From contig JALEJQ010000008.1 in assembly GCA_022769565.1 (NCBI GenBank), forward strand, positions 15,833-79,832: a stretch of 64,000 bases of DNA, read 5' to 3'. Below, piece by piece: positions 1-64,000 of this stretch. The notes beneath the pieces were generated by a model. The model worked only from the letters and a program-made list of their open reading frames with translations. It was not told where the DNA came from and searched no databases. Positions within the stretch are counted from its first letter, which is position 1. The number at the start of each line of letters is the position of its first letter. A program made the translations under genes and the position numbers. The DNA is from Oscillospiraceae bacterium. Lineage in GTDB: Bacteria > Bacillota > Clostridia > Oscillospirales > Ruminococcaceae.

Positions 1-135
1 ATCATTTTTTCGACCGTCGGTCAAGTATTTTAAAAAGTTTTCTTGCCGTTTTTACGATTTTGTGATATAATAAACTGAGGAAACGATTTCCTCCGAACGG
101 ATTTATCCAAAACACAGAAAAGGCACGGTATTTCT

Positions 136-762
136 ATGAAAAAAGACAAACGGGATATGATACTTGACGCAGCCGAGGAGCTTATGGGCGTAATGCCCGA
201 CAGTGACATTACGGTTGAACATATCGCAAAAAAAGCCGGCATCGGAAAGGGCAGCGTGTACTACTATTTCCACAGCAAGGATGAGATAATAGACGAGGTG
301 GTAGTGCGCAGCTACAAAAAGGCTCTCCGTGAATATTTCCGGGATATTGACGAGCGGCAGACGGCTATCGAAAAAATAAAGCGGCTTTTTGACAGCATGA
401 TAAAAAAGGAATTCCACAACAATCAGCAGAACCTTCTTATTGCGCTGAATATCCGAGACAATATCACCCTGCGGAACAAAATGAAAATGGCAGCCATAGA
501 AACAGTCGCCCCCGTTCTGGCGGAGCTGCTTGACCAGGGCATTGCGGAAGGCACCATAAAAACCGATATGCCGGAAGAAAGCGCCGAAATGATAGTTGCG
601 ACAATATCATTCCTGTTCGATACATCGGTATTCCCCGAAAGGGATCAAAAGCTGCACAACAAGCTGCGGCTCCTTGCAAGGGTACTGGAGACCTGTCTGC
701 GAGCCGAGTCGGGCAGCTTTGATTTCCTTTTCAGCCGCCGTGACAACTACACCAATAATTGA
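136..762 (+). CDS. TetR/AcrR-family transcriptional regulator
   Basis: 208-aa ORF. N-terminal HTH signature ITVEHIAKKAGIGKGSVYYYFHSKDEII is typical of the TetR family. The stop abuts the next ORF. Confidence 0.85.
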   Translation: MKKDKRDMILDAAEELMGVMPDSDITVEHIAKKAGIGKGSVYYYFHSKDEIIDEVVVRSYKKALREYFRDIDERQTAIEKIKRLFDSMIKKEFHNNQQNLLIALNIRDNITLRNKMKMAAIETVAPVLAELLDQGIAEGTIKTDMPEESAEMIVATISFLFDTSVFPERDQKLHNKLRLLARVLETCLRAESGSFDFLFSRRDNYTNN

Positions 763-776
763 AAGGATGTTTTCAT

Positions 777-1919
777 ATGAACAAAAAGGAACTTGCGGAA
801 ATAAAAAAGAATTTCAGCGATACAAGCGGATTTTTCACACTTAACAGGGTCGTTACGGTTTACATAGACCCACAGAAAAACGTCCGCTGCAAGACAAACA
901 GGCTGTACAGCCTTATTCCCGAAGAGGAAGGCTCCGTGCTTATGGAATCTCTCAGCAAAATTTTCAGAGGCAGCCTGGGCAAGGGTCTCCTTGAATACTC
1001 CTTCCCCAACGCCGAATACGAGGAGGACGGCGCACAGAAGATACTTTACGACGCAATGAAGACCAAGCTCACCGACGAAGCCGCTGCGGACAAGCTTATT
1101 GTGCGAATTGTCAACAACCTTGCCTACGAAGCGGCGTACACCATTATTCTCGGTCACTGCTCCTACAGCATAATGTCCAAGGACAGAAATGACGAGAGCC
1201 TTGACAACGCCGCAGACGAGTACAACTTTATCGTTGCCGCCATATGCCCCGCAAACACAAGCGACGACGGACTTATGTTTGACAGCGAAACAAACACTAT
1301 CGTAAAAAAAGCAAATACCGACCTTATTATCAGCCGTGAGCCTACAGACGGCTTTTTCTTCCCCGTTTTCAGCGACAGAGCACCCGATGTTAACAGCGTT
1401 ATGTACTTCACAAAGTCCCCCAAGAAGCCCAACATTTCCTGCATTGATGATGTTCTCGGCTGCGAGTTCATAATGTCCGCACACGGCGAAAAGGAGACCT
1501 TCCAGGCAGTTCTCAACGATGTTGCCGGAGATGAGCTTAACTACACCGTTATAACCCAGGTCAACGAAAAGCTGAGGGAGCTTGTTGCAAATTCAAAGAA
1601 CGAGACCGAGCTGCCCGTTTTGGACGGAAACAAGATGTACAACATTCTTTCCGATTCGGGAATAAGCGATGAAAGGCTTGAAGCGCTGCCTGCCATATAC
1701 AAAAACAAGGTTGGCGACGGCGTTCTTACCGCAACCAACCTTGTTGAAAACAAAACTACCCTTTCCACCCCCGAGATAACCGTGAACATCAGCAAGGACG
1801 CTACCGACAAGGTGCGCACCACCGTTGTTGACGGCAGACGCTGCCTTATTATCGACCTTGACGACCCTGCAATTCAGATAAACGGTATGACTACACGCAT
1901 TACGGGGAACAGTATATAA
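777..1919 (+). CDS. conserved hypothetical protein (DUF4317-like, from memory)
   Basis: Long uninterrupted ORF. I prefer the internal ATG at 777 (MNKKELAEIKKNF...) over the TTG at 759. Soluble acidic protein with no recognisable catalytic motif. Confidence 0.6.
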   Translation: MNKKELAEIKKNFSDTSGFFTLNRVVTVYIDPQKNVRCKTNRLYSLIPEEEGSVLMESLSKIFRGSLGKGLLEYSFPNAEYEEDGAQKILYDAMKTKLTDEAAADKLIVRIVNNLAYEAAYTIILGHCSYSIMSKDRNDESLDNAADEYNFIVAAICPANTSDDGLMFDSETNTIVKKANTDLIISREPTDGFFFPVFSDRAPDVNSVMYFTKSPKKPNISCIDDVLGCEFIMSAHGEKETFQAVLNDVAGDELNYTVITQVNEKLRELVANSKNETELPVLDGNKMYNILSDSGISDERLEALPAIYKNKVGDGVLTATNLVENKTTLSTPEITVNISKDATDKVRTTVVDGRRCLIIDLDDPAIQINGMTTRITGNSI

Positions 1920-2082
1920 GGGAACCTCTAAAAACCTCCTTCACGGCAAATCCTCTATGAGTTTTGCCATCTGCTTCGTTATCAAACCTTGTAATACATC
2001 AAGTATTACTGCGGTTTGATGCCTTGCAGCTGACAAAACTCATTACGAGGCTTTGCTCGTGTCCCGGTTTTTAGAGAACCCC
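1920..2082 (+). repeat. 163-nt rod-like hairpin repeat (GGGAACCTCTAAAAACC...GGTTTTTAGAGAACCCC), copy 1
   Basis: Near-identical second copy at 50378-50541. The arms are complementary, with compensatory differences between the copies. Flanked by ATAA on both sides. Confidence 0.85.
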
Positions 2083-2103
2083 ATAAGTAAAAAGGAGCTG
2101 CCA

Positions 2104-2715
2104 ATGCTTGAACAAATAAAAAAATTCGATAACGGCTTTACGCTTAAAAGGAAAGGCTTTTTTGCGCTGGGAGCGGTGATGCTTGCGGTGCTGTGGGCGG
2201 TGCTGTGGCTTATTTTCCCTATGGAATGGTACGCTGTGTTTTTCGCCTCAACAGTCGGCAGCTATGTTACCCTTGCGCTCCTTGCGGCGGTGCTGATACT
2301 GCCCTTCTGCTGGCTTTTTTCCCTTATTACCTCCACAAACATATCAGTAACGAAGAATTTTATCGTTAATTTCATTTTTCTTATAGGAACGTTCTTTCTT
2401 TTTGCCGCCTTCCGCTACAGTATGGTATGGCTTATAATAATTGCGGCGGTGCTTCATATTGCCGCTATGGTATGGGTGCTGGGAACTGCGCCAACTGTGC
2501 CGAAAAAGCGTATAAAGCGAATGAAAGCAAAGCCTGTTTTCTACGAAAAAATAACAGGCGGTAAGGTAAAAGCCGATGAGGACAGCAGCGCAGAGCTTCT
2601 TCCCATAAAAAAACAGCCGATAGCAGTTATACTAATGGCTGTTTTGTATGTAGTTTTAATTGACCTTGCTTATATCCTGCTTGCATGGCAGATAGCGTTC
2701 ACCTTCAACGGCTGA
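2104..2715 (+). CDS. hypothetical polytopic membrane protein
   Basis: ATG at 2104 preceded by AAAAGGAG. Several long hydrophobic segments. No recognisable family. Confidence 0.6.
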   Translation: MLEQIKKFDNGFTLKRKGFFALGAVMLAVLWAVLWLIFPMEWYAVFFASTVGSYVTLALLAAVLILPFCWLFSLITSTNISVTKNFIVNFIFLIGTFFLFAAFRYSMVWLIIIAAVLHIAAMVWVLGTAPTVPKKRIKRMKAKPVFYEKITGGKVKADEDSSAELLPIKKQPIAVILMAVLYVVLIDLAYILLAWQIAFTFNG

Positions 2716-2716
2716 G

Positions 2717-3550
2717 TTACTCATCTATTTTGACCGCAACCGCCTGAAAGCCGTTTTCCTCGAAGCGGTTAAGGAATGAGCTTTTCATATAGAGTGTTAT
2801 TTCGTCCTTATCGCCGGGGTCCATAAAATAGTAGCAGTTGTTGTCATAACCGCAGAGCACAAGGGTGTGGGAGTTGCCGTACCAGCAGTAGGTCTCGCCG
2901 CTGTCCGTTATCCATTCCGACGGCTTGCGGTAGTTAAAGGGCTTCATATCAACGGTCGCCCAGACTATTACGGGAACGCCCTCGTCTATGAGCTTTTCAA
3001 TATCGGCTGAGTTTATATGCTCCGACAGGGCAAGGGCGGTATAGGACGGATCCTTTTCGGTGAAAAACCTGTTCATCGCCTCCGCAAGAACGGAATCGGA
3101 GCAGCCGTAGCCCCAGCTGTAGGGGTCGCCTGCGAAAACCTTTCTCGGGTCGGGACCGTGGGAATTTCCCGATTCATCATAATAAAAATTATCGTCCCAT
3201 TCAAGATAGTTATCGGTAAAATCGAACTTGTCCGTTTCAAAGCCGAGGTATTGAAGCAGCGCAGCGGCGCATACCGATTCGCAGCCCACGGGCAGCTCGG
3301 GATACTGATTTATCAGCGGAACGTCAATAACTGTCTTGCCGAAAACGGAAACAGGCTTTTCGTAGCCGCTGCCAAGCTCCTCAACGGTGTAGCCGTTATA
3401 AAGGGCGTGAGGGTCTGCGTCAAGTGCTTCGTAGCGCTCCTGCTCCGCCGTTCTTTCGGAGTACAGCGACCATGTACAGAAATAATCGGCGCAGACTGCC
3501 GAAGCCGCAAGGCACAGTCCCAGAGCCGTTACAAGAAGCTTATTGCGCAT
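2717..3550 (-). CDS. secreted C39-like (papain-fold) cysteine peptidase
   Basis: Signal peptide MRNKLLVTALGLCLAASAV. Motif INQYPELPVGCESVCAAALLQYLG followed later by GNSHTLVLCGYD, giving the Q/C/H arrangement of peptidase_C39_2-like domains. Confidence 0.7.
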   Translation of the reverse strand: MRNKLLVTALGLCLAASAVCADYFCTWSLYSERTAEQERYEALDADPHALYNGYTVEELGSGYEKPVSVFGKTVIDVPLINQYPELPVGCESVCAAALLQYLGFETDKFDFTDNYLEWDDNFYYDESGNSHGPDPRKVFAGDPYSWGYGCSDSVLAEAMNRFFTEKDPSYTALALSEHINSADIEKLIDEGVPVIVWATVDMKPFNYRKPSEWITDSGETYCWYGNSHTLVLCGYDNNCYYFMDPGDKDEITLYMKSSFLNRFEENGFQAVAVKIDE

Positions 3551-3629
3551 TTTATCACCACCCGAAATACATTTACACCATTTTACCACAAAAAAATACT
3601 TTTTGCAATATCAAGAAAGGAAGATATAC

Positions 3630-4502
3630 ATGACAGAGCAAATGACAGGTCTTGTCCTTGAGGGCGGAACGTTCAGAGGAATATTCTCCGCAGGCGTTAT
3701 GGACGCATTTATTGAAGCAGGAGTGGAGTTTCCCTACGTTGTAGGCGTTTCCGCAGGCATTTCCAACGGAGTTTCCTACATTTCAAAGCAGTTCGGCAGA
3801 AATATTGACATTCTTGAAAACTACCGCCTTGACAAGCGTTATATCGGCGCAGGAAACTTTCTCAAATGCAAAAGCTGCTTTGGTCTTGACTTTGTTTTCG
3901 GGGATATTCCCAATGAGCTTATCCCCTTTGACTACGATACATATCACAGGTACAAGGGCAGAGTAAGGGTAGGCGTTACCAACGCAGACACAGGCAGCGC
4001 AGAGTTTATGGACGGGCTTACGGACAGCGAAAACTGGCAGTTTCTCCGTGCCACCTGCGCCATTCCGGGACTTTTTCCGCCCATTGAGATAAACGACGGA
4101 CACTATTACGACGGCGGACTTGCCTGCCCGATTGCGGTAACTCAGGCGATAAAGGACGGCTGCACGAAAAACGTTATTATCCTTACCCAGCCTGAGGGCT
4201 TTGTAAAAAAATGCGGCAAGGGCAACGTTGTTATGAGCCAGCTTATAAAGCATAAATTCCCCAAGGTGGAGATAATGCTTCTTGCCCGTCACAGGATATA
4301 CAACAGGCAGGTGAAGTTCTGCGAGGAGCTTGAACGCAGGGGCAAGGCGCTGATAATCCGCCCCAAGGAACGTCTTGACAGCATGGAAAAGGACACTGCG
4401 AAGCTCCGTGCAACGTGGCAGAGCGGCTACGACGAAGCTATGGGCAGAATGGACGAGATAAAAGCCTTCATCGGGGAAGAATATCATATGTACGAAGTTT
4501 GA
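3630..4502 (+). CDS. patatin-like phospholipase
   Basis: Oxyanion motif GGTFRG and nucleophile elbow GVSAG near the N-terminus; a later DGG-type Asp (YYDGGL). Confidence 0.85.
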   Translation: MTEQMTGLVLEGGTFRGIFSAGVMDAFIEAGVEFPYVVGVSAGISNGVSYISKQFGRNIDILENYRLDKRYIGAGNFLKCKSCFGLDFVFGDIPNELIPFDYDTYHRYKGRVRVGVTNADTGSAEFMDGLTDSENWQFLRATCAIPGLFPPIEINDGHYYDGGLACPIAVTQAIKDGCTKNVIILTQPEGFVKKCGKGNVVMSQLIKHKFPKVEIMLLARHRIYNRQVKFCEELERRGKALIIRPKERLDSMEKDTAKLRATWQSGYDEAMGRMDEIKAFIGEEYHMYEV

Positions 4503-4692
4503 AGTGTTAAGAGTGGAGAGTGAAGTTTTTACTGAATTTGGAATGTGAAGAGTGGAAAGTGGAATTATGGGCGCTTTGCTAAATGAATAATGAATAATTT
4601 TGGTGTTCGCTTCGCTCACGAATTTTAAAATACATCGCCACAGGCGACACCTTAATTATTCATTCTTCACTATTCACTATTCATTATTCATT
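4501..4692. repeat. heptamer-array inverted-repeat element (X family), copy X1
   Basis: Purine-rich 7-nt tandem array at 4501-4567. Then an inverted repeat: AAATGAATAATGAATAATT, core GGTGTTCGCTTCGCTCACGAATTTTAAAATACATCGCCACAGGCGACACC, and a TTAATTATTCATT... arm. Confidence 0.8.
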
Positions 4693-4758
4693 TTTTATGA
4701 ATATTTCCTCCTCCGTAAGCGCAGAATAAATAAAAATAAGCGCAAACGGGAGGACGTT

Positions 4759-5793
4759 ATGGCAAAGAAAATTTCAAGAAATACATTTATTATGGAAGAT
4801 CCGCCGTCGATACACAGCTATGCTTCCGTTGCCGGAAAAATGGAAAGCGAAGGCCCTATGGGTCAGTATTTCGACGAGACCGAGCAGGACGGCTATTTCG
4901 GACAGAAGACCTGGGAAAAGGGCGAAAGCGAGCTTATCAAGCGGACGCTGAAAAAAGCTATCGAAAAGGGCGGACTTGTGCCGGGGGACATCGACTATAT
5001 GTTTTCCGGCGACCTGCTGAACCAGTGCATAAGCTCCACATACGGATTACGGGATTTTGAGATACCCATGTTCGGCATTTACGGAGCCTGCTCAACCATG
5101 TCCGAGGGGCTTGCTCTTGCTTCCCTTATGACAGACAGCGGAATAGGCGGAAAAGTAGCTGCTGTGACTTCTTCACACTTTTGCTCTGCGGAAAGACAGT
5201 TCCGATTTCCCCTTTCCTACGGCGGAGTGCGCACACCTACCGCACAGTGGACCTGCACCGCTTCGGGTGCCGTTATACTGTCCCCAAAGGCTGCCGCACC
5301 TTACGTTCGTGCTGTGACCGTGGGCAAGATAGTTGACCTTGGCGTTACCGACGCAAACAACATGGGTGCTGCAATGGCTCCTGCGGCGGCTTACGTTATA
5401 AAAACTTTCCTTCATGACACGGCAATGGAGCCCTCCGATTTTGACGCTATCATTACGGGCGACCTTGGGCTTGTGGGCAGCGAACTGCTTATCGACCTGC
5501 TTCGGACGGAAAATATAGATATTTCAAAGCAGCACAAGGACTGCGGACTTATGATGTTCGACCGTGAGGAGCAGGACGTTCACGCAGGCGGCTCAGGCTG
5601 CGGCTGTTCGGCTTCTATCCTCTGCGGATATTTTCTTGACAAGGTGAAAAACGGCACTTTGAAAAACATTCTTTTCTGTGCAACGGGCGCTCTTATGTCC
5701 ACCACAGCTTCTCAGCAGGGTGAGAGCATTCCCTCCATTTCCCACGCCGTTTTTATCTCCCACGAATCAAGATTCAAGGAAAACTCCAATTAA
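4759..5793 (+). CDS. spoVAD: stage V sporulation protein AD (thiolase-fold)
   Basis: Collinear with remembered B. subtilis SpoVAD blocks: GDLLNQ, YGACST, TSSHFCSAERQFRFP, MGAAMAPAA, GDLGLVG, GGSGCGCSA, ATGALMS, ESIPSISH. ATG at 4759 follows GGGAGGA. Confidence 0.9.
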   Translation: MAKKISRNTFIMEDPPSIHSYASVAGKMESEGPMGQYFDETEQDGYFGQKTWEKGESELIKRTLKKAIEKGGLVPGDIDYMFSGDLLNQCISSTYGLRDFEIPMFGIYGACSTMSEGLALASLMTDSGIGGKVAAVTSSHFCSAERQFRFPLSYGGVRTPTAQWTCTASGAVILSPKAAAPYVRAVTVGKIVDLGVTDANNMGAAMAPAAAYVIKTFLHDTAMEPSDFDAIITGDLGLVGSELLIDLLRTENIDISKQHKDCGLMMFDREEQDVHAGGSGCGCSASILCGYFLDKVKNGTLKNILFCATGALMSTTASQQGESIPSISHAVFISHESRFKENSN

Positions 5794-5819
5794 AAAGCCG
5801 TTTTTCTGCCCAAAACCTT

Positions 5820-5888
5820 GCGCTTCGCTAAATGAATAGTGAATAATTATGGTGTTCACTTCGCTCACTTAATTATTCACTTTTCATT
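5820..5888. repeat. X-family inverted repeat, short copy X2
   Basis: AAATGAATAGTGAATAATTA, truncated core GGTGTTCACTTCGCTCAC, then TTAATTATTCACTTTTCATT. Confidence 0.75.
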
Positions 5889-5898
5889 ACAATAGCTG

Positions 5899-5927
5899 TT
5901 GACAAACTGGAATGTGTGAGTTATAAT
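5899..5927 (+). promoter_or_regulatory. sigma-A-type promoter (TTGACA-17-TATAAT)
   Basis: Perfect -35 at 5899-5904 and perfect -10 at 5922-5927 with a 17-nt spacer. It points into repeat copy A and the lipase gene. Confidence 0.65.
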
Positions 5928-5956
5928 ATTATACAGCATATAGTATCATAACTTTA

Positions 5957-6115
5957 TACTAATCTTTGACCGTTCTATAGACAAAGACGGCAAATAGAAC
6001 ACAGCCAATCAAGATAAGCGGCCGCAGCAAGGCTTGGTGCCTTGCAAGGGAGCTTGACGCCGAGTGGCTGGGTTATAGCTGTCGGATTTGTCTATAGGTT
6101 GGTTAACGATTAGTA
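5957..6115 (+). repeat. TACTAAT-family structured element, copy A (candidate cis-acting RNA or MITE)
   Basis: 159 nt with termini TACTAAT/ATTAGTA. Collinear with copies at 21919-22076(-), 36067-36226(+) and 60266-60423(+). Nested stems show compensatory changes between copies. Confidence 0.85.
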
Positions 6116-6138
6116 TTATATCAAAGGCGGCGGAAAAT

Positions 6139-6954
6139 ATGACGGCAGATACAAAATATCCCATATTAATGGTTCACGGCATGGGCTTTCGTGACTATAA
6201 AAATCTGTGCTACTGGGGCAGGATACCGAAAATACTGGAGCAGAACGGCGCAAAGATCTATTTCGGCAGACAGGACAGCAACGGCTCGGTAGAGAGCAAC
6301 GCCCGTCAGCTTGAAGCAAGCCTTAAAGCCGTGCTTTCCGAAACGGGCGCAGAAAAGGTCAATATAATTGCTCATTCCAAGGGCGGACTTGAAGCACGTT
6401 ATCTTATTTCAACAATGGGTCACGGCGAAAAAATTGCGTCGCTGACGACCCTGTCCACTCCTCATAACGGTTCGCTGACTGTGGATAAGCTGCTTGCTCT
6501 GCCTGCGCCTGCCGTTAAGCTTTGCTGCAAGGCTGCAGATCTGTGGTTCAGACTTCTGGGCGACAGATCTCCCGATACATACAATGCGGTAAACACCTTC
6601 AAAACAAGCACGGCTGATAAATTCAACAGGGAAAACCCCGACGACCCCCGTGTTTATTACCAAAGCTACGGCTTTGTAATGAATAAAATGACCTCCGATA
6701 TGACAATGTGCATACCGTGGCTTGTGGTACATAGCATAGAGGGAGAAAACGACGGTCTGCTTGCGCCGAGGGCAGTTAAATGGACAAATTTCAAGGGCAT
6801 ATACAGCGGAAGCGGCAAACGGGGAATATCCCACTGCGACGAAGTGGATATGCGCCGCAAAAGGCTTTCCGTCCGCAGCGAAAATGCCGCTGTAAACGAC
6901 ATTACGGAGCTGTATCTTCATATTGCGGCGGAACTGAAAAATATGGGCTTCTGA
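6139..6954 (+). CDS. alpha/beta-hydrolase triacylglycerol lipase/esterase
   Basis: YPILMVHGMGF oxyanion region and nucleophile pentapeptide AHSKGG, as in small Bacillus-type lipases. The ATG at 6139 lies just 3' of the repeat. Confidence 0.8.
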   Translation: MTADTKYPILMVHGMGFRDYKNLCYWGRIPKILEQNGAKIYFGRQDSNGSVESNARQLEASLKAVLSETGAEKVNIIAHSKGGLEARYLISTMGHGEKIASLTTLSTPHNGSLTVDKLLALPAPAVKLCCKAADLWFRLLGDRSPDTYNAVNTFKTSTADKFNRENPDDPRVYYQSYGFVMNKMTSDMTMCIPWLVVHSIEGENDGLLAPRAVKWTNFKGIYSGSGKRGISHCDEVDMRRKRLSVRSENAAVNDITELYLHIAAELKNMGF

Positions 6955-7017
6955 ACGGGAAAACATAAATTACCGCTATTTTTTTGTATAAAAATACGGC
7001 TTGTCTGCATAAAATTT

Positions 7018-7044
7018 GGTAGCGCTTCGCTCACGGATTTTAAA
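7018..7044. repeat. X-family core fragment
   Basis: GGTAGCGCTTCGCTCACGGATTTTAAA matches the conserved core of X1, X4 and X5 but has no arms. Confidence 0.5.
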
Positions 7045-7053
7045 CTTTTTCTC

Positions 7054-7082
7054 TTGACAAGCTGTTATTTTTAAGCTATAAT
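7054..7082 (+). promoter_or_regulatory. sigma-A-type promoter (TTGACA-17-TATAAT) of the mntP leader
   Basis: Perfect hexamers at 7054-7059 and 7077-7082 with a 17-nt spacer. Confidence 0.7.
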
Positions 7083-7103
7083 GTTACTGTAAAATTTACA
7101 GTT

Positions 7104-7210
7104 CATAAGGGAGTAGTCAGCGTAAATACATTTACGTTGTAAACATATTTGCGCGGCAAGTCAACATACTGGCGGAAACGTCTGGCTTGCCTTAATTGAC
7201 AAGACTTATG
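7104..7210 (+). promoter_or_regulatory. yybP-ykoY (manganese) riboswitch aptamer
   Basis: P1 CATAAG/CTTATG. Conserved loops GGGAGTAG (L1-like) and AATTGACAAGAC (L3-like). Sits directly upstream of mntP. A U-run at about 7300-7312 suggests a terminator-type platform, which I could not fold unambiguously. Confidence 0.8.
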
Positions 7211-7327
7211 TACAGCAGCTTTTTGTGCGCACTGTACAGGCGGTCACCCTTTTTATGCGGAAACGATATGCTTATGTACTGCTTGCAGCGCATAGGCATT
7301 TTTATTTTGGGAAGGACGGTCATATTT

Positions 7328-7909
7328 ATGGGATTTGCCGAGTTGTTTCTGATAGGAGTGGGACTTTCAATGGACGCTTTTGCGGTGTCTGTCTGCAAGG
7401 GGCTTAATATGCGTGAGAAAATAAACTATAAACACGCATTTATCATCGCCCTGTTTTTCGGCGGCTTTCAGGCTCTTATGCCTGCGATAGGCTACTTTCT
7501 CGGAAGAAATTTCGAGAAGTATATCACCGCTTTCGACCACTGGATAGCTTTCGGACTTCTTGCTTTCATCGGCATAAAAATGATGATCGACGCAGTAAAG
7601 GAATGGAACTGCGAGGACAAGGCGGAGGACAATGACAGGCTTGACATAAAGGAGCTTTTTATGCTTGCCGTTGCAACCAGCATTGACGCTCTTGCGGTGG
7701 GCATAACCTTTGCCTTTTTACAGGTAAGCATAGGCGCTGCTGTAAGCATAATCGGCGTTACCACCTTTGTTCTCTCCATTATCGGAGTTGTTATCGGCAA
7801 CAAGTTCGGCAGCAGATACAAGAGCAAAGCTGAGCTTGCAGGAGGTATCATTCTTGTACTTATCGGCTTGAAGATACTTCTTGAACATCTTGGGATAATC
7901 AATTTTTAA
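7328..7909 (+). CDS. mntP: manganese efflux pump MntP
   Basis: MGFAELFLIGVGLSMDAFAVS..., repeated later as ATSIDALAVG, is the duplicated MntP/DUF204 signature. Riboswitch upstream. Confidence 0.9.
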   Translation: MGFAELFLIGVGLSMDAFAVSVCKGLNMREKINYKHAFIIALFFGGFQALMPAIGYFLGRNFEKYITAFDHWIAFGLLAFIGIKMMIDAVKEWNCEDKAEDNDRLDIKELFMLAVATSIDALAVGITFAFLQVSIGAAVSIIGVTTFVLSIIGVVIGNKFGSRYKSKAELAGGIILVLIGLKILLEHLGIINF

Positions 7910-8339
7910 GCTGCTTCACCATATGGATATGCTGGCAGTATTCGTCCAGATAAACATCGCCTTCAGCCTTATATCCGTTTTTTTCGTAAAAGGTGCGGAC
8001 ACGGCATTGTGCGGAAAGCTCCGTCTGTTTTGCTCCAAGCTCCGCCGCCTTTTCCTCAAGCCTTGACGTTATAAAGCTGCCAAGGTGCATACTGCGGAAT
8101 TCCGGCAGAACGGCTACCCTGCCTATAGTGTAAGCGCCCTGCCGTGCTGACGGAAAAAGCCTGCCCGTTCCTGCGGCTGTACCGTCTGCAAACACCACGA
8201 TATGGACGGCAATGCTGTCGGTGCTGTCAAATTCATTTGCAAAGCCTTGTTCCTTAATAAAGACCTCTTCCCTGATATGTCTTGCTTCTTCGGGAAGAAA
8301 GTTGTATAATTTATATGTGATATTTTTTGTATTTTCCAT
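7899..8339 (-). CDS. GNAT-family N-acetyltransferase
   Basis: 146 aa. The acetyl-CoA motif-A region RVAVLPEFRSMHLGSFI is typical of GNAT. Converges on and overlaps mntP by 11 nt. Confidence 0.8.
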   Translation of the reverse strand: MENTKNITYKLYNFLPEEARHIREEVFIKEQGFANEFDSTDSIAVHIVVFADGTAAGTGRLFPSARQGAYTIGRVAVLPEFRSMHLGSFITSRLEEKAAELGAKQTELSAQCRVRTFYEKNGYKAEGDVYLDEYCQHIHMVKQLKN

Positions 8340-8371
8340 AAAATCACCACCGAAAGGAAGTTTAAATCAAA

Positions 8372-8938
8372 ATGAAAGTTATACTTGCGTCCGCTTCTCC
8401 AAGACGGCAGGAGCTTCTCCGCAGCGTTTTTGACGAATTTGAATGTATGCCTGCGGATATTGAAGAAAACGTCCCCGACAGCGTTCCTGCAGAAGATACT
8501 GCGGAATTTCTTGCGGTAAAAAAGGCTGCGCACATTGCAGAAAGCCACAAGGACGCCCTTGTTATAGGCTGCGACACCATTGTTGTTTTCAGCGGAAGCG
8601 TATTCGGCAAGCCTGCCGATAAAGCCGAGGCAAAGCAGATGCTCACCGCTCTTTCCGGCAATACTCACAAGGTCATAACCGGCGTTTGTATGTTCCTCCA
8701 CGGCAGGAGCATGAGCTTTTCCGAGGAAACGGAAGTGGAGTTTTACCACCTTTCCGAAGAAGAAATAGACAGCTACATTGCCACAGGCTCGCCTATGGAC
8801 AAGGCAGGCTCATACGGAATACAGGACAAGGGCTTTCTTCCTGCAAAAAGTATAACGGGCGACTATTTCAACGTTGTTGGTCTGCCTGCTGCAAGGCTTA
8901 AAAGAGAAGCGGAAAGGTTTATAAAGCTGCTTAAATAA
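8372..8938 (+). CDS. maf: Maf-like nucleoside triphosphate pyrophosphatase
   Basis: The N-terminus MKVILASASPRRQELL and the C-terminal GAYGIQ-like block SYGIQDKG are Maf signatures. Confidence 0.9.
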   Translation: MKVILASASPRRQELLRSVFDEFECMPADIEENVPDSVPAEDTAEFLAVKKAAHIAESHKDALVIGCDTIVVFSGSVFGKPADKAEAKQMLTALSGNTHKVITGVCMFLHGRSMSFSEETEVEFYHLSEEEIDSYIATGSPMDKAGSYGIQDKGFLPAKSITGDYFNVVGLPAARLKREAERFIKLLK

Positions 8939-9677
8939 GAGTGCGGTAAAGGTAGCTTCTGCCGCTTTTTCCGATACGTTCAACGGCACCCGTTTCAGAA
9001 AGCACATTAAGGACAAGCTGTGCCGTTCCAACAGGTATACCTGCTTTTGACGCAAAGTCCTTTGATGTGTACTCCTCGGGCAGACCTTCGGGGATAAAGT
9101 ACCCCCAGCCGCAGACGCCCTCAATATGTATCTCGTCCTGCAGGGCAACGGGGATGCGGTCGTACCTTGTCCAGCCCTTTCGCCTGCCCCGTTTCAGACC
9201 TGTTTCTTCCGGCGGACGGCGGTATTCCTCAATATCAAGCATAACAATGCAGAAGCTGAGATTTTCGTTCTTTAAATAGGGTTTGATTTTGTAAAGCTCG
9301 GGGAAAATATCGTATGGCGAACCCTTTTTCGGGGACTTGCGCTTTTTGCCCGATGCACCCGTAACGGGGTCAACGGGGATTATCCACTTGTTATAGGGAA
9401 TAGGATAGACCACGGTAACACGGCACACCTGCAAAAAACTCTCCAGCTTTTTCCTCAGCTTGTCAAAGCCTGCGGTCTGTATCTCGATAATGCCGTTCTC
9501 CCCTGCAATATCCGCAACAAATCCGCCTATTTTCATTTCGTGGCTGTCGGTGTAAGGCTCAAAGTAGTTTTTCAGCACCGAATGGACGGTCTTTTCGCCG
9601 TAGGTGCCTATTCCTGCTCGTATATGCTCCCCGTCAAGTACCTTGCAAAGAGCGTTGTAATATTTTTCTCTGTCCAT
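8931..9677 (-). CDS. hypothetical protein: PD-(D/E)xK-like nuclease core plus C-terminal winged-helix
   Basis: ATG at 9677 (MDREKYY). GGFVADIAGENGIIEIQT resembles a D...E-x-Q/K nuclease motif. The C-terminal KDFASKAGIPVGTAQLVLNVLSETGAVERIGK resembles a wHTH. Confidence 0.5.
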   Translation of the reverse strand: MDREKYYNALCKVLDGEHIRAGIGTYGEKTVHSVLKNYFEPYTDSHEMKIGGFVADIAGENGIIEIQTAGFDKLRKKLESFLQVCRVTVVYPIPYNKWIIPVDPVTGASGKKRKSPKKGSPYDIFPELYKIKPYLKNENLSFCIVMLDIEEYRRPPEETGLKRGRRKGWTRYDRIPVALQDEIHIEGVCGWGYFIPEGLPEEYTSKDFASKAGIPVGTAQLVLNVLSETGAVERIGKSGRSYLYRTLI

Positions 9678-9762
9678 ATTTAGCTCCAAATCGTTTTTCC
9701 CTAAGGGAACCACTAATATTTTACCATAAAAAGAAACTATATTCAACAAGGAAGGATAAAAA

Positions 9763-10230
9763 ATGACTAAAACAGTAAAGGATTCCTGTGCAGAACAGGT
9801 GCAGATACTTACGCAGGCTAATATAAACGGCTATAACCGTCTTTTCGGCGGTCAGCTTATGGAATGGATAGATGTTGTGGCGGCAGTTGTGGCAAGGCGC
9901 CATTCGGGGCGGAACGTTACCACTGCAGTTGTGGACACGCTGACCTTTCAGGCTCCTGCTTACCCCAATGACACGCTTCTCATCTGCGGCAAGATGACCT
10001 ATGTGGGCAGGACTTCGATGGAGGTCTGCGTAAAGACCTACGTTGAGCATCTGGATTCTTCAAGAACGCTTATCAACACCGCTTACGTTATTATGGTAGC
10101 CATTGACGAAAACGAACACCCTACGGAAGTACCCAGGCTGCTGCTTGAAACGGACGAAGAACGTGCGGAATGGGAGGCTGCGGAAAAAAGAGCGGCACTT
10201 CGTAAGCAGCGCAGAAAAGAAAATTTTTAA
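9763..10230 (+). CDS. acyl-CoA thioesterase (hotdog fold, YciA/BFIT-like)
   Basis: NGYNRLFGGQLMEWIDVVAAVVARRH...VTTAVVDTLTFQAP is the classic acyl-CoA hydrolase hotdog pattern. Confidence 0.8.
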   Translation: MTKTVKDSCAEQVQILTQANINGYNRLFGGQLMEWIDVVAAVVARRHSGRNVTTAVVDTLTFQAPAYPNDTLLICGKMTYVGRTSMEVCVKTYVEHLDSSRTLINTAYVIMVAIDENEHPTEVPRLLLETDEERAEWEAAEKRAALRKQRRKENF

Positions 10231-10329
10231 AAAATCAGTTATTGTTTTTCACAAATCTATGCTTTACAATAAAACTTAAAAGAAGTATACTTATTCTTCA
10301 AAAGTGAAACATTGAAAGGATAATTTCAA

Positions 10330-11691
10330 ATGAAAAACAAGGATCTGACGGTGGGCGACCCTAAATCGGTGCTGATATATTTCACCATTCCACTTTTCGT
10401 AAGCGTGGTGTTCCAGCAGCTTTACAGCATCACCGACAGCGTTATCGCAGGCAAGTTCGCAGGAGAAAGCGCACTTGCGGCAGTTGGTGCAAGCTACCCT
10501 ATCACAATGATCTTTATGGCGGTGGCAATAGGCTGTCAGGTAGGCTGTTCTGTGGTAATAAGCCGCCGCTTCGGTTCGGGAAATATGAAGGAAACCAAGT
10601 CCTGCATAACCACATCACTTATTGCAGGACTTATCCTGTCCGCCCTTCTGACGGTCATAGGCGTTCTGTTCAGCTCTCAGCTTATGGAGCTTGTCAATAC
10701 CCCCGAGGACATTTTTGAGGACGGCGACCTTTACCTTAAAATTTACACGGGCGGATTTATTTTTCTGTCCCTCTACAACATTATAACGGGCATTTTCAAC
10801 AGCCTTGGGGACAGCAAAACCCCACTTCTGTTCCTTATCGGCTCGTCCTTGGGGAACATTGCGCTTGACGCAGTTTTTGTAATATGCTTCAAGTGGGGCG
10901 TTGCAGGCGCGGCGTGGGCGACATTTATCGCACAGGGAGTTTCCTGCATACTATTGGCAGTGGTCATTTTCAAAAGAATGAAAACCATGCAGCCCGAGGA
11001 AAAAGCCGATTTTTTCAGCGTTAAGGCACTTAAAGAAATAACTGTGGTCGCAATACCAAGCATTTTGCAGCAGAGCTTCGTTTCCATAGGCAATATGTTC
11101 GTGCAGTACATAGTGAACGGCTTTGGTTCTTCGGTAATTGCAGGCTATTCGGCAGCAATAAAGCTGAACACCTTTGCCATAACAGGCTTAAACACCTTCG
11201 GCAACGGCATTTCCGGCTTTACTGCGCAAAATCTCGGCGCAGGAAAAACGGAGCGTGTAAAGACCGCTTTCAAGGCAGGACTTACCGTTGTCCTTTGCAC
11301 GGCAGGCGTGTTCTTTATTGCATATTTTGCCTTTGGCAGACAGCTTTTGTCCCTTTTTATGAACGAAAACAGCACCGAGCTTGCAATGGAAACGGGACTG
11401 AATTTCCTGCGGATAGTTTCGCCGTTTTACCTTGTGGTCAGCGTAAAGCTCGTATGTGACGGAGTGCTAAGGGGCAGCGAAAGTATGCGGTATTTTCTGG
11501 CAACGACCTTTACCGACCTTATTTTAAGGGTCATATTGGCATTTGCATTTTCGGGAATATGGGGCACCACGGGCATATGGACAGGCTGGCCTATAAGCTG
11601 GTTTATGGGAACGCTCCTGTCGGTGATATTCTATGCAAGGGGCGTTTGGATAAAGAAAGCGGCATCACGGGAAAAGTCACATACAAGCTAA
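10330..11691 (+). CDS. MATE-family efflux transporter
   Basis: 453 aa with 12 predicted TM segments. N-terminal PLFVSVVFQQLYSITDSVIAGKF is a MatE signature. Confidence 0.85.
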   Translation: MKNKDLTVGDPKSVLIYFTIPLFVSVVFQQLYSITDSVIAGKFAGESALAAVGASYPITMIFMAVAIGCQVGCSVVISRRFGSGNMKETKSCITTSLIAGLILSALLTVIGVLFSSQLMELVNTPEDIFEDGDLYLKIYTGGFIFLSLYNIITGIFNSLGDSKTPLLFLIGSSLGNIALDAVFVICFKWGVAGAAWATFIAQGVSCILLAVVIFKRMKTMQPEEKADFFSVKALKEITVVAIPSILQQSFVSIGNMFVQYIVNGFGSSVIAGYSAAIKLNTFAITGLNTFGNGISGFTAQNLGAGKTERVKTAFKAGLTVVLCTAGVFFIAYFAFGRQLLSLFMNENSTELAMETGLNFLRIVSPFYLVVSVKLVCDGVLRGSESMRYFLATTFTDLILRVILAFAFSGIWGTTGIWTGWPISWFMGTLLSVIFYARGVWIKKAASREKSHTS

Positions 11692-11707
11692 CGGCTCAAA
11701 CATAAAA

Positions 11708-11758
11708 GCGATAACGGGATCCAAAAAGAGAATGGTCTCTTCAGGATCCCGTTATCGC
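11708..11758. terminator. bidirectional stem-loop between convergent genes
   Basis: Perfect 15-bp stem GCGATAACGGGATCC...GGATCCCGTTATCGC. Confidence 0.6.
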
Positions 11759-11787
11759 TTCGCTGTGGGTCTGCCGATTTGTGTTTT

Positions 11788-13233
11788 TTACTTCTCTACA
11801 GGTCCGCAGAGTATGCGTATCTTCGGCAGCTTATTTACGGTATAGTAGTAGTTTACATCCCAATCGCTGCCCTGTGTGCTGTCGTTTTCTCCGCTTGCGG
11901 GAGGTGCAAACAGCTTAAGCGTCATATCCGCAGCGCCGTCAAGAGGCTTTTCAAAGAACGCGCCCATAAGGTCAACAGTCTTTGTACCGGGTGCCTTATA
12001 GAACCACTTTCCGTTTATTTCCATCATATAGTTTCCATCGTCATCTTCATCGAAAACGGCTTCACAGAAATGAGGGTCGCTGTCAAAATGGAGAGGTATC
12101 GCAATACCCTCAGCGTCCTCGGAGCCGCCCCAGCGGAGCTTTACGGGGAGAGAAAGCTCTTCCGTCTGCTTCATTTCGGGGGAGAACCATTCGCTGTGGA
12201 TTATCTCCTTATATGTTTTAAGAAGAGGCTGTTCGATACCCACTTCGGGGTTGTTGGGGTCTTCTATTTCAAGTCCCAGACGTCCTCTGTCTCTGAACTG
12301 GTACATTGTAAAGCCGCTGAACCACTCTGCTTTCTCGTCAACAAGTATCCTGCAGAAGTCCTTTACCATCTGCGCCTGATCGTAAGGTCCCGTAACGTCG
12401 CCGTCGGCGTTGAATTCAGCCATTGTCATAGGCTTGCCCTTGCCGCCGTTAAGGAACTTGTAACGCTCATAGCTGAGCTTTGTGAGCTTGTAGGTGTCCT
12501 CCACCTTGCTTCTGGAATGTGATGTTCCGCCCGGCTCGGCAACGTCAAAGGGCCAGCCCCAGTGGAGAGCCATATACTTGTCAACAGACCATACATCTGC
12601 CGCAGGTACGCACTGTGCAAACTCCTTTTCCATTTCCATTTCTTCGCCCTTTTCGGGGTGTTCGATACCGCCGATGCACATTACTGTCTTAACGTTGGGC
12701 GCATATTCGTGGATAATATCGGAGAAGTGAACGAAGAAGTCAGCGACCTGCTGATAGGTTGCTCTTTTTGTGAAGGAGAACCAGTTGCCTGTTGCTTCGT
12801 GGTTTATTCTGAGGAACATTCTGCCGAAAGGACGGAGATCCTTTGCAATGGCGATAAGCTGTTCATCGGAAACGTTGGGGTCAACGGTAAGAGTAAGGTT
12901 AACGTCCTGACCGTGGCGGCGCACATCTCTCATGCAGGTGAAGGGTTCGCCCTCGGTATTGCCTTCAAGACCGCCCTTATAGGTGAAGTAGTCATCGTAG
13001 GGGTAATCCCACTGGAAGGAAATGTCTGCATCCTTCATTACCTCGGAGATCCTGCCGGGGAATTCCTTGTCCAGAGGGTAGTAGCAGTACATAAGGGAAA
13101 CCGCACGGTGGGGTCTGCCCAGCTTGTTGATGATATAGTCCTGATTAACATATTCTCCTCTTTCGGAGCCGTCGCCGATGTCAACGGCGCACTTTGCAGC
13201 GCCCATATGAACGCCGTAAGCCTTATCTGCCAT
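11788..13233 (-). CDS. putative intracellular glycoside hydrolase, clan GH-A (GH26-like motif)
   Basis: 481 aa with no signal peptide. RINHEATGNWFSF resembles the GH26 acid/base block (HExNGxWFWW). MAEFN is a candidate nucleophile. Confidence 0.5.
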   Translation of the reverse strand: MADKAYGVHMGAAKCAVDIGDGSERGEYVNQDYIINKLGRPHRAVSLMYCYYPLDKEFPGRISEVMKDADISFQWDYPYDDYFTYKGGLEGNTEGEPFTCMRDVRRHGQDVNLTLTVDPNVSDEQLIAIAKDLRPFGRMFLRINHEATGNWFSFTKRATYQQVADFFVHFSDIIHEYAPNVKTVMCIGGIEHPEKGEEMEMEKEFAQCVPAADVWSVDKYMALHWGWPFDVAEPGGTSHSRSKVEDTYKLTKLSYERYKFLNGGKGKPMTMAEFNADGDVTGPYDQAQMVKDFCRILVDEKAEWFSGFTMYQFRDRGRLGLEIEDPNNPEVGIEQPLLKTYKEIIHSEWFSPEMKQTEELSLPVKLRWGGSEDAEGIAIPLHFDSDPHFCEAVFDEDDDGNYMMEINGKWFYKAPGTKTVDLMGAFFEKPLDGAADMTLKLFAPPASGENDSTQGSDWDVNYYYTVNKLPKIRILCGPVEK

Positions 13234-13389
13234 AGAAAATTCCGCCTTTCAAGTTATTTAGTATAGCACCATAAATTGTAAGTAATCGTTTCCACACCTT
13301 ATTAATATAAATTTATCATAAAAAAGCGCCGCTGTCAATTACTTTTTTGTTAACAACGCAGAAAAATAAGGGAATATATCAGGCAAATA

Positions 13390-13438
13390 CAAACAAAGCT
13401 GACATAACGTGCAAAAAACGTTATATCAGCTTTGTTTG
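13390..13438 (-). terminator. long stem-loop downstream of the GH13 gene
   Basis: Approximately 20-bp inverted repeat with one mismatch: CAAACAAAGCTGACATAACGT...ACGTTATATCAGCTTTGTTTG. Confidence 0.55.
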
Positions 13439-13447
13439 TAAGCGATT

Positions 13448-14983
13448 TTATTCAACAAATACAGCGGTGCAGCCGTCTGCGTAAAGAGTTCCGTCCTTTA
13501 TTTCCGCATTTCCGCCCGTTGTGTAGATGATTTTGCCGCCGATGCCGTTAACAACAGCTTTTTCTGCAGAGGGATTGATAACAGCGGTGACGGTCTGCTC
13601 CCCTGCCGTTCTCTTATAAACAAGCGGATAGCCGTCTGAAACAAACTCTATCCTTCCCTTGCTCTGCAAAGCAGGCTTGCTCATTCTTAACGCAATGAGC
13701 CGCTTTATCTCGCTTCTGAGGGAGCTTTCGTCCGCAGACTGGCTTTCTGCGTCGGGACGGTCGGGACTTTCGTCCTGCTTGATATACAGCTTGTCCTTGG
13801 GAGCGGTGGAGAAGCCTGCGTTAACGCTCTTATCCCACTGCATAGGGGAACGTGAGCCTGTTCTTCCGTAGCCGCCCTCAACGGAGGCAAGACCTTCAAC
13901 ATAGCGCATACCTATTTCATCGCCGTAGTAGATAAAAGGTGCGCCGGGCATCGAAAGAAGGAACGCAAAAGCCACCTTCATTTCGTCCGTGTCAAGGCAC
14001 ACGGAAAGTCTGCCCATATCGTGGTTGCCCGAGGGTATGCAGATAAGACCCTTGCCGTCTGTCTTGGCGTAATTTGCCTTATACGCCGCAATAAATTCCT
14101 TTGCGCTTCCCTTGCCCCGTTTGGAGAAATAAGGCTCGTCACAGCGGAACAGGTCGTTGTAGTGCGAAGGTCCGAAGTGGAGAAGAAAATCCATATGGAA
14201 GCCGCCGATAAGGGATTTGTCCGGCTCGCCCCACTCGGAGACCATTGCCGCATTCGGAAACTCGGCATCAAGGAATTTTCTTACGTCCTGCCAAAGAGCA
14301 ATGGTTCCCTTGCTGTCCTCGTCATGCTTAACAAGGGAGCCTGCCATATCCACACGGAAGCCGTCGCAGCCCATACCAAGCCAGAAGCGCATAACGTCCT
14401 TCATTGCCTCACGGGTTGCCATAGGTCCGGGTGCGTCCATAGGCTGCTGCCATTTCTTGTCGGGATCGGGCTTGTAGAAGCCGTAGTTCAGCGCAGGCTG
14501 GTGGGAGAAGAAGTTAACTGCGCAGGAGCCGTCACGTTCGGAAATGCCCCTTATGCAGCCCATGCCTTGAGGTTCCTCCCAGATGCTGTCCGTCCAGACG
14601 TAGCGGTCGGTAAATTCGTTCCGCTCCGATTTCATGGACTGTCTGAACCATTCGTGGTTCACAGATGTATGTCCCGGAACAAGGTCAAGGATAACGTGCA
14701 TATCACGCTTGTGAGCTTTCTTGAAAAGGTTGGCAAGATCCTCGTTAGTGCCGTATCTCGGTGCAACGGTATAATAATCCTCAACATCGTAGCCTGCGTC
14801 ACCGAAGGGCGACTTAAAGCAGGGGTTTATCCATATTGCATTGCAGCCAAGCTCTTTTATATAGTCCAGCTTTTCGGTTATGCCGTTGATGTCGCCTATA
14901 CCGTCGGCGTTGGTGTCATTGAAGGACTGGGGATAGATCTCGTAAAAAACGGCGTTGTCAAGCCATGATACACAGTTGCTCAT
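13448..14983 (-). CDS. GH13 alpha-glucosidase/oligo-1,6-glucosidase-like enzyme
   Basis: N-terminal WLDNAVFYEIYPQSFNDTNADGIGDINGI. GH13 regions DLVPGH, GFRVDMAG, SEWGE and GNHDM are present. ATG at 14983. Confidence 0.85.
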   Translation of the reverse strand: MSNCVSWLDNAVFYEIYPQSFNDTNADGIGDINGITEKLDYIKELGCNAIWINPCFKSPFGDAGYDVEDYYTVAPRYGTNEDLANLFKKAHKRDMHVILDLVPGHTSVNHEWFRQSMKSERNEFTDRYVWTDSIWEEPQGMGCIRGISERDGSCAVNFFSHQPALNYGFYKPDPDKKWQQPMDAPGPMATREAMKDVMRFWLGMGCDGFRVDMAGSLVKHDEDSKGTIALWQDVRKFLDAEFPNAAMVSEWGEPDKSLIGGFHMDFLLHFGPSHYNDLFRCDEPYFSKRGKGSAKEFIAAYKANYAKTDGKGLICIPSGNHDMGRLSVCLDTDEMKVAFAFLLSMPGAPFIYYGDEIGMRYVEGLASVEGGYGRTGSRSPMQWDKSVNAGFSTAPKDKLYIKQDESPDRPDAESQSADESSLRSEIKRLIALRMSKPALQSKGRIEFVSDGYPLVYKRTAGEQTVTAVINPSAEKAVVNGIGGKIIYTTGGNAEIKDGTLYADGCTAVFVE

Positions 14984-15120
14984 ATGTAAAAATTCCTTTC
15001 CGATTTTTCTTAAAAAGCCTTGTGATAAGTTCTTCTGTATGATATAATACTGCATAAGAAGGTGGAAATCCACCAAAATAATATGATATTATGATACTAT
15101 AATACTTTTTTGAGGTAAAT

Positions 15121-15996
15121 ATGAGCAATAAAAGCATTTCCGAAGAAAAAAGGCGGCACAGCTCCCGTCTTGTGCCTTACAGCTACTACAAATGCTGTAT
15201 ACCCGACTTTTTTACGGGCGTTCCAATGCACTGGCACGGCGAATTTGAAATAAACTATATTCTGCAGGGACAGGCAGAGTTTATCTGCGGCGACGACAGG
15301 TTTATTTCCGAGCAGGGCGACATAATCGTTATTCCGCCGAATATGCTCCATTCCATAAGTCCCCACGGCAGCAGCAGTCAGCTTTACGATACAATAGTTT
15401 TCAGCGCCGATATGCTTGGGGTAAACGATAACGACCGCTGCGCCGCAGAATGTGTGCGCCCTCTTGTTATCGGCTCCGCAGGCGTTAACGTAAGGATAAC
15501 AAAGAGCCACAGCTATTACGGCGAACTGAAAACCACGGCGGAGAATATTTTTTCCTGTGCAAAGGGCAATACACCACAGCTTGATATGCTGCTAAAAAGC
15601 GAGCTTCTGCGGCTTTTCTGGCTCCTTGAAAACAGCGGTGACATTTACCGTGCTGAGAAGAACGAAAACAGCAAAAGCGAGCTGATACGTCCTGCGGTGG
15701 AATATATAAACGTGAATTTCCGTGAAAATATAACCGTGGAGCAGCTTGCGGAAACGGTGCATCTGAGCAAAAGCTACTTTATGAACCGCTTTAAGGCGGC
15801 GGCAGGAGTAGGTGCGGCGGAATATATTGATCAAGTGCGGATAAAAAACGCCTGCGCCGTTCTTACGAACACGGATATGACCTCTGCACAGACCGCCTTT
15901 GAATGTGGTTTCAGAAATCTGTCCAATTTCAACAGGCAGTTCAAGAAAATAGTCGGCTGTACCCCAAGTGAATACAGGAGAATGAACAGAAAATAA
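15121..15996 (+). CDS. AraC-family transcriptional regulator (cupin + HTH)
   Basis: The C-terminal block LAETVHLSKSYFMNRFK...FRNLSNFNRQFKKIVGCTPSEYRR is the AraC HTH signature. Divergent from the GH13 gene. Confidence 0.85.
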   Translation: MSNKSISEEKRRHSSRLVPYSYYKCCIPDFFTGVPMHWHGEFEINYILQGQAEFICGDDRFISEQGDIIVIPPNMLHSISPHGSSSQLYDTIVFSADMLGVNDNDRCAAECVRPLVIGSAGVNVRITKSHSYYGELKTTAENIFSCAKGNTPQLDMLLKSELLRLFWLLENSGDIYRAEKNENSKSELIRPAVEYINVNFRENITVEQLAETVHLSKSYFMNRFKAAAGVGAAEYIDQVRIKNACAVLTNTDMTSAQTAFECGFRNLSNFNRQFKKIVGCTPSEYRRMNRK

Positions 15997-16053
15997 AAAA
16001 ACAGTCTGTGCTTGAAGAGCCAAGCGCAGACTGTTTTGCGTTACGGGATAAAA

Positions 16054-16527
16054 TTATTCTTCGATGTAGACCTTTTTCATTATCTGAGCCGTTTCGGGCT
16101 TGTCACGGAAATCTGTGGGAACGGAAGCGATCTCGTCAACCACCTCGATGCCCTCGACTACCTTGCCGAAAGCAGCATATTCACCGTCAAGGTGTGGAGC
16201 GTCGGCGTGCATGATAAAGAACTGGGAGCTTGCGCTGTCCTTCATCATGGAACGTGCCATGGAGATAACGCCTCTTGTGTGCTTGAGGTCGTTCTTTACG
16301 CCGTTGGAAGCAAATTCGCCCTTGATCTTTTCCTTGGAACCGCCCATGCCTGTGCCCTCGGGGTCGCCGCCCTGTATCATAAAGCCGGGGATAACTCTGT
16401 GGAAGGTCAGACCGTCATAAAAGCCCTCTTTTACCAGCTTTTCAAAGTTTGCAACGGTAATGGGAGCAGTTTCGGGATAAAGCTCGATCTTCATTTTTTT
16501 GCCGTTTTCCATTTCAATAACTACCAT
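16054..16527 (-). CDS. ppiB: cyclophilin-type peptidyl-prolyl isomerase
   Basis: ELYPETAPITVANFEKLV...FHRVIPGFMIQGGDP...SMARS...SQFFI. ATG at 16527 follows GGAGG. Confidence 0.9.
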   Translation of the reverse strand: MVVIEMENGKKMKIELYPETAPITVANFEKLVKEGFYDGLTFHRVIPGFMIQGGDPEGTGMGGSKEKIKGEFASNGVKNDLKHTRGVISMARSMMKDSASSQFFIMHADAPHLDGEYAAFGKVVEGIEVVDEIASVPTDFRDKPETAQIMKKVYIEE

Positions 16528-16600
16528 AGTATTAAACCTCCGAAAAAATAATAGCTTAGTAATTATACCACGGATAGTTATTATTTGCAAGGGCTGTGTA

Positions 16601-17035
16601 TTAAGATTTTTCGATAAGGTTTCGGAATTCTATCTCCCATTTTAATATGTCGTTGAAATAAAAATTGAATTCCTCTCCGTTCCTTTTGCATATGATAATG
16701 GTCTTGCTTATTCCCTGACGCCCTTCTTTGATACAGGAAATATCTTCAACGGCAATTTCAAAATCATAAGAGCCTTTTGTCAGATTCACAAGCACACCCA
16801 TGACCGCCATTTTTGCCAGACTATGCTTTGAATAAATAAATCTTTTGTTGGTAAGAAGCCCGTGACCGTTTTCGACGAACAGCTTGCTCTTTATTCTGTT
16901 GCATACGCCTTCTTTAAGCACTACCTCTTTATTTTCTTCCTGCGGCAGCTGGACAGACGAGCCTACTTTATTTCCGCAGCCACTGCAAAACACGGCAGTT
17001 TCCTCCAACTGTTTTCCACATTTTGAACAAAACAT
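16601..17035 (-). CDS. zinc-ribbon protein with bacterial PH/GRAM-like domain
   Basis: N-terminal CSKCG...CSGCG zinc ribbon. The remainder (LLTNKRFIY...) resembles bPH domains. Confidence 0.6.
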   Translation of the reverse strand: MFCSKCGKQLEETAVFCSGCGNKVGSSVQLPQEENKEVVLKEGVCNRIKSKLFVENGHGLLTNKRFIYSKHSLAKMAVMGVLVNLTKGSYDFEIAVEDISCIKEGRQGISKTIIICKRNGEEFNFYFNDILKWEIEFRNLIEKS

Positions 17036-17060
17036 AAAATCTCAACTCCATTTCTCAAAA

Positions 17061-19658
17061 CTATTTACTTACGGAAATATGGCAATCAATATAATGATCT
17101 TTCACAGACTTTGTCTTTACCGAAATATTATAACCGCCGTATTTCATAGAAAATGATTCTGTTTTACCGGAAATATTCCAGTTGCTCTTGTCAGCAAAAG
17201 ACGCATCAAAGTCAGATGTATCTTCTATACCCGTAAAAAGAACAAGAAGTCCCGATATTACTCTTTTTACATCAGATTCACGGGCAGAGTCATTGAACAG
17301 ATCAGTTATATCGGCTTCAAAAGTATTTTCTGAAACATTGTGGGAAAGGGATAATTTACAGCCACCGCCCGATATAAACTTTTCCTTGCTTATATACAAG
17401 GTATTTCCTGAATAGCTTGCCGTCATACCGCCAAGCGAAGCTCTCCAGTTTGTTGCCGAAGGCATTTCATCCCATACATAGTACAGCTTATCAACTATTT
17501 TTAATAAGGTTTTGCTGTCCTTGTACCCCTCGCACAACACCAGCTTTGCTCTTGCGCTTGCATATGCGTCATCAACATCTTTTTCAAAAGAATTCTGCGG
17601 AAATGTATTCAACAGCTTGTTTACTGCCTTTGAAGCGTCCGAATAATAGTATGAAAGCAGTATTTCATCCGTGTCCTTATAACCGCGGCATTTGGACAGA
17701 TAGGTTATTGCATCGGAAATATAGTTCAGATTCATCTGCTGAACACCGTATCGGTAATAACACTCCAGTATCTTTGTGCCCGAATCCGAATATGTACCTG
17801 CACGGGAATATTCATCGGCAGCAGTAAGATAATTCTTGTTATTAAGGTGCTTTTCCGCATTTTCATAGTAGTAACGCTGCACTCTTGTTGAAGCGTCCTT
17901 GTAATCTCCTGCGTTGTAAAAGTAATCTGCGGCACTTGCAGTATTTCCGCTGTTCAGCAGTTCTTCTCCGTAAAGATAGTTGACTTCCTTATACTTTTCT
18001 TTTGCGTCCGAATAGCTGAGATCATGAGCAAAAGAATCGATCGCTTTAAGATACTGCTTGCTGTTAAGATATTCGCAGCCTTGGTCGTAATAGTAGCTTT
18101 CCATGCGTGTTGAAGCGTCTTTGTGATCCCCTGCCTGCTTGAAGTATTTTTCTGCATCTCCGATGTTTCCAAGCAAAAGCTGCTGTTCGGCGTATTCATA
18201 GCTTGCTTCTTTATATCTGCTTTCGGCATTGCTGTAATCACCGGCATTTGCAAAGCAGGTTATTGAATCAAGATACTGCTTGTCATTTGCATAAAGCTCG
18301 CCCTGTTTAAAGCAGCATTCCTTGTATTTTTCCTTTGCATCGGAGTAATCTCCCGCAAGATCAAAATACTGTGCCGCAGCCGAATAATCCATATCGGACA
18401 GATATTTTTCACCTGCTTTATAATACACTTCAAAAACTCTGACCGAAGCATCTTTGTAGTTTCCTGCAAAATCAAAATACAGTCCGGCGTTTTCAAAATC
18501 ATTATTCTGCAGGCATTGCTCCGCTTTATTGTAATATGCGGCAGGTATCTTATCGCCGCCTACTTCGCCCTGATTATAAAAATCTATTGCATTATCATAA
18601 TCACCAATTTCAAAAAATCTGTCGCCTAAGGCTTCAAAGTATTTTTCACCATTATTCGGTGTCCAGTATAAACCGGAACTATAGCTGTTTTCATCAACTA
18701 ATGTTACCGCAAATATAATTCCGTATTCCGAATAACCACGGTCATATACCACTTCATCTGCGTAATATTCAGACATATCCGCCTCGGATATACTGTTTAA
18801 ATTAAGAACATTTGATATATTTTCCTTTGTTGTATTTTTGCCTGTGTCCGCTAACACAGCTGCGGCTGTACTGAGTATTGTTTCTTCATCAGCCTTATCG
18901 GAGGATAACGAATTGTTTGTGATAAACTCTAAAGAAACGATTTCTTCGGTTTCTGTATCCACATAAATAATTTGTGTTAAGGAAGAAAATGAGATTTTAT
19001 AGCATTTCAATTCCTGCTCCGGAGAAATGCTGAATGTTCCTTCCTGAACAACTTTATCTGGATCAATTATCAGATCTTTGAGTTCTTTATCTGCAGGGTC
19101 TTCATCAAAGCTATTTATTTCTTTGAAATAATCAAATTGATATGATGTGTCCTCCTCAATATATGGAAGAGCCGAGTTGTAATAAAACGTGCCGTCCGAT
19201 TCAACGCTTTGAATACATACATAATATGATGAACGCACCCAGCCGCCAAAACTATTCTGAGCGGAAACATCAAGCAGCACGATCGCTCTGCCGTAATCAT
19301 CCTTTTCATATACCTGCTCAGAGTTATATACTGCTGTGGAAGGATTCTTCAAGGCTTTATTTATCAATGTTTTTGCACAACCAATATAATCGGAATCGGA
19401 CACTTTTGTATTAATTGATGTAGTTACCGAGCTTCTTAATTCAGAATTATACTCAGATATATACTTGTCAAGAGATACTCTTCTGACTGCAATGTTTTTG
19501 ACCGGCTGAACTGTGTTTCCCGATGCACTTCCGTCATTATTACCTACAGCTGTATTTTGCGCAGCATTATCAAATACTCCTGTTTTTCCCTCTTTTGAAC
19601 ATCCGCTCATCAACATAAGCAAAGTCGCACATAAAACCGTTGATAACAATTTTTTCAT
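17061..19658 (-). CDS. large repeat-containing lipoprotein
   Basis: Lipobox LMLMSGC. About 9-10 tandem repeats of roughly 37 aa with the pattern YF..AGDYKDAS.R...YYY (helical, TPR/Sel1-like). Confidence 0.75.
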   Translation of the reverse strand: MKKLLSTVLCATLLMLMSGCSKEGKTGVFDNAAQNTAVGNNDGSASGNTVQPVKNIAVRRVSLDKYISEYNSELRSSVTTSINTKVSDSDYIGCAKTLINKALKNPSTAVYNSEQVYEKDDYGRAIVLLDVSAQNSFGGWVRSSYYVCIQSVESDGTFYYNSALPYIEEDTSYQFDYFKEINSFDEDPADKELKDLIIDPDKVVQEGTFSISPEQELKCYKISFSSLTQIIYVDTETEEIVSLEFITNNSLSSDKADEETILSTAAAVLADTGKNTTKENISNVLNLNSISEADMSEYYADEVVYDRGYSEYGIIFAVTLVDENSYSSGLYWTPNNGEKYFEALGDRFFEIGDYDNAIDFYNQGEVGGDKIPAAYYNKAEQCLQNNDFENAGLYFDFAGNYKDASVRVFEVYYKAGEKYLSDMDYSAAAQYFDLAGDYSDAKEKYKECCFKQGELYANDKQYLDSITCFANAGDYSNAESRYKEASYEYAEQQLLLGNIGDAEKYFKQAGDHKDASTRMESYYYDQGCEYLNSKQYLKAIDSFAHDLSYSDAKEKYKEVNYLYGEELLNSGNTASAADYFYNAGDYKDASTRVQRYYYENAEKHLNNKNYLTAADEYSRAGTYSDSGTKILECYYRYGVQQMNLNYISDAITYLSKCRGYKDTDEILLSYYYSDASKAVNKLLNTFPQNSFEKDVDDAYASARAKLVLCEGYKDSKTLLKIVDKLYYVWDEMPSATNWRASLGGMTASYSGNTLYISKEKFISGGGCKLSLSHNVSENTFEADITDLFNDSARESDVKRVISGLLVLFTGIEDTSDFDASFADKSNWNISGKTESFSMKYGGYNISVKTKSVKDHYIDCHISVSK

Positions 19659-19857
19659 AGTAATTTCCCTTGAGCATAATAATCTTGTACCGTAATATCA
19701 CCTATCGAATCCATTAATATCGCCGATTTTTTCGGTGTAAGCCTTGACTATCTTGCAGGAAGGACAAACTGCAAAGAGATCCGCAGGTAATATTTTGCTT
19801 CTCAATTATTATAACGCACAAAAAAGGAAATGTCTTGGACAAAAAGTCCAAATTTAC

Positions 19858-21363
19858 TCAATAATGCAATATCATACTGCCGTTCTCGAGCTTATAGTAT
19901 GTGGGAAAGTCAGACCATAAAATTCCCGGTGACGATTCATATATGGAAAAATGCTCGGGATAAGCATTCATTTCTCCTTCGGCTAATTTGTAGTTTCCCT
20001 GCTCATCGCTGTATATGCACCATGCGGATGTATAATTTTCACGCAGAGCCTGCCCGTCGGAATATTCCACTATCAGAGCATCACTTATAAAAGGAAGTAT
20101 ATCAAGAATTCCGTCGCCGTTCATATCATAAAAAACCAGCTCTGCCACCTTGCTGCTGTCCTGATAGCTGTATGCTCCCGGAACAAAAGTATCTTCAAAG
20201 GAAAATTCTTCGCCGTTTACCGTGACCGTACAGCTGCTTCCGCTTTTTTCGGCGGCTATTTTTACAGGCGGAATATCCTCACCAAGGGGGATTTCCGCTT
20301 CATATGCTCCGTCGTACCACATTCTTATGCACAAAACGCCCTCTTCGTAATACGGTACAGACACAATTTCGCTGTAATACAATTCATATGACACGGTATC
20401 GGCGGTCTCTTCCGTTTCCGACACCGCTGCTTCCGTTTCGCTTGTCTGAACAGCCTGTTCGCTTTCGGAAGAAATAACAGCTTCGCTTTGTATTTCTTCC
20501 GCAACAGCCGTTTCCCTTTCGCTCACCAAAATTTGCTGCGTAAGGCTGTTTGTTCCAACATCTGCGGTCAATGTATCTTCCGTCCCGGCAGGATAAAGAC
20601 TAAAGCACAAAGCCGCACCTGCCAGCGCCGCTGTAAGACCTGCAGCAGCTATTACTATCCATTGCTTTCTGCCCTTATCAAGATAGCTGCGCAGCTCGGC
20701 AATGCTCTGAAACCGCCTTGACGGGTCAAACTCCGTACAGCGTGATATTGCGTTTCGCATTCTTTCGGAGGAATTATGCCTGTTTGTTATTTCCTTCATT
20801 GTAACGCCCAAGGCATAAATATCCGTGCGGAAGTCGCTCTGTGAAAAGCCGAATTGTTCGGGTGCGGCATATCCTACGGTACCGAACAGCTCCGTATCGG
20901 CGCTGCGCTTGTCCGAATAGGGTCTTGCAATGCTGTAATCAATAAGCACAGCTCCGCCGTTGTCCGAAATTATCATATTTGACGGCTTTATATCACGGTG
21001 AACAAGACCGTTCTTATGAAGCGTATCAACGGCATCTGTCAGGCTGTCAAAAACGGCTTTTATCTGCTTTTTATCAAACATCTTCCCTTCGGAAATAAGC
21101 TGTTCCATTGTTTTTCCTTCGATATACTGCTCAATTATCACCGTATCTTCGCCGAAAATGACCTCATATATCTTTGGTATATGCACATTTTTTATCCCTG
21201 CAAGGATGTTGAATACCCTGCGCTTGTCGGAATGATAGGTTTTCCTGATATACTTTTTTCCATCAAGGCTGCATATGACAGCTTCTACCGTGACCTCGGC
21301 GGTTTCCCGTATAACGCTGTCGCTCTGATACGTTGAAAGGATATATTTCTCTTTTTCCGTCAC
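19858..21363 (-). CDS. membrane Ser/Thr protein kinase with extracytoplasmic C-terminal domain
   Basis: Hanks kinase motifs HRDIKPSNMII and GTVGYAAPE; TM segment WIVIAAAGLTAALAGAALCF; the C-terminal region carries a DMNGDGILD calcium-loop-like motif. Confidence 0.85.
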   Translation of the reverse strand: MTEKEKYILSTYQSDSVIRETAEVTVEAVICSLDGKKYIRKTYHSDKRRVFNILAGIKNVHIPKIYEVIFGEDTVIIEQYIEGKTMEQLISEGKMFDKKQIKAVFDSLTDAVDTLHKNGLVHRDIKPSNMIISDNGGAVLIDYSIARPYSDKRSADTELFGTVGYAAPEQFGFSQSDFRTDIYALGVTMKEITNRHNSSERMRNAISRCTEFDPSRRFQSIAELRSYLDKGRKQWIVIAAAGLTAALAGAALCFSLYPAGTEDTLTADVGTNSLTQQILVSERETAVAEEIQSEAVISSESEQAVQTSETEAAVSETEETADTVSYELYYSEIVSVPYYEEGVLCIRMWYDGAYEAEIPLGEDIPPVKIAAEKSGSSCTVTVNGEEFSFEDTFVPGAYSYQDSSKVAELVFYDMNGDGILDILPFISDALIVEYSDGQALRENYTSAWCIYSDEQGNYKLAEGEMNAYPEHFSIYESSPGILWSDFPTYYKLENGSMILHY

Positions 21364-21381
21364 GCTTTTCTCCTCCGAAGG

Positions 21382-21798
21382 TTATAAGGTCTCTGCATTC
21401 ATATCATAAAGAAGCTCGTTCAGCTCTATTATGCTTTTATGCTCCTTTATCCCGTAAATAATGATGGAATCACGCTTGTCACGGGGGTCAAGGACTGCAA
21501 ACTTTGATATTCTCAGCAACAGCTGTGTTTCGTCCAGGGTTATCCCCATTCCCACAGCTATTGCCGCAATAACATCACGGCTGGGCTTCCGCTGTCCGCT
21601 TATGACCTTATAAACATAATCACCCTGCCCCGAATTTCTGCACACAGACGATATGCTCAGGTGCTTTTGCTCGATATAATTCTGCAGAAATTCGGAACAG
21701 GTCACATTCAAAAACTCAGACTGATACTCGTCAATAAATTTTATTATATCCTTGCTGTCAATAAGATGATGCAGCAATTCGGATGTGGCAATACTCAC
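21382..21798 (-). CDS. XRE-like helix-turn-helix protein
   Basis: GTG at 21798 preceded by AAGGAGAG. LSISSVCRNSGQGDYVYKVISGQRKPSRDVIAAIAVGMG is an HTH_3-like segment. The longer track ORF would cross a terminator and a promoter. Confidence 0.65.
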   Translation of the reverse strand: MSIATSELLHHLIDSKDIIKFIDEYQSEFLNVTCSEFLQNYIEQKHLSISSVCRNSGQGDYVYKVISGQRKPSRDVIAAIAVGMGITLDETQLLLRISKFAVLDPRDKRDSIIIYGIKEHKSIIELNELLYDMNAETL

Positions 21799-21840
21799 AG
21801 CTAACTCTCCTTCGCAAACCAAAATAATGTTGATAATTGT

Positions 21841-21869
21841 ATTATATTGCTTTTTTATGTAAAAATCAA
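21841..21869 (-). promoter_or_regulatory. sigma-A-type promoter (TTGATT-17-TATAAT) for the HTH-kinase cluster
   Basis: Minus-strand hexamers at 21864-21869 and 21841-21846 with a 17-nt spacer. Confidence 0.55.
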
Positions 21870-21874
21870 TAGCG

Positions 21875-21910
21875 TAAAAAAGGCGGAGCAGATACATTAC
21901 CTGCTTCGCC
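21875..21910 (-). terminator. intrinsic terminator of the sulfur operon
   Basis: Minus-strand GGCGAAGCAG-loop-CTGCTCCGCC followed by TTTTTT. Confidence 0.7.
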
Positions 21911-21918
21911 TTTATTAA

Positions 21919-22076
21919 TACTAATAACCAATTAACCTATGGACAAATCCGACGTCTATAATACGCCCATTTTGCGTCAAGCTCCCTTGACAGGCGGCAG
22001 CCTGCCTGCGGTCGCTTTCCTTGACTGGACGTATTCTATCCGCCGTCTTTATCCATAGAACAATTGGTTATTAGTA
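21919..22076 (-). repeat. TACTAAT-family structured element, copy B
   Basis: 158 nt, the reverse complement is collinear with copies A, C and D. Perfect outer stem AACCAATT/AATTGGTT. Confidence 0.85.
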
Positions 22077-22086
22077 TAAAATGCAA

Positions 22087-23781
22087 TTACTTATCCGACC
22101 GGATAATTACCTTTCTGTAGGTATCGAAACGCACCCATTTTTCAAAGAATGCAGAACGTCCGCTTTCGGGTGCTTCGGCGTATTCCTTGAGGAATTCCTG
22201 CACCTCACCGTCAGAGGAAGCCTTTATTTCAAAGCCTCGTCCGTTCAGCAGGGGAACGCCGCCGTAGGTGTATTTCTCCGTGGGGATAATATCCTCTATC
22301 CTTCTGTCACGAACCTTAACGGAAACTCCGTCACGCAAAACGATGATGTCAAAGCTGTCGGGGTATTTGTAGCTTTCGCCCTCGGTGGGTATCTCGTCGC
22401 CAACGGTGTACGCCGTCTTGACAGGCTGGTATTTCAGAACATTAAGGCTGCTTGTGTCATAGTAGAATTCCTCGAAAATGTCACCTCTTGCGGTAAGTCC
22501 GTCCTTTTGGAAGGAAGCCTTTTCCGTGCCGGAGCCGCCCTTTTCGCTTACCTCTTCAACAACGCCGCAGGCAGAAGTCATATTCGTTACACGGTCGATA
22601 AGGATAAACTCGCCCAGTGTCTTGTGGTTGGAAAACAGGTCGGCAGGTATTGCCTCGGCAAAAAGTATGCTGCAAACGGCAATTCCGTTCTTGGAAAGGT
22701 TCTCCGCCTTGATATGCTCCCCTGTGTTTACGTCAACGGCATATTCTATATCAGTAACAACGCCCGGGATAGTCTTTGTTCCCAGCTTTACAAGATAATC
22801 CTTGCCGGGAGTAAGCTCCTCGTCGTCCATCCACAGAACGGACGCCTTTATCTTCTTGTAGACCGCCACCTCTGCACCCTTTGCAAGGACACAGCCTCTT
22901 GAAACGTCCACTTCCTTGTCAAGGGAAATAGTTACAGGCTGTCCCTTGTAAGCGGTATCCACGCTCTTGTCGGTCATAAGTATACCCTTTACAGCCGCTC
23001 TTTCGTTGCTGGGCAGGGCAACTATCTCATCGCCCACGCTTATGCTGCCTGCTTCGATCTGTCCCTGAAAGCCTCTGAATGTGCGGTCGGGGCGGCATAC
23101 CCTCTGGACGGGCATATAAAAACCCTTTTCGCTGTCGTCCGAAGCAATGTCCACCGTTTCAAGGTATTCAAGGAGGGGAACTCCGCTGTACCATTTTATG
23201 TTATCCGACTTTTGGGTAACGTTGTCGCCTTCCGTTGCGGAAAGGGGGATTATCTGCACGTTGTTAAGGGAAAGCTCCTTTTCAAGTGCTTCTATCTGTG
23301 TGCATATCTCCTTGAAGCGTTCCTCGCTGTAGCCTACAAGATCCATTTTGTTTACGGCAAAAACAAAGTATCTTATGCCCATAAGACGGCATATCCTTGC
23401 GTGTCTTCTTGTCTGCACAAGTACGCCCTGTGAAGCGTCCACAAGTATTACCGCAAGGTCGGCAAAGGAAGCGCCGACCGCCATATTTCGTGTGTATTCC
23501 TCATGACCGGGAGTGTCCGCAACGATAAAGCTGCGGTTGTCCGTTGTAAAGTATCTGTACGCAACATCTATGGTGATGCCCTGTTCACGCTCTGCCATAA
23601 GACCGTCAAGAAGAAGGGAGTAGTCTATCTTTCCGCTTCTGCTGCCCACCTTGCTGTCAAGCTCAAGTGCCTTTTCCTGGTCGGCGTAAAGCAGCTTGGA
23701 ATCGTATAAAATATGTCCGATAAGCGTTGATTTGCCGTCGTCCACGCTTCCGCAGGTTATAAATTTAAGCAAGCCTTTCAT
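22087..23781 (-). CDS. cysN: sulfate adenylyltransferase subunit 1 (CysN GTPase) with extra 153-aa C-terminal domain
   Basis: G1 GSVDDGKST, DTPGHEEY and NKMD GTPase motifs. The CysN-type end block FILIDRVTNMTSACGVV is followed by 153 residues with no P-loop. Confidence 0.85.
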   Translation of the reverse strand: MKGLLKFITCGSVDDGKSTLIGHILYDSKLLYADQEKALELDSKVGSRSGKIDYSLLLDGLMAEREQGITIDVAYRYFTTDNRSFIVADTPGHEEYTRNMAVGASFADLAVILVDASQGVLVQTRRHARICRLMGIRYFVFAVNKMDLVGYSEERFKEICTQIEALEKELSLNNVQIIPLSATEGDNVTQKSDNIKWYSGVPLLEYLETVDIASDDSEKGFYMPVQRVCRPDRTFRGFQGQIEAGSISVGDEIVALPSNERAAVKGILMTDKSVDTAYKGQPVTISLDKEVDVSRGCVLAKGAEVAVYKKIKASVLWMDDEELTPGKDYLVKLGTKTIPGVVTDIEYAVDVNTGEHIKAENLSKNGIAVCSILFAEAIPADLFSNHKTLGEFILIDRVTNMTSACGVVEEVSEKGGSGTEKASFQKDGLTARGDIFEEFYYDTSSLNVLKYQPVKTAYTVGDEIPTEGESYKYPDSFDIIVLRDGVSVKVRDRRIEDIIPTEKYTYGGVPLLNGRGFEIKASSDGEVQEFLKEYAEAPESGRSAFFEKWVRFDTYRKVIIRSDK

Positions 23782-23783
23782 TA

Positions 23784-24683
23784 TCAGAAATACCCCTCTC
23801 TCTTGCGGCGCTCCATACTTCCTGCCGCTTCATTGTCAATAACTCTCGAAGTTCTTTCGGAGGAAACGGAGCTTAATGTTTCTGCGATTATCTCATCAAG
23901 AGTGTTAGCCGTGGATTCTATTCCGCCCGTAAGAGGATAGCAGCCCAGAGTTCTGAAACGCACCGACTTCATCTGCGGCACTTCGCCCTCTTTCAAGGGA
24001 AAACGGTCGTCGTCCACCATTATAATGTTTCCGTCACGCTCCACAACGGGGCGCTCCTTGGCAAAATAAAGGGGCACAATATCAATGTTTTCACGCTTTA
24101 TGTACTGCCAGATGTCCTTTTCCGTCCAGTTGGAAATAGGGAAAACTCTTATGCTTTCGCCCTTGTTTATTTTGGTGTTGTACAGCTTCCACATTTCGGG
24201 ACGCTGGTTCTTGGGGTCCCAAGCGTGGGCGGAATTTCTGAAAGAGAATATTCTTTCCTTGGCTCTGGATTTTTCCTCATCTCTTCTGCCGCCGCCGAAA
24301 GCTGCGGTGAAGCCGTATTTGTTGAGTGCCTGCTTGAGTGCCTGTGTTTTCATAATGTCCGTGTAGGCTGCACCGTGGTCGAAGGGGTTAATGCCCTGTT
24401 TTACGCCGTCCTCGTTGATATATTCAAGCATTTCTATGCCCAGCTTCTGCGCTGTTTTGTCACGGAACTCTATCATCTCTTTAAACTTCCATGTAGTGTT
24501 AACATGAAGGAACGGGAAGGGCGGCTTTTCGGGGTAAAAGGCTTTCATTGCAAGATGAAGCATTACCGAGCTGTCCTTTCCGATAGAATAAAGCATTACG
24601 GGCTTTTCACATTCGGCTGCGACCTCTCTTATGATGTATATCGCCTCCGCTTCAAGCTCGTCAAGGTGTGAAAATTCGTTCAC
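23784..24683 (-). CDS. cysD: sulfate adenylyltransferase subunit 2
   Basis: [18 protein letters not shown]..., the PAPS-reductase-fold [12 protein letters not shown], and the end ...[12 protein letters not shown] are characteristic of CysD. Confidence 0.9.
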
Positions 24684-24695
24684 GCTGCTTCCCTC

Positions 24696-25010
24696 CTAAT
24701 ATTTGTTGGATTCTTTGGGGTCAATATCGATGTTTGTGACCGTTCCGTCGGGGCGTTCTATTACCCAGCGGAGCAGACCCTTGCTTTTTTCGGTGTGTAC
24801 CATACTTCCCGTGCCACCGATGTCTGCGCCGAGGTAAAATTTAACGGCGTTCACGGGGCATTCCTTTACGCAGGAGGTGCAGCCCCAGCAGTCCTTGGGA
24901 TATTTTATATACGCCTTGCCCGTTTCGTCGATCTTGATAAGAGTTCCGGGACAGACTTCACGGCATCTGCCGCAGCCGACGCATTTTTCTCTGTCAATCG
25001 CAATGCTCAT
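24696..25010 (-). CDS. aprB: 2x[4Fe-4S] ferredoxin, AprB-like small subunit
   Basis: Two CxxCxxCxxxCP motifs (CVGCGRCREVCP, CWGCTSCVKECP). Overlaps the upstream flavoprotein gene by 17 nt. Confidence 0.6.
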   Translation of the reverse strand: MSIAIDREKCVGCGRCREVCPGTLIKIDETGKAYIKYPKDCWGCTSCVKECPVNAVKFYLGADIGGTGSMVHTEKSKGLLRWVIERPDGTVTNIDIDPKESNKY

Positions 25011-26676
25011 AGACCTTCTGCCCCTCCTCTGTAAGCTCTCTTAAAATGATCCTTATCTCACCGTTTTCAAGGCGTGAATTAACATATTTTCTCCAGTTTT
25101 TATCGTCCTTTTCGGGGTAGTCAAGGTTTTCCGCAAAGCTGTGCCAGCGTGTTTCCTGCCGTGCTTTAAGATGTGCGATAACGCTTCGGCACACCGTCAG
25201 ACGTTCACGCAGCTCGTAAATATACATAAGCTCCTGAAAATCGTCGGCGTGAAGTCCGTCAGAAAGTGCTTCAATGCGGCGTATCTGTTCATCGGCAAGT
25301 TCAAGCTGCTTTTCGTTGAAGCGGTAGTTTGTCTTTATGCCGCCTGCATAGGAATCCATAACTGTCTGCATAGCTTCTTCAAGCTGTTCGGCAGTAAAAC
25401 GGGAGCGGTTTTCTCCCGTAAAGCGTTCTATCTCAGCAGCGTGGGCGTTTATCTCCCTTTCTTCAATGGGAGCGCCGCTGTTTTCCGCAATATATTCCGC
25501 TGCGGAAAGCGCCGCTATCTCGCCCTCGGCAAGTGCGCCCGTAACATACTTCTGAGGGCAGCCCCCTGCAACGTCACCTGCCGCAAACAGACCCTTTATG
25601 GTGGTTGCTCTTTTTGTGTCCACCCAGTAGCCGCTTGCTGTGTGTCCGCCCACTATGTAAGGCTCTGTGCCCTCTATTTCAACGTTCTGTTCCGAGGGCT
25701 TTTTGCCGCTTTCTATCCAGCGTATGGTCTGTGAGGGAGCCATGTTAAGATATGCTTTAAGCAGGGATTCCTCCTTTTCGGGGGAGATGCCTTCGGTTTT
25801 AAGGTAACAGGGACCTCTGCCCTCGATGTTTTCCATAACGGTTCCGTAAACTCTTTCGGAGGTGGTAAGACCGTACTTGGTTTCGTAGATCTCGCCGAGA
25901 GAATTTATCTGCTTTGCGCCTGCGCCCTGTGCAAGAGTACCCGTTGGAGCGATGGTGTCCTTGCAGCGCAGAGCGATGAAACGCATTTCAAAGGTGGTCA
26001 TTTCTGCACCGTGCTTTATACCCATTGCATAGCCTGCACCGGTGTTGAAGGGGGGATACCACATCTTATGCCGTGAAAAGCCCGGGTTGTTTGGCTTGTA
26101 CAGACCTGCCGCACCGCCCGTTGCGATAATTACCGCATTTGCTTCTATAACGTAAAAAGTATCGTTTTCTATGCCTATACCGAAAGCACCGTTTATTTTG
26201 TTGTCATAAACGGAAAAGTCGGTGATGTTAACACGGTTCAGCACCGTAACATTCGGCAGCTTGCTTACTGCATCCGCAAGGATAGGCTTGATGTTTTCGC
26301 CGTTTATTTTTATGTTGCGGTTTCCTCTGGCAACGTATTTTCCGTTTTCATCTTTAAGGATAACAAGTCCAAGCTGTTCAAGCCGCTCGGTTACCTTGTT
26401 AAGGCGTTCAGACATAGTGTAAAGCAGGTCGTCGCGCACAATGCCGTCGGCGTCCTTTCTTGCATAGTCAACATAGTCCTTCGGCGTTCTGCCCTCGGTG
26501 ATGTAGGCGTTGAGGGCGTTCACACCTGCGGCAAGACAGCCGCTTCGCTTAATGTTCGCCTTTTCGCAGATAAGCACCCTTGCATCTGAATTTTCCGCAA
26601 GGGTAAGAGCCGCATAACAGCCTGCCGTTCCGCCGCCGATAATAAGTATATCAGTTTTAAGTCGTTCTGTTTTCAT
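24994..26676 (-). CDS. aprA: FAD flavoprotein, adenylylsulfate (APS) reductase alpha-like
   Basis: TDILIIGGGTAGC dinucleotide fold. KRSGCLAAGVNALNAYI and DYVDYARKD...VRDDL parallel remembered AprA blocks. Located between trxB and cysDN. Confidence 0.65.
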   Translation of the reverse strand: MKTERLKTDILIIGGGTAGCYAALTLAENSDARVLICEKANIKRSGCLAAGVNALNAYITEGRTPKDYVDYARKDADGIVRDDLLYTMSERLNKVTERLEQLGLVILKDENGKYVARGNRNIKINGENIKPILADAVSKLPNVTVLNRVNITDFSVYDNKINGAFGIGIENDTFYVIEANAVIIATGGAAGLYKPNNPGFSRHKMWYPPFNTGAGYAMGIKHGAEMTTFEMRFIALRCKDTIAPTGTLAQGAGAKQINSLGEIYETKYGLTTSERVYGTVMENIEGRGPCYLKTEGISPEKEESLLKAYLNMAPSQTIRWIESGKKPSEQNVEIEGTEPYIVGGHTASGYWVDTKRATTIKGLFAAGDVAGGCPQKYVTGALAEGEIAALSAAEYIAENSGAPIEEREINAHAAEIERFTGENRSRFTAEQLEEAMQTVMDSYAGGIKTNYRFNEKQLELADEQIRRIEALSDGLHADDFQELMYIYELRERLTVCRSVIAHLKARQETRWHSFAENLDYPEKDDKNWRKYVNSRLENGEIRIILRELTEEGQKVYEHCD

Positions 26677-26693
26677 AATTAATTCCTTTTTTT

Positions 26694-26767
26694 GAGTTTT
26701 GTGGTTTCCGTAAGGAAATCGAGGCGGCAGCCGAAGAAACAAAACTCGAAGTTTGAATTTCAAACTT
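26694..26767 (-). repeat. intercistronic structured element (pair with 31818-31900)
   Basis: GAGTTTTGT...ACAAAACTC stem enclosing TTTCCGTAAGGAAA and CGAGGCGGCAGCCGAAG, plus a second small hairpin. Lies between the trxB stop and the aprA start. Confidence 0.7.
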
Positions 26768-27682
26768 TTACCGCCTGTTCTCCGTCAGATACTTCTGAAC
26801 GGAAGAAATACTGTTTGCACCGTCCGCAGCTGCAGTTATTACCTGCCGAAGAGCCTTTGTCCGCACATCTCCTGCGGCGAAAATGCCCTTTGCGGAGGTA
26901 ACGCAGTCCTCTCCTGCAATAATATACCCGTTTGCATCAAGCTCGGCAATGCCCTTTAATGCTCCGCTATTTGGTATAGTGCCGACTGCCGCAAAAACGC
27001 TGTGAACGGGAAGAGCTTCTTCCTGTCCGTTACGGCTTATCCGCAGGGCTTCCACACGTTTTTCTCCCGTTATTTCAAGGGGAACGGCGTTAAGGATAAT
27101 TTCAATATTGCTTACCTCCGACACCTGCTTCTGAAGCAGCCTGTTTGCACGGAAAGTATCTCTGCGGTGGATAAGATATACCTTTTCGGCAGCTTTGGAA
27201 AGATATAAAGCGTCCCCGAGAGCCGTATCTCCGCCGCCTATGACCGCAGCGGTCTTGCCCTTGCAGAAAGCTCCGTCGCATACTGCGCAGTAGGACACGC
27301 CTTTGCCGGAAAACTCCGCTTCGCCCTTTATATCAAGCCTGCGGTGGGAGGCTCCTGCGGCGTAAACTATGGTTTTTGTTTCAAAAGCCGTTCCGTCTGC
27401 AAGAGTTACCTTATAACCGCTGTTTTCCGCAGAAATTTCCGAAACCTCACCCTCGTAAAACTCCGTTCCAAGAGCTTCGGCGTGGGATCTGAACCTTTCG
27501 CCGAGGTCAAAGCCGTTTTCGCCGTAAAGTCCGAGATAATTGTCCACACGCTCGCTTTCGGCTATCTGTCCCGTGCCGCCGTATTCCTTTTCGATAAGGA
27601 TAAAATCAAGCTCCGCACGTTTTGCGTAGACTGCGGCAGAAAGTCCTGCAGGACCGCTTCCGATGATTATGGTATCGTACAT
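26768..27682 (-). CDS. trxB: thioredoxin-disulfide reductase
   Basis: IIIGSGPAGLSAAVYA, redox-active CAVCDG, and GGGDTA NADPH motif. Confidence 0.9.
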   Translation of the reverse strand: MYDTIIIGSGPAGLSAAVYAKRAELDFILIEKEYGGTGQIAESERVDNYLGLYGENGFDLGERFRSHAEALGTEFYEGEVSEISAENSGYKVTLADGTAFETKTIVYAAGASHRRLDIKGEAEFSGKGVSYCAVCDGAFCKGKTAAVIGGGDTALGDALYLSKAAEKVYLIHRRDTFRANRLLQKQVSEVSNIEIILNAVPLEITGEKRVEALRISRNGQEEALPVHSVFAAVGTIPNSGALKGIAELDANGYIIAGEDCVTSAKGIFAAGDVRTKALRQVITAAADGANSISSVQKYLTENRR

Positions 27683-27686
27683 TTTA

Positions 27687-28112
27687 TTATTCCTTTTCCG
27701 TTTTTTCTATAACAAGCCCCTCATTTTCCGCAGTATCGCCGCTTATTTTAAAGGAGTTGAGAACGGGAGAGTTCCTGTCCATAAGAGAAAGAATAAGGTA
27801 GCTTGCCTTGCTGTCGAAAGCCAGCCGCTTATCCTCTTCCGAAGGCCTTGAGGGGGATTCGGGGTGTGAATGCCAGTTTCCGAGAGGCACAAGTCCCTCC
27901 GCCCTCATATCCTTTACCGCCGCAAGCTGTTCTTTCGGGTCAAGGGAAAAATGCTCGTTGGAATGGTCGGTGTTGGTGAGAAGATAGACCTTCCGTATGA
28001 GCTTTTCATCGCCCTTTATCTCTCCGGCAATAAGTCCGCAGGCTTCTTCCGGCAGACAGCTTTCGGCGTGCTTTAGAATTATTATGTAATCCGATTCCGA
28101 TATTTTTATCAT
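27687..28112 (-). CDS. JAMM/MPN+ metalloprotease (HcyD/Mec-like)
   Basis: E...HSHPESPSRPSEED matches the JAMM H-x-H-x7-S-xx-D motif. 4-nt overlap with the ThiF-like gene. Confidence 0.8.
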   Translation of the reverse strand: MIKISESDYIIILKHAESCLPEEACGLIAGEIKGDEKLIRKVYLLTNTDHSNEHFSLDPKEQLAAVKDMRAEGLVPLGNWHSHPESPSRPSEEDKRLAFDSKASYLILSLMDRNSPVLNSFKISGDTAENEGLVIEKTEKE

Positions 28113-28921
28113 AAGTGTACTCCGTCACATTCAGCCTGCTCGTAATCGATAAGCTCCGTAATAGTGGGATGCTCGCCGCATACTGCGCAGTTTTTTGTTT
28201 CCGCAGGCAGCTTTACCTTGCGGAATTCCATTTTAAGCGCATCGTATGTGAGAAGATAACCCGTAAGAAGATCGCCGACTCCGAGAATGTATTTTATTGC
28301 TTCCATAGCCTGCAAGCTGCCTATTACGCCGCCCATTGCGCCTATTACGCCTGCCTGCTTACAGGTGGGAACAGCGTCCTTCGGGGGTGGTTCTTTGAAT
28401 ACACAGCGGTAACAGGGTCCCTGTCCGGGAACGTAGGTCATAAGCTGACCCTTGAAGCGTATGATACCGGCGTGTGAGAAGGGCTTTTTCGCCATAACGC
28501 AGGCGTCGTTGATAAGGAACTTTGCAGGGAAATTGTCCGTGCCGTCAATAATGAAGTCGTAATCTGCAATAAGCTCCATAATATTTTCGCTTGTAACAAA
28601 GGTGCGGTAGGTGTTTACCTTAACATCGGGGTTCATAGCCTCCATAGTTTCCTTTGCGGACTGTACCTTTGCCTTGCCAACGTCCTTTGTGGCGTGGATT
28701 ATCTGCCGCTGGAGGTTGGAGAGGTCAACTTCGTCTGCGTCTGCAATGCCGATGGTGCCTATACCTGCCGCCGCAAGATACATTGCCGCAGGAGCGCCCA
28801 GACCGCCTGCTCCGATAATAAGCACCTTTGCATTCAGCAGCTTTTTCTGACCCTTTGCGCCAACTTCTTTAAGAATTATGTGGCGTGAGTAGCGTTCAAG
28901 CTGATCGTTTGTAAAAGCCAT
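28109..28921 (-). CDS. ThiF/MoeB/HesA-family E1-like adenylyltransferase (HcyF-like)
   Basis: RYSRHIIL..., GAGGLGAP nucleotide loop, DLSNLQRQ, and two CxxC pairs (CYRC, CAVC). Confidence 0.85.
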   Translation of the reverse strand: MAFTNDQLERYSRHIILKEVGAKGQKKLLNAKVLIIGAGGLGAPAAMYLAAAGIGTIGIADADEVDLSNLQRQIIHATKDVGKAKVQSAKETMEAMNPDVKVNTYRTFVTSENIMELIADYDFIIDGTDNFPAKFLINDACVMAKKPFSHAGIIRFKGQLMTYVPGQGPCYRCVFKEPPPKDAVPTCKQAGVIGAMGGVIGSLQAMEAIKYILGVGDLLTGYLLTYDALKMEFRKVKLPAETKNCAVCGEHPTITELIDYEQAECDGVHL

Positions 28922-29127
28922 TATCTGCCGCCTCCCATGAAATAGAGAAATTCAACGCTGTCGCCGTCCTTGATGACAGTTGAATCAAAGGCACCGCTTT
29001 CAATGAATTCATCGTTGATGGTGACCGTTACATACTGGGGTGTTTCCACATTTTCCTGCTCAATGAGCTGCGCTACCGTAAGGCCGTCAGCAGCTTCTTT
29101 TTTTACTCCTGCAACTGTGATATTCAT
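28921..29127 (-). CDS. ThiS/MoaD-family sulfur-carrier protein with C-terminal GGGR (HcyS-like)
   Basis: 68 aa, beta-grasp size. Ends ...VEFLYFMGGGR, so one residue lies beyond the Gly-Gly. The stop overlaps the E1 start. Confidence 0.75.
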   Translation of the reverse strand: MNITVAGVKKEAADGLTVAQLIEQENVETPQYVTVTINDEFIESGAFDSTVIKDGDSVEFLYFMGGGR

Positions 29128-29141
29128 AATGATCTCTCCTG

Positions 29142-29459
29142 TTATTTAAGATTTTCTATTACTGCCGCAATATCGGCTTTTTTTATTGGACTTCCAAGTC
29201 TTGAAACTTCATCGCCGTTTTTAAAGAATACGATAGTGGGAACGGAGGTTACCCCGTACTGCTCCGCAAGCTCCGTATCAAAGTTGATGTTTATCTTAAC
29301 TGCAAAAACGCTTTCGCTGTACTCCTCTTCTATCTCCGCAAGGACGGGTGAGAGCCGCTTGCAGGGAACGCAGCTGTCGGAATAAAAATCCGCAAGCACC
29401 AGTCCCTTTGCCTGCAGCACCTCGCCGCCGAAGTTTTCTCCGCTTACACGAACAGCCAT
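29142..29459 (-). CDS. thioredoxin (CVPC active site)
   Basis: 105 aa. FYSDSCVPCKRLSP sits at the canonical WCGPC position. The C-terminal VPT...F block is thioredoxin-like. Confidence 0.8.
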   Translation of the reverse strand: MAVRVSGENFGGEVLQAKGLVLADFYSDSCVPCKRLSPVLAEIEEEYSESVFAVKININFDTELAEQYGVTSVPTIVFFKNGDEVSRLGSPIKKADIAAVIENLK

Positions 29460-29705
29460 TTAATCACCGACCTTTTTTACAATAAGTGTGAATGTTCCGT
29501 CGCCGTTGTCGTTAAGTTTAAGTATCTGGTGACCCTCTTCCTTAATGCTTCTCGGCACGTTCTGTACGGGTTCGCCGTCATTCATTCTTACCGCAAGTAT
29601 CTGCCCGTCGTCAAGCTCTTCAAGCGCAACCTTTGCCTTTACAAAAGTCGTGGGGCAGACCACATCGGTTATATCCACGCTGTCGTCAATATTGAAATCA
29701 GCCAT
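29460..29705 (-). CDS. TusA/SirA-like sulfurtransferase
   Basis: 81 aa. DITDVVCPTTFVKAKVAL sits where TusA has D..G..CP.P..K. Confidence 0.65.
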   Translation of the reverse strand: MADFNIDDSVDITDVVCPTTFVKAKVALEELDDGQILAVRMNDGEPVQNVPRSIKEEGHQILKLNDNGDGTFTLIVKKVGD

Positions 29706-30558
29706 TGTAAACCTCCATTATCATCTCTGTGAATTTATCTTTTCCCACTCTGTCAAGAGTGAACTTGAATCTTTCGCCGGGATTTGCGTTCTCTGCAAAG
29801 AACTCAATTGCAGCGTCGCATATCGCAAGCAGCTTTTCCTTGTCCTCAATAAAGGGTATAACCGCTTCGCCCTTGCTTATGCTGTTGCCGAAAAGTCCGC
29901 CGAAGGAAACTATGTAGCCGTGAACGGTGTCCCAGGCTTCTGTGGGGCAGGACTTGACACATCTTCCGCAGAAATTGCACTTGCTCTCGTCAACGGTTAT
30001 TTTGCCGTCCTTTATTTCAATTGCACCGCTGCGGCAAGCCTTTTCGCACACTCCGCAGCTTATGCAGGCGTCCTCTTTCCATTTTACCTTTATGCCGCCC
30101 TTGATGCCAAGGTCGTTTTCCTCTGCTTTAAGGCAGTTGTTCTGACAGCCTGTGATGCCGAACTTGAACTTGTGGGGAAGCTCCCTTGCAAAATATCTTT
30201 CGTCAAGCTCCTTTGCAAGAGCGTAGGTGTCGATACAGCCGCTTGGACATATAGCCTCGCCCTGACAGGCTGTAACGGTGCGCACTCTCGGACCGCATAC
30301 TCCCGGTTCAACGCCGCCCTCGGCAAGAGCAGCCTTTACCTCGTCAATGTCGTCAAGCTTGATGAAGGGTATCTCCACGCTCTGTCTTGATGTAAGATGA
30401 ACGTGACCGTCGCCGAATTTTTCCGCAACCTCCGCAATTTTCGCAAGCTGAACGGCGCTCAGATTTCCTCCCACAACTCTCAGCCTGAGAGAAAAGTTAT
30501 TCTTCTGCTTCTGGCGCATAAAGCCGCCCTTTTTAAGTGTAGCGTAATCAACAGCCAT
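29698..30558 (-). CDS. small siroheme/[4Fe-4S] sulfite reductase with ferredoxin insert
   Basis: Siroheme-cluster cysteines TACQGEAIC (C-x5-C) and GCQNNC (C-x3-C). Ferredoxin insert CISCGVCEKAC...CNFCGRCVKSCP. Confidence 0.75.
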   Translation of the reverse strand: MAVDYATLKKGGFMRQKQKNNFSLRLRVVGGNLSAVQLAKIAEVAEKFGDGHVHLTSRQSVEIPFIKLDDIDEVKAALAEGGVEPGVCGPRVRTVTACQGEAICPSGCIDTYALAKELDERYFARELPHKFKFGITGCQNNCLKAEENDLGIKGGIKVKWKEDACISCGVCEKACRSGAIEIKDGKITVDESKCNFCGRCVKSCPTEAWDTVHGYIVSFGGLFGNSISKGEAVIPFIEDKEKLLAICDAAIEFFAENANPGERFKFTLDRVGKDKFTEMIMEVYNG

Positions 30559-30573
30559 ATCAATTTCCTCCGT

Positions 30574-31797
30574 TTATTTTTTTGCAGCCTGTGCAAAATC
30601 CTCAATAAGATCCTCCGGATCTTCAATTCCTATGCTTACCCTTATGGAATCATCGTAAACTCCGGCGCTTTCCTTCTGCTGCGGCGTGCTGTGGGTGTAA
30701 ATAGTGCTTGCAGGGTGTATAACAAGCGTCCGCACATCGCCGATGTTTGTGGCAATTGAAGCGTACCGCAGAGAATTTATCAGCTTAAAGGCATTTTCCT
30801 TGCTGCCTGCCCGAACAGTCAGTATCGCTCCGCCTTTTCCGCCGAACTGCTCCTTTACAAGTCCGTAATAGGGGTTGTCGGGAAGTGCGGGATAGTTGAC
30901 CTCTATTCCGGGAACGTCTTTAAGATATTCCGCAAGTTTTAAAGCGTTGGAACAGATGCGCTCCATTCGCAGCCCCAGAGTTTCAAGTCCTACCGAGTTG
31001 AGAAAAGCATTTGCAGGCGCAAGACAGCAGCCTGTGTTTCGCCATATGCCGTTCCTCAGCTTTGCAAGATAAGCCAGCTTGCCGAATTTTTCATAGCCTT
31101 CAAAGCCGGGGTACCTTGAAGTGTCCCATTTGAAGCTGCCGCTGTCGATCACAACGCCGCTTATTGCGTTTCCGCCGCCGTTTATGTACTTTGAAGAGGA
31201 GTGGACAACAATGTCTGCGCCGTATTCAAAGGGATGGATAAGATAGGGCGTTGCGGTAGTGCTGTCGGCGATAAGCGGTATGCCGCGGCTGTGTGCAAGC
31301 TCCGCAACAGACTTCACATCAACAACGTTCAGCTTGGGATTTCCGATAAGCTCAGTAAATACAGCCTTGGTTTTATCCGTTATAAGAGGCTCTATGCTTT
31401 CCGCAGTAACATCGTCCGTGAATCTTGTCGTTATACCGAATGCTTCAAGGTCTTTAAACAGGTCAAGAGTTCCTCCGAACAATCCCGAACCTGCGATTAT
31501 CTCATCACCCGATTGCAGAATGTTCAGCAAAGACATTGTAACAGCCGCCATGCCCGATGAACAGGCAACTGCGCCGATACCGTTTTCCAGAGCGGATATC
31601 CTTTTTTCAAAGGAATCAACCGTTGGATTGCTTATCCTTGAATAAGCGTAGCCGTAAGCCTTGCTGTTGAATACCGCTTCCAGCTTTTCCGCCGACTCGT
31701 GTGCAAAAGCGCTTGTCTGACAGACAGGCATTACCGTTGCACCCGTTGCAGGATCTCCGCTGAAGCTCTTATGCAGCAGAGCAGTATTGAAATTCAT
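30574..31797 (-). CDS. metY: O-acetylhomoserine sulfhydrylase-type PLP enzyme
   Basis: Cys/Met-metabolism PLP family: YSRISNPT, SSGMAA, and the PLP lysine block HSSSKYINGGGN. Confidence 0.85.
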   Translation of the reverse strand: MNFNTALLHKSFSGDPATGATVMPVCQTSAFAHESAEKLEAVFNSKAYGYAYSRISNPTVDSFEKRISALENGIGAVACSSGMAAVTMSLLNILQSGDEIIAGSGLFGGTLDLFKDLEAFGITTRFTDDVTAESIEPLITDKTKAVFTELIGNPKLNVVDVKSVAELAHSRGIPLIADSTTATPYLIHPFEYGADIVVHSSSKYINGGGNAISGVVIDSGSFKWDTSRYPGFEGYEKFGKLAYLAKLRNGIWRNTGCCLAPANAFLNSVGLETLGLRMERICSNALKLAEYLKDVPGIEVNYPALPDNPYYGLVKEQFGGKGGAILTVRAGSKENAFKLINSLRYASIATNIGDVRTLVIHPASTIYTHSTPQQKESAGVYDDSIRVSIGIEDPEDLIEDFAQAAKK

Positions 31798-31817
31798 ATT
31801 TTAAATCATTCCTTTTT

Positions 31818-31900
31818 GAGTTTTGTGGTTTGCGAAGCAAATCGAGGCGACAGCCGAAGAAACAAAACTCGGAGTTTAAAAATCGAAGATTTTTAAATTT
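31818..31900 (-). repeat. intercistronic structured element (pair with 26694-26767)
   Basis: Same GAGTTTTGT...ACAAAACTC frame, with inner hairpin TTTGCGAAGCAAA (compensated relative to TTTCCGTAAGGAAA). Lies between the cysA stop and the metY start. Confidence 0.7.
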
Positions 31901-31916
31901 ATCACCGATTTCTGTT

Positions 31917-32975
31917 TTAGATAAATACCGATTCTTCCTGAATAGTCTTGTTTTCAAGAAGATAGGTCTTTTCGCCTGCCGTAACGAACATACGGTATAT
32001 GAACACATCTACCTTTTCTCCGACGGAAACAACATTTTCATCAAAGCCCCGTCTTGCGTTAAGAAGTACGCCGTTGACCCTGACGGAAAGCTCTATGCTG
32101 CTTCCTCTGAATGATACCCGTTCCACAACTCCCTCGGAGGAGGAGCTTCTGTATTTCTGCACCTCGTTTTTCTTTGATACCTTGATAAATTCGGGGCGCA
32201 CTATGGCGTTTTCCGCTCCCTCGATCTTGTCAAAGGTGTGGAAGCTGCCGTACTCCTTGAAAATGGAGGGCTGACCGAAAAATGAAGCGGTAAAAGCGGT
32301 CTCGGGCTTGCTGTAGACCTCCGCAGGAGTGCCTATCTGCTCGATGCGTCCCTTGTTTGTAATGATTATCTCATCCGCAACCTCTATGGCTTCGTCCTGG
32401 TCGTGGGTAACGAAAATGCTTGTTACTCCCAGCTTGCTTATCATATCCTTCAGCCAGCTGCGAAGCTCCTGCCTGACCTTTGCGTCAATGGCGGCAAAGG
32501 GTTCGTCAAGAAGCAGCAGCTTGGGGTTAGGAGCAAGTGCTCTTGCAAAAGCAACTCTCTGCCGCTGACCGCCTGAAAGCTGACTTGGATAACGCTTTTC
32601 CAGCCCTTCAAGTCCTATGAGCTTCACAAGCTCGGAAACTCTTTCTTTTATGAACTCCTTGTCCTTTTTCTGCACCTTTAGTCCGAAGGCAATGTTGTCG
32701 TAAACCGTCATATAGCGGAAAAGGGCGTAATTCTGGAACACAAAGCCTATGCCTCTTTCGCTTGCGGGAACGTTGTTCACTACCTTGCCGTTAATGATTA
32801 TCTCGCCGCTGTCGGGCGTTTCAAGACCTGCTATCATTCGGAGAATGGTGGTCTTGCCGCTGCCGCTGGGACCTAAAAGTCCTATCAGCTTGCCCTCTTC
32901 AATGCCGAAGCTTACGTTGTCGGAGGCTTTGTAGCTGCCGAAATTTTTATTTATGTTTTTCAGTTCAACGTACAT
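31917..32975 (-). CDS. cysA: sulfate/thiosulfate ABC transporter ATP-binding protein
   Basis: Walker A GPSGSGKTT, signature LSGGQRQR, Walker B LLLDEP, and a C-terminal regulatory TOBE-like domain. Confidence 0.9.
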   Translation of the reverse strand: MYVELKNINKNFGSYKASDNVSFGIEEGKLIGLLGPSGSGKTTILRMIAGLETPDSGEIIINGKVVNNVPASERGIGFVFQNYALFRYMTVYDNIAFGLKVQKKDKEFIKERVSELVKLIGLEGLEKRYPSQLSGGQRQRVAFARALAPNPKLLLLDEPFAAIDAKVRQELRSWLKDMISKLGVTSIFVTHDQDEAIEVADEIIITNKGRIEQIGTPAEVYSKPETAFTASFFGQPSIFKEYGSFHTFDKIEGAENAIVRPEFIKVSKKNEVQKYRSSSSEGVVERVSFRGSSIELSVRVNGVLLNARRGFDENVVSVGEKVDVFIYRMFVTAGEKTYLLENKTIQEESVFI

Positions 32976-33798
32976 TTTCCGACTCTCTCTTTCCTATGTA
33001 TTCCACAACGCTTTTTGCGATAAGTATCAGCACCGCCATCATTACCAGTATGGAGGACACCGCAAAGGCAGGAACATACTTGAATTCGTTGAAAAGTATC
33101 TCAACGTGGAGAGGAAGGGTGTTTGTCTTTCCTCTCAGATGTCCCGAAAGAACGGACACCGCTCCGAATTCTCCCATGGCTCTTGCCGCACAAAGCACTA
33201 CGCCGTAGAGGAACGCCCATTTGATATGGGGAAAGGTTATTTTTGTGAATATGGTAAAGCCTTTAGCTCCCATAAGTGCCGCAGCCTCTTCCTCGTCCGT
33301 ACCCTGCGATTCAAGTACGGGTATAAGCTCTCTTGAAATAAAGGGGAAGGTCACGAAAACCGTTGCAAGAATAATTCCGGGCACCGCAAAAACTATCTTT
33401 ATGTCCAAGCTTTCAAGCAGAGGATAAAGGGGACTTTGCCGTCCGAAGGTCAGCACGAATATCAGACCTGCAATGACGGGGGATACCGTTACGGGAAGGT
33501 CGATAAGTGTGCAGAGCAGCTTTTTTCCCTTGAAGCGGAACTTTGTCACCGCCCACGCCGCAAAAAGCCCGAACACCGTGTTCACCGCAACTGCGCAGAG
33601 CGTTGCTTCAACGGTAAGCAGTATCGCTTTGACCGTGTATTTGTCCGCAACAGCCTTTATGTATACCTCAAAGCCTTGTTTCAGTGCCTCGGCAATTACC
33701 GTTATAAGAGGAAGCACAAGCATAAGGAATACAAATATGACGCTTATGCTTATAAGCAGTATCTTTACTGCCTTGGAGCCTTTTGATTCCTTATGCAC
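32965..33798 (-). CDS. cysW: sulfate ABC transporter permease
   Basis: BPD-type permease with an EAA loop (EEAAALMGA). Position and size match CysW. Confidence 0.85.
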   Translation of the reverse strand: MHKESKGSKAVKILLISISVIFVFLMLVLPLITVIAEALKQGFEVYIKAVADKYTVKAILLTVEATLCAVAVNTVFGLFAAWAVTKFRFKGKKLLCTLIDLPVTVSPVIAGLIFVLTFGRQSPLYPLLESLDIKIVFAVPGIILATVFVTFPFISRELIPVLESQGTDEEEAAALMGAKGFTIFTKITFPHIKWAFLYGVVLCAARAMGEFGAVSVLSGHLRGKTNTLPLHVEILFNEFKYVPAFAVSSILVMMAVLILIAKSVVEYIGKRESENVR

Positions 33799-33799
33799 A

Positions 33800-34642
33800 T
33801 CAGTTTCCCCCTTTGAGTATTTTTGAATTTCTTATCTGAATGAGATTTACAAGAAAAAGTATAAGGAATGAAGCAAAAAGCATTACAAGAGCTATCGCCG
33901 AAGCACTGGAGTAGTCGTATTCCTGAAGCTCCGACATGATTATCAGCGGCGTTATTTCCGTTTCGTAGGGCTTGTTTCCTGCGATAAATACAACGCTTCC
34001 GTATTCGCCGAAGCATCTTCCGAACGCAAGACCGAAGCCTGTGAACACCGCAGGCATTATCTCCGGGAAGATAACTCTGCGGAAGATCTTGCCTCTGTCC
34101 GCTCCAAGCACCACAGCCGCTTCTTCATATGCAGGGTCAAGCTTTTCAAGCACCGGCTGGACAGCTCTTACCACAAAGGGGATCCCGATAAATACCATTG
34201 CAATGGTTATTCCTATCCTTGTGTAAGCTATCTTTATGCCGAACCTGCTAAAGAAACCGCCGACAAGACCCGTATCCGCCGTCAGAGAGGTAAGGGCAAT
34301 GCCTGCTACCGCCGTGGGCAGAGCAAATGGCAGCTCGATCATTCCGTCCAGCAGACGCTTGAAGGGAAAATCGTATCTCACCAGCACCCAAGCAAGGACA
34401 ACTCCCATAACTGCGTTAATGAGCGAAGCTATAAAAGCTGTGATGAAGCTCACCTCGAAGCTGGCGAGAACTCTCGGTCTTGTTATGGTGTCTATCACAT
34501 CCGAAAGGCTCATATTTGCGGCAAATACCGCAAGCGAAGCCAGAGGGATAAGCACTATCACGCTGAGTACCGAGAGCGTTACGCCCATTGACAGCCCGAA
34601 TCCGGGGATAACTCTCTTATTTGCTCTCTTCATTTTCATCAT
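33800..34642 (-). CDS. cysT: sulfate ABC transporter permease
   Basis: BPD-type permease with an EAA loop (YEEAAVVLGA). ATGA overlap with the sbp stop. Confidence 0.85.
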   Translation of the reverse strand: MMKMKRANKRVIPGFGLSMGVTLSVLSVIVLIPLASLAVFAANMSLSDVIDTITRPRVLASFEVSFITAFIASLINAVMGVVLAWVLVRYDFPFKRLLDGMIELPFALPTAVAGIALTSLTADTGLVGGFFSRFGIKIAYTRIGITIAMVFIGIPFVVRAVQPVLEKLDPAYEEAAVVLGADRGKIFRRVIFPEIMPAVFTGFGLAFGRCFGEYGSVVFIAGNKPYETEITPLIIMSELQEYDYSSASAIALVMLFASFLILFLVNLIQIRNSKILKGGN

Positions 34643-35682
34643 TCCGATTTTTCGTAAATTTCATCGAACACTCCGCCGTCGGCAAAGTGCTTTGTCTGAG
34701 CCTCGTCCCAGCCGCCGAAATCCTGTATTGTAACAAGATTTATGTCAAGGTTGAAAACTCCAGCGTATTCCTGAAGTATATCTGCGTTAGAGGGTCTGTA
34801 GTAGTTGTCGCCTGCGATACGCTGCGCTTCATCGGAATAGAGGTACTGCAAATATTCGGCAGCAACATCTCTTGTTCCTCTGTCATCAACTACCTTGTCA
34901 ACGACAGCAACGGAGGGCTGTGCAAGAATACTTACGCTCGGTGTGATTATCTCATAATCGTCGGGATAGTCCTGAATGGAAAGGTAGGCTTCGTTCTCCC
35001 AGGCAAGAAGAACATCACCCTGTCCGTTTTCAACGAAGGTCGTGGTAGCGCCTCTTGCACCGGAATCAAGCACCAGAACGTTCTGATAGAGCTTCTTGAC
35101 AAAGTCCTTTATCTGAGCCTCATCGCCGCCGTACAGCTTGTCGGCATATGCCCACGCTGCAAGGTAGTTCCACCTTGCGCCGCCTGAGGTCTTGGGGTTG
35201 GGAGTAATAACGCCCACGCCGTCATTCACAAGGTCGTTCCAGTCCCGGATGTTCTTGGGATTGCCTTTTCTTACAAGGAAAACGATTGTGGAGGTGTAGG
35301 TGGAGCTGTCGTTGGCAAATTCGCTTACCCAACCGTCCTCGATAAGTCCTGCATCTCTTATGGCGTTTACATCATACTCAAGAGCAAGGGTAACAACATC
35401 CGCTTCAAGACCGTTTGCAACTTCAAGCGCCTGCTTGCCTGAGCCGCCGTGGGACTGTGTTATCTCAACGTCCTGTCCTGTCTTTTCCTTCCAATGCTCG
35501 GCAAATATCTTGTTATAGGCTTCGTAAAGCTCTCTTGTGGGGTCGTATGAAACATTGGTTATTGAAACGCTGTCGACGGAGCCGCTTGCTTCGCCCTTTT
35601 CCGAAGAGCAGCCTGTAAGTCCGGTCATTCCGGTAATAAGAAGTGCGGCTGCTACAGATATTTTCACAAAATTATTTTTCAT
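34639..35682 (-). CDS. sbp: sulfate-binding lipoprotein
   Basis: Lipobox LTGCSS. SHGGSGKQA and the family-wide NPKTSGGARW block are typical of Sbp/CysP. ATG at 35682 follows GGAAGG. Confidence 0.85.
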   Translation of the reverse strand: MKNNFVKISVAAALLITGMTGLTGCSSEKGEASGSVDSVSITNVSYDPTRELYEAYNKIFAEHWKEKTGQDVEITQSHGGSGKQALEVANGLEADVVTLALEYDVNAIRDAGLIEDGWVSEFANDSSTYTSTIVFLVRKGNPKNIRDWNDLVNDGVGVITPNPKTSGGARWNYLAAWAYADKLYGGDEAQIKDFVKKLYQNVLVLDSGARGATTTFVENGQGDVLLAWENEAYLSIQDYPDDYEIITPSVSILAQPSVAVVDKVVDDRGTRDVAAEYLQYLYSDEAQRIAGDNYYRPSNADILQEYAGVFNLDINLVTIQDFGGWDEAQTKHFADGGVFDEIYEKSE

Positions 35683-35872
35683 AATAAAAAACCTTCCTTT
35701 CACGGCTTGAAAATCATTTTTCAGACCGTTTGCTTCGTTTGATGTTTGTTTTGTTGTCCGCAAAAAATTTTTAACATCGTCCGCAGCGGAAGTTCGCTCT
35801 CAGGAGCGTTTCAAACATATTTTTCATATTCTTTCCCTCAATTCTTACCAACCTACTTGGTAGGTTAGGTTT

Positions 35873-35901
35873 AGTATAACATTATTTGCCTACTTTGTCA
35901 A
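35873..35901 (-). promoter_or_regulatory. sigma-A-type promoter (TTGACA-17-TATACT) of the sulfur operon
   Basis: Minus-strand -35 at 35896-35901 and -10 at 35873-35878. The palindrome AACCTACttgGTAGGTT at 35850-35866 lies just downstream. Confidence 0.6.
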
Positions 35902-36018
35902 TAGGAATTTAGTATTTTATCCAAGATAGTTATGTTTGTACAAAGGTTTCCTGCAAATTTTTGCATTTTATGTCAAATTTTCCGAAAAATACTGCTGTGC
36001 TACGCCGTTTTTCCCGAT

Positions 36019-36064
36019 ACAAAAACAGGCGCAATTCACATTGAATTTCGTGTGAATTGCGCCT
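36019..36064 (-). terminator. intrinsic terminator of the proBA-containing transcription unit
   Basis: Minus-strand 14-bp stem AGGCGCAATTCACA/TGTGAATTGCGCCT followed by GTTTTTGT. Confidence 0.65.
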
Positions 36065-36066
36065 TA

Positions 36067-36226
36067 TATTAATAACCAATTGTTCTATGGATAAAGACGG
36101 CGGATAGAATACGTCCGGTCAAGGAAAGCAACCGCCGCAATGCTTGGTGCCTTGCAAGGGGAGCTTGACGCAGAATGGGCGTATTATAGACGTCGGATTT
36201 GTCTATAGGTTGATATGAACTTAGTA
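36067..36226 (+). repeat. TACTAAT-family structured element, copy C (degenerate termini)
   Basis: The core is near-identical to copy B. The left terminus is TATTAAT and the right outer stem is lost. It abuts the stop codon at 36227-36229. Confidence 0.8.
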
Positions 36227-37186
36227 TTATAGTCCGTCGCTGATTTCCGAGGTCTTGTCCGACTGCTTTATGGCAACGAGAGTATATTCATTTCCACGCT
36301 TTGAAACGACATAATCAACATACTTCTCGGGCAGGGGTGCTTCATCGGAGGTAAGGGTCAGCCATGCAGGCGTAGGCGAAACATAGCCTACGGTCAGAGT
36401 ATAGCTCTCCCCTACCCTTGTTATATCCTCGATATACGGCGAATAGGTGAAGTATCTGGGGTTTGAGGGTATTCTGTAGGACTTTATCTCTTCCTCATAG
36501 TAAAACTGTATATCGGGACCCAATATGGATTCATGGGAAAAGCTCAGACCCGAGCCGAACAGCTTTGTTGCGTGCTGTTCAACGTCAACCTCCGGGACAA
36601 TGATATAGTCGAAGTCGCTTTCGTACTTGCTCTTGTCCTCATAAAGAATAATATCCCATATAGCTGCCGTGAGCATGGTGTCGCTGCGCAGCTTTACCGT
36701 CTGGTCGAAGGGTGCCGGGTCGCATATGACAATGGGGTAAATGAACTTTGCAAACTCGGTCTTCTGCTGTGTATTGTCGGCAAACGCCTTTATCTTGTCA
36801 ACGGAAAATCTTACCGTTGAAACAAGTCCCACCGCCGCAAGCAGGGTTATCACTATTCCGAGAAGCATATATAACCGCCGTTTGCCGCCCTTTACATCGG
36901 TGGAAACAGGCATTTCTATCTCAGGCTCTCCTGCGGCAAATTCAGCCATTTCTTCCGCTTTTTCATCGAGAGCGTCATCAAACATACGCTTGATATTCTC
37001 AATGGATTCACGGCTTTCCTCCTTGAACCTTTCAGCCTTTTCGCTTTTTGCGGCAGGCTTCTGCTGAGGCTTGGGCTGTGGAGTTTTATTTGTGTTCTCA
37101 GGCTTTTTTTTCTTCTTGTTCTTCTTTCCGCCGGCTTTTATATAGCTGTCGTAATCGAAGAAATCCTTGTTATCGTTTTTATCCAT
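36227..37186 (-). CDS. hypothetical membrane-anchored protein with Lys/Pro-rich N-terminus
   Basis: 319 aa. The KKNKKKKKPENTNKTPQPKPQQKP tract is followed by one TM segment (LYMLLGIVITLLAAVGLV) and a globular domain. Confidence 0.6.
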   Translation of the reverse strand: MDKNDNKDFFDYDSYIKAGGKKNKKKKKPENTNKTPQPKPQQKPAAKSEKAERFKEESRESIENIKRMFDDALDEKAEEMAEFAAGEPEIEMPVSTDVKGGKRRLYMLLGIVITLLAAVGLVSTVRFSVDKIKAFADNTQQKTEFAKFIYPIVICDPAPFDQTVKLRSDTMLTAAIWDIILYEDKSKYESDFDYIIVPEVDVEQHATKLFGSGLSFSHESILGPDIQFYYEEEIKSYRIPSNPRYFTYSPYIEDITRVGESYTLTVGYVSPTPAWLTLTSDEAPLPEKYVDYVVSKRGNEYTLVAIKQSDKTSEISDGL

Positions 37187-37196
37187 TCTATCACCG

Positions 37197-38447
37197 TTAA
37201 GCTCTTGTCTGACCGTTGCCGGAAATTAAATATTTCATCGAAGTAAGCGCCATAAGACCCATAGGACCTCTTGCATGGAGCTTCTGTGTGGAAATGCCTA
37301 TCTCAGCGCCGAAGCCGAACATTCCCCCATCGGTAAAGGCAGTGGAAACGTTGACGTATACAGCGGCAGCGTCTATTTCCTTCTTGAACCGTTCCGCATT
37401 GTCAAGGCTGTTTGTCACAATGCACTCGGAATGGTGTGTGGTGAACCTGTCAATGTGTGCGATTGCTTCGTAGACGGAGGAAACCACCTTCACGGAAATG
37501 ATATAATCAAGGAATTCCGTTCCGTAGTCCTCGTCCGTTGCGGGAACAACGCAGTCACCAAGAATTTTTCTCGTTTTTTCACATCCTCTTATCTCAACGT
37601 TGTGCTCGTCCAGCTTTGCCTTTATCATAGGCAGGAACTTTTCAGCGATATTTTCGTGTACAAGCAGGGATTCAACGGCGTTGCAGACGGAAACACGCCT
37701 TGTTTTTCCGTTGTTTACGATGCTTACAGCCATATCAAGGTCGGCTGTTTCGTCAACGAAAACGTGACAGTTGCCCGTACCCGTTTCAATTACGGGAACG
37801 GTGGCGTTTTCCTTTACAGCACGGATAAGACCTGCTCCTCCTCGGGGGATAAGCACATCAATATAATTGCTGCACTTCATAAGCTGTGAAGATACCTCTC
37901 TTGAGGTGTCATCAACGAACTGAACAACATCCTCGGGCAGACCTGCTTTCGCAACTGCGGAACGCATTATATCGCAAAGGCACTTGTTGGAGTTGTAGGC
38001 TTCCTTGCCCCCTCTGAGGATAACCGTGTTGCCTGCTTTAAGGCAGAGAACGGCTGCGTCCACGGTAACATTGGGGCGTGATTCAAAGATTATTGCAATC
38101 GTTCCCAGAGGAACTCTTACTCTTGTGATATTCATTCCGTTGGGACGGACAGAACCGAAGTCCACGTTGCCTATAGGATCATCAAGCTTTATAACGTCTG
38201 CAACGCCGTCTGCGATGCCGTTTATTCTTTCCTTTGTGAGCCGCAGTCTGTCCTGCATAGCCTCGGACATTCCGTTTTCCTTTGCCGCAGCAAGGTCAAG
38301 GTCGTTTGCTTCAAGTATCTTATCCGCATTTGCTCTTAAAGCCGTTTCTATTTCGGCAAGAGCACCGTTTTTAACAGCCGTTGAAGCAGTACCGGCAGCC
38401 TTTTCACAAGCCTTTGCCCTGCTTCCCAAAGTTTCGGCATAATTCAT
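37197..38447 (-). CDS. proA: glutamate-5-semialdehyde dehydrogenase
   Basis: Aldehyde dehydrogenase-type ProA blocks, including ESRPNV and the catalytic-Cys region VCNAVESLLVH. ATG at 38447 follows GAGGTG. Confidence 0.9.
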   Translation of the reverse strand: MNYAETLGSRAKACEKAAGTASTAVKNGALAEIETALRANADKILEANDLDLAAAKENGMSEAMQDRLRLTKERINGIADGVADVIKLDDPIGNVDFGSVRPNGMNITRVRVPLGTIAIIFESRPNVTVDAAVLCLKAGNTVILRGGKEAYNSNKCLCDIMRSAVAKAGLPEDVVQFVDDTSREVSSQLMKCSNYIDVLIPRGGAGLIRAVKENATVPVIETGTGNCHVFVDETADLDMAVSIVNNGKTRRVSVCNAVESLLVHENIAEKFLPMIKAKLDEHNVEIRGCEKTRKILGDCVVPATDEDYGTEFLDYIISVKVVSSVYEAIAHIDRFTTHHSECIVTNSLDNAERFKKEIDAAAVYVNVSTAFTDGGMFGFGAEIGISTQKLHARGPMGLMALTSMKYLISGNGQTRA

Positions 38448-38496
38448 TTTAAACACCTCAATTTTTTAGATGATAGATTATAGAGAATAGAGATCA

Positions 38497-38596
38497 TACT
38501 AATAACCAATTAAAAACTGTACAAAAAATCGAGCATAATCTTAGCTTTATGGATTATGCAAAGATTTTTTGTCTACAGCTTTATTGGTTATTAGTA
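38497..38596. repeat. TACTAAT-family short variant (E)
   Basis: The termini TACTAATAACCAAT/ATTGGTTATTAGTA match copy B, but the interior is a different 70-nt hairpin. Confidence 0.75.
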
Positions 38597-38633
38597 TTAG
38601 ATAACAATTAGCGGAAATCGTTTCTAAGCTCTT

Positions 38634-38792
38634 CTATAAATTTTCCTGCATCGGGATCAAACATTTTTTGCCCCGTCCCATATACACCGAAAGGTCGGAG
38701 GCAAACTTTCCGCTTTCATTCTTGAACGACTTTTCAATATTCGTATCTTCGTCAAGGATAATTTTTCTGTCGCTGCCTTCTGCCGCAAACAT
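38634..38792 (-). CDS. hypothetical 52-aa protein
   Basis: ATG at 38792 lies 7 nt after AAAGGAGG, between proB and proA. No known motif. Confidence 0.35.
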   Translation of the reverse strand: MFAAEGSDRKIILDEDTNIEKSFKNESGKFASDLSVYMGRGKKCLIPMQENL

Positions 38793-38866
38793 ACAAAACC
38801 TCCTTTTATTGCATTGTGCGCCCCTACAGGATTTGATAGAATTATATGTATTTTGGTACGGCAAAA

Positions 38867-39658
38867 TTATTTATCCGCCGTAAAAATAGTACCTACCTGT
38901 TTTCCGTCAAAAAGGTCGTAAAGTATCTTTGGGTTCCTGCCGTTGAGCAGCACCGTGTCTATACCCTCCGCCATAGTCATTTCCGCAGCGTTCAGCTTGG
39001 TTATCATTCCCCCTGTGCCAAGACCGGAAACTGCTCCGCCTGCAAGCTGTCTTATATCATCGTTTATATCGTTGACAACGGGGATAAGCTTTGCATTCGG
39101 GTCAAGCTTGGGGTTTGAATCGTAAAAGCCGTCTATGTCGGAAAGTATAACAAGCATATCCGCCTTGCAGAGGAGCGCAACGTGCGCCGCAAGAGTATCG
39201 TTCTCGCCGAATTCAAGCTCCAGCTCATCAATAGCAACGGTATCGTTCTCGTTTACAACAGGGATAACGTTGCGGCTGAGAAGCTGCTCAAAGGTATTGA
39301 CAACGTTCTGACGTCTGGGGCTGTCGATGTTGTATTTCGTAAGCAGGAGCTGTGCAACGGTAAGGTTGTACTCGCCGAACAGCTTGTCGTAAATGTACAT
39401 AAGCTCGCACTGTCCCACGGCTGCACACGCCTGTTTAAGCCGTGTTTCCGTAGGTCGGCTCTGCATACCCAGCTTGGACATTCCAAGACCTATTGCGCCG
39501 GAGGAAACAAGGGTGACCTGTCTGCCGCCGTTCTGCAGGTCTGCAATGACCTTCACAAGGTTCTCCATTCTGCGGATATTGAGCCTGCCCGTTTTATGCG
39601 CAAGGGTGGAGGTGCCTATTTTGATAACTATTCTTTTTTTGCTGTCTATATCGTACAT
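38867..39658 (-). CDS. proB: glutamate 5-kinase (short form, no PUA domain)
   Basis: IVIKIGTSTL, VSSGAI and NENDT amino-acid-kinase motifs. 263 aa. Confidence 0.9.
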   Translation of the reverse strand: MYDIDSKKRIVIKIGTSTLAHKTGRLNIRRMENLVKVIADLQNGGRQVTLVSSGAIGLGMSKLGMQSRPTETRLKQACAAVGQCELMYIYDKLFGEYNLTVAQLLLTKYNIDSPRRQNVVNTFEQLLSRNVIPVVNENDTVAIDELELEFGENDTLAAHVALLCKADMLVILSDIDGFYDSNPKLDPNAKLIPVVNDINDDIRQLAGGAVSGLGTGGMITKLNAAEMTMAEGIDTVLLNGRNPKILYDLFDGKQVGTIFTADK

Positions 39659-39670
39659 TGGAATATCTCC

Positions 39671-40618
39671 TTAATTTACTGTATTTACAGGCTTACCTGC
39701 AATAAAAGCGGCAAGGTTCTCCGCTGCTGTTTTCATAAGTCTGCGCCTTGTTTCAACGGGCGCCCACGCAACATGGGGCGTTATCACGCAGTTTTTTGCG
39801 GTAAGAAGCGGATTTTCGGGGTCCATCGGCTCCGTATGCAGAACGTCAAGACCTGCGCCTGCGATAATGCCGCTGTTAAGGGCGTATGCAAGGTCAGCTT
39901 CGTTCACGACCGCTCCTCTTGATGTGTTGATAAGAACGGCGGAGGACTTGCACTTTTTCAGCGCTTCAATATTTATCATACCCTCTGTTTCGGGGGTAAG
40001 AGGACAATGAAGGGTGATAAAATCAGAGCATTCAAGAAGCTCGTCAAGGCTTGTGAAACGTACCGTTCCGTCCTGCTTGGCTGTTCTTGTATTTACAACT
40101 ACCTCCATACCGAAGGCTCTTGCTATCTTTGCGGCAGCGTGACCTATCCTGCCGTAGCCGATGATGCCGAGAGTTTTTCCGTCCAGCTCCGCTGTGGGAA
40201 AATCGAAAGCGGAAAAGGTAGCGGAACGAACCCAGCCGCCCTCATGGACGAAGCTGTCATACTCGGGAGTCCTGTTTGCAAAATGAAGGATAAAAGCGAA
40301 CACCTGCTGTGCCACCGCCATATCGGAGTATGCAGGAACGTTGCACACCGTTATCCCAAGACGGTTTGCGGCGGCAATGTCCACGTTGTTGTAGCCGGTA
40401 GCGCAAAGACCGATGTATTTAAGATTCGGGCATTGCTCCATTACCTCTGCGGTAAAAGGGGTCTTGTTGCAGAGTACGGCTTCTGCGTCGCCTATGTATT
40501 CGACAATTTTGTCTGTGGGGGTAAGAGGGTGTTCCTCCACCTCGCCCAGCTTGTAGATGTCCTCAAAAGAAACATCGTTTCTCGAAACAGTAGCCGCTTC
40601 AAGCATAACAATTTTCAT
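39671..40618 (-). CDS. D-isomer-specific 2-hydroxyacid dehydrogenase (glycerate dehydrogenase-like)
   Basis: NAD-binding GIIGYGRIG, catalytic-region RG and E, and the HVAW histidine. Confidence 0.85.
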   Translation of the reverse strand: MKIVMLEAATVSRNDVSFEDIYKLGEVEEHPLTPTDKIVEYIGDAEAVLCNKTPFTAEVMEQCPNLKYIGLCATGYNNVDIAAANRLGITVCNVPAYSDMAVAQQVFAFILHFANRTPEYDSFVHEGGWVRSATFSAFDFPTAELDGKTLGIIGYGRIGHAAAKIARAFGMEVVVNTRTAKQDGTVRFTSLDELLECSDFITLHCPLTPETEGMINIEALKKCKSSAVLINTSRGAVVNEADLAYALNSGIIAGAGLDVLHTEPMDPENPLLTAKNCVITPHVAWAPVETRRRLMKTAAENLAAFIAGKPVNTVN

Positions 40619-40702
40619 ATAAAAGCGCTCCTTTCCGGCAAATCTCCTGCCGGAAGCAAATTTACAGCACGGAATACCCGTATTTTGCCGATAATCAATA
40701 AT

Positions 40703-40731
40703 ATTATATCACATTGCGGCGGACTAATCAA
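40703..40731 (-). promoter_or_regulatory. sigma-A-type promoter with extended -10 (TTGATT-17-TGaTATAAT)
   Basis: Minus-strand hexamers at 40726-40731 and 40703-40708, upstream of the dehydrogenase-proB-proA unit. Confidence 0.55.
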
Positions 40732-40797
40732 TAGTTTTTTCACCGCTTTACCGCTGTAAGCAAAAAGCGCTGTTCACAATGCCGGTTCAACAGCTTA

Positions 40798-40852
40798 TAC
40801 TAATTCTAAACCCTAATTCTAAATCGTTCTATAGGTTGATTTGAATTTAGTA
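40798..40852. repeat. TACTAAT-family collapsed remnant (F)
   Basis: Consists of TACTAAT, then GTTCTATAGGTT (left and right arm motifs fused), then TTTAGTA. Confidence 0.6.
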
Positions 40853-40894
40853 TTATAACTGTGAGCCTGCTTCGTGAACTGCGCTTATTTTACC

Positions 40895-41785
40895 CTACTC
40901 CGGTTTAGCCGTGTTGAACCTGAACACATCCGCCACTTCGGAAATGGTAACGTAGGCTTCGGGGTCAAGATTCTGTACAATAGTGCGCATTTTTGTTATC
41001 TGAAAACGGTTTACAACGATATAAAGCACCGTTTTCGGAGACTGGGAATAGTAACCCTTGGCTTCGATGACCGTTATTCCGCAGCCGAATTCCTCCGAAA
41101 GGGCAGCTCCCACCTCGTCGGGGCAGCCGGTAATGACCATTGCGGATTTGGAGCGGTCGATACCTTCAACTATGTAGTCTACCGTTTTCAGCGCAGCGGC
41201 GTAGGCTACTATGGAATAAAGAGGAAGTATCCAGCTTTTCAGCACTATTCCGCATATCACATATAGTGCAACGTTGTATATCATAACGAAAGTGCCTACG
41301 GAAATGCCTATTTTCTTTGCAAATATCACCGCCATAACTTCGATCCCGTCCATTGCTCCTCCGGAACGTATGGCAAGACCGCTTCCCGTGCCGGAAATAA
41401 GACCGCCGAATAAGGAGCAGAGCAGCAGGTCGGAGCCTGCCAACGGAGAAACTATGCTTACGTCCACAGGCAGAATGTCCGTTATGAGCCATGCCCCGAG
41501 AGAGTACACCAGCACGGCATATATGGCAGATATAGTAAAGGCTGCACCCTGTTTTTTTGCACCGTAAAGGAAAAGCGGAACGTTAAGCAGCACAAGGAAA
41601 ACCGAAAGCGAAAAAAACTCGGGGGTAAGGCTTGAAAGAAGAATGGAGGTGCCTGAAATGCCGCTGTCGTAAAGGTTAACGGGCGCAAGAAACATTGTTA
41701 CGCCTATTGCGTTGATAATACCTGCGACAGTCAGCCAAAGCATCTTTTTCAGACCTATTTTTTTTACTTCGGCAAGAAGCTTCAT
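40895..41785 (-). CDS. YitT-family membrane protein (DUF2179 C-terminal domain)
   Basis: Five to six TM segments followed by a soluble C-terminal domain. The overall pattern is typical of YitT/YqfU. Confidence 0.75.
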   Translation of the reverse strand: MKLLAEVKKIGLKKMLWLTVAGIINAIGVTMFLAPVNLYDSGISGTSILLSSLTPEFFSLSVFLVLLNVPLFLYGAKKQGAAFTISAIYAVLVYSLGAWLITDILPVDVSIVSPLAGSDLLLCSLFGGLISGTGSGLAIRSGGAMDGIEVMAVIFAKKIGISVGTFVMIYNVALYVICGIVLKSWILPLYSIVAYAAALKTVDYIVEGIDRSKSAMVITGCPDEVGAALSEEFGCGITVIEAKGYYSQSPKTVLYIVVNRFQITKMRTIVQNLDPEAYVTISEVADVFRFNTAKPE

Positions 41786-41816
41786 AAAAATAACCTCCTC
41801 GGTATGGGTAAAATGC

Positions 41817-42668
41817 TTATTCGTCTGTTTCGGGAACGTCCTTTTCCGCCTGCTGTATGATCTTATTTTCGTCTATAACAAGAATTTCATCATCTATCCT
41901 TCTGCTGCGAGCAACACCGGTGAAAAACTTTGAGCTGAGTATCTTGCTCATATTCTCCCTGCCGGAGATATGTTCTATTTTATCCACCGCAAGCACCTTG
42001 TCAACTATCATTGCCAGACGGCTGCCCTCCTTGCTGAAGGTCACCATAGTTTCGCGGTAAAAGCTCTTGTAGCGGCGCTTTGCTTCGTCCATAATATCGA
42101 TTATTTCGGGAACGTACTCGTCCGTAACAAGGTTAAGAAGCTCTGTGATGTTGTGAGTTCTCTCGGGAGAATCTGGCTTTTTCCTTTCATAGGCAATAAG
42201 AGCGGCAGTCTTGTGCAGCTCGTTGTGGGGTATTTCTATCTTATGGAGGGAATAATCGGCATTGTGGGGATTGGACTTGAACTCGTCGTACCATCTGCCG
42301 AATTTGCAGGCGTGTGGGTCGGTGGTAAGGGTAAAGTCTACGTCCGCTTCAACGCAGCGTTTAAGCTCGTTTGCCCATTCGATGTGATCCTTTTCTCTTT
42401 GGTCAAGCATTGCGGTAAATTCCCTGCATTCATCGTCAAGAGAGGGAAAACCGAACAGCCTGCGCATATCGAGAACGGGGTGAACGCTTCCTCTTATGTC
42501 CGTGATGCCCCTGTATATTTCGGGAGCGGAGGGAACGGGGGTTATCCTGTCGGGAATGGTCATTATCCCCGTAACGCTTTCGCTTTTTACGGTATATGTA
42601 CGTCCGCAGAGGGAAAAAATCAGCCATGGCATATCTTCTGCGGAGAGATTTTTTTCGTTGTCTGTCAT
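41817..42668 (-). CDS. CheW-like protein with inserted CZB zinc-binding domain
   Basis: CheW blocks sit at both ends. The central HIEW-x22-CKFGRW-x21-HNELH fits the CZB 3His/1Cys consensus. ATG at 42668 follows GGAGG. Confidence 0.8.
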   Translation of the reverse strand: MTDNEKNLSAEDMPWLIFSLCGRTYTVKSESVTGIMTIPDRITPVPSAPEIYRGITDIRGSVHPVLDMRRLFGFPSLDDECREFTAMLDQREKDHIEWANELKRCVEADVDFTLTTDPHACKFGRWYDEFKSNPHNADYSLHKIEIPHNELHKTAALIAYERKKPDSPERTHNITELLNLVTDEYVPEIIDIMDEAKRRYKSFYRETMVTFSKEGSRLAMIVDKVLAVDKIEHISGRENMSKILSSKFFTGVARSRRIDDEILVIDENKIIQQAEKDVPETDE

Positions 42669-42840
42669 AATATTCCTCCATTCGTAATTGCTTGGCATTG
42701 CATTTTATTATATAGTATAACATATTTTTTTCTGATTTTCAATAGCTGTTATGGGGCGGCTTGATTTTATGCAGAAATGCATACCATTTTTTATGAAAAA
42801 CGTTGTATAATATAAAAAATGATTGAAAGGGGAATGTAAA

Positions 42841-43644
42841 GTGGGCTTGAAAGAGCTTTTTTGCACTTCCGTTACCGGCAAGCCGACGGTGCCGGTTACA
42901 AGCGGAAGTATGCGTGTAAAAGGAGAGGCTGCCGCCGCTCAGATATGCAGCAAGGATAATGTTATGTGCAGTGCCGATGAGATAGAGCTGCTGTACTTAA
43001 AAAGCCGCAGCAGATTCAGGCTGTATAAAGCTCTTAACAGAGCATGTCTTATCGGGTGCTTGGCGTTCTTTTTATTTCCTTATATATTGCCACTGATGAA
43101 GCGGCTGATACCCAATGAATTTGTCAGGGCAGGACTGCTGCTTCTTTATTTTGCTTTTCTGGTTCCCGGAAGGATATGGAGTCGCCAAATGTACGACTAT
43201 AAGATGCGGCGCATGATATACAAGACCATACTGCTTGAAAAAAGGAAGCAGGAGTACGGCGATGATATTGAGGGCTATAACCGCTATGTGGACGAAATGG
43301 GTGACCTTTTATCCATAGAAGAGAGGACTGTAATAGACCCTCAGACAGAGTTTGCCTTTATCGGTGTTATAAATCCATCTATCACAGCGGACAAGCAGCT
43401 TGAGCAGGTGCGCTACAAGCTTGGCGGTCAGAAAAAGGTGAAGAAGATCTCGGCAATAGCAGCTGCGGTATTAGCCGTGCTTTCGTCGGTCGACTTTATT
43501 TATTACGGCAGAGCAAATTTTGCGGTAATGTGGGGATATGTGTTCGCAGCGGCGTTTTTTATTATCCTGATATGTATGTCCCGTTCCTCAAAGAAGCTGA
43601 GGGAACGGGAAGAAGAGCTGGAATGTATTTTGGAAGATGAATAA
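42841..43644 (+). CDS. hypothetical membrane protein
   Basis: GTG at 42841 follows AAAGGGGA (a TTG at 42823 is also possible). Four hydrophobic segments. No known motif. Confidence 0.5.
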   Translation: MGLKELFCTSVTGKPTVPVTSGSMRVKGEAAAAQICSKDNVMCSADEIELLYLKSRSRFRLYKALNRACLIGCLAFFLFPYILPLMKRLIPNEFVRAGLLLLYFAFLVPGRIWSRQMYDYKMRRMIYKTILLEKRKQEYGDDIEGYNRYVDEMGDLLSIEERTVIDPQTEFAFIGVINPSITADKQLEQVRYKLGGQKKVKKISAIAAAVLAVLSSVDFIYYGRANFAVMWGYVFAAAFFIILICMSRSSKKLREREEELECILEDE

Positions 43645-43646
43645 AA

Positions 43647-43688
43647 GACCCGTCTGCAAGGCAGCTGAACAGGCTTTGCAGACGGGTC
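43647..43688. terminator. bidirectional stem-loop between convergent genes
   Basis: 13-bp stem GACCCGTCTGCAA/TTGCAGACGGGTC with flanking A/T runs. Confidence 0.65.
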
Positions 43689-43693
43689 AAATT

Positions 43694-44017
43694 TTATTGT
43701 ATCAAATAGGACATTATAAGGTCGGTAACAAACGCCGCTCCGCAGGCTGCCGCAGCGACCGTAAGCAGGGATTTGTTCCTGAACGCAAGCAGCATTGCAA
43801 TGATACAGCCCACTGCCGCAGATACCATATTTCCCGTTGAATAAAATATGGCAGGTATAGTCATGGCTCCAAGCACCGCATATGGCACATAATAAAGAAA
43901 ATCCTTAAGAAATTTTGATTTCAGCTTCTTTCTGAATACAACGAAGGGCACCATTCTTACAGCGTATGTAACAAGCGCCATTACAGCAATGTAAACAGGT
44001 ATTGCAATTCCGCTCAT
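43694..44017 (-). CDS. azlD: branched-chain amino acid exporter small subunit
   Basis: 107 aa with 3-4 TM segments. 4-nt overlap with azlC. Confidence 0.8.
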   Translation of the reverse strand: MSGIAIPVYIAVMALVTYAVRMVPFVVFRKKLKSKFLKDFLYYVPYAVLGAMTIPAIFYSTGNMVSAAVGCIIAMLLAFRNKSLLTVAAAACGAAFVTDLIMSYLIQ

Positions 44018-44751
44018 TCCGCTTCCTCCTTTTCACCGCCGTCCTTAACGGGGAAAACAAGTGCTCCCAGGACCGATGCCGCAAGTGCGCATATGATTAT
44101 AACGAATCCCACGGATACCCCCGACAGCGCAGGTATGTACTTAAAGCAGCAGCTCATTGCCGCAGATAAAAGCACCACCGTCAGCACTCCTGCGGACCTC
44201 CTTGCAGGGGGAATAAATATGGCGATGAACATTCCGTATATTGCAATGCCAAGCGCCGCCTTCAGCCTTGCAGGCAGTATCTCGCCGGCAGCCGCACCCA
44301 GCAGCGTTCCAAGGCTCCAGCATACAAAGGGAACGGCTATAAGCCCGTACATATAGCTTCTGCTTATGTCGCCCTTTTTGCCCGAAGCCACCGCAAATAT
44401 CTCGTCCGTTATGCCGAAGGATACCGCCAGACGGTGACCTGTGGTAAAGCTGCTGTCCAGCTTTTGTGAAAGGGAAATGCTCATCAGCGCATAGCGCATA
44501 TTTATGATAAGCTGCGCAAGCGCCATTTCAAGAAGCGTACCTCCTGCGGCGATTATGCCAAGTCCTGCCACCTGTCCTGCGGAGGTAAGATTTGTCATTG
44601 ATATAAGTGTGGCATAAAGCACCGACAAGCCCTGTGACACCGCAGCAATGCCGAAGCTGAAGGACACCGAAAGGTACCCAAGACCTATGGGTATGCCGTC
44701 CTTTATTCCCTGAACGAAGCCAAGCCCCGTTTTGCTTTCCGTATTTTTCAT
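44014..44751 (-). CDS. azlC: branched-chain amino acid exporter large subunit
   Basis: FVQGIKDGIPIGLGYLSVSFSFG...MTNLTSAGQ is the AzlC signature. Confidence 0.85.
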   Translation of the reverse strand: MKNTESKTGLGFVQGIKDGIPIGLGYLSVSFSFGIAAVSQGLSVLYATLISMTNLTSAGQVAGLGIIAAGGTLLEMALAQLIINMRYALMSISLSQKLDSSFTTGHRLAVSFGITDEIFAVASGKKGDISRSYMYGLIAVPFVCWSLGTLLGAAAGEILPARLKAALGIAIYGMFIAIFIPPARRSAGVLTVVLLSAAMSCCFKYIPALSGVSVGFVIIICALAASVLGALVFPVKDGGEKEEAE

Positions 44752-44842
44752 AACTATACAAACTCCCTGTTTTTTCATCAAATTTCAAACACAAATTTCA
44801 TTATAGCATCTTACGCTCTTTCAGGCAATATACAAAATGACG

Positions 44843-45047
44843 AAAAAAGTTTGAAGTGTGAAGAGTGGAGAGTGAAGTTTTTTTCGGAATGTGAAATGTG
44901 GAAAGTTGAAAGTGGAATTAATGTGTCGGCTTCGCCGATGATTTTAAAATCCGCGAGCGCAGCGAACACCATAATTCTTCATTCCACTTTTCACTTTCCA
45001 CATTCAATAAAACTCCACTCTCCACTCTCCACTCTTCAAACTTTTTT
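44843..45047. repeat. X-family heptamer-array inverted repeat, copy X4
   Basis: About 75-nt arms built from degenerate 7-nt units (GAAGTGT GAAGAGT GGAGAGT ... GGAATGT GAAATGT GGAAAGT) and their complements, flanking the conserved core in reverse orientation. Confidence 0.85.
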
Positions 45048-45201
45048 AAGTTATCAACAAAAATTGTTATGTAAATTTGTATGAAAAAATATTGTTTTCA
45101 CTTGCAATTTATGTGCAAGTGTGCTATAATTTTTAAATAAACAACGGAAACCGTAATGCATATGGAGCATAAAACGGAAACCGGCTGAGGGAGGCTTTTG
45201 T

Positions 45202-45813
45202 ATGAGCTATAAGGTTATAACAATAGGAAGACAGTTCGGAAGCGGCGGTCATATCGTCGGTGAAAGGCTTGCCGAAAAGCTGGGCTGGGCTTATTACGAC
45301 AGAAAACTTATCGAGCTTGCGGCGGAAAAAAGCGGAATGAGCCACAGCGTTCTCTGTGAGGCGGACGAAAAGGCTGCAAATCCTTGGCTTTACGCAGCTA
45401 TGAGCCAGTCGGGACAGGCGAACTTCGGCGTTAATCTCTGCACCAACGACGCCTTGTTCAATATCCAGAGCGAAATAATCAAAAATATTGCGGATACGGA
45501 AAACGCCGTTATTGTAGGCCGCTGCTCCGACTATATTTTAAGGAATCGGGATGTTGACCTTACCAATGTGTTCATTTACGCACCTATGGAGGCAAGGATA
45601 AAGCGCACTATGGAACGTGACGGTCTGACGGAAGCCGAAGCTGCGGCGAAAATAAAGCGTCACGACAAGCAGCGCCGCCTTTACTATGATTTTTATACCG
45701 ACCGCAAATGGTCCTCACACGTTAACTACGACATCACCGTAAACAGCGAGACCTTCGGCCTTGACGGAACGGTGGATCTTATTTACGGGGCAGTTGTCAA
45801 TAAAAATAAGTAA
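45202..45813 (+). CDS. cytidylate-kinase-like family protein
   Basis: The N-terminus ITIGRQFGSGGHIVGERLAEKLGWAYYDRKLIE is typical of the Cytidylate_kin2 family. Confidence 0.8.
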   Translation: MSYKVITIGRQFGSGGHIVGERLAEKLGWAYYDRKLIELAAEKSGMSHSVLCEADEKAANPWLYAAMSQSGQANFGVNLCTNDALFNIQSEIIKNIADTENAVIVGRCSDYILRNRDVDLTNVFIYAPMEARIKRTMERDGLTEAEAAAKIKRHDKQRRLYYDFYTDRKWSSHVNYDITVNSETFGLDGTVDLIYGAVVNKNK

Positions 45814-45825
45814 GTTTTTATTCCG

Positions 45826-46040
45826 AATGAATAGAGATTAGTGGATAGTGAATAATTAAGGTATCGCCTGCGGCAATGTATTTAAGGCAACACCGTACAA
45901 AGACCGCCTTTCGGATTTGTGCGGTATTTCCTTAAGATCCGTGAGCGCAGCGAACACCTTAATTATTCATTTTTCATTATTCATTATTCATTTAGCGCAG
46001 CACCTATGTTCATTTAGCCAAACGCCTCTAATCTCTAATT
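45826..46040. repeat. X-family inverted repeat with nested insertion, copy X5
   Basis: AATGAAT/AGTGAAT-type arms. The core is split at its ATTTTAAAAT centre by an extra hairpin (ACCGTACAAA...TTTGTGCGGT). Confidence 0.8.
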
Positions 46041-46122
46041 TAAAAAATTTTTCTTTATTTTTCCGTAAAAATAGGTTATAATAAGTAACAGCTGACTTAT
46101 ATTGCCGAAAGGAATGAAAAAA

Positions 46123-48012
46123 ATGAAGGACGGTTTTATCCGTGCAGCCGCTCTGACCCCCGAAATAAAGGTCGCCGACTGCATTTACAATGCCGAAAGA
46201 ATAATTGAGCTTGCCGGTGAGGCTGCCGCCGCGGAGGTTTCCGTTGCCGTTTTCCCCGAGCTTTGCATTACAGGCTATACCTGCGGAGATCTTTTTCTCC
46301 ACAAGGCTCTCCTTGACAGCGCCGAACAGGCTCTTATGAAAATTGCGGAGGAAACAAGGAATTATGATATGCTGCTTATCGTCGGTCTGCCCGTAAGCTA
46401 CGGAGGAAAGCTGTACAACTGCGGCGCAGCCTTGAAGGACGGACGTGTTCTCGGTCTTGTGCCGAAAATGAATATACCAAACTACAGCGAATTTTACGAA
46501 GCAAGGCACTTTGCTTCCGGCAAGGGCGTAAGGGCGCACCTTGATAAATTCGGCGGCACCGAGCTTGGCAAGGTGCTGTTTGAAAGCAATATCCCCGGTC
46601 TTACCGTCGGAATAGAGATATGTGAGGACCTTTGGGTGGCAAGTCCGCCGTCGGGAGAGCTTGCCGCAGCAGGTGCAACTGTCATATGCAACCTTTCCGC
46701 CTCCGATGAGGTGATAGGCAAGGGCGAATACCGCCGCCAGCTCGTTAGATCCCAATCCGCAAGGCTTATCTGCGGCTATATCTACGCCGATGCAGGTCTT
46801 GGCGAATCAACGCAGGATATGGTTTTCTCCGGTCACAACCTTATCTGTGACAACGGCACACTTATTGCCGAAAGCAAAAAATTCACAACGGGTATGACCT
46901 TCTCCGAGATAGATGTTCAGCGCATTGACGGTGAACGCCGCAGAATGAACACCTTTCCGTTTTCTTCGGAGCAGGAGTTTAAGTTCATAAAATTTGAGCT
47001 TAAAGAAAAGGAACTTGAGCTTACAAGAAAATACGAGCCGATGCCCTTCGTTCCCTCGGACAAGACCGACCTTGCCGCAAGGTGCGAGGAAATTCTCACA
47101 ATGCAGGCAACGGGACTTCTTACCCGTCTGAAGCATATCGGCTGCAAAACGGCGGTGCTTGGTCTTTCCGGCGGTCTGGACAGCACACTTGCCCTTATTG
47201 TCACCGTTCACGCCTTTGATATGCTCTGTCTTGACAGAAAGGGCATAATCGCAGTTACAATGCCCTGCTTCGGAACGACCAAACGCACAAAAAGCAACGC
47301 CTGCAAGCTTGCCGAGGCTTACGGCGTACAGCTTCGTGAGGTGAACATCTCCGCTTCCGTAAGGCAGCATTTCGCCGACATAGGACAAAGGGAGGACGTT
47401 CACGACGTTACCTACGAAAACGGTCAGGCAAGAGAGCGCACGCAGGTGCTTATGGACATTGCCAACAAGGAAAACGGCATTGTTATCGGTACGGGCGACC
47501 TTTCCGAGCTTGCCTTGGGCTGGGCGACCTACAACGGCGACCATATGTCAATGTATGGGGTCAACGCCTCCGTTCCCAAGACCCTTGTGCGGCACCTTAC
47601 CGCATATGAACGTGATTCGGCGGTTGACAAGGAGCTTGCCGCAGTCCTTGACGATGTGCTGAACACCCCCGTTTCCCCCGAGCTGCTCCCACCGTCAGAG
47701 GGCGAGATCTCACAGAAAACGGAGGACATTGTGGGTCCCTACGAGCTTCACGATTTCTTCCTTTACTACTTTGTAAGATGCGCTTTTCCGCCTGAGAAGA
47801 TACTCCGACTTGCCGTTTCCGCCTTCAAGGGCAGCTATGACGAGGGTACTATTAAAAAGTGGCTGGATACCTTTATGCGCCGCTTCTTCTCCCAGCAGTT
47901 CAAGCGCTCCTGCCTGCCCGACGCTCCCAAGGTGGGCAGCGTTACCCTTTCTCCCAGAGGAGACTTCCGTATGCCCAGCGACGCTTCAAGGTCTGCTTTT
48001 TTGATGAGGTGA
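46123..48012 (+). CDS. nadE: glutamine-dependent NAD+ synthetase (CN-hydrolase + synthetase)
   Basis: N-terminal nitrilase-like domain (FPEL, CEDLW). The synthetase domain carries the SGGLDS PP-loop. The start could be 46114 or 46123. Confidence 0.9.
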   Translation: MKDGFIRAAALTPEIKVADCIYNAERIIELAGEAAAAEVSVAVFPELCITGYTCGDLFLHKALLDSAEQALMKIAEETRNYDMLLIVGLPVSYGGKLYNCGAALKDGRVLGLVPKMNIPNYSEFYEARHFASGKGVRAHLDKFGGTELGKVLFESNIPGLTVGIEICEDLWVASPPSGELAAAGATVICNLSASDEVIGKGEYRRQLVRSQSARLICGYIYADAGLGESTQDMVFSGHNLICDNGTLIAESKKFTTGMTFSEIDVQRIDGERRRMNTFPFSSEQEFKFIKFELKEKELELTRKYEPMPFVPSDKTDLAARCEEILTMQATGLLTRLKHIGCKTAVLGLSGGLDSTLALIVTVHAFDMLCLDRKGIIAVTMPCFGTTKRTKSNACKLAEAYGVQLREVNISASVRQHFADIGQREDVHDVTYENGQARERTQVLMDIANKENGIVIGTGDLSELALGWATYNGDHMSMYGVNASVPKTLVRHLTAYERDSAVDKELAAVLDDVLNTPVSPELLPPSEGEISQKTEDIVGPYELHDFFLYYFVRCAFPPEKILRLAVSAFKGSYDEGTIKKWLDTFMRRFFSQQFKRSCLPDAPKVGSVTLSPRGDFRMPSDASRSAFLMR

Positions 48013-48154
48013 AATTTTTACAATAAAATATATACAAAAATCCTATTGTGCAGGAAGGATGTTTAGTGTATAATATTAACAGAGTTAATTCAACATCTCC
48101 TGTTTCAATTAACAAATATTTTGCTATTCTCTTTTAAAATGTTTTTGGTAGAAA

Positions 48155-48183
48155 GTGGACATTTGCTCGGTGTCCGCTTTTTG
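48155..48183 (+). terminator. possible terminator after nadE
   Basis: GGACA-loop-TGTCC followed by GCTTTTT. The stem is short. Confidence 0.35.
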
Positions 48184-48320
48184 CTTTGTGCTTTTTGTGC
48201 AGAAAATGTCGATTTGTACAATGTAACGGATTACTGGCATAAGCGGACATTTATTTTGTACAAGTTATAGCAAAAATTTTGTGTTATGTGCCGAATATTT
48301 GTAAATATGGGATACAACGC

Positions 48321-48349
48321 TTGAATTCTGTACTCTTTTGGTATATAAT
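48321..48349 (+). promoter_or_regulatory. sigma-A-type promoter (TTGAAT-17-TATAAT) of the MCP gene
   Basis: Hexamers at 48321-48326 and 48344-48349. Confidence 0.5.
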
Positions 48350-48392
48350 GAAAAGACAAATACAGCTTATTCTTTTTCAGGAGGATATGACA

Positions 48393-50363
48393 ATGAAATC
48401 TATCAGTAAAAAAATAACGCTGAACACAGTTCTTTTAGTATGTCTGGCTCTGTTTGTCATGGGCGGAGTGGCGTGTTCGATAGTTTATAACTGCGCCGTG
48501 GATCTTACAAGAACGAGCATATTGGAAATTGCCGAGGTTATGTCCGAAAGAGTGCGGTGGGAGATCGAGGCTTACCATAATATAGCCAAGGATCTTGGTA
48601 CTTCCGAGGTGCTGTGCGACCCCTCTTCCTCAAAGGAAGAAAAACAGGCTATCCTTGACGCTAAGACCGCTCAGTACGGACTTCAGCGCTGCAATTACAT
48701 AGATGCGTCCGGAAACGGCATCGACGGCAATAACTACAGCGACAGAGCCTATTATCAGTCTGCGATGAAGGGCGAGGCTATGGTCTCCGAACCCCTTGTT
48801 TCAAAGGTAACGGGCAAGCTGACTATAATAATTGCCGCTCCTCTGTGGAAGGACGGCATCGCAAATTCCGAAGCTATCGGCTGCGTTTACGTTGTTCCCG
48901 ATGAAGAATTCCTCAACGAGATCATGCGCAGCACAAGGATAGGCAAGAACGGCGTTGCGTTTGTCCTTGACAAGAACGGAACACTTATTGCTTCCATTGA
49001 TTCGGACAGCGTTAAGGCAGGCGTAAACTTCATTGCCCTTGCCGAAATGGACAAGGCATACGCAGGTATGGCTTCTCTCGGTGAGAAAATGATAACAGGG
49101 GAAAGCGGAACGCTGGAATACTCCTTCGGCGGAACCACCTGCTTCTCCGGCTATTTGCCTTTAAGAGATACAAACGGCTGGTCTCTTGCCGTTTATGCTC
49201 CTGCAGGAGATTTCCTCTCGTCAACATATAATGCTATAATCATTACGCTGGTTGTCAACGTTATATCGGCAATTATCGCAGTAATACTTTCTATCCGTCT
49301 CGGCAGAAAGATCGGCGGTCCTGTTTCAAAGTGTACCGAAAGAATAAAGCTCCTTGCAGAGGGCGACCTTTCTTCTCCAGTTCCTGTAATACGCTCAAAG
49401 GACGAAACAGGAGTGCTTGCAGAGGCAACGGACAGCGTTGTTTCCAGCCTTAACAATATAATCGGCAGCATGGGCGGCGCTCTCGGACAGATGGCGGAAG
49501 GAAACCTTGCTGTGGATATTTCCGATGACGAGCGCTTTTATGTGGGCGATTTCGGCAAGCTGGCAGAATATGTAAAGAGTATTGATGAAAAGCTCAGCGA
49601 TACTATGGGTCAGATCGGCATAGCTGCAGATCAGGTGTCCGCAGGCTCCGAACAGGTATCCGCAGGGGCACAGGCTCTTTCGCAGGGCGCAACCGAACAG
49701 GCTTCCTCCATTGAAGAACTTGCAGCTACCATACATGAGATATCGGGTCATGTAAACACCACCTCACGGAACTGCTCGGAAGCAAGACAGCTTGTCAACG
49801 AGACCTCGGATAAGGTAAACGAGGCAAACGAAGAAATGAACCGCCTTACCTCTGCGATGAACAACATCAACGACACCTCCAACCAGATAGGAAACATCAT
49901 AAAGACCATTGAAGACATTGCTTTCCAGACCAATATCCTTGCCCTTAACGCCGCAGTTGAAGCCGCAAGAGCAGGTGAAGCAGGAAAGGGCTTTGCAGTG
50001 GTTGCTGACGAGGTAAGAAATCTTGCCTCCAAGTCTGCCGAAGCTGCAAGCAATACCACAAAGCTTATCGAACAAACCGTTGAAGCCGTAAGAAACGGAA
50101 CGGAAATAACCGCCGCTACCGCAGAATCCATGAACAAGGTGGGCGAATATACAGCCAAGGTGGAAAACATCGTTATCAGCGTAGCGGACGCAAGCGAACA
50201 GCAGGCGGATATGATAGACCAGATAACAACGGGAGTGGAGCAGATCTCCGGCGTTGTACAGAACAACTCCGCAACTGCCGAAGAAAGCGCCGCCTCCGCA
50301 GAAGAGCTTTCAAGCCAGGCTTCGATGCTCAGAGAGCTTGTAGCTTCGTTTAAGGTAAAGTAA
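48393..50363 (+). CDS. methyl-accepting chemotaxis protein (Cache-like sensor, HAMP, signalling domain)
   Basis: TM, extracytoplasmic domain, TM, HAMP, then the highly conserved MCP hairpin [37 protein letters not shown]. Confidence 0.9.
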
Positions 50364-50377
50364 ACAGAATAAAATAA

Positions 50378-50541
50378 GGGAACCTCTAAAAACCTCCTTC
50401 ACGGCAAATTTTCTATGACTTTGTTCATCTGCTGCGTTATCAAACCTTGTAATACATCAAGTATTACTGCGGTTTGATGCCTTGCAGCTAAACAAAGTCA
50501 TGGACGAAAATTTGCTCGTGTCCCGGTTTTTAGAGAACCCC
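50378..50541 (+). repeat. rod-like hairpin repeat, copy 2
   Basis: Collinear with 1920-2082. Same termini and apex, with compensated arm differences. Flanked by ATAA on both sides. Confidence 0.85.
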
Positions 50542-50681
50542 ATAAAACAAACTGTCAGACACGACAGCGGTACATCCTCTGCCGTGTCTGCAGATTTTCA
50601 CAAAAAGCGACGTTTTTTTGTCTGCCGTTAATTTGCACAGAAAAACGCCGTTTTTTTTTATACCCTATTTCAAAAAGCCCC

Positions 50682-50710
50682 TTGATATTAAACGTTTAAT
50701 ATGGTACAAT
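50682..50710 (+). promoter_or_regulatory. promoter (TTGATA-17-TACAAT) overlapped by a LacI-type palindrome
   Basis: The 16-bp palindrome TATTAAACGTTTAATA at 50686-50701 lies in the spacer. The AAACGTTT core is typical of LacI/CcpA-family operators. Confidence 0.55.
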
Positions 50711-50771
50711 TACTTTGATAATGCGCCGGCTTTTGTTTGCGCATGAAAAAAATATAAGCGAGGTTAGTTCA

Positions 50772-53246
50772 ATGAAATACGGTTACTATGACGACGCCAA
50801 TAAGGAATATGTCATCACTTCCCCCAGAACCCCTTACCCGTGGATCAATTATCTCGGAACACAGGACTTTTTCGGTCTGATCTCCAACACCGCAGGCGGA
50901 TATGACTTCTACAAGGACGCACGTCTTGCAAGAATCACACGTTACCGCTACAATAACGTTCCTGCAGACGCAGGCGGACGTTACTTCTACATCAACGACA
51001 ACGGAACAGTCTGGAACCCCGGCTGGTCTCCCGTTAAGACCGAGCTTGACTCCTATGAGTGCCGCCACGGTATGGGCTACACAAGGATCACAGGCAAGAA
51101 GAACGGTCTTTCCGCAGATGTTACCTTCTTCGTTCCCCAGAATTTCACAGGCGAAGTTCAGAAGGTAGTTCTTAAGAACGAAAGCGGCGCTCCCAAGACC
51201 TTTAAGCTGTTCTCATTCGTTGAATGGTGCCTCTGGGACGCTAACGACGACAGCACAAACTTCCAGCGTAACTTCAACACAGGCGAAGTTGAGCTTGAAA
51301 AGAACGGCGCTGTTATCTACCACAAGACCGAATACAAGGAAAGAAGAAACCACTTTGCTTTCTATGCCGTAAACGACAGCGTTGACGGCTTCGATACCGA
51401 CCGTGAGACCTTCATGGGCAGCATCTACAACGATTTCCACAACCCTCAGACCGTTATGGACGGCAAGCCCGGAAACTCCGTTGCAGACGGCTGGTCTCCC
51501 GTTGCTTCACATTACAAGGAGATCACCCTTGCAGCAGGTGAAGAGAAAACTCTCGTGTTCATTCTCGGCTATGTTGAGAATCCTTACCCCGAAAAATTTA
51601 ACGCTGACGGCACAATGAACAAGTCCAGAGCTTACGCTATGATGGAAAAGTTCGACACCGCAGAAAAGGTTGACGCTGCTCTTGTTGAGCTTGCAAAGAC
51701 ATGGGAAGACCTCCTTGCAAAGTACAATGTACGTTCCTCCGACGAGAAGCTCAACAGACAGGTAAACATCTGGAACCAGTATCAGTGTATGGTAACCTTT
51801 AACCTTTCCCGTTCCGCATCTTACTTTGAAAGCGGCATCGGCAGAGGTATGGGCTTCCGTGATTCCAACCAGGATATCCTCGGCTTCGTTCATCAGATAC
51901 CCGAAAGAGCAAGAGAGAGAATACTCGATATTGCCGCAACTCAGCTTGAGGACGGCGGAAACTACCACCAGTACCAGCCCCTTACAAAGAAGGGCAACGA
52001 TGCTGCCGGCACAAACTTCAACGACGATCCTCTGTGGATGATACTTTCCACAGCCGCTTATATCAAGGAAACAGGCGACCTGGGTATCCTCGATGAACCG
52101 GTTGACTACAAGAACGACCCTGCTCTTGCACAGCCCCTTCTCGACCACCTGAAGCGTTCCTTCTACCACGTTGTAAACAACAAGGGACCTCACGGACTTC
52201 CCCTTATCGGCCGTGCAGACTGGAACGACTGCCTTAACCTTAACTGCTTCTCCAGAGTTCCCGGAGAAAGCTTCCAGAACACCGCTTCCAACATTGCAAA
52301 GGAAGTTGACCCCGAAACAGGCAAGCCCCTTAACGAGGAAACAGCTGAATCCGTAATGATCGCAGGTATGTTTACATATATCGGACCCGAGTATGAAAAG
52401 CTCTGCCGTCTTAAGGGTCAGACCGAAGAAGCCGACAAGGCAAAGGCTGAGATCGAGAAGATGAAGCAGGCTATCGTAGACTACGGCTGGGACGGCGACT
52501 GGTTCCTGAGAGCTTATGACGCTTACGGCAAGAAGGTAGGCTCCAAGGAAAACGAAGAGGGCAAGATATTCATTGAACCTCAGGGCTTCTGCGTAATGTC
52601 CGACATTGGCGGCAAGGAATTCACCGAAAAGACTATGGACAGCATCGACAAGTATCTTGGCACAAAGCACGGTCTTGTTCTTAACAATCCTGCATTCACC
52701 AGGTACATCGTTGAATACGGCGAAATTTCCACATATCCCGGCGGATACAAGGAAAACGCAGGTATCTTCTGCCACAACAACGCTTGGATCATGTGTGCAG
52801 CTGCATACGCAGGCATGGGCGACAGAGCATTCGATTATTATACAAGAATTGCTCCCGCATATCAGGAGGACGAGCAGCTCCACCGCACCGAGCCTTACGT
52901 TTACGCACAGATGGTTGCAGGTAAGGACGCTAAGCGTTTCGGCGAAGCAAAGAACAGCTGGCTCACAGGTACCGCAGCATGGAACTTTGTTGCAATTTCC
53001 CAGTACATCCTGGGTATCATTCCCGATTACAGCGGTCTGAAGATCGATCCTTCCATTCCTAAGGACTGGGACGGCTACGAAGTATCCCGTACATTCAGAG
53101 GTGCGGTTTACAACGTAAAGATCCAGAACCCCGACCACGTTTCAAAGGGCATCAAGTCCATCACCGTTGACGGCAAGGCTATAGAGGGCAACGTTCTCCC
53201 TGTATTTGCAGACGGAACACACGAAGTAGTAGCTGTAATGGGCTGA
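50772..53246 (+). CDS. cbp: GH94 cellobiose phosphorylase
   Basis: The N-terminus [64 protein letters not shown] closely matches remembered clostridial Cbp. 824 aa. Confidence 0.9.
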
Positions 53247-53269
53247 TAATTCCCGATTACAATTAAAAG

Positions 53270-53314
53270 GCGCAGCTTGCATAAACCAAACCGTTTGTGC
53301 AGGCTGCGCTTTTT
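53270..53314 (+). terminator. intrinsic terminator after cbp
   Basis: GCGCAGC...GCTGCGC stem followed by TTTTT. Confidence 0.7.
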
Positions 53315-53383
53315 GCCGCCTGTTCAAATAAAAATCCGCCGCAAGAATTGGCAGGGTGTGATAAAAAAGCTTTCATTAGTCTA

Positions 53384-53412
53384 TTGATTTTACCGACCTG
53401 TTATGCTATAAT
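53384..53412 (+). promoter_or_regulatory. sigma-A-type promoter (TTGATT-17-TATAAT)
   Basis: Hexamers at 53384-53389 and 53407-53412, upstream of the LytTR regulator. Confidence 0.55.
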
Positions 53413-53440
53413 AAAAGCCAACTCAAAGGACGGTGATAAA

Positions 53441-54148
53441 ATGCGGACGGCTATCTGCGAGGACGAAAAAATATACTCGGACAAGCTGAGTGAAAGCCTG
53501 AAAAGATTTCTTTCCTCACATAATGAAAAAGCAGAAATTGATGTATTCACAGACGGTGTTCCCCTTGCTGAAAAGCTGAAAAGCGGCGAACGTTACGACG
53601 TGATATTTCTTGATATACAGCTTGAAGTCTCCGACGGAATGGACATTGCCGAAAAGCTCAGACAGTACGATAAAACCGTTCCCATAATATTTGTCACCGG
53701 GCTTGAATACCGTGCGGCGGACGGATATGCTGTAAGCGCATTTGATTATATCGTTAAATCCGACTTTGACAGAAAGTTTGAGAGAGTCATGGCAAGGCTT
53801 ATGCAGACCTTTGCCAAGAAATCCCTTTCTGTTGAGGAGCCTTCGGGAAATATTGAGATAATACCTTTATCCGAGATAATGTATGTGGAATCCGACGGAC
53901 GGGGAACGGCTGTCCACACCTCCGAAAAAACGATACATACCAATGTTCCCGTAAGCAAGCTGTCGACAGAGCTGCCCGAAGGTGATTTTGTAGAGATATA
54001 CAAGGCGATCTACGCAAACATTTCAAAAATAAAGCGCACTCTTACAGATACCCTTGAATTATCCGACGGAAAGGTGCTGCCTATGAGCAGACGTCACAAA
54101 AAAGCTGTGCTAACCGCTGTAATGGAATATGTGAGGTCGGGGATATGA
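53441..54148 (+). CDS. LytTR-family response regulator
   Basis: REC domain (ICEDE...DVIFLDIQL) plus a C-terminal LytTR DNA-binding domain (IMYVESDGRGTAVHT...). Confidence 0.85.
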   Translation: MRTAICEDEKIYSDKLSESLKRFLSSHNEKAEIDVFTDGVPLAEKLKSGERYDVIFLDIQLEVSDGMDIAEKLRQYDKTVPIIFVTGLEYRAADGYAVSAFDYIVKSDFDRKFERVMARLMQTFAKKSLSVEEPSGNIEIIPLSEIMYVESDGRGTAVHTSEKTIHTNVPVSKLSTELPEGDFVEIYKAIYANISKIKRTLTDTLELSDGKVLPMSRRHKKAVLTAVMEYVRSGI

Positions 54149-55941
54149 GCAGACGAAGCTGTATTATTACGATCATATGTGTAATTCTGTCGGCGGTCGT
54201 TCTGAATATCCTGCTGTTTAACAATATGTCATGCACGGGTGAGTATATTTTGGGCAGGGATTCGGAGGGTCGGGAATATATTGAGCGGTGTGATACTGTC
54301 CGCTTTGCAAATGAGCTGTTTTCGGAATGTGACATATCCGATTATCCCGAACTGAGAGAAAAGCTGCTTGCCGAAAAAACAGCTCTGAACGAATATATGA
54401 CCGCATGGGAATACAAAAACTCCCGTTTTGATGTGAAAACATTTTATGATGCGGCTGTCTATTCAAAGGGAGATCAGCAGGACTGGGCAGAAAATGTTCT
54501 CAGCAGAAATAATTACACCTATGAGCAGGCAGAGCAAAAAAATGAACAGCTTGACTACTGCATTTCACGGCTGAATTACGCTTTGGAGTATCAGGGATTT
54601 GCGGAATATGTTTCGGGTAATTCGGACAAGCTGCTGACCCTTTCAATGATGAATGAAAACAGCTTTGCAGCGAAAAATGCCATTAAAACGAAACGTGATT
54701 TTTACGGACTTGAAGCGATAAAGCCCACTGCGGAAAGCGATATTGGCGTAACTGCTCTATTTTCCGACAGCGTTACGGATATAATTGCAGTGCTCTGCGC
54801 CGTTATCACGGCATTTATCATTGGCAGATATATGAGAAAACAGACATTTTTCGGCAGCTCGGGGTTTGTTATAACAGGCACCGCAGTAAGTATCGGAACA
54901 GCGGCAATGTATGTCTGCAATGCGGTGCTTATGGACAGATACGCAGGTCTTGGAAATATGCTCAGACCCATACAATCGGTGGAAGCGTTCCGAACAAGCA
55001 GCATGATGATGAACATTTTTACACTCGCTGCACTCAGGATCGTTTTCAAAGCGATGTTCTGTACCGCTGTGTATTATATCCTGTCGGGAATTACGATTTC
55101 GGCGAAAAAAGCTGTCCCTATAATTATCACAGCAGCTTCCGCATTGCTGCTCGCATTCTGTCCTGCAAATATGTTTGGTGCATTTCACGCCGAAAACATA
55201 TTCGGAGTTTACGGCAATCTGAACATTCTCGGAAACGCTGTCAGTCCGCAGTCGGTATTTATACCAATAATGCTTATTATGCTTGCCGTTTCCATAGTTT
55301 TTGCGGTAAGGGTATCATCATCGGGAGCCCTTGCCGCAAGAGAAGCCGCCGAGCATGAATATTACGCCGAGGTTGGCAGAAAATACGAAGAAACACGCAA
55401 GATTCGCCATGATATAAACAACCATCTGTCAGCTCTGGGAATACTCATAAACGAAGGCAGAACTGCCGAAGCAAAAGCATATCTCGGTGAAATATCTGCC
55501 GAGCTTGCGCTTCAGAAGCCGCCTGCCGCAACGGGGAGAGCTGTTCTTGACGCACTGCTCCTAAGCAAAGTTCGGACAGCCGAAAATGAAGAAATAAAGC
55601 TTGAAATAAGCATTGAATCGGATTTTCCCGAAAGCATTTCCGACTATGACCTCTGCGGAATATTCGGCAATATTCTTGACAATGCCATTGAAGCCTGTGA
55701 AAAATGTGAGGAAAGATATATTCATCTCGCAGTAAAAAATCAGATGGATATGCTGTGCATTTTTTGCGAGAATACATATAACGGAACAGTTGCTCCGAAT
55801 TATGAAACAAGCAAGCCCGACAAGACAGTTCACGGCTGCGGAATAAAGCGAATTGAGCAGCTTGCCGCAAAGCATGGCGGTATTGTAAAAATATCCGCCG
55901 AAAACGAAGTATTTTCTATCTCGGTTTTAATTCAAAATTGA
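54145..55941 (+). CDS. GHKL sensor histidine kinase (LytS/AgrC-like HPK10 type) with large N-terminal sensor region
   Basis: 4-nt overlap with the regulator. An extracytoplasmic domain of about 170 aa, about 6 TM segments, the H-box RHDINNHLSAL, and an ATPase N-box GNILDNAIEA. Confidence 0.8.
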   Translation: MSRRSCIITIICVILSAVVLNILLFNNMSCTGEYILGRDSEGREYIERCDTVRFANELFSECDISDYPELREKLLAEKTALNEYMTAWEYKNSRFDVKTFYDAAVYSKGDQQDWAENVLSRNNYTYEQAEQKNEQLDYCISRLNYALEYQGFAEYVSGNSDKLLTLSMMNENSFAAKNAIKTKRDFYGLEAIKPTAESDIGVTALFSDSVTDIIAVLCAVITAFIIGRYMRKQTFFGSSGFVITGTAVSIGTAAMYVCNAVLMDRYAGLGNMLRPIQSVEAFRTSSMMMNIFTLAALRIVFKAMFCTAVYYILSGITISAKKAVPIIITAASALLLAFCPANMFGAFHAENIFGVYGNLNILGNAVSPQSVFIPIMLIMLAVSIVFAVRVSSSGALAAREAAEHEYYAEVGRKYEETRKIRHDINNHLSALGILINEGRTAEAKAYLGEISAELALQKPPAATGRAVLDALLLSKVRTAENEEIKLEISIESDFPESISDYDLCGIFGNILDNAIEACEKCEERYIHLAVKNQMDMLCIFCENTYNGTVAPNYETSKPDKTVHGCGIKRIEQLAAKHGGIVKISAENEVFSISVLIQN

Positions 55942-55990
55942 CCGCTTATGCAGAAAAAACGACCGCTTCTGCATAAGCGGTTTTCTTTTT
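55942..55990 (+). terminator. intrinsic terminator after the kinase gene
   Basis: CCGCTTATGCAGAA...TTCTGCATAAGCGG followed by TTTTCTTTTT. Confidence 0.75.
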
Positions 55991-56030
55991 CGGAGAATGG
56001 TGTATAATGGGTATAAAAGGAGATGTTAAC

Positions 56031-57302
56031 ATGAAAAAAAGCATTTTATCCATCGCATTGACTGCCGCCGTACTGCTCTGCGGCTGCGGCGGAAAAGGCT
56101 CCGAGCTTCCTTCCGATACAACCTATAATCACGGTCGGTATGCTATAATGGAAACGGAAAAGGGCTATTACACAAATTTCAGCAGTCCCGAAGGGCATAT
56201 GCTCCGCTACTATGAACGTGATACCGAAAATCAGATATTTCTGTGTGCAAAGCCCGAATGTGTCCATGACGGAAATGAAAACTGTGCGGCAACATACAAA
56301 AACCTGAAATGTATCAACACTCTGCTTTATGACGGGGCAATATACACTCTTGCAATTGAGGACGGCGATGTTATCAGCTATTCTTTGTACAAGGCGGCTC
56401 TTGACGGAACAAGCTTTACAAAGGTAGGTGACGCATTCTCCGTCAGCAACTCCGCAGGCGAAAAATATGAGATAATGGACGGCATCTATTTTATGATACA
56501 CAAAGGATATGCCTACATTCCCTATCATCTCACCCTTGGCGACGGTACGTTCGGTTTTGCGGGCAGCGGACTTGCTAAAATGGACATACAAACGGGCAAG
56601 ACTGAGATCCTTTTTTCGGGAGAAAACTATTTTTCCTCATATCCGCATAAAGCTATGGGCGTAGGAGATAACGTTTACTATTTTACAAGCAGCTATGGCT
56701 GTAACGATCCTAATGACGGTCTTTACAGATACAATATCAAGACAGGTAAAACGGACAAGATCTCAGATTATATTTATGACGGTATCACAATGGACGAAGA
56801 ACATTATTACACCTGCGGTGTTTATGATGACGGCACATACTGCATTTCAGCCCTTGACATAAATGCACCTTCTCTTGAAAGCGGCTGGGAAGAGCTTGGG
56901 GGAAGAATAAATGAAGAGCTGCACAAAACAGAAGGCGGTCTGTTTTCATATATGCCGAGGCTTATGCTTTATGAGGACAAGATAATAGCTGTTTCAAAAA
57001 GTGATGATTTCGTTCTTGTTATGAACAAAAACGGCGAAGTATTGGGCAGCGGAAAATATGATTTCAATGAAATATCGGGATACAGCGGCGAGCTTGTAAA
57101 GGAGTTCAATATCTCGGAGGATAAGCTGTATGTTAATACTATGCCGTTCAATTTGCCGGTCGATGATTATTACCAAAAGATATATTCCATTCCCATTGCC
57201 GATATTGGATCGGGAAAAAGCGAGTGGAAATTTGAATACGGCGTAAAAGCATGGTGGCAGATATATAATGAAATGGGCTGGGATATAAATGTTAGCGATT
57301 AA
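56031..57302 (+). CDS. lipoprotein of unknown function
   Basis: Lipobox LLCGCGG. Repetitive Y/G-rich beta-strand-like segments. Confidence 0.65.
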   Translation: MKKSILSIALTAAVLLCGCGGKGSELPSDTTYNHGRYAIMETEKGYYTNFSSPEGHMLRYYERDTENQIFLCAKPECVHDGNENCAATYKNLKCINTLLYDGAIYTLAIEDGDVISYSLYKAALDGTSFTKVGDAFSVSNSAGEKYEIMDGIYFMIHKGYAYIPYHLTLGDGTFGFAGSGLAKMDIQTGKTEILFSGENYFSSYPHKAMGVGDNVYYFTSSYGCNDPNDGLYRYNIKTGKTDKISDYIYDGITMDEEHYYTCGVYDDGTYCISALDINAPSLESGWEELGGRINEELHKTEGGLFSYMPRLMLYEDKIIAVSKSDDFVLVMNKNGEVLGSGKYDFNEISGYSGELVKEFNISEDKLYVNTMPFNLPVDDYYQKIYSIPIADIGSGKSEWKFEYGVKAWWQIYNEMGWDINVSD

Positions 57303-58152
57303 AGAACTTACAAAAAAATACGACTCCTTTACCGCTCTCGATAATGTCACATTATCCCTTGATAACGGTGTTTACGGCATATTGGGCGCAAACGGCGCAG
57401 GCAAATCCACGTTTCTCAACCTCATCACCGACAATATTAAACGCACATCGGGAGAAATTCTCTACAATGGCACGGAAATCCTGTCAATGGGCGCAAAATT
57501 CAGAAAGAAAGTGGGCTATACTCCCCAATTGCAGGGAATGTACGAGGATTTTACCGCAGGACAGTTTCTGCGGTATATCGGCACACTCAAAGGAATGAAG
57601 CACAAGGACATAAAGGAACAGACAGCGGAAAATCTCAGCATTGTGGGACTTGACAAAGCGGCTCACAAGCGGCTCGGTTCATTTTCGGGCGGTATGAAGC
57701 AGCGTGTGCTCCTTGCGGCGGCTATGCTTGATGACCCCGAAATACTCATACTCGACGAGCCCACAGCAGGACTTGACCCCGAGGAACGCATAAGGCTGAG
57801 AAATCACATTGCCGGAATATCCGCAGACAGAACGGTTATCCTTGCAACTCACGTTGTAAGTGATATTGAATGTATCGCACAGAAGGTCATTCTGCTGAAA
57901 AAGGGAAAGCTGCTGCGTTTCGGTACTCCTATGGAGCTGATAGACGAAATAACGGACAAGGTGGGCGAATTTCACGGCAGCTTTGAAGAAGTGAACGCTA
58001 TGAAGGAACGCTGCGGCAAAGGGCAGATGATGCAGCGGAGAGACGGTTTTGTTCTTCGTGCGGCTGAAAAAGACCTGCCTCCCGAGTTTGCTCCTGCGGA
58101 GAACGTTGACCTTGAAGATGTGTATTTATTCTATGCGGAGGGACGTGAATGA
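57289..58152 (+). CDS. ABC transporter ATP-binding protein
   Basis: Walker A GANGAGKST, signature FSGGMKQR, Walker B LILDEP. Confidence 0.9.
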   Translation: MLAIKELTKKYDSFTALDNVTLSLDNGVYGILGANGAGKSTFLNLITDNIKRTSGEILYNGTEILSMGAKFRKKVGYTPQLQGMYEDFTAGQFLRYIGTLKGMKHKDIKEQTAENLSIVGLDKAAHKRLGSFSGGMKQRVLLAAAMLDDPEILILDEPTAGLDPEERIRLRNHIAGISADRTVILATHVVSDIECIAQKVILLKKGKLLRFGTPMELIDEITDKVGEFHGSFEEVNAMKERCGKGQMMQRRDGFVLRAAEKDLPPEFAPAENVDLEDVYLFYAEGRE

Positions 58153-60137
58153 ACGAGCTTAAAAGAGTTTTCGGCAGGAAAATAATAATGCTGTCGGTCA
58201 TACTTGTACTGCTGAATTTCATTCTGTTTACCCTTTCCTGCGACAGCGGAAGAGATATAACGGCAGTAGGCGATGAACTTGCGGAATACATATCATCGTA
58301 CAATCAGACTGTAGAAAGCACCGTAAAGCAAAGCCGTGAGCTGAGTATGCTGAATATTTACAAGGACGGCTTCGGTTCAAAAAATATCGAAAAGACGGCG
58401 GAGGATTTTTCCGCATTATCGGATATTGCGCCGGCATACGGCGATAACCGGGGAATTGTGGTATTATCCGACTATCATATGACCGACCTTATTTTTGCGG
58501 CATTTATGATAATCATTTCGGCGGTGCTTCTTGCGGAACGCAGAAACGGTCTTGTAAACCTTATACGCAGCACATCGGGAGGACGGACAAGGCTTTATTT
58601 TTCAAGGATAGGTGTGCTTGTCATTTCCGCTGTGAGCGGAGCAGTTTTGCTGTACGGCGGAAACTATCTCGGAGCAGTTCTCACATTCGGAGCTATGGGC
58701 ATACCAAGAGCTATACAGTCCGTTCCCGAATTTTCGATGTGTTCATACCGCATTTCAGTGGGAGATTATCTTATCTGTTCGGCAGGTGTGAGGATACTTG
58801 CGGCTTTAACGGCGTCTTTGCTGTTTTTCACGCTGATAAGTCTGCTTGGAACCGTGGGAGCGTATCTTTTCGGCGGTATATTTGCGGCTGTGCAGGTGCT
58901 GTTTTATCTGCTTATCCCGTCGGTATCGTCGCTGAATGTGCTGAAATTTATGAATATATTTGCTGCTGTAAAAGCAGATGATTATTTCAGAGTGTATCAA
59001 AATCTGAACATATTTGGCAGACCTGTTTCCATACATTATGCAGGAGTGAGCTTCTGCGTTTCGGTTTTCCTTATTTGCCTTGTTTCGGGGATATTCATTC
59101 ACGGAAAAATGTATCTGAAAAGGGAGCATTTCGCCGAAAGTATACTTCTTGCCGTCCGAAAGTTCACCGAAAAGCATTCGATATGCAGGACTCTTTTCGG
59201 CTGGGAGGGCTACAAACTCATTATACGTCAATACGGCGGAATAATTGTCATATGTGCATTTTTAGCTGCATATTCGCAAGCTGTGAAGTATGATTATTTC
59301 TATCCGCAGAACCCTTATGAGCTTGAATGGTACGCAAAATATGAGGGCGAAATGACGGCAGAAAAGCTCAGTGATATGGAAACACAAAAATCAAGGCTTG
59401 AACGGTCAATTGACCTGTTTCAGAGCAGACTTGACAAGATAATGTCAGAAAAGCCCGTTGACTGGAACACATGGGGCAAGATAAAAGCCTTTCTTGACGA
59501 GGCACATGCTAAATATGATACGCTTCTGCCAATAATTGAAAACGTCCGCAGCGGTATGGAATACACAGCACGGACGGGAAATTCTGTCAGTCTTATTAAG
59601 CCATATTCATACGACCTCTTGTTCAAGCGAGATACAAAGACTGTTCAAAGGAACTCTTTATTTATCCTTATAGGCATCATCTGCGCTGTATCGGGAGTGT
59701 ATTCCTTTGAACGGCAAAACCGCATGGACGGAACGCTTCGCTCTGCATACAGAGGACGGACGGCACTTGACCTTTGCAAGATAGTATGGGTAGTTCTGCT
59801 CTGTGCTGTATTATGTGCGGCTGTCCACTCGATCCAGCTTATCCGAATTGATATGCAGCTGGGACTAAGCGGCCTTGACGCTCCCGTACAAAGTCTTGAT
59901 TTTATGAGGAACTATTCGGCTTATATGACGATAAAACAGTATATTATCGTCAAATTTGCCGCAAGAGCGTCTGCTGCCTGCGTTGTTGGTCTGGTATGTG
60001 TGCTTATCAGCAGGCTGTGCAGCGATACTTCTTCATCAATGGGGATATGTGGATTTGTGACGGCGGCTTCCTGCTTTATTCCGCAAGCCGTTTCCGGGGC
60101 GGAGTGGGTAAGTGCTTTGTTCTGGATAGGAAGCTGA
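58149..60137 (+). CDS. large polytopic membrane protein, putative ABC-2-type permease partner
   Basis: 4-nt overlap with the ATPase gene. Two blocks of TM helices are separated by a soluble insert of about 120 aa. Confidence 0.65.
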   Translation: MNELKRVFGRKIIMLSVILVLLNFILFTLSCDSGRDITAVGDELAEYISSYNQTVESTVKQSRELSMLNIYKDGFGSKNIEKTAEDFSALSDIAPAYGDNRGIVVLSDYHMTDLIFAAFMIIISAVLLAERRNGLVNLIRSTSGGRTRLYFSRIGVLVISAVSGAVLLYGGNYLGAVLTFGAMGIPRAIQSVPEFSMCSYRISVGDYLICSAGVRILAALTASLLFFTLISLLGTVGAYLFGGIFAAVQVLFYLLIPSVSSLNVLKFMNIFAAVKADDYFRVYQNLNIFGRPVSIHYAGVSFCVSVFLICLVSGIFIHGKMYLKREHFAESILLAVRKFTEKHSICRTLFGWEGYKLIIRQYGGIIVICAFLAAYSQAVKYDYFYPQNPYELEWYAKYEGEMTAEKLSDMETQKSRLERSIDLFQSRLDKIMSEKPVDWNTWGKIKAFLDEAHAKYDTLLPIIENVRSGMEYTARTGNSVSLIKPYSYDLLFKRDTKTVQRNSLFILIGIICAVSGVYSFERQNRMDGTLRSAYRGRTALDLCKIVWVVLLCAVLCAAVHSIQLIRIDMQLGLSGLDAPVQSLDFMRNYSAYMTIKQYIIVKFAARASAACVVGLVCVLISRLCSDTSSSMGICGFVTAASCFIPQAVSGAEWVSALFWIGS

Positions 60138-60265
60138 AACACTCAAAGCTGATACATATTTTTAACCAACCTATAGATAATACTAATAATAATAAAAAAC
60201 GGGAAAAAATCTGCGCCGAAATCCATTATACGCAAGATTATCGGCTTGATTTTTTTCATATTTTA

Positions 60266-60423
60266 TACTAATCCTCATTTGTTCGGTGGATAAAGTTGGT
60301 AGATAGAATTGCTCCAATCAAGGAAAGCGACCACAGGCGTGCTGTCGCACGGCAAGGAAGCTTGACGACGAGTGGTGCAATTATAGCTGCCAAATTTATC
60401 TACAGGTTAAATGAGGATTAGTA
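60266..60423 (+). repeat. TACTAAT-family structured element, copy D
   Basis: 158 nt. The most divergent copy, yet every stem is maintained by compensatory substitutions (for example CCTCATTT/AAATGAGG). Confidence 0.85.
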
Positions 60424-60454
60424 TTAAATGGTGTTTAGTATAAAACCTCACCAA

Positions 60455-60486
60455 GGATTTGTCTATAGGTTGGTTTAGAATTAGTA
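60455..60486 (+). repeat. TACTAAT-family solo right-end fragment
   Basis: GGATTTGTCTATAGGTTGGTTTAGAATTAGTA matches the right arm only. An inverted right-end remnant is also present at 60164-60187. Confidence 0.6.
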
Positions 60487-60529
60487 TGAGGACATTCTGA
60501 AAAACGGCTGAAACGTATTATAGTATTAT

Positions 60530-60562
60530 GCTGTGATGCCTTTTCTCACGGCGGATTTTTTT
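60530..60562 (+). terminator. intrinsic terminator of the ABC operon
   Basis: GCTGTGA-loop-TCACGGC followed by GGATTTTTTT. Confidence 0.55.
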
Positions 60563-60612
60563 CGTGTTATGTTAATGCCGCAGCATATTCTTCTCCGGAA
60601 ATATGTATTGCA

Positions 60613-63600
60613 CTACCCGTTGCTGTCCAGATACTCTTCCACTTCGGCAATAACAAGCCTGTAAAGCGCCATTGCTTCTCCGTGGTGCGCTTTTACATAC
60701 TCCGTATCGCCGTTTCTTGCGGCATTCTCCAGCTTTTTCGCCGCTTCGGAAAGCTCCTTTGCGCCAATTCCCAGGGAGGTGCTTTTCAGTGAATGGATAA
60801 CTATCTCGTAATTCTTCATATCCCCTGCTGCAAAGCAGTTTTCCGCCATTTCAGCAGTTTTGCCGCTCTGTTCAAGGTAGATGGTCATTATCCTTTCAAG
60901 AAGCTCTGCGCTGCCGTCGGCGTAAAGCAGACCTGTTTTTATATCGATGTGTTTAAGCTGCTCTGCGGCGGCTGTCGGCTTTTTGCTCTGTAGGTCAGGC
61001 TCGCAGGGCGGCTTTATCAGCTCTTCGGGAAGATAACGCAGTATCATCCGCTCCAGCTCCGCTCCGCTGACAGGCTTTGTAAGATAATCGTCGAAGCCCT
61101 TGTCAAGATACATCTGCCTTGAACCTGCAACGGCGTTGGCGGTAAGGATTATTACGGGAACGTCACGGCAAAGCCCCTCTCCACACCGTATTTTTTCAAG
61201 AGTTTCAATGCCGTCCATTTCCGGCATCATATGGTCAAGAAGTATCATTGAATAACGCTTCTTTGCCGCCGCTTCAAGACATTTTGCTCCGCCTGATGCG
61301 GCATCTATCTTTATCTTCGTACCCTTCAGCAGGCTTTTTACGACCTCAATGTTCATTTTATTGTCGTCAACAACAAGTATTTCCGCATCGGGGGCGCTGA
61401 AAAGGTGCGCTCCTTTATTTTTGCCGAGGGAGCTGCCGCCGGGACGGAAGGAGAGCTTTCCCACCGTTTCAGCCGAGATCCTTTTCTGCTTTACCGAGAA
61501 GCCGAACACCGAGCCTGAGCCGTATTCGCTGATAAATTCCAACTTGCTGTCCATCATTTCAAGAAGATTCCGTGATATGCTAAGTCCCAGGCCTGTGCCT
61601 TCAATGCCTCTGTTCCGCTTTTCGTCCAGACGTTCAAATTCCGCAAACAGCTTATCCTGCTCCTCTTCCTTTATGCCTATTCCCGAATCCTCAACGGAAA
61701 CGCACAGCAGCACGTTCTCCCCGTCCTCTTCCTCGCAGCGTATCTTAAGCGTAACATGACCCTTTTCGGTGTATTTTACGGCGTTGCTTAGAAGGTTGGA
61801 TATTACCTGCTTTATGCGCAGGTCGTCGCCGTAAAGGAATCTTGGCGTATCGGGGGAGACCTCGCAGCGGAATTCAAGCCCCTTTTCACGGCATTTCATC
61901 TCCGCCATTCCCGCAAGGTCGCTTATAACAACGGATATGTCGTAATCCGCAGGTATCAGCTTCATCTGTCCCGATTCTATCTTTGAAACGTCAAGTATAT
62001 CGCTGACAATGGCAAGCAGCATCGTTCCCGAATGCTTTATATCGGAGGCATAGCGCACTATCTGCGGATCGGCACATTCTCTCAGTATCATTTCATCCAT
62101 TCCAAGAATGGTGTTTATAGGAGTGCGTATCTCATGGGAAACGTTGGCAAGGAAACGACTTTTTGCGTTGTTTGCTTTGTCCGCTTCCTCCTTGGCGGCT
62201 CTTATTTCCTCATACTGCCGCTTTATAACGCCTATGTTTCCTATTTTGGTTATTACCCAAGTAATAAAGACCGCCGCTCCTATTGCAACTATGGCAAGAT
62301 ATATCTTGAATACAGGCTGCTCAAAGAACTGCGCCTCCTTTTCCACAAGATATACCTTTTCAAGCGCAGGCTCTCCGCTGTTAGGGTCGATGACCTGCAG
62401 GTGGAAATAATAGCTGCCGTAGGGGATATTTGTGAAGCTCACTTCGTCAAGACCGCTCTGGTTCACATACATTCCCTTTTCTTCAAAGCCTTCAAGGAAA
62501 ATATAAAGCTCGGGGTCGTTAAGTGTGTAGTTGAGTACAACAGGCTGGAAGCTAACTCTGTTTGCCTCTGCAGGAATAACGAACCTGCCGTCATATCCGC
62601 CGACATTTTCGGGAAGTATCACCGTTCCGTCAGAAAGGCTGACGTTGTTTACGGACAGCTTGTAATCCATTCTCGGCTCGGAAAGCTCGCTTAACAGAAC
62701 GTATCTTATGCCCGTGCTGCAGCAAAGATAAAGTCCGCCCTTTCCGTCGGGCTTGCTCCATGAATTTGCGGTTATGGAGGTGTTAAGTCCGCTGCGCTTG
62801 TTGTAAAGAACGCAGCTTTCACAGCGGTTTGCGGCAAGGTCGTCGCCGTTTACTTCAAAAATGCCTGCGCTGCTTAAAATAAGCACCCTTCCGCTTTCCT
62901 CGTCTGCAAGAACGTCAAAGTTGTTTGTATAGCGGAAGCCGGTCAGCTTGCTTACGTTTCCCTCCTTGTCCATAAGGAAAAGTGAATTGCCCGTAACGAT
63001 AAAAAATACGTCCTTGTATTTTGTGATACGCATAACTACAAGAGAGGTCAGACCGTCATCCTCGCCTATGTTCTTGTAAATGCGTCCGCCTTTTATAACA
63101 TATATTCCGTCGCCGTCGCTTCCTGCAAGAACAGTTCCGTCCTCAAGCTCTGCGGCGCATAATATCTGCGGCATTTCCAGTCCGTGGTCGGTTCCGAGGG
63201 TGCATATGACCTTGCCCTCCTGAATGTATGAAAGTCCCGTTGTGGATGAGGCAAGAATACTTCCGTCACTCAGCTCGGTGACAAAACGGAACTTTGAACC
63301 GAGAGTACCTCCGCTGCTTTCTGAGTAGACCGCTGTTTCCCCGTTTTCGGGTTTGTATCGGAAAAGTCCCTCCGTGCCATAGGTGCTTATCCATATGTAT
63401 CCCTTGGAATCGGCGTAAACATGGCGTATCCTTGTACCGTCAAGGCGCCTTGTAAGCTCGTTTTCGACTTCCCTTCCCGTTGCATCGTCAATTATTTTAA
63501 GCCCGTTGTCAAAACCAAAATAAATGCAGCCGCCGTATATCTCCGCAGCGTTGGCAGTTTCGGGGGGAAAGCCGTACTCGGCGTTAATGTCGGTAAAAGG

Positions 63601-63999
63601 GTTCTTGGACAGCTTCATCAAGCCCTGTCTTGCGGAAACGAACCAGTAGTTACCCTGATAATCGGTTATAACATCGTCAACTCTGCCGCTGAAATCTTCG
63701 CATCTTATTATTTCCGAAGAGAATTTTTCATCAGCATGGGCAAGACCTGCATCGCCGCAGAACCACCAGCCGCCGCTGCCGTCGGGCTTTATGGAGCATA
63801 TTCCGCTTATGCCCCCTGCGTAAGCTTTGCTGCCGAAGGAAATGCCGTCGTTATCCACAATACAGCTGTAAATGTAGGAGCCTGAGCTTCCCGCAAGAAA
63901 TTTTCTGCCCTTTTCAAAGCAAACGCAGGAAAAGCTCAGCCCGTTCCCGGGAGTTATAGCAGCTTTATATATTTTTTCTCCGTCAATGGCAAAAAGCAC
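60613..63999 (-). CDS. hybrid sensor histidine kinase/response regulator (beta-propeller + Y_Y_Y sensor, HisKA, HATPase, REC, Hpt); 5' end outside window
   Basis: H-box SHEIRTPIN, ATPase G-boxes, REC ILVVDDNKMN...DHMMPEMDG, and C-terminal Hpt HSLKSTSLGIGA. The ORF is still open at the window edge. Confidence 0.85.
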   Translation of the reverse strand: MLFAIDGEKIYKAAITPGNGLSFSCVCFEKGRKFLAGSSGSYIYSCIVDNDGISFGSKAYAGGISGICSIKPDGSGGWWFCGDAGLAHADEKFSSEIIRCEDFSGRVDDVITDYQGNYWFVSARQGLMKLSKNPFTDINAEYGFPPETANAAEIYGGCIYFGFDNGLKIIDDATGREVENELTRRLDGTRIRHVYADSKGYIWISTYGTEGLFRYKPENGETAVYSESSGGTLGSKFRFVTELSDGSILASSTTGLSYIQEGKVICTLGTDHGLEMPQILCAAELEDGTVLAGSDGDGIYVIKGGRIYKNIGEDDGLTSLVVMRITKYKDVFFIVTGNSLFLMDKEGNVSKLTGFRYTNNFDVLADEESGRVLILSSAGIFEVNGDDLAANRCESCVLYNKRSGLNTSITANSWSKPDGKGGLYLCCSTGIRYVLLSELSEPRMDYKLSVNNVSLSDGTVILPENVGGYDGRFVIPAEANRVSFQPVVLNYTLNDPELYIFLEGFEEKGMYVNQSGLDEVSFTNIPYGSYYFHLQVIDPNSGEPALEKVYLVEKEAQFFEQPVFKIYLAIVAIGAAVFITWVITKIGNIGVIKRQYEEIRAAKEEADKANNAKSRFLANVSHEIRTPINTILGMDEMILRECADPQIVRYASDIKHSGTMLLAIVSDILDVSKIESGQMKLIPADYDISVVISDLAGMAEMKCREKGLEFRCEVSPDTPRFLYGDDLRIKQVISNLLSNAVKYTEKGHVTLKIRCEEEDGENVLLCVSVEDSGIGIKEEEQDKLFAEFERLDEKRNRGIEGTGLGLSISRNLLEMMDSKLEFISEYGSGSVFGFSVKQKRISAETVGKLSFRPGGSSLGKNKGAHLFSAPDAEILVVDDNKMNIEVVKSLLKGTKIKIDAASGGAKCLEAAAKKRYSMILLDHMMPEMDGIETLEKIRCGEGLCRDVPVIILTANAVAGSRQMYLDKGFDDYLTKPVSGAELERMILRYLPEELIKPPCEPDLQSKKPTAAAEQLKHIDIKTGLLYADGSAELLERIMTIYLEQSGKTAEMAENCFAAGDMKNYEIVIHSLKSTSLGIGAKELSEAAKKLENAARNGDTEYVKAHHGEAMALYRLVIAEVEEYLDSNG

Positions 64000-64000
64000 A

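Follow-up and report, generated by a model that had tools for sequence, protein, structure and literature searches.

The window analyzed here, a stretch of 64,000 nucleotides from an Oscillospiraceae bacterium, carries two copies of a long hairpin behind the ends of genes, at 1920-2082 and 50378-50541 on the + strand. These positions were correctly given in a preliminary description, which regarded the copies as members of a repeat family placed right after stop codons and flanked by ATAA. The question is whether such rods are structured RNAs of the host that act between cistrons or mobile DNA that became inserted at these sites. Our data indicate that the 163-nt hairpin is very probably a non-coding MITE, which is moved by an IS5-type transposase and generates a 4-nt, A/T-rich target duplication. 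It thereby represents an ordinary type of bacterial repeat, the fold of which is preserved unusually well. Every feature of MITEs that could be tested was found, and an IS5-type parent fits. With 163-164 nt, and 181-247 nt in its variants, the element stays under the MITE size limit of about 400 bp, and the ORF lists contain neither an ORF of at least 70 aa inside it nor a transposase gene. The preliminary description had considered its claim incompatible with a match to a known MITE family, and in this respect it has to be revised, as the family is a MITE in kind.

Copy 1 (163 nt, 1920..2082, + strand) is located between a gene for a DUF4317 protein of 386 aa (759..1919, + strand; Pfam PF14199, E = 1e-113) and an ORF of 203 aa without Pfam match (2104..2715, + strand), which in relatives is separated from the DUF4317 stop codon by about 20 nt. 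The element directly abuts the TAA of the DUF4317 gene. This stop codon is part of the left ATAA (1916..1919, + strand), where TATATAAGCTAAAAGGAG occurs only once in the sister species G003, and the right ATAA (2083..2086, + strand) is followed by the ribosome-binding site AAAGGAG, 8 nt past the element as initially described, and by the ATG at 2104. Copy 2 (164 nt, 50378..50541, + strand) is situated in the 3' region of a gene encoding a methyl-accepting chemotaxis protein (MCP) with dCache, HAMP and MCPsignal domains (48279..50363, + strand); it begins 14 nt past the stop codon and is flanked by ATAA at 50374..50377 and 50542..50545 (both + strand). The 17-nt terminal inverted repeats, GGGAACCTCTAAAAACC on the left (1920..1936, + strand) and GGTTTTTAGAGAACCCC on the right (2066..2082, + strand; reverse complement GGGGTTCTCTAAAAACC), match each other at 14 of 17 positions. 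They are near-invariant over 34 copies, with an entropy of 0.04, and the left repeat matches the ends of IS5-family elements. The apex module ATCAAACC-TTG-TAATAC-ATCAA-GTATTA-CTGC-GGTTTGAT (1981..2020, + strand) has homologous cores in two other MITE families, which are discussed below. Aligned to each other, the two copies are 90% identical. As first noticed, the termini and the apex are the same in both, while the differences cluster in the middle stem and are paired (CC/GG versus TT/AA, G/C versus C/G); copy 2 belongs to a different subfamily with a TTTC/GAAA middle stem.

The census in the genome of the window (G000; 2.57 Mb on 109 contigs) revealed 10 full copies, one 5'-truncated copy, one lone right end and three short left-end stubs. 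A covariance model built on 34 copies recovered the same set in this genome as the sequence search. The family is thus a genuine one, as had been proposed, and its stem is kept by compensatory changes. All 10 full copies are flanked by a perfect 4-nt direct repeat, the sequence of which differs among copies: ATAA was found three times, TAAA and TTAT twice each, and TACA, TTAA and TTTT once each. Since the flanking repeats vary among copies, they represent a target-site duplication and not a fixed ATAA signal. The proposed ATAA bracket holds for 3 of the 10 full copies, including both window copies, whereas the other seven carry different tetramers, and the reading as a fixed flank was rejected; ATAA is merely the commonest of many 4-nt duplications. 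Of 51 copies from 14 genomes, 32 show a perfect 4-nt repeat compared to 0-2 of 51 in offset controls, and at least three of the four positions match in 41 of 51. The perfect duplication is missing in 19 of the 51 copies, nine of which still match at three of four positions. A 5-nt direct repeat was found in none of the 51 copies from these genomes. The duplicated tetramer is nearly pure A/T at all four positions in this set.

Empty sites were found in relatives. At the position of copy 1, the sister species G003 has the sequence AGTATATAAGCTAAAAGGAG, with one tetramer and no element between flanks that are 92-96% identical, and the site is likewise empty in the relatives G012, G001 and G009. 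The insertions at C94:48414 and C71:28836 in the window's genome are also precisely missing from G003, where flank identity amounts to 93-99% and the two alignments share 4-5 nt. Hence, 3 of 3 tested sites are precisely empty in G003, with the tetramer present once, and these insertions are therefore younger than the split of the two species. Downstream of the MCP gene, at the site of copy 2, the sequence of G003 is different and lies near a contig end. Of the 18 other species in the genus, 13 carry the family, and a search of 42 other genera found it in none. Most species of the genus harbor 5 to about 50 copies per genome, amounting to hundreds genus-wide, and counts of the left end (terminal repeat) reach about 31 and about 49 in two genomes. 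Between species, the identity of copies reaches 98%. The family represents a clean natural set of young insertions with filled and empty sites, whose flanks are 92-98% identical between species.

The hairpin itself is remarkably stable in silico. Folded as RNA, copies 1 and 2 reach -74.2 and -76.4 kcal/mol, respectively (z = -12), and 0 of 200 shuffled sequences were as stable; folded as DNA, both strands of copy 1 form rods of -40 and -47 kcal/mol. The designation as a perfect rod was correct with regard to the rod-like fold, but the rod is near-perfect rather than perfect, because it contains conserved bulges and internal loops. Among 34 distinct copies, 24 of the 54 predicted pairs show double-sided changes, including transversion swaps (CG<->GC, UA<->AU). 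Paired cells account for 97.2% compared to 87.1% in shuffles, none of 500 shuffles reached the observed value, and only 30-48% remained paired when the registers were slid by 1-3 columns. When two fixed G-T pairs are excluded, only seven variable cells are G-U versus 30 that are C-A or A-C. Such strict Watson-Crick complementarity is therefore expected from a constraint at the DNA level or a strand-symmetric one and not from selection on one RNA strand. Moreover, the entropy of interior paired columns (0.51) exceeds that of unpaired columns (0.34), compared with 0.04 in the terminal repeats. A plain MITE needs no interior, and transposase binding alone does not explain the combination of covarying stems and conserved loops. 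The fold probably matters for the propagation of the element lineage. The rod shape might be kept because it benefits propagation, or it might be maintained by hairpin-templated correction. In most of 48 folded elements, the reverse-complement strand, folded as RNA, is more stable by 5-15 kcal/mol than the strand initially described, because C-A mismatches become G-U pairs on that strand.

A role as RNA could also be based on the location relative to genes. Every one of the 45 copies whose flanks were usable lies between genes. According to crude ORF calling, 23 of 50 adjacent gene 3' ends are no more than 15 nt away from an element end, 11 of them no more than 1 nt, compared with only 7 of 40 gene 5' ends that are within 15 nt. 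The placement right after stop codons thus applies to the window copies (0 and 14 nt) and not as a rule for the family; the association is real but statistical, a tendency. It can be explained by TAA-containing targets together with the purging of insertions inside genes. The elements show no orientation bias relative to their neighbors (14 ++, 12 --, 12 convergent and 7 divergent contexts), despite the strand difference in RNA folding mentioned above. In frame 1, the sequence GGG-NNN-CTC-TAA is found in both terminal repeats (window 1920-1931, and the minus strand of 2071-2082). At four copies from other genomes, the neighboring ORF now ends at the TAA inside the terminal repeat, so that the element can supply a stop codon.

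The best surviving alternative is a cis-acting structured RNA of the host, which would follow cistrons as an mRNA stabilizer or RNase III site and be maintained by selection; we consider it improbable. Its attraction comes from the high stability of the rod as RNA, the strong stem covariation with loops that are better conserved than stems, and nearly half of the adjacent gene 3' ends lying within 15 nt. Precedents exist as well. For Correia or NEMIS elements of Neisseria, RNase III cleavage at the terminal repeats in mRNA has been documented (PMC10969869), and the bcr1 element of the Bacillus cereus group, which is about 155 bp long and flanked by 5-bp direct repeats, is documented to be transcribed, with compensatory changes that keep its RNA structure (Delihas 2011, PMC3184786). 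Likened by description, bcr1 is similar to the present family as a MITE-like Firmicutes element with short flanking direct repeats, strain-variable distribution and compensatory changes that keep a long fold, but it has its own sequence and 5-bp instead of 4-bp repeats. The Correia elements are also MITEs, of 100-160 bp, with terminal repeats pairing into a long mRNA hairpin; they differ in duplicating TA and in having other terminal repeats. We know of no IS5-type partner of Correia elements. Against the RNA role stands, first of all, the missing orientation bias: a preference for tandem contexts in one direction is absent (14 versus 12, besides 7 divergent and 12 convergent ones), so the role is unsupported. 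In addition, orthologous sites are empty in relatives, which means that no locus depends on the element, and nearly every compensatory change is a strict Watson-Crick swap, unlike the pattern expected from selection on one RNA strand. Furthermore, neither a terminator nor a promoter was found within the element. A reading as intrinsic terminator, which would be a G+C-rich hairpin followed by a T run, was rejected: no terminator call covers the whole element, which is followed by ATAAGTAAAAAGG, and within copy 1 the only terminator-like call concerns a minus-strand stem of 5 pairs (2060-2045). The promoter scan of two regions within the element called none. Rfam 15 gave no matches in the window at the gathering score, the element staying below threshold, and permissive thresholds yielded only generic hairpin (miRNA precursor) noise, all of it sub-threshold. 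If transcribed, the element would form a long double-stranded RNA rod, a possible substrate of RNase III or barrier for exonucleases.

The reading as a MITE moved by an IS5-type transposase is supported by complete insertion sequences with the same ends. The element L100 from Acidovorax (1286 bp) is identical to the left end of the MITE over 20 nt at both of its ends, and the same terminal repeat occurs in L182 (1241 bp, with a TATA duplication) and L181 (1261 bp), which come from other genera of the same bacterial family; further fragments with this end exist in the same family. The transposases of the full-length elements consist of DUF772 and DDE_Tnp_1 domains and belong to NCBIfam transpos_IS5_4 (NF033581). 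Of 80 transposases from metagenomes that are related to that of L182, 66 lie in complete elements of 1.20-1.29 kb. The end consensus of these 66 is GGnmACCTCTAAAAAC, i.e. GG-n-(A/C)-A-C-CTCTAAAAA-C. At their insertion sites, perfect 4-nt duplications were found in 17 of 57 distinct cases compared to 1-2 in controls, and the targets TTAA, ATAA, ATAT, TATA and TGTA show the same spectrum as those of the MITE. Insertion sequences of the IS5 group thus share the terminal repeat GGnnACCTCTAAAAAC(C), the 4-bp A/T-rich duplication and the target spectrum with the hairpin MITE, and the link to this clade rests on the agreement of three independent features, namely end sequence, duplication length and target type. 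The differences are that the MITE has no transposase gene, that its interior is unrelated, barring a weak subterminal resemblance to L182, and that the 19 genomes of the genus yielded no cognate insertion sequence. IS5 itself uses YTAR as target tetramer, which differs from the targets of the MITE. In public genomes (loci L050-L129), many MITEs with unrelated interiors begin with the same 17-nt end, mostly with 4-nt A/T duplications; their hosts are other Oscillospiraceae, Treponema and other Spirochaetes, Sulfurovum, Nitrospinota, Acidobacteriota and Deltaproteobacteria. The occurrence of the same end on MITEs of several phyla therefore points to one IS5 clade that spawned them.

Within the genus, two queries detected no transposase of the matching clade in 19 genomes, the assemblies of which are fragmented, so that contigs with insertion sequences may be lost. 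The sole IS5-family element found in them, present in 5 of 19 genomes, is about 30% identical to the matching clade and has different ends (GGAAACGCTGAATAAA). In the genome of the window, such resident elements (transpos_IS5_4) are located at C49:11821-13003 and at about C66:4004-5225, with ends GGGAA(A/C)CGCTGAATAAAT; in our own alignment, they have only the first dozen or so terminal bases in common with the MITE. The element on C49 is flanked by TTAG and CTAA, which are inverted and not direct repeats, as if exchanged between copies. A third DDE_Tnp_1 match in this genome (C104) was discarded; by eye, it resembles an IS4-type fragment, and it has no matching end. Either the resident IS5 element cross-mobilizes the MITE, or the cognate insertion sequence is missing from the fragmented assemblies. 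No cognate element was found even though the insertions postdate the split from G003, which counts against the IS5-MITE reading. A similar constellation has been described for the Nezha MITEs of cyanobacteria (130-170 bp), where an insertion sequence with matching repeats was found only in another species (PMC3184786). Nezha resembles the present family in its empty and filled sites between close relatives and in the partner outside the host species, but the partner is ISNpu3, the sequence is another one and the host belongs to another phylum; by analogy, the absence of a cognate insertion sequence from the genus would parallel the Nezha case.

The absence of the transposase from the 19 genomes would also suit a decayed, immobile relic, in which the window copies are palindrome remnants homogenized by gene conversion. 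This possibility appears highly improbable in view of 10 full copies in one genome and hundreds across the genus, three insertions younger than the split from G003, and copies that are up to 98% identical between species; the conserved bulges likewise argue against simple homogenization of a palindrome. A REP-like palindrome spread by a Y1 transposase (RAYT or IS200-IS605-type) or by recombination instead of a DDE enzyme is the least probable alternative and can be dismissed, for although the element is an intergenic palindromic repeat and the genome contains one borderline Y1_Tnp match (C71:5402-5662, 23 bits), this match is weak and unlinked to any copy, Y1 elements lack both target duplications and terminal inverted repeats of such type, in contrast to the exact 4-nt duplications and IS5-family-identical ends found here, and 163 nt compare to 20-40 nt of a short REP palindrome. 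Regarding the novelty of the hairpin MITE, phage and plasmid collections gave no match with blastn in distant mode, a full-text literature search with the terminal-repeat sequence returned unrelated primers only, and no description of the family was found in the literature searched.

For the MITE, the following mechanism can be proposed. An IS5-family DDE transposase (NCBIfam transpos_IS5_4; Pfam DUF772 and DDE_Tnp_1), presumably supplied in trans, would bind and cut at the 17-nt terminal inverted repeats. Staggered cuts 4 bp apart might be introduced in an A/T-only tetramer with a consensus of roughly T-W-A-A, and repair of the cuts would copy the tetramer onto both flanks. Tetramers containing TAA would be good targets, and insertions inside genes would be purged, so that the survivors crowd short intergenic spacers, often on a stop codon. 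The stop codon at the insertion site would be kept by the target duplication. When Ruminococcus-like genomes from gut and rumen are annotated, such rods should be treated as mobile DNA and masked, and should not be taken for riboswitches, leaders or processing sites.

One modest question that is raised by the present study concerns the interior, because the covarying rod of this DDE-mobilized MITE is common to MITEs with different transposases. The covariance model also matched a MITE family of the same genome that ends in TACTAAT (35-48 bits), with members at about 5899-6139 and about 36050-36220 of the window. For comparison of the cores, the interiors were trimmed by 25 nt at each end and locally aligned in relation to shuffled sequences. 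The interior of the hairpin MITE scored 23.5 against that of the TACTAAT family (shuffled mean 8.9, s.d. 1.5) and 28 against that of a third family with ends TAAGGCAATACCGC... (shuffled mean 9.4, s.d. 1.7), and all three family pairings scored 8-11 s.d. above shuffles; the reverse-complement control, which was done for the hairpin MITE versus the TACTAAT family only, gave no signal. Of the 19 genomes of the genus, 17 contain the third family; in the genome of the window, it is located at C23:14698-14879, C37:4311-4490, C71:15925-16103 and C87:64293-64471. The apex CCTTG-stem-AYCAA-stem-CTGCG is common to the three families, and its stem covaries between them. A homologous core of about 90 nt is present in families with different ends; thus, three sets of ends carry one core. 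The TACTAAT family shares this core, the rod architecture, the host genomes and the missing orientation bias with the hairpin MITE, but its terminal repeats are entirely different, as is its target. It is conceivable, although rather unlikely, that the rod with its conserved apex represents a transposase-independent "chassis" that is itself under selection; this reading is based on the one core under three sets of ends, the covarying stems and the better conservation of unpaired compared with paired positions. The core could be a functional nucleic-acid module, such as a hairpin binding a host factor or a fold that joins the ends. If the chassis reading is true, the core has repeatedly gained new ends and outlived the turnover of transposases.

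The data set also contains remnants and enlarged versions of the element. At C84:30364, C59:13300 and C93:26580 in the genome of the window, the left end stands alone as a stub of 12-14 nt (ATAAGGGAACCTCTAAAA) without the rest of the element, and the orthologue of the C84 site in G003 lacks those 13 nt. This suggests that an element was inserted and that the whole palindrome was later deleted, probably through microhomology linking the terminal repeat's A run to the A-rich flank. The stubs show the route of copy loss in the same set that documents the insertions. Longer variants of 181-221 nt with extra small hairpin modules are located in this genome at C41:2327-2547, which is just upstream of the window, and at C62:4962-5182, C24:26630-26850 and C40:5820-6000. 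One of the variant modules is a 40-nt insert, GTAAACGCT...AGCGTTTAC, next to the apex, and in another variant the subterminal hairpin is replaced by GAGCAATATGAAGTATTGCTT. Matches in relatives that span only positions 1-80 of the element were initially taken as possible ends of a full-length insertion sequence, but turned out to be a MITE variant of 197 nt. Finally, a mini-hairpin GGTAAACG..GTTACC, which is similar to the variant modules, is present in some copies of the TACTAAT family.

Follow-up and report, generated by a model that had tools for sequence, protein, structure and literature searches.

The gene for a lipase/alpha-beta hydrolase (positions 6139–6954, plus strand; Pfam Palm_thioest, Lipase_2, and Abhydrolase_1) in the 64,000-nucleotide stretch of DNA analyzed here (the window) is preceded by a 159-base element that we call copy A (5957–6115, plus strand). 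The question raised by this locus is whether the element is an RNA that serves the lipase gene or a piece of mobile DNA that landed in front of it. The first-pass annotation had proposed a structured RNA family with four full copies, one of which forms the lipase 5′ UTR. The layout of the locus was described correctly: a promoter scan confirmed the perfect TTGACA-17-TATAAT promoter at 5899–5927 (plus strand; 12 of 12 consensus positions match), and the lipase ATG at 6139 lies 23 nt past the end of copy A. Because copy A sits between this promoter and the start codon, it would be transcribed within the lipase 5′ UTR.

All four full copies are present at the reported positions, namely copy A, copy B (21919–22076, minus strand), copy C (36067–36226, plus strand), and copy D (60266–60423, plus strand), with a mean column identity of 82% in the alignment. 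We use the name F1 for the ~158-nt MITE family that includes them, whose members are 157 to 166 nt long. Covariance-model scores for the four window copies are 125 to 169 bits on the sense strand (157 bits for copy A) versus 29 to 75 bits on the antisense strand, and copy A folds as the single long rod that had been described (−77.8 kcal/mol, z = −10.1). No conserved ORF was seen in the F1 alignment, and intact copies consist of the rod only. Rfam 15 yielded no matches, whether the window was searched at gathering thresholds or the region around copy A at E ≤ 10, in agreement with the statement that the element could be placed in no known RNA family; a literature search for the F1 sequence blocks likewise found them in no paper.

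Covariation was assessed in 46 distinct copies from gut Oscillospiraceae/Huintestinicola, with at least 20 genomes represented. Across this set, the stems vary between copies yet remain complementary, as had been noted from four copies, with 96.6% of cells paired and double changes in 33 of 54 pairs. The covariation score of this set is 0.428 versus 0.150 in shuffles, none of 500 of which reached 0.428, and versus at most 0.089 when the partners were slid. Within the rod, 11 of the 14 inner-stem pairs covary, as do helix a and the apical hairpin, and single pairs reach four Watson–Crick types (for example, columns 51/126).

The two strands are predicted to differ in stability: in each of the 46 copies, the sense strand is the more stable one (mean −78.3 kcal/mol, versus −64.6 kcal/mol for the antisense strand). 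A preference for G-T over A-C had been read as the sign of an RNA-level fold. The excess itself stands (43 versus 14 cluster-level events), but it does not extend over the whole element: it is found in the terminal-repeat region (26 versus 3), whereas the inner stem (14 versus 7, p = 0.19) and the core (3 versus 4) show none. Note that the left and right ends of these terminal repeats differ in F1 as they do in the parent insertion sequence (IS) described below.

Inside the rod is a near-invariant asymmetric core, defined by invariant alignment columns and located at 6009–6059 (plus strand) in copy A, in which (T)CAAG-helix-GNCCGCAG is followed by an apical GC hairpin and then by CAAGG-helix′-GACG. 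The conservation of this core is exceeded solely by that of the extreme tips of F1, and it is maintained where the adjoining stems have completely turned over. The core has no similarity to the interior of the 1128-bp parent IS. Two other blocks that had been listed as conserved and unpaired, GTTCTATrGAyAAAG and GATTTGTCTATAGGTT, are in fact paired with each other and form the inner segment of the terminal inverted repeat. A K-turn formed by the tandem G-A motifs was considered and set aside, as the strand topology is unfit and a related family (family G, below) has Watson–Crick pairs at these positions.

The F1 tips, TACTAAT...ATTAGTA, are near-invariant, and each end also has an inner CTATAGACAAA motif, the two lying in inverted orientation. 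In copy A, the left terminal inverted repeat (5957–5986, plus strand) is composed of the tip TACTAAT, a variable 8-nt spacer, and the inner motif CTATAGACAAAG; it matches the left end of the parent IS (TACTAATCTTCAGTCTGACTATAGACAAAG) and is presumed to be a transposase-binding site. The right terminal inverted repeat (ATTTGTCTATAGG...ATTAGTA; 6086–6115, plus strand) matches the right end of the same IS (TTTTGTCTATATTGTGATTGGAAATTAGTA). F1 is further flanked by a 3-bp TNA direct repeat that is absent from the first-pass annotation. For copy A, this target-site duplication is formed by TTA at 5954–5956 and TTA at 6116–6118, as judged by flank comparison and by an empty ortholog in which a single TTA is present. 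Matched flanks were observed at 42 of 50 genome loci (37 TTA/TTA, 4 TAA/TAA, and 1 TCA/TCA), and all 48 copies compared at these positions have T at −3 and A at −1. Metagenome loci gave matched TNA flanks for 14 of 16 F1 copies and for 31 of 34 copies of a related family, F2, with TCA and TGA pairs among them; TCA/TCA and TGA/TGA flanks fit no TA-duplication model. A tandem pair in L106 has one TTA in common, and the right TTA of copy C (36227–36229), a copy in which both tips are mutated, coincides with the TAA stop codon of a minus-strand gene (36227–37186).

Other modes of movement and target choice were rejected. Insertion 3′ of TTA in the manner of IS200/IS605 elements is contradicted by the right TNA, which tracks the left TNA within subfamilies, and by the existence of TCA and TGA pairs. 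A REP/REPIN element (RAYT-mobilised) or an IS200/IS605-derived palindrome would make no target-site duplication and would have single-strand hairpin ends for an HUH tyrosine transposase, which does not agree with the true duplication seen here or with a parent enzyme of the DDE type. Finally, the variable 8-nt stem does not appear to guide target choice like a guide RNA or bridge RNA, since its longest matches to its own flanks average 4.65 nt versus 4.66 nt after permutation.

The insertion can be followed directly at the lipase locus. A close relative whose lipase protein is 93% identical (L242–L245, four independent contigs from four samples) has the same spoVAD-lipase arrangement, and its lipase leader of ~45 nt carries the same perfect promoter and ribosome-binding region, no element, and a single TTA. 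By this comparison, the lipase promoter is older than the insertion, and copy A landed downstream of it in the ~45-nt leader. A hairpin of −78 kcal/mol would thereby become part of the lipase mRNA, but only as a side effect of the insertion. The insertion represents a strain-level polymorphism and may alter mRNA processing. Other routes to empty sites gave less: exact-protein look-ups of the genes beside copies A, B, and C led to contigs that stop at the element edge, and BLAST searches with the flanks among the loci retrieved diverged neighborhoods only.

The orientation of F1 relative to its neighbors is random. Among 40 copies with two scorable neighbors, 9 are co-directional, 12 antisense, 12 between convergent genes, and 7 between divergent genes, and of the 45 copies for which the downstream gene was scorable, only 17 could serve as 5′ leaders. 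All scored F1 copies are intergenic, and eight abut a stop codon. Within the window, copy B is flanked by two minus-strand genes and is co-directional with both, copy C is antisense to both of its flanking genes, and copy D has convergent genes on either side. No promoter inside the element was evident from a scan of the copy A region, nor was a conserved sigma-70-type promoter apparent by eye in the family; the conserved pair TTGACG...TATAGC was discounted, again by eye, because its 14-nt spacer is too short. With the element absent from the orthologous leader and its orientation random across copies, copy A cannot be regarded as a dedicated lipase leader or RNA gene.

A second empty site is provided by copy D, which is nested in a MITE of a ~108-nt family with the tip TACTAA (F3). 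Copy D interrupts this host between its left part (60181–60265, plus strand) and its right part (60427–60443, plus strand). Intact F3 hosts in L038 and L071 read CATATTTTAAATGGTGTTTAGTA, whereas the window reads CATATTTTA[D]TTAAATGG..., and the host MITE thereby gives a paralogous empty site. A fragment listed earlier at 60164–60187 overlaps the left tip of this F3 MITE. Indeed, the pieces that had been listed as derivatives do not form a single class: besides this overlap with F3, they comprise an F2 copy (38497–38596, plus strand), a 55-nt internal-deletion derivative of F1 with TTA/TTA flanks (40798–40852, plus strand), and a right-end fragment of F1 that stands isolated (60455–60486, plus strand; recognized by comparison with F1). 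F2 is a MITE family of ~100 nt that has its TACTAAT tips and its inner motif in common with F1 but has no F1 core; it is abundant in human-gut metagenome contigs.

We also found an autonomous element with the same termini, for which a search had been suggested. This 1128-bp IS (L369–L372) has the tip, spacing, and inner motif of F1, arranged as bipartite ends of the form TACTAAT-N11/12-TATAGACAAA; its ends read TACTAATCTTCAGTCTGACTATAGACAAAG and TACTAATTTCCAATCACAATATAGACAAAA, and it has TAA/TAA flanks at two independent loci. Its two ORFs are joined across an A7 slippery site, and the OrfAB fusion matches NF033545 (IS630 family transposase) with a score of 212 bits (cutoff, 100) over profile positions 1–295 of 299, as well as Pfam DDE_3 and HTH_23/29/33. 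Related left ends occur in L349, L341, L373, and L374. A search by repeated proteins and paired termini located no parent IS in the window or in the 46 F1-bearing genome loci, and the candidates that it returned, a TetR gene and an ammonium transporter, were dismissed. The first-pass annotation had named a MITE with an autonomous parent as the outcome that would overturn its RNA family. The 1128-bp IS is such a parent, and by the annotation's own measure the RNA-family claim therefore fails.

It is thus very probable that F1 is a MITE, a 157–160-bp noncoding derivative that retains only the two ends of an IS630-family IS. The target-site duplications, the nesting, and the parent IS show that F1 spreads as DNA. 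As bacterial repeats go, F1 is of an ordinary kind, albeit unusually well structured. In the mechanism that we propose, which draws on what is established biochemically for the IS630 family, the parent transposase would be produced as an OrfA-OrfB fusion via slippage on the A7 run and would combine N-terminal helix-turn-helix (HTH) domains with a DDE_3 catalytic domain. This enzyme would bind the bipartite terminal repeats at the tip TACTAAT and the inner CTATAGACAAA motif, the element would be excised and inserted at T-N-A sites, which are for the most part TTA in a T-rich setting, and a 3-nt stagger would give rise to the TNA duplication.

Such a mechanism has precedents. IS630 transposases, including that of ISY100, use two HTH motifs to bind the ends and move the element by a cut-and-paste route (PMC2170065). 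The parent IS resembles members of the IS630/Tc1/mariner group such as ISY100 and IS630 in its short inverted repeats, its HTH-HTH-DDE transposase, and its length of ~1.1 kb, but its transposase is encoded in two ORFs across A7. Because the group normally duplicates TA (PMC2170065, PMC10045372) and a 3-bp TNA is duplicated here, the lineage of F1 and its parent departs from the group norm; in the wider group, 3-bp duplications have been reported for fungal Fot (TAA) and Zator/ISAzo13 elements (PMC7386202, PMC10045372). In Streptococcus pneumoniae, IS630-Spn1 has a MITE called RUP, and long stem-loops are the fold of bacterial MITEs (PMC2229807). When compared by features rather than by sequence similarity, RUP is likewise small (107 bp versus 158 bp for F1), noncoding, intergenic, and present in many copies per genome; its ends also match an IS630-family IS that is proposed to move it in trans, it forms an end-to-end stem-loop, and it inserts into other mobile elements (PMC2229807). 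RUP duplicates TA whereas the F1 family duplicates TNA, and F1 differs further in its near-invariant asymmetric core and heavy compensatory variation, no such motif having been reported for RUP (PMC2229807). The ERIC/IRU, Correia/NEMIS, and YPAL elements of Proteobacteria resemble F1 as 100–170-bp imperfect palindromes whose 5′ end pairs with the 3′ end; they are co-transcribed with their neighbors, and some have internal motifs such as the Correia IHF site (PMC2229807). F1 comes from another phylum, is unrelated to them in sequence, and has a parent IS, which for most of those elements is not known. The plant Stowaway MITEs, which are short, hairpin-forming, non-autonomous elements derived from Tc1/mariner, belong to the same transposase superfamily as F1, although they are eukaryotic and duplicate TA. 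F1 and the 1128-bp IS thus form a clean pair of MITE and parent from gut Clostridia that are uncultured, and they exemplify a lineage of the IS630 family in which TNA, not TA, is duplicated.

Cut-and-paste movement needs no hairpin (PMC2170065), and the transposase therefore leaves the covariation of the inner stem and apical hairpin, and the shared core, unexplained. We infer that selection acting on the element lineage accounts for the rod shape and the conserved central core. Our leading guess is that intrastrand pairing or a cruciform, together with a central bend or protein site, joins the ends of this short DNA for synapsis; being compact, the fold may in addition keep insertions into transcribed spacers from doing harm. 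The core has a pseudo-symmetric aspect, in that a covarying helix is surrounded by internal loops of the form CAAGG / GAC(C)GCAG and capped by a GC hairpin that also covaries. Only tentatively, and with the odds against it, do we suggest that the rod and this near-invariant core constitute a functional structured nucleic-acid module rather than filler. Such a module could be a single-stranded DNA or cruciform that the IS630-type machinery or a host protein needs to synapse short ends, or it could be a protein-binding RNA seeded by MITEs across gut Oscillospiraceae genomes.

We consider it unlikely that F1 is a MITE of which the host has put the rod and core of some copies to its own use. They might then serve, for instance, as an RNase III site, as a protein-binding RNA, or, between convergent genes, as a terminator or a stabiliser of mRNA 3′ ends. 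The 12 of 40 scorable copies located between convergent genes and the 8 that abut a stop codon are compatible with such uses, as is a core whose conservation is second only to that of the extreme tips, and for ERIC elements an influence on how stable the flanking transcripts are has been reported (PMC2229807). However, we found no orthologous insertion kept across species, copies at separate loci of one genome are young (97–99% identical), and orientation is random.

Somewhat more doubtful still is the view that the complementarity is unselected, with the arms kept alike by events at the DNA level (for example fold-back repair, template switching, or the correction of mismatches within a DNA hairpin) and the core being sequence shared from a young ancestor. 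Palindromic MITEs are common (PMC2229807), and the lack of strand asymmetry in the inner stem and core agrees with this view. Nevertheless, conversion should erase bulges, end differences, and the non-palindromic core, all of which persist across subfamilies and in family G. The occurrence of up to four Watson–Crick types at single pairs such as columns 51/126, and a core conserved beside fully turned-over stems, also speak against it.

The possibility that F1 is primarily a structured cis-regulatory or stand-alone RNA whose spread is secondary, with copy A as a functional lipase leader, is very improbable despite several observations that would favor it: the very strong covariation, the more stable sense strand in 46 of 46 copies, the 43 versus 14 events of G-U over A-C, the conserved asymmetric core with a helix a that covaries across families, and the location of copy A between a perfect promoter and a start codon. 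Against these, the orthologous lipase leader keeps its promoter and RBS without the element, no more than 17 of 45 copies are oriented toward a gene downstream, and one-directional contexts comprise 9 sense and 12 antisense cases. The scan of the copy A region and inspection of the family by eye revealed no internal promoter, there is no Rfam family, and the G-U excess is confined to terminal repeats whose left and right ends differ as in the parent IS. The target-site duplication, nesting, and parent IS all signify spread as DNA. Our initial hypothesis of a MITE of the IS5/PIF-Harbinger kind can be dismissed, as the 3-bp TWA duplication that suggested it (target TTA/TAA; 3-bp duplications are canonical for Harbinger elements; PMC12730594, PMC2213677) is its one point of agreement, whereas the IS with the same termini encodes an IS630-family DDE_3 rather than a DDE_Tnp_1/4 enzyme and the sole IS5-type gene seen (L349) is an unrelated insertion that disrupts a parent copy.

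As a MITE family, F1 is dispersed in many copies, with at least seven in one genome among the matches listed. It had no match in a plasmid collection; a phage collection gave only faecal contigs that lack annotation and in which the copies are ordinary or deleted, and a scan of viral contigs with the core pattern gave chance matches only. Natural compensatory variants among the copies offer material on whether hairpins matter for the movement of very short cut-and-paste elements. A further family, G, has an F1-like rod and core but termini of the form GGGGTTCTCTAAAAACC...GGTTTTTAGAGGTTCCC (established from the alignment and boundaries at four loci), and helix a covaries across families F1 and G. 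The window holds two copies, G1 (1920–2083, minus strand; covariance-model score of 61.5 bits, TTA(T) flanks) and G2 (50378–50542, minus strand; 54.8 bits and alignment), which are missing from the first-pass annotation. In total, 4 F1 copies and ~7 related copies or fragments are present in 64 kb, and F1, F2, F3, and G together occupy about one site per 6–8 kb of the window. Short-read contigs end at the element edges, where these families break assemblies, and in Huintestinicola/Oscillospiraceae genomes they should be masked or labeled as MITEs rather than as candidate riboswitches or sRNAs.

The four full copies of the ~158-nt element family (F1) reported in the first-pass annotation, at 5957–6115(+), 21919–22076(−), 36067–36226(+), and 60266–60423(+) (copies A to D), were confirmed, with a mean column identity of 82%, and a covariance model scored them at 125 to 169 bits on these strands versus 29 to 75 bits on the other. 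Their flanking genes are ordinary chromosomal ones encoding SpoVAD, an alpha/beta-hydrolase lipase, a GTPase, a solute-binding protein, and a hybrid histidine kinase. Across the whole window no Rfam 15 family matched at curated thresholds, and around copy A none did even at E ≤ 10; a search of a literature collection found the sequence blocks of the element in none of its papers. When a genome collection was scanned with the pattern TCAAGGAAAGC-N15–45-GCTTGACG, at least 110 loci were recovered, of which a profile search retained at least ~50 as true F1 copies, the other hits being chance matches. Note that copy numbers from our genome, viral, and metagenome scans are lower bounds. The true copies are spread over at least 20 species-level genomes, which are assigned to Huintestinicola, Oscillospiraceae, or 'Ruminococcus sp.' and derive from the guts of humans, primates, ruminants, and deer. 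The plasmid collection gave no F1 match, and the matches listed for the phage collection were only unannotated faecal contigs. One 1033-nt contig labelled Candidatus Gastranaerophilales, a cyanobacteria-related bin (L028, CAAGHI010000055.1), carries a copy nearly identical to those of Huintestinicola butyrica, most likely through a binning error.

F1 is mobile DNA. At the lipase locus, the perfect TTGACA-17-TATAAT promoter (5899–5927) and the ATG at 6139 were both verified, and copy A had on this basis been proposed to form the 5′ UTR of the gene. However, contigs of four samples encode a lipase 93% identical to that of the window, with the same spoVAD–lipase arrangement and the same promoter, and lack the element. 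The empty leader reads ...TATTATAGCTTTACATAAAAGGCGGCGGAAAATATG, whereas the filled leader of the window reads ...TATCATAACTTTA[TACTAAT...ATTAGTA]TTATATCAAAGGCGGCGGAAAATATG. Therefore, copy A was inserted into a pre-existing leader of ~45 nt with duplication of TTA, and it represents a strain-level insertion polymorphism rather than a conserved regulatory leader. Copy D lies within a member of a third family (F3, 108 nt); at the point of insertion, intact F3 copies from other places read CATATTTTAAATGG. One locus (L106) holds two F1 copies in tandem with a single TTA common to both. Copies at separate loci of one genome are often 97 to 99% identical, and copy D shows 96% identity to copies from other species. 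Short-read contigs carrying the flanking genes break off at the edges of the element, the pattern that a repeat would produce. Orientation relative to neighbouring genes is random: among 40 copies with two neighbours scorable by a longest-ORF heuristic, nine are co-directional with both, 12 are antisense to both, 12 lie between convergent genes, seven lie between divergent genes, and none is inside a gene.

Every F1 copy is bordered on both sides by a 3-bp direct repeat of the form T-N-A. Matched flanks among 50 genome loci were TTA/TTA (37), TAA/TAA (four), and TCA/TCA (one), and the T at −3 and the A at −1 were invariant in 48 of 48 copies. The right triplet tracks the left triplet and not the F1 subfamily, and therefore TNA is a target duplication outside the element. 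Flanks were also matched at 14 of 16 metagenome F1 loci and at 31 of 34 loci of a related 100-nt family (F2). Duplication of a TA dinucleotide was ruled out by matched TCA and TGA flanks in the metagenome loci. On the F1 sense strand, TTA outnumbers TAA at the insertion by 47 to 7 (48 genome and 16 metagenome loci), and the left (5′) flank is T-rich in the 48 genome loci, which together indicate asymmetric target choice with a preferred orientation. A guide hypothesis, wherein the variable 8-nt stem specifies the target, was tried and rejected. Eight F1 copies adjoin a convergent gene at its stop codon; in copy C, for example, the right TTA (36227–36229) doubles as the TAA stop of the 36227–37186(−) gene. 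Insertion exactly at such a stop codon, which the duplication preserves, was seen for copy C and at L016, L031, L044, L049, L052, L073, and L087.

A single metagenome scan with the pattern TACTAAT-N12–14-TRTAGACAAA listed mostly F1 and F2 copies. At locus L349, by contrast, an F1-like left end precedes a ribosome-binding site and then a helix-turn-helix ORF, the peptide of which weakly matches the IS630 family model at its N-terminus. This ORF, the OrfA of a copy of the IS630-type parent, is interrupted (reverse strand, about 490 to 1520 from the IS left end) by an unrelated gene for an IS5-type transposase, with motifs including YKAHIGVD...GDSGY. Homologues of the peptide are 165-aa proteins on contigs of ~0.5 to 2 kb, as expected for a multicopy IS, and four such contigs (L369–L372; 76–1203 in L370) hold an 1128-bp element encoding OrfA (165 aa, HTH_23/29/33) and OrfB (166 aa, DDE_3). 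The overlap of the two ORFs spans an A7 run (GCCTCAAAAAAATTAAAA, around position 545–560), which suggests programmed frameshifting to yield the full transposase. The conceptual fusion of OrfA and OrfB (OrfAB) reaches 212 bits with the NF033545 model 'IS630 family transposase' (cutoff 100) and carries DDE_3 and HTH domains in Pfam. One end of the IS reads TACTAATCTTCAGTCTGACTATAGACAAAG and the other, on the opposite strand, TACTAATTTCCAATCACAATATAGACAAAA; it has TAA/TAA flanks at each of two independent loci. The same end architecture is seen in related ISs at L341, L373, and L374; an extended −10-like TGATATACT followed by AAGGGTGA-N5-ATG lies upstream of OrfA and is kept in L373 and L374. Because the left arm of F1 (...CTATAGACAAAG-NCG) is similar to the IS left end and the right arm (...TATAGACAAA-TCC) to the IS right end, the F1 'sense' strand is the one that encodes the transposase in the parent. 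The interiors of F1 and the 1128-bp IS share no similarity. The first-pass annotation had favoured an RNA-level fold, a claim it would surrender to a MITE with an autonomous parent; judged by its F1-like ends, the 1128-bp IS is such a parent, and the claim fails on those terms.

The transposase of ISY100 binds the ends through two HTH motifs and acts by cut-and-paste (PMC2170065). By analogy, the parent transposase would bind the bipartite F1 ends through two HTH motifs, excise F1, and paste it into a new site, steps that we infer from IS630 family membership. F1 would contribute ends only, with the enzyme supplied in trans, much as RUP has been proposed to rely in trans on the IS630-Spn1 enzyme (PMC2229807). 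RUP/IS630-Spn1 is the closest known case to F1 and its parent, and the rod-folding bacterial MITEs ERIC, Correia, and YPAL bear a broader likeness (PMC2229807). Whereas TA is the norm for the IS630 family, the F1 lineage duplicates TNA. Since 3-bp duplications are recorded in the IS630-Tc1-mariner group for fungal Fot (TAA) and Zator/ISAzo13 (PMC7386202, PMC10045372), this is a variant and not a new principle.

RNAalifold applied to 46 distinct full-length F1 copies yields one rod of 54 pairs, and copy A alone folds as a single rod (−77.8 kcal/mol, z = −10.1; complement, −61.4). The proposal that the stems vary yet remain complementary is strongly borne out because the alignment exceeds its controls: standard pairs fill 96.6% of cells (81.8% with shuffled partners, 30 to 42% with partners slid by 1 to 3 columns), 33 of the 54 pairs are changed on both sides (shuffled mean 23.5), and the covariation score is 0.428 (0.150 in shuffles, with none of 500 reaching the observed value, and at most 0.089 for slid partners). 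The supposedly unpaired blocks GTTCTATrGAyAAAG and GATTTGTCTATAGGTT are in fact paired to each other.

The rod extends beyond the presumed transposase-binding ends, which cover ~30 nt per arm. Covariation is strong both in the inner stem, where 11 of 14 pairs have double changes and one pair has up to four Watson–Crick types, and in the apical hairpin (four of five pairs). The 50-nt core is almost invariant and non-palindromic (CAAGG-helix-GACCGCAG-hairpin-CAAGG-helix′-GACG), with two similar internal loops related by pseudo-twofold symmetry. Cut-and-paste by the IS630-type family involves no hairpin intermediate (PMC2170065), and thus the known chemistry of the enzyme does not require the rod. 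Our leading guess is that intrastrand pairing or a cruciform, with a putative central bend or protein site, aids synapsis of the ends of an element whose length is about one persistence length. We also considered selection at the RNA level or co-option by the host. The sense strand is more stable than the antisense in 46 of 46 copies, and the excess of G-U over A-C from which an RNA-level fold had been argued does exist (43 versus 14 cluster-level events). However, it is restricted to the first 27 pairs (26 versus 3), being not significant in the inner stem (14 versus 7, p = 0.19) and absent from the core (3 versus 4). A third reading, in which a neutral DNA process homogenises the arms, is hard to reconcile with the asymmetries that are conserved.

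The covariance model also located two copies, at 1920–2083(−) and 50378–50542(−), that the first-pass annotation had missed. They belong to a MITE-like family (G) with the same rod as F1 and a homologous core, also found in L269 (5990–6164) and L052 (5506–5592), whose termini differ from those of F1 (GGGGTTCTCTAAAAACC...GGTTTTTAGAGGTTCCC, flanks TTA(T)). Its central helix is changed in sequence with pairing kept (AAAGC/GCTT, CATCAAA/TTTGAT, CAGCGAAA/TTTCGCT) and covaries with the central helix of F1. F2 (38497–38596 in the window) is a ~100-nt MITE that shares the TACTAAT tips and inner motif of F1 and lacks its core. At least about 34 copies occur among loci L250–L368, with matched TAA, TTA, TCA, or TGA flanks; in contigs of human-gut metagenomes, F2 is very abundant and shows almost no variation. 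A separate dispersed repeat, unrelated to the MITEs and partly palindromic (with blocks such as TGAATAATGAATAAT...GGTGTTCGCTTCGCTCAC and GAAGTGTGAAGAGTGGAGAGTGAAG), lies at 4487–4700, 5798–5873, 7006–7044, 44839–45047, and 45826–46007. The piece at 5798–5873, which closely precedes the lipase promoter, is missing from the orthologous locus L242, and so it also looks like an insertion.

Follow-up and report, generated by a model that had tools for sequence, protein, structure and literature searches.

A hairpin MITE behind cysN in a gut Oscillospiraceae genome, most likely moved in trans by an IS630-family transposase

The structured sequence that follows cysN in this Oscillospiraceae genome (2.57 Mb, 109 contigs) belongs to a mobile MITE family that duplicates TNA at its target. 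We analysed it within a window of 64,000 nt, the whole stretch of DNA under study. The best explanation, to which we give a probability of about 0.8, is that the copy behind cysN (copy B) is a non-autonomous hairpin MITE insertion, most likely moved in trans by an IS630-family DDE transposase, and that its site reflects target preference. On this explanation the sequence is selfish DNA, its arrangement gives no hint of sulfur-operon regulation, and a repeat is the right annotation for it.

Copy B follows the cysN stop codon and precedes the operon terminator

The ORF at 22087-23781 on the minus strand was identified as cysN by Pfam matches to GTP_EFTU (3e-44) and GTP-eEF1A_C. A CysD-like ORF with a PAPS_reduct domain lies upstream, and cysN is the final gene of the sulfur operon. 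Its TAA stop codon occupies 22089-22087 (minus strand, read from the sequence), and copy B starts after a spacer of 10 nt (22086-22077), the last three of which are the left TTA of the target duplication (22079-22077). Copy B extends from 22076 to 21919 on the minus strand, sense to cysN, and comprises 158 nt from TACTAAT to ATTAGTA. Its 5' terminal inverted-repeat arm (TACTAATAACCAATTGTTCTATGGATAAAGACGG..., 22076-22042), seen in the copy alignment, resembles IS630-family IS ends, and its 3' arm (reverse complement TACTAATAACCAATTAACCTATGGACAAATCCGACG) occupies 21953-21919. The right TTA (21918-21916) and ATAAA make up the 8 nt (21918-21911) between the element and the operon's intrinsic terminator, a GC-rich hairpin with a T-run at 21910-21875 on the minus strand. 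Our terminator scan called 21905-21887 with the tail CCGCCTTTTT, and a separate hairpin-plus-T-run scan gave the hairpin -18.7 kcal/mol. The first-pass annotation had given the same coordinates, spacings and sense orientation, and these proved exact in the sequence and the terminator scans; it had also placed copy B in the 3' UTR of the operon, and the sense position between stop and terminator agrees with a presumed cysN 3' UTR.

A 15-mer from the end of the element had 5 matches against 0.14 expected, indicating a repeat far above chance. RNA folding gave -108.5 kcal/mol for the copy B region and -86.2 kcal/mol for the element alone, with a fold z-score of -12. Inside the element, the ORF list contained no frame of at least 60 aa and the promoter scan found no promoter-like site; at 158-160 nt, the element is below the length needed to encode a transposase. 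A search of the whole 64,000-nt window against Rfam 15 at the gathering score returned 0 matches.

The element family is mobile and duplicates TNA

We then assessed the family across the genome. An nhmmer search found 145 loci, about 117 of them strong, and the family amounts to about 100 copies. Many contigs break within copies of the element, and the fragmentation of the assembly into 109 contigs is attributable to the strong copies, about 37 of which lie at contig ends. The element was present in 15 of 18 genomes of the same genus, a Huintestinicola-like genus of gut Oscillospiraceae, and in 0 of 22 genomes outside it. Identity between nearest-neighbour copies was mostly 97-99.4%.

Perfect TNA direct repeats flanked 35 of 47 copies (TTA 23, TAA 7, TCA 4, TGA 1). 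To examine insertion sites, the joined flanks of 46 insertions were aligned to the sister species (G003). At 22 of them the alignment ran straight across the junction at 91-99% identity, each empty site carrying a single TNA where this genome has TNA-[159 nt]-TNA; one insertion was common to both species, at 99.4% identity. A model in which only the dinucleotide TA is duplicated was rejected: two TCA empty sites lack any TA, and at a TAA site the empty allele differs from the TA prediction. One copy is inserted within an IS630 transposase gene in another genome of the set (G017), and internally deleted derivatives of 43 nt and 100 nt exist. The family thus has the features of a MITE: it is small and non-coding, its terminal inverted repeats pair over the full element length, it has a target site duplication, its copies are dispersed and polymorphic, and a coding element carries matching ends.

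Comparison of related loci, as proposed in the first-pass annotation, gave the 22 empty sites for the family and no empty allele at the cysN site. In G003, where cysN is 95% identical, the gene's own terminator comes directly after it, without the element, and the sulfur operon sits in a different genomic context. Neither G003 nor two metagenome pattern scans nor two exact-protein look-ups produced an empty allele of the copy B site, which counts against the best explanation. The empty site predicted for copy B is TAAGTAATTGCATTTTAATAAAGGCGAAGCAGG.

Genome-wide placement shows no sense bias and probably reflects target preference

The first-pass annotation had proposed that copies sit consistently inside the gap between stop codon and terminator, in sense orientation, and had read this as a sign either of selection, with the element as a 3'-UTR stabiliser or sRNA precursor, or of an insertion preference. 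We examined 81 adjacencies of copies to gene 3' ends in this genome, with genes taken from a longest-ORF caller in place of a trained gene finder and terminators from a simple hairpin-plus-T-run scan. The results showed 33 sense and 48 antisense copies, so there is no genome-wide sense bias, and the consistent sense orientation within transcription units expected of a functional 3'-UTR RNA was not observed. Only 3-5 of the 81 copies were both sense and ahead of a terminator after a stop codon. By the same calls, 25-27 copies lay past a terminator against 15-17 ahead of one, and 10 lay between divergent genes. The first-pass annotation had itself said that its claim would fail if copies were as frequent outside transcription units as inside, and these counts refute it on that ground; neither the consistent placement nor the selection drawn from it was supported.

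The alternative offered there, an insertion preference, was essentially right. The target motif is asymmetric: T-rich at -2 and -1 (T in 20 of 33 sites each), then T-T-A, then (T/A)-A, where position +1 is T and position +2 is A (20 of 33). About 58-63% of such motifs fall in genes, and almost no copies do. We attribute copy placement to this asymmetric preference combined with selection against genic insertions. The T-rich, AT-rich TNA motif is common beside stop codons and in terminator A/T tracts, which accounts for landing there. The proposed enzyme would favour T-rich-TTA-(T/A)A sites, frequent in these flanks, and selection would purge insertions in genes and promoters. For copy B, the A-tract side of the terminator is the source of the TTTTA|ATAAA target, and the insertion would have used the TTA in ...TAAGTAATTGCATTTTA|ATAAAGGCG..., 5 bases ahead of the terminator stem. 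The cysN transcript would then presumably run through copy B, which rides along in the 3' UTR as a passenger hairpin; the copy appears neutral, with no sign of selection for a function there.

The hairpin and a possible role in RNA

Copy B folds to -86 kcal/mol on the sense strand and -55 on the antisense strand, and the sense strand gave the stronger fold in every one of 44 copies, by about 18 kcal/mol. Compensatory variation was found in 25 of 54 stem pairs, each with at least two Watson-Crick types, and it spans the whole stem, including the interior beyond the ends of about 35 bp that are presumably bound by transposase. Two invariant G-T pairs supply 90 of the 140 G-U cells. Such paired variation and sense-strand asymmetry could reflect a constraint on single strands or RNA; a purely selfish reading needs none, and this counts against the best explanation.

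These features bear on the idea that the element was co-opted as an RNA module of the sulfur operon 3' UTR, either protecting the transcript from exonucleases or being cut by RNase III to yield a small RNA or alter mRNA half-life. We consider this unlikely. The sense position of copy B within the stop-to-terminator gap, the stronger sense fold in every copy and the compensatory changes past the IS630-shared ends would all suit it. RNase III and RNase E effects are known for MITE hairpins (PMC10969869), and related effects have been shown with the Correia elements of Neisseria and the ERIC elements of Yersinia. The genome-wide counts speak against it, however, since sense bias is absent, the arrangement of copy B recurs in only 3-5 of 81 copies, and many copies lie past terminators or between divergent genes. 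In addition, the closest species has its 95%-identical cysN without the element, and the element lacks any promoter-like site. The strand asymmetry is inherited by all copies from a common ancestor, and most G-U cells come from the two invariant pairs. Template-switch repair in quasi-palindromes can yield compensatory change without selection, and may have done so here.

Sense-strand stability in every copy, the invariant G-T pairs and the whole-stem compensatory changes also underlie a broader proposal. Under it, the hairpin would be more than a side effect of inverted ends: a strand-specific constraint acts on the RNA or single-stranded DNA, and sense copies such as B reset the stability of their host mRNAs, working as RNase III or exonuclease-barrier modules. 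Separately, the parent enzyme would represent a widespread, undescribed IS630 subgroup that integrates at TNA with a 3-nt stagger. Taken as a whole, this proposal is improbable. With about 100 near-identical, strongly folding copies, many of them by stop codons and terminators, this uncultured gut genus offers a natural test bed for the effects of hairpin MITEs on mRNA ends.

An IS630-family element carries matching ends

A search for long sequences with TACTAA ends gave mostly pairs of separate MITEs, and the sole informative hit was an IS630-like IS of 1129 bp, with a helix-turn-helix ORF and a DDE_3 ORF (Pfam 9e-25). This likely parent was present in four members of the genus (G002, G003, G013 and G014). 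Its ends read TACTAAACACCA(T/A)TTAAA... and are flanked by TNA. They match the ends of the MITE over about 35 nt; between the right end of the IS and the 3' arm of copy B, 29 of 36 positions agree. In both copies that were read (G002 and G003), the transposase occupies two reading frames, a split that may reflect frameshifting.

These shared ends and TNA flanks indicate that the element was most likely moved in trans by this IS630-type enzyme. The transposase would bind the inverted ends of about 35 bp, excise the element and insert it at a T-N-A target through ends staggered by 3 nt, and repair would then duplicate the TNA. In the assembly under study, Pfam found no DDE_3 gene and blastn gave no hit to the 1129-bp IS, which counts against the best explanation; the mobiliser must be unassembled, lost or foreign. 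Also counting against it is the 3-bp TNA duplication, as IS630 and ISY100 duplicate 2 bp (TA) (PMC2170065).

A 3-bp T-N-A duplication is the hallmark of the IS1031-type group of the IS5 family and of PIF/Harbinger elements, and we therefore weighed whether a transposase of one of these types, and not an IS630-type enzyme, moves the MITE. A Pfam search for DDE_Tnp_1, DDE_Tnp_4, DDE_3 and rve found two IS5-family transposase genes in this genome (C66 and C49) and one IS4-like fragment, with neither rve-type (IS3/IS30) nor DDE_3 genes. The TACTAAG tip is also shared by a third MITE family (TACTAAGGAAACGCTGATTAATACG...), whose inner repeat is similar to the IS5-like end TTA(A/G)GGAAACGCTGA(A/T)TAAA. 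This explanation is nonetheless quite unlikely. The ends of our element match the IS5-like end over only about 6 nt, against about 35 nt for the IS630-like IS, and the IS630-like copies carry TNA flanks too. The IS5-like elements themselves resemble the IS5 subgroup, with flanks of TTAA, TTAG or CTAA, are single-copy and occur in only 5 of 19 genomes, and DDE_Tnp_1_2 (IS1031/IS427 type) is absent from this genome and sparse across the genus. As parents, the IS5-like elements of this genome were rejected, their ends matching only a different MITE family.

That the repeat does not move at all, and is a gene family of REP-like sequences or structured non-coding RNAs kept in place, is suggested by its strongly conserved, covarying structure and by the lack of an Rfam match, which still allows an undescribed RNA, but is very improbable indeed given the 22 clean presence/absence sites whose empty alleles have one TNA, copies nested in one another, the copy within the G017 transposase gene, the internally deleted derivatives and the same ends on a coding IS.

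Comparison with known systems

As a probable IS630-type MITE, the element is close to RUP (repeat unit of pneumococcus) of Streptococcus pneumoniae, a MITE of about 107 bp attributed to IS630-Spn1. Both are small, non-coding hairpin elements, high-copy and intergenic, whose copies are clustered and nested with other repeats, and both have terminal repeats in common with an IS630-family IS that supplies, or in our case would supply, the transposase in trans (PMC10969869). The present element differs in being 158-159 nt long, in being confined to one Huintestinicola-like genus and in the absence of its cognate IS from the assembly. It also duplicates three bases, T-N-A, and does not show the TA dinucleotide duplication of RUP that would be expected of RUP-type IS630-derived MITEs.

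The 1129-bp IS shares with IS630 and ISY100 its helix-turn-helix domains and DDE_3 catalytic domain, and its inverted ends, about 30-35 bp long, are shared with the MITE. For IS630 and ISY100, the TA target and its 2-bp duplication were shown experimentally (PMC2170065), whereas here the duplication is the 3-bp TNA and the transposase is split into two frames in both copies read. TNA in place of the textbook TA suggests that one branch of the IS630-Tc1-mariner group integrates with a geometry of its own. The IS1031 group of the IS5 family and PIF/Harbinger elements with their MITEs share the 3-bp duplication (TAA/TTA), but the terminal repeats of our element match the IS5-like elements of the genus only over the first 6-7 nt and match the IS630-type ends instead.

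In Correia elements the duplicated target is TA, and promoter and IHF sites are present; our element duplicates TNA and has no promoter-like site. The two families have no sequence similarity. Correia elements (CREE/NEMIS, Neisseria) are likewise hairpin MITEs. They measure about 100-160 bp, reach about 100 or more copies per genome and are often co-transcribed with their neighbours, and their transcripts form long stems cleavable by RNase III (PMC10969869). That cleavage is a precedent for the RNA role raised in the first-pass annotation.

Other copies and related repeats in the window

Three further copies lie on the plus strand of the window, each flanked by TTA on both sides: copy A (159 nt, 5957-6115), copy C (160 nt, 36067-36226) and copy D (158 nt, 60266-60423), all found by the repeat search, A and C also by the copy alignment. 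Copy D had been described as having the same arrangement as copy B. The upstream stop codon at 60137 was confirmed, but the copy is nested in a shorter MITE of a related family amid a cluster of fragments (60149-60490), and the proposed terminator at 60530-60562 is weak, with a 7-bp stem and a 9-nt loop, and was not called by our scan.

Copy C abuts a terminator hairpin (36022-36066) and is a chimera, as its two arms come from different subfamilies in the copy alignment. A composite transposon, with inverted copies B and C bracketing the 14-kb sulfur operon, was rejected: the indel boundaries relative to G003 lie at about 21876 and 36020, which are not MITE ends, and copy C is an independent insertion beside another terminator. 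A seeming inverted repeat of 40 nt between contigs C83 and C84 proved to be only a duplicated coding segment. Finally, the repeat search found a sister MITE family of 100 nt at 38497-38596 (plus strand), which has the terminal TACTAATAACCAATT in common with the element.

Position of copy B downstream of cysN

We read the minus strand of 21700-22300. The CysN-like ORF (22087-23781, minus strand, 564 aa; Pfam GTP_EFTU, 3e-44), which has a CysD-like PAPS_reduct ORF immediately upstream, ends in the codons R S D K TAA, with the stop TAA at 22089-22087. A spacer of 10 bases, TTGCATTTTA, separates this stop from copy B, a 158-nt TACTAAT...ATTAGTA element running from 22076 to 21919, and TTAATAAA separates its 3' end from a terminator consisting of a GC-rich hairpin and a T-run (21910-21875). 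The terminator scan placed the hairpin at 21905-21887, followed by CCGCCTTTTT, and a separate hairpin-plus-T-run scan gave -18.7 kcal/mol for the cysN terminator. The coordinates, distances and strand in the first-pass annotation were therefore correct.

Its statement that copy D (60266-60423) has the same arrangement holds only loosely. Copy D interrupts a shorter related TACTAA(A/T)-ended element at a TTA and lies in a cluster of mobile-element fragments (60149-60490) between two convergent genes. This cluster also contains the truncated 3' half of another copy of the same family (60455-60487) and a further arm fragment (60149-60180). The terminator scan did not call the proposed terminator (60530-60562), whose stem is weak.

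Copy B belongs to a high-copy, genus-restricted MITE family

The window contains 5 occurrences of the terminal 15-mer (0.14 expected), the four full window copies align end to end, and the fold z-score of the copy B region is -12, indicating that the repeat is not due to chance. A profile based on the four copies in the window detected 145 loci in the source genome (2.57 Mb, 109 contigs), about 117 of them strong. There are roughly 100 family copies in this genome, and this number, together with the 37 strong loci at contig ends, explains the fragmentation of the assembly. The element proper measures 158-159 nt, with longer forms of 175-240 nt carrying central insertions; every copy has the termini TACTAA(T/G)...(A/C)TTAGTA, and nearest-neighbour identity among copies is mostly 97-99.4%. 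Searches of 18 genomes of the same genus detected the element in 15, and searches of 22 genomes belonging to other genera in the family and order detected it in none. Exact matches to the core 16-mer fell in gut MAGs labelled Huintestinicola sp., uncultured Ruminococcus sp. and Oscillospiraceae bacterium. The family is a recently active, genus-restricted hairpin MITE in high copy number, related to an IS630-type insertion sequence and generating a 3-bp TNA duplication.

Copy C (36067-36226) and a copy on contig C77 of the source genome (11149-11318) are chimeric, with 5' and 3' arms from different subfamilies and loss of outer stem pairing. Such arms imply recombination between copies.

Insertion duplicates a 3-bp TNA target

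Perfect 3-bp TNA direct repeats flank 35 of 47 copies (TTA 23, TAA 7, TCA 4, TGA 1), and all four window copies are flanked by TTA/TTA. For 46 copies with unique flanks, we joined the flanks in silico, keeping one TNA, and searched five same-genus genomes. In the sister species (G003), 22 of these constructs aligned unbroken over the junction at 91-99% identity, and the empty loci, when fetched, carried one TNA each, compared with TNA-[element]-TNA in the source genome. Two of the empty sites are TCA without a nearby TA, and at a TAA site the observed empty allele is five bases shorter than duplication of TA would predict, indicating that the duplication is 3 bp rather than TA. In this respect the family differs from canonical IS630 and Tc1 elements, which duplicate TA (PMC2170065); apart from this non-canonical duplication length, the finding is an ordinary one. 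One insertion, at 99.4% identity, is common to the source genome and G003, which together with the empty sites indicates that the family was active both before and after the two lineages split.

An IS630-type insertion sequence shares the ends of the family

Searches of the source genome for the Pfam families DDE_Tnp_1, DDE_Tnp_4, DDE_3 and rve found IS5-family transposases in two copies plus an IS4-like fragment; no rve or DDE_3 gene was found there, and DDE_3 is present in 9 of 19 genomes across the genus. A search for long elements with TACTAA termini picked out a 1129-bp insertion sequence in the same-genus genome G002, with further copies in G003, G013 and G014. Its ends are TACTAAACACCATTTAAAAGCAGGATAAAA and TACTAAACACCAATTAAACTATAGACAAAATCGA, with TTA on either side, and its two ORFs carry an HTH and DDE_3 (Pfam 9e-25), respectively. 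In each of the two copies read (G002 contig C3, locus L170, 1392-2520; G003 contig C71, locus L169, 210-1337) these ORFs occupy different frames, which suggests that the split may reflect programmed frameshifting and not decay. At its right end, the insertion sequence matches the copy B 3' arm at 29 of 36 positions and a 100-nt sister MITE family about equally well. Neither the DDE_3 search nor blastn detected the 1129-bp element in the source assembly. On this evidence we assign the focal family to the IS630-derived MITEs, with an enzyme that integrates at TNA; judging from the shared ends, an IS630-type enzyme probably moves it. IS5/IS1031 as mobiliser, first suggested by the TNA duplication, is unlikely: the IS5-like ends, TTA(A/G)GGAAACGCTGA..., resemble just a third MITE family, which shares only a TACTAAG tip with the focal family.

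On contig C132 of G017 (locus L168, 1055-1211), a full copy of the focal family stands in place of the N-terminal region expected for another IS630-type transposase gene, whose remaining reading frame has an internal stop, indicating disruption of one mobile element by another.

Target preference and selection account for the placement of copy B

The first-pass annotation proposed that copies lie consistently in sense orientation in the stop-to-terminator gap, through either selection for a 3'-UTR role or an insertion preference. We classed every strong copy by its neighbouring genes, using simple non-overlapping longest-ORF calls (2249 ORFs, 87% coding): 27 copies lie between convergent genes, 22 antisense and 14 sense between tandem genes, and 10 between divergent genes. 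Counting gene 3' ends that face an element within 300 nt gave 81 adjacencies, 33 sense and 48 antisense, an imbalance that is not significant (normal approximation, p ~0.1). When combined with a terminator scan of the flanks, the sense adjacencies had a terminator only after the element (the stop-to-terminator gap) in 3 cases, only between stop and element in 11 and on both sides in 2; the corresponding antisense numbers were 12, 14 and 0. The other 39 adjacencies (17 sense, 22 antisense) had no detectable terminator. The arrangement of copy B is a small minority in the family, so the proposed consistent sense placement does not generalise, and by these counts copies occur outside transcription units as often as within them.

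The insertion preference fared better. A real bias exists, in which the element 3' end faces a converging gene end (63 vs 30), and in 13-15 of the 63 cases the gene stop codon is the target duplication itself (element-strand TTA, gene-strand TAA). The target logo favours T at -2/-1, then the core T-T-A, T at +1 and A at +2; this asymmetry fixes element orientation relative to T-tracts and stop codons and thereby explains the bias. About a quarter of copies lie within 5 nt of a terminator hairpin, on either side and in either orientation. Some 58-63% of matching target motifs are inside genes and almost no copies are, indicating that selection removes genic insertions. Target preference and purifying selection together account for the position of copy B after cysN.

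At this locus the insertion point falls between TTTTA and ATAAA in an A/T tract at the base of the terminator hairpin. Taking out copy B and one TTA in silico gave the predicted empty site TAAGTAATTGCATTTTAATAAAGGCGAAGCAGGTAATGTATCTGCTCCGCCTTTTTT, with an ordinary stop, a 17-nt spacer and the terminator; a search for a same-species empty allele found none. In G003, cysN (95% identical) is followed directly by a different terminator without the element. The block at about 21876-36020, comprising terminator, copy B and sulfur operon, is missing at the corresponding position on G003 contig C132, where the flanking genes are adjacent and the copy C site lies next to the downstream gene; the operon is present in another context (G003 contig C69) at 96.6% identity. 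A composite transposon around the operon was rejected, since neither indel boundary falls at a MITE end.

Hairpin structure and a possible RNA role

For 46 diverse copies drawn from several species, 54 pairs make up the consensus hairpin; 96.3% of pair cells are canonical on the sense strand versus 91.6% on the antisense strand. At least two Watson-Crick types occur at 25 pairs, including interior pairs beyond the ~35-bp ends shared with the IS630-like element. The sense strand is the more stable in all 44 source-genome copies (44/44), by a mean of 18 kcal/mol. Most of the strand asymmetry (90 of 140 G-U cells) comes from two invariant G-T pairs around a T-T mismatch; the left and right ends differ in this GTT/GTT motif, as do those of the likely parent insertion sequence. 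An RNA or single-strand constraint would be consistent with these hairpin features; common descent with palindrome-correcting template switching would yield them too. A scan found no promoter-like site within the element. Among MITE hairpins, those of Correia elements are known to be cut by RNase III and those of ERIC to expose RNase E sites (PMC10969869), so some effect of copy B on cysN mRNA is plausible. Nothing in the present evidence indicates a selected function of copy B.

Other repeats in the genome

The source genome is unusually rich in intergenic repeats. The 100-nt sister family (window 38497-38596) has about 20 copies scattered over it, and ~43-nt mini-derivatives retain the ends only, with the interior deleted; both share their terminal 16 nt with the focal family. 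Loci listed for the two forms include C4:1458, C15:15301, C97:389 and C100:7200. The third MITE family starts with TACTAAGGAAACGCTGATTAATACG (C9:6146, C44:13124, C55:31531, C56:3010) and has the TACTAAG tip and TNA flanks of the focal family, with an inner repeat resembling the IS5-family insertion sequence of the genus. Its end motif (1 mismatch, both strands) has 32-64 matches in G011, G015, G018 and G017 and only 8 in the source genome. The two IS5-family copies of the source genome (C66:4001-5223 and C49:11817-13003; Pfam DDE_Tnp_1) share 85% identity, with ends TTAGGGAAACGCTGA(A/T)TAAA resembling those of IS5; the C49 transposase is short by ~10 residues. The window also contains two additional, unrelated repeat families: a pair of ~165-nt hairpins with 91-93% identity (1916-2086 and 50374-50545), and palindromes of heptamer arrays with GAAGTGT/AATGAAT-like units (4487-4685, 44839-45047 and 45826-46007).

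Follow-up and report, generated by a model that had tools for sequence, protein, structure and literature searches.

Homocysteine synthesis on a ubiquitin-like carrier protein has a precedent in Wolinella succinogenes where, as reportedly described by Krishnamoorthy and Begley in 2011, MetY joins the carrier thiocarboxylate (carrier-COSH) to O-acetylhomoserine, an S-to-N acyl shift follows and a protease frees homocysteine. Further published background is available (PMC8191291). The CysO/MoeZ/CysM/Mec+ system of Mycobacterium tuberculosis likewise relies on a carrier thiocarboxylate and a PLP enzyme, the amino acid being freed by a JAMM hydrolase (PMC6225789). Iyer et al. reported in 2006 that such neighbourhoods always hold SirA/TusA and a rhodanese-free E1, and the Firmicutes reported to have one include Clostridium thermocellum, Alkaliphilus, Caldicellulosiruptor, Carboxydothermus and Desulfitobacterium (PMC1779556).

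Based on our analysis of a 64-kb window from a gut or rumen Clostridia bacterium, the whole stretch of DNA considered here, we propose that a 16-gene operon within it probably encodes sulfate uptake, sulfate reduction and the building of homocysteine on a ubiquitin-like carrier, as in the HcyS pathway of W. succinogenes. The carrier route is known, being proven in Wolinella, and its layout was noted in Firmicutes in 2006; judged by sequence, the operon likely adds a well-supported example. The novelty for Clostridia suggested by the initial annotation was overstated, the neighbourhood with SirA/TusA having been listed for Clostridia and other Firmicutes in 2006 (PMC1779556). The real differences from known systems are an AprAB-like reductase without an APS kinase nearby, a Sir that resembles half of Fsr, and the presence of Trx and TrxB in the cluster. 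Where this operon has the AprAB-like reductase, the 2006 list gives PAPS reductase plus adenylylsulfate kinase; it names no thioredoxin or thioredoxin reductase, the figure legend abbreviating a pyridine disulfide oxidoreductase domain, and the CysN extension and leader ORF described below are not mentioned (PMC1779556).

The 16 genes are intact, all on the minus strand, occupy 22087-35682 and are flanked by a single strong promoter and a single strong terminator:

35873..35901, minus strand: sigma-70-type promoter (TTGACA, 17-nt spacer, TGnTATACT)
21873..21913, minus strand: intrinsic terminator of the operon (stem 21879-21913 then U6; -19.8 kcal/mol, z = -4.8)

The promoter (35901-35873) matches at 11/12 positions, carries the TG extension and is the top site within 20000-38000 (18 kb), and orthologous loci keep its -35/-10 pair 5' of their first gene. 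The upstream gene is closed by a second strong terminator (36027-64, -22.6 kcal/mol). Taken jointly with the carrier-pathway explanation as a whole, and on sequence grounds, it is likely that 22087-35682 forms one transcription unit. The initial annotation had described this arrangement of 16 co-directional genes with one promoter and one terminator, and all of its open reading frames were found in place. Six of its seven overlaps are true ones: sbp/cysT (34639-34642, 4 nt), cysW/cysA (32965-32975, 11 nt), sir/tusA (29698-29705, 8 nt, translational), thiS/thiF (28921, 1 nt), thiF/jamm (28109-28112, 4 nt) and aprA/aprB (24994-25010, 17 nt). The seventh, jamm/trxB (27682/27687, called near-abutting), is a 4-nt gap. 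Larger gaps, each occupied by a repeat, lie at cysA/metY (119 nt) and trxB/aprA (91 nt), and all other junctions are gaps of 0-15 nt:

31798..31875, minus strand: structured repeat of ~76 nt between cysA and metY, absent from this junction in loci L002, L004 and L009
26677..26752, minus strand: another copy of this structured repeat, ~76 nt, separating trxB from aprA

Since the next relatives are without the repeat, the ancestral operon would have been even tighter. Because metY is preceded by a promoter of its own in some relatives, transcription may also start inside the operon here. Two start codons were revised: TTG 35763 of sbp was replaced by ATG 35682, most likely the true start, which opens a lipoprotein signal bearing lipobox LTGC, and aprA most likely starts at ATG 26676, the gene caller's start in L001. 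The 16-gene order recurs in 9 species-level genomes, so the arrangement is not due to chance. Enough flanking sequence is available for 47 species loci, and in every one of these metY, tusA, thiS, thiF and jamm are co-directional neighbours; sir is present in 34, cysDN in 27-28, aprAB in 25-27 and transporter genes in 16-19.

The core of the proposed pathway is encoded by four genes:

30574..31797, minus strand: metY, O-acetylhomoserine sulfhydrylase, short-loop type, 407 aa (PF01053, E = 7.5e-111)
28921..29127, minus strand: HcyS-type sulfur-carrier protein, ThiS fold (PF02597), ending FLYFMGGG-R
28109..28921, minus strand: HcyF-type E1-like adenylyltransferase without rhodanese domain (PF00899, 296 bits)
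27687..28112, minus strand: HcyD-type JAMM/MPN+ metalloprotease (PF14464, 87 bits)

Profile searches, including PF02597, PF00899, PF14464, PF01053, NIR_SIR and PF01206, bore out all 16 family assignments of the initial annotation, and all catalytic motifs are intact. Its analogy to Wolinella HcyS, HcyF, HcyD, MetY and Sir also holds, in sequence and in conserved gene context. The carrier is 41% identical to HcyS, whose end is FLYFMGGG-A, and scores 63.5 bits against it, compared with 14.6-18 bits against E. coli ThiS (14.6 bits), T. thermophilus ThiS and M. tuberculosis CysO (16 bits). At least one residue follows GGG in all 120 closest carrier homologues. The E1-like enzyme (58% identity to HcyF) has GxGxxG, two CxxC motifs and Cys187 intact, as does the JAMM protease (50% identity to HcyD) its motif Glu...HxHx7Sx2D. 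Given that the extra residue is invariable and that there is a Wolinella precedent, the JAMM protease would trim the carrier's C-terminal Arg and expose a Gly terminus, which the E1-like enzyme would adenylate.

MetY has the same length as W. succinogenes MetY (PDB 3RI6; 407 aa, 40% identity) and shares with it a shortened loop after residue ~225; four other solved MetY-type enzymes have 9-10 more residues in this loop, and the second Wolinella paralogue (432 aa) has about 25 more. Overall, MetY scores 314 bits against Wolinella MetY vs 381 and 359 bits against sulfide-using MetY enzymes, and it retains the classical IHPAST motif, absent from Wolinella MetY, so that this enzyme may use free sulfide. 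This overall likeness speaks for direct sulfhydrylation, in which Sir frees sulfide, MetY uses it, and ThiS, ThiF, JAMM and TusA serve another purpose: thiamin thiazole, molybdopterin, tRNA thiolation, or SAMP- or TtuB-like protein conjugation. PGAP-type models call the carrier ThiS (TIGR01683, 60.7 bits, cut-off 37.45), the E1 matches MoeB, ThiF and UbaA models (barely over TIGR02356, 275.9 bits, cut-off 275.25) and JAMM matches 'desampylase', these E1 and JAMM matches all being below or near cut-offs. Families PF02597 and PF00899 and the adenylation chemistry are indeed common to thiamin ThiS/ThiF. However, thiG, thiH, thiC, moaE, ttuA and an E2-like gene are absent from the operon and the ten neighbouring genes scanned, and thiO is missing here too; the carrier is far nearer HcyS than true ThiS; its post-Gly residue needs a protease, and an extra C-terminal residue with a JAMM protease is a feature of the Hcy and CysO systems; metY adjoins in 47/47 loci; and a MetY-ThiS fusion protein occurs naturally (P0157; PF01053 + PF02597). 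We therefore regard direct sulfhydrylation, together with all of the other purposes listed, as improbable.

Could the carrier serve cysteine synthesis instead? A pathway to cysteine, or to cysteine and homocysteine, would resemble CysO/CysM/Mec+ of M. tuberculosis, with the MetY-type enzyme taking O-acetylserine or O-phosphoserine. The best NCBIfam match of MetY is the bifunctional subfamily TIGR01326 (O-acetylhomoserine aminocarboxypropyltransferase/cysteine synthase), and the operon is without cysK or cysE, but the TIGR01326 score lies under the cut-off (436 vs 495), the PF01053 match places this PLP enzyme in the Cys/Met gamma family and not in the CysM/CysK fold, and Wolinella MetY, the characterised counterpart in the equivalent cluster, makes homocysteine. 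The M. tuberculosis system further differs in the substrate and product of its CysM-fold enzyme, in an E1 with a rhodanese domain and in a CysO that ends GG. A cysteine-producing version of the pathway is thus unlikely, and homocysteine is the product that we favour.

Sulfur would reach the carrier through four further gene products:

29698..30558, minus strand: sir, small siroheme sulfite reductase, 286 aa (NIR_SIR_ferr + NIR_SIR + Fer4)
29460..29705, minus strand: tusA, TusA/SirA-type sulfurtransferase (PF01206, 68.5 bits)
29142..29459, minus strand: trx, atypical thioredoxin with CVPC active site (PF00085, 83.5 bits; below the TIGR01068 cut-off)
26768..27682, minus strand: trxB, thioredoxin reductase, NADPH type (TIGR01292, 328 bits, cut-off 343)

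Sir contains an inserted 2x[4Fe-4S] ferredoxin domain and has its cluster and siroheme cysteines, and among solved structures it best matches the C-terminal half of the F420-dependent sulfite reductase Fsr (7NPA, 137 bits); it is without Fsr's F420-binding half. TusA has Cys17 within a CP..FVK.K motif and shares 40% identity with the TusA domain that Wolinella Sir carries as a fusion; TrxB carries CAVC and HRRDxxRA. Among the parts that the initial annotation considered extra, AprAB-like and Trx/TrxB are real differences; TusA is not, because Wolinella Sir has a C-terminal TusA domain. Sir would reduce sulfite, and sulfur would then be added to the adenylated carrier to give carrier-COSH. The donor would be sulfide made by Sir or else a persulfide on TusA, and in the latter case Trx/TrxB would resolve an acyl-disulfide. 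Either route may operate: with TusA invariant and Trx inside the cluster, a persulfide relay may serve instead of sulfide, and the free sulfide intermediate assumed earlier was overstated. By the Wolinella precedent, MetY would join carrier-COSH to O-acetylhomoserine and, after the S-to-N acyl shift, JAMM would release homocysteine. The two clusters share a FLYFMGGG-plus-one-residue carrier, a rhodanese-free E1, a JAMM, a 407-aa short-loop MetY, a TusA module, a siroheme sulfite reductase and cysDN. They differ in that Wolinella has CysH (PAPS_reduct family) in place of the AprAB-like reductase, a 764-aa two-repeat Sir fused to TusA rather than a 286-aa Sir and separate tusA, a siroheme synthase gene, a divergent metY and a 459-aa CysN without C-terminal domain; trx, trxB and a sulfate transporter are missing from its cluster.

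The remaining genes are assigned to sulfate uptake, activation and the first reduction:

34639..35682, minus strand: sbp, sulfate-binding lipoprotein (NF008022, 469 bits; TIGR00971, 432 bits; lipobox LTGC)
33800..34642, minus strand: cysT, sulfate ABC transporter permease (TIGR02139, 364 bits, cut-off 246)
32965..33798, minus strand: cysW, sulfate ABC transporter permease (TIGR02140, 346 bits, cut-off 329)
31917..32975, minus strand: cysA, sulfate ABC transporter ATPase (TIGR00968, 352 bits, cut-off 343; TOBE_2 domain)
24994..26676, minus strand: aprA-like flavoprotein subunit, assimilatory APS or PAPS reductase (NF005331, 963 bits)
24696..25010, minus strand: aprB-like 2x[4Fe-4S] subunit, 104 aa (Fer4 families; TIGR02060, 60 bits)
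23784..24683, minus strand: cysD, sulfate adenylyltransferase small subunit (NF009214, 520 bits)
22087..23781, minus strand: cysN, sulfate adenylyltransferase GTPase subunit (TIGR02034, 533 bits, residues 5-408)

By family membership Sbp-CysTWA would import sulfate, by homology CysDN would make APS, and the AprAB-like flavo-iron-sulfur enzyme would reduce APS to sulfite. For this last step the enzyme family proposed initially is confirmed and APS as substrate is not secure, the closest characterised relative being PAPS-specific. AprA-like scores 626 bits against the alpha subunit of the Methanothermococcus thermolithotrophicus PAPS reductase (8A8O) vs 288 bits against A. fulgidus dissimilatory AprA, AprB-like has the same length as the beta subunit (8A8O_C), and the methanogen also supplies, in Fsr, the sulfite-reductase half nearest to Sir (PMC10322725). 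A PAPS reductase fed by an APS kinase from another part of the genome is possible, if the less probable reading: besides the relationship to 8A8O, the Arg is kept among K120, R121 and S122, the proposed 3'-phosphate binders (PMC10322725), and AprA-like has neither Gln of the dissimilatory Q-W-Q motif. Yet the loop is N-R-N and not K-R-S, and N-R-N is kept in 34/36 loci. Whereas the methanogen, PAPS-specific via K120/R121/S122, possesses both APS kinase and PAP phosphatase, tblastn and a P-loop motif search found no APS kinase in the window or in 83 retrieved loci (L001-L083, each about 20 kb at most, ~27 of which carry cysDN and aprAB together), and CysN bears a different C-terminal domain where CysNC fusions have CysC. 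APS is preferred because no APS kinase was found nearby. Family searches also found no cysE, cysK, cysH or cysC in the operon, and together with the kinase searches they agree with the absences reported initially.

The C-terminal domain of CysN (~140 aa, 22090-22521) matches no Pfam family. It has 142 cluster representatives only; it stands at the C-terminal end wherever a full-length (~560-aa) protein is on record, most of the other hits being short fragments. AlphaFold2 predicts a confident fold (pLDDT 92), for which a comparison with the PDB returned no structural neighbour.

The ~185-nt leader and the promoter carry candidate regulatory elements:

35889..35905, minus strand: candidate operator CCTATTGACAAAGTAGG, overlapping the -35 box
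35852..35864, minus strand: second palindrome CCTACCAAGTAGG, just 3' of the predicted transcription start
35771..35827, minus strand: upstream small ORF MKNMFETLLRANFRCGRC*, 18 codons, in the leader

The motif CCTATTGAC-N3-GTAGG lies 5' of the cluster's first gene (sbp or metY) in ~35 species loci, and CCTATTGACAAAGTAGG may be an operator for some regulator. L002, L004, L009 and L069 keep the palindrome CCTACCAAGTAGG, none with more than one change. Expression would probably be controlled at a repressor site overlapping the promoter and through the leader ORF, which ends in a Cys codon. The leader peptide, (L/V)RAN(F/Y)RFGRC, is kept in eight related genomes with mostly synonymous codon changes, one Arg position being CGC, AGA, CGG or CGT; in L022 three residues deviate (VGTDYRFGRCQ). 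The final codons, GGA CGA TGT, are invariant.

Based on profile comparisons and conserved gene context, we read the sixteen minus-strand genes as an operon in which sulfate sulfur reaches homocysteine through a protein thiocarboxylate. Both homology to the proteins characterised in Wolinella succinogenes and strong conservation of gene context lend this assignment to the HcyS-type pathway good support; formation of the carrier thiocarboxylate (carrier-COSH), its use by MetY and the release of homocysteine by the JAMM metalloprotease are steps that we infer by analogy. Searches with Pfam and NCBIfam profiles, which the initial annotation had proposed, upheld all sixteen of its family calls. The transporter genes encode Sbp, CysT, CysW and CysA, the metY product belongs to PF01053, and the sir product is a 286-aa NIR_SIR enzyme with an inserted ferredoxin domain. 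The remaining genes encode TusA, a thioredoxin, a ThiS protein (the carrier), a ThiF protein without a rhodanese domain (the E1), a Prok-JAB protein (the JAMM enzyme), a thioredoxin reductase and, for sulfate activation and reduction, an AprA-like flavoprotein (NF005331, 963 bits), a 104-aa di-cluster ferredoxin, CysD and CysN. As had been claimed, cysE, cysK, cysH and cysC are missing from the sixteen. Catalytic motifs are intact across the operon enzymes. The metal site of the JAMM protein (PF14464), HSHPESPSRPSEED, reads HxHx7Sx2D; the 270-aa E1 consists of a ThiF domain only and has GxGxxG, two CxxC motifs and Cys187; TusA has Cys17, TrxB has CAVC and HRRDxxRA, and Sir has its cluster and siroheme cysteines. 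The thioredoxin (29142-29459, minus strand) is atypical, with a CVPC active site, no Trp before it and a score of 88 bits against a thioredoxin equivalog cut-off of 97.

The view of these genes as sixteen co-directional ORFs with one promoter and one terminator was confirmed, all sixteen being intact on the minus strand between two well-defined signals:

35901-35873, minus strand: promoter, TTGACA, 17 nt, TGnTATACT, 11 of 12 positions, the best site in 18 kb
21879-21913, minus strand: operon terminator, a 15-bp interrupted stem and then U6, -19.8 kcal/mol, z = -4.8

A separate strong terminator at 36027-36064 (-22.6 kcal/mol) closes the upstream gene, so that the operon is bounded on both sides. 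The junctions listed earlier are exact at the ORF coordinates, with overlaps at 34639-34642, 32965-32975, 29698-29705, 28921, 28109-28112 and 24994-25010 and a 4-nt gap between jamm and trxB (27682/27687). Two gene starts had to be corrected: for sbp the most likely start is ATG 35682, where a lipoprotein signal with LTGC opens, and for aprA it is ATG 26676. Other junctions have gaps of 0-15 nt, except cysA/metY (119 nt) and, after start-codon correction, trxB/aprA (91 nt). Elsewhere in the window, a stretch at 16000-20000 has a GC content of 38-42% vs about 47% for the remainder, and contains an 865-aa ORF (17061-19658, minus strand) without a Pfam match.

Is the carrier a thiamin protein or an HcyS? 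The W. succinogenes MetY sequence was rebuilt from the 3RI6 alignment, and the contig of an identical database protein (P0121) was fetched. There the order is cysH-cysD-cysN-hcyS-hcyF-hcyD-sir-cysG, with metY divergent, and Sir has a C-terminal TusA domain. The window proteins are 41% identical to HcyS, 58% to HcyF, 50% to HcyD, 40% to MetY and 40% to the TusA domain, and the analogy drawn in the initial annotation is backed by these identities, by the carrier C-terminus and by the kept gene context. Wolinella HcyS ends in FLYFMGGGA, and the window carrier differs only in its last residue, FLYFMGGGR. In all 120 of the 120 closest carriers something follows GGG (Q in 60, R in 45, longer tails in the remainder), which explains an obligatory JAMM partner. 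Thiamin ThiS, in contrast, ends in a free Gly-Gly. The carrier scores just 14.6-18 bits against E. coli ThiS, Thermus ThiS and M. tuberculosis CysO, and the E1 about 195 bits against E. coli ThiF and MoeB; a grouping with thiamin or molybdopterin enzymes, which would have spoken against the pathway, is not seen in these score and identity comparisons. Moreover, no thiG, thiH or thiO-type thiazole-synthesis gene was found in the operon or the neighbouring genes scanned. The features of the HcyS pathway that can be read from sequence are present: a masked Gly-Gly carrier, a rhodanese-less E1 encoded beside it, an intact JAMM protein, a linked MetY whose gene is adjacent in 47 of 47 loci, and Sir with TusA. 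The Geobacter 'ThiS' of structure 2K5P, which ends in GGGK, belongs to the same carrier subfamily. MetY has 407 aa in both window and Wolinella and the two share a shortened loop; four other solved MetY-type enzymes have 9-10 more residues there, and the second Wolinella paralogue (432 aa) has about 25 more. In a further database match, the 478-aa protein P0157, a MetY-type enzyme (PF01053) is naturally fused to a ThiS domain (PF02597), which makes it a Rosetta-stone link between the two proteins.

The neighbourhood type has been described before. Iyer, Burroughs and Aravind listed it in 2006 (Table 1, row 4e; PMC1779556) with a ThiS/MoaD-like protein, a JAB protein, a rhodanese-less E1 and an always-present SirA/TusA, together with sulfate ABC transporters, ATP sulfurylase, sulfite reductase and O-acetylhomoserine sulfhydrylase; the organisms given are Geobacter metallireducens, Wolinella and six Firmicutes, Clostridium thermocellum and Alkaliphilus among them. 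Passages of PMC8191291, PMC6225789 and PMC6271081 cite the Wolinella biochemistry, and of the five papers in the searched literature that mention both thiocarboxylate and O-acetylhomoserine none concerned Clostridia. The earlier statement that the pathway was not characterised in Clostridia therefore stands for biochemistry in the literature searched but not for the neighbourhood, already seen in Firmicutes in 2006: the pathway is uncharacterised yet not unobserved. Only the lineage, the non-orthologous reductive modules and some unexplained accessories are new.

In the most likely route, sulfate would be imported and activated by CysDN, the AprAB-like enzyme would take it to sulfite and Sir would reduce it further. 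The carrier would be trimmed by the JAMM protein, adenylated by the E1 and then thiocarboxylated, whereupon MetY would condense carrier-COSH with O-acetylhomoserine and the JAMM protein would free homocysteine. The last steps, including the dual role of HcyD, are reportedly those of the Wolinella work.

Which substrate does the AprAB-like enzyme reduce? The Wolinella reductase is CysH, whereas that of the window is AprAB-like. Its alpha subunit scores 626 bits against that of the Methanothermococcus thermolithotrophicus PAPS reductase (MtPAPSR, 8A8O_A) vs 288 bits against A. fulgidus AprA, and the beta subunit has 104 aa in both window and MtPAPSR; similarity to this type of assimilatory PAPS reductase is accordingly high in both subunits. 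The dissimilatory aprA model TIGR02061 gives 326 bits, below its cut-off of 642, and the genes are linked to assimilatory cysDN and to no qmo, dsrAB or sat. A PAPS substrate would find some favour in this kinship. In the methanogen enzyme K120-R121-S122 were proposed to bind the 3'-phosphate (PMC10322725). The window AprA (24994-26676, minus strand) has N119-R120-N121 at this K-R-S site of the PAPS-specific enzyme, while dissimilatory APS reductase has Q-W-Q in the same loop. Of 36 related loci, 34 keep N-R-N, and no APS kinase lies nearby in any of them. No APS kinase was found in the 64-kb window or the 83 fetched loci, using an E. coli CysC query and, as a second check, a P-loop motif search; the idea that the CysN extension or its surroundings hide such a kinase was rejected, with no P-loop and no match. 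As no APS kinase was found in the window or any fetched locus, we consider it likely that the substrate is APS rather than PAPS.

The site where CysNC fusions carry APS kinase is occupied in CysN by a different domain:

22090-22521, minus strand: CysN C-terminal domain, residues 421-564, about 140 aa

It has no Pfam family, and its matches come to just 142 of 1.84 billion cluster representatives. In full-length recorded proteins (about 560 aa) it lies at the C-terminal end, and most other matches are short fragments. AlphaFold2 with 32 sequences predicted a fold with pLDDT 92 and pTM 0.84, and a Foldseek search against the PDB gave a best hit of only E = 1.3 and TM 0.23. Almost every cysN gene with linkage to the AprAB-like reductase encodes the domain, and our guess is that it docks or channels APS.

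Downstream of sulfite, the reductive module also differs from that of Wolinella. The window Sir is small and closest to the C-terminal half of the F420-dependent sulfite reductase Fsr (7NPA, 137 bits), whereas the Wolinella Sir is of the large NirA/CysI type and not orthologous; sir and tusA, which are fused in Wolinella, share 8 nt in the window. Of the 'extra parts' that had been ascribed to the window, the AprAB-like enzyme and trx/trxB do differ from Wolinella, but TusA is no added part, being fused to Wolinella Sir and ever-present in the 2006 list (PMC1779556). Given an invariant TusA, a rhodanese-less E1 and the sir-tusA overlap or fusion, the carrier may plausibly receive its sulfur from a TusA persulfide; the computed data fit direct attack by sulfide as well. 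Where present, trx always lies between tusA and thiS. It occurs in 29 of 34 loci with sir vs 4 of 13 without, and in 24 of 26 loci with apr vs 9 of 21 without, so the idea that Trx/TrxB travel with the carrier core and not with Apr is only partly true: trx tracks sir and apr, not the bare core. The partner of Trx could be a TusA/carrier acyl-disulfide, Sir or Apr.

Upstream of sbp, three sequence elements are candidates for control of the operon:

35889-35905, minus strand: candidate operator, CCTATTGAC-N3-GTAGG, overlapping the -35 box
35852-35864, minus strand: second palindrome, CCTACCAAGTAGG, just 3' of the predicted transcription start
35827-35771, minus strand: leader ORF of 18 codons, MKNMFETLLRANFRCGRC and a stop, within the sbp leader of about 185 nt

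In about 35 species loci the CCTATTGAC-N3-GTAGG motif stands ahead of whichever gene opens the cluster, be it sbp or metY, and with the palindrome it is probably the operator of a regulator common to these sulfur operons. The leader peptide, (L/V)RAN(F/Y)RFGRC, is kept in eight related genomes with mostly synonymous changes (one locus, L022, differs in three residues), its final codons GGA CGA TGT are invariant, and it is absent from more distant relatives. We regard it as a candidate leader or arrest peptide that may sense cysteine supply. A riboswitch in the leader or internal gaps was rejected after Rfam scans, with no match at gathering thresholds in the whole window and sub-threshold noise alone in E-value scans of the leader and one internal gap.

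These elements can be joined into a single scheme. The small Sir, translationally coupled to TusA, would pass reduced sulfur to it as a persulfide, with which TusA would then attack the carrier in its adenylated form, and the CVPC thioredoxin with TrxB would resolve the acyl-disulfide to carrier-COSH. The CysN C-terminal domain, standing in for a fused APS kinase, would bring CysDN into contact with the AprAB-like reductase, where APS channelling would pull the unfavourable sulfurylase reaction. Through its terminal Cys, the conserved arrest-type leader peptide would adjust the whole operon to cysteine supply. That all three parts hold together, with no free sulfide, channelled APS and a cysteine-tuned leader, seems to us rather unlikely.

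Two families of repeats lie in and around the operon:

21915-22088 and 36055-36229: repeat of about 175 nt, an inverted, hairpin-forming pair flanking the operon
31798-31875 and 26677-26752: repeat of about 76 nt, filling the cysA/metY and trxB/aprA gaps

The flanking pair might be taken for the ends of a transposon or invertible segment. Further copies at 5953-6129 and 60260-60427, a partial one at 40828-40857 and others in the orthologous loci L002 and L017 rule this out, as does a GC content without an island; the element is a dispersed palindromic repeat of a MITE- or REP-like family, not an operon boundary. The 76-nt repeat folds as a three-way junction, its copies show compensatory base changes, and both window copies end 3' in an SD-like AAAGGAA. 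Its best Rfam match, TD-2 (RF03162), is sub-threshold and on the antisense strand. It recurs in L002 (12376-12451), L064 (7187-7263), L017 (7235-7311) and L022 (10225-10301), with no copies in the flanking DNA searched. A conserved regulatory RNA was rejected, since the next relatives do not have the repeat at these junctions, while in L017, L022 and L064 it is found elsewhere in the same operon, between other genes. It looks like a small mobile structured element and not a fixed operon part.

How widespread is the arrangement? A scan of one genome per species found the carrier subfamily in at least 587 genomes, mostly gut and rumen Clostridia, including Ruminococcus callidus, R. bicirculans, Blautia spp., Hominimerdicola, Ruminococcoides and Lachnospiraceae, and beyond Clostridia in Fibrobacter succinogenes and one Thermoguttaceae genome. 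The closest relatives of the carrier, in Oscillospiraceae MAGs, are annotated 'sulfur carrier protein ThiS', and the nearest genome is Oscillospiraceae SARD13_bin.033 (L002; protein identity 94-100%). Gene context was counted in the best 80 loci, of which 47 had enough flanking DNA. In all 47, metY, tusA, thiS, thiF and jamm are present and co-directional; sir occurs in 34, trx in 32, cysDN in 27-28, aprAB in 25-27 and transporter genes in 16-19, and nine loci have all sixteen genes co-directional. The operon is thus built of modules grouped around a core of five genes that never varies. Given at least 587 carrier genomes, the 'ThiS' label and the absence of the pathway from MetaCyc and KEGG as of 2017 (Price et al. 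2018, PMC5764234), methionine-sulfur assimilation in these microbiome organisms is probably misread in metabolic reconstructions and auxotrophy predictions. The pathway may also influence how much free sulfide such bacteria put out. The operon offers concrete experimental targets in the role of TusA and Trx, APS vs PAPS specificity, the CysN domain and the candidate leader peptide.

Two further observations concern the spread of the cluster. In four Fibrobacter loci (L051, L057, L060, L071) and the Thermoguttaceae locus (L077), identity to the Oscillospiraceae proteins reaches 89-91% for the E1 and 74-76% for the carrier, across phyla, which points to recent horizontal transfer between organisms of gut and rumen or to mis-binned contigs. 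A variant cluster is found in Lachnospiraceae (L006, L011, L038, L042, L044, L045, L054, L062, L066, L068 and L080), throughout without trx and apr and with sir in L045 alone. Its order is metY, sometimes a second JAMM gene, a second E1-like gene (38-44% identity), thiS, thiF and jamm, with tusA after jamm except in L080, whose locus ends near there.
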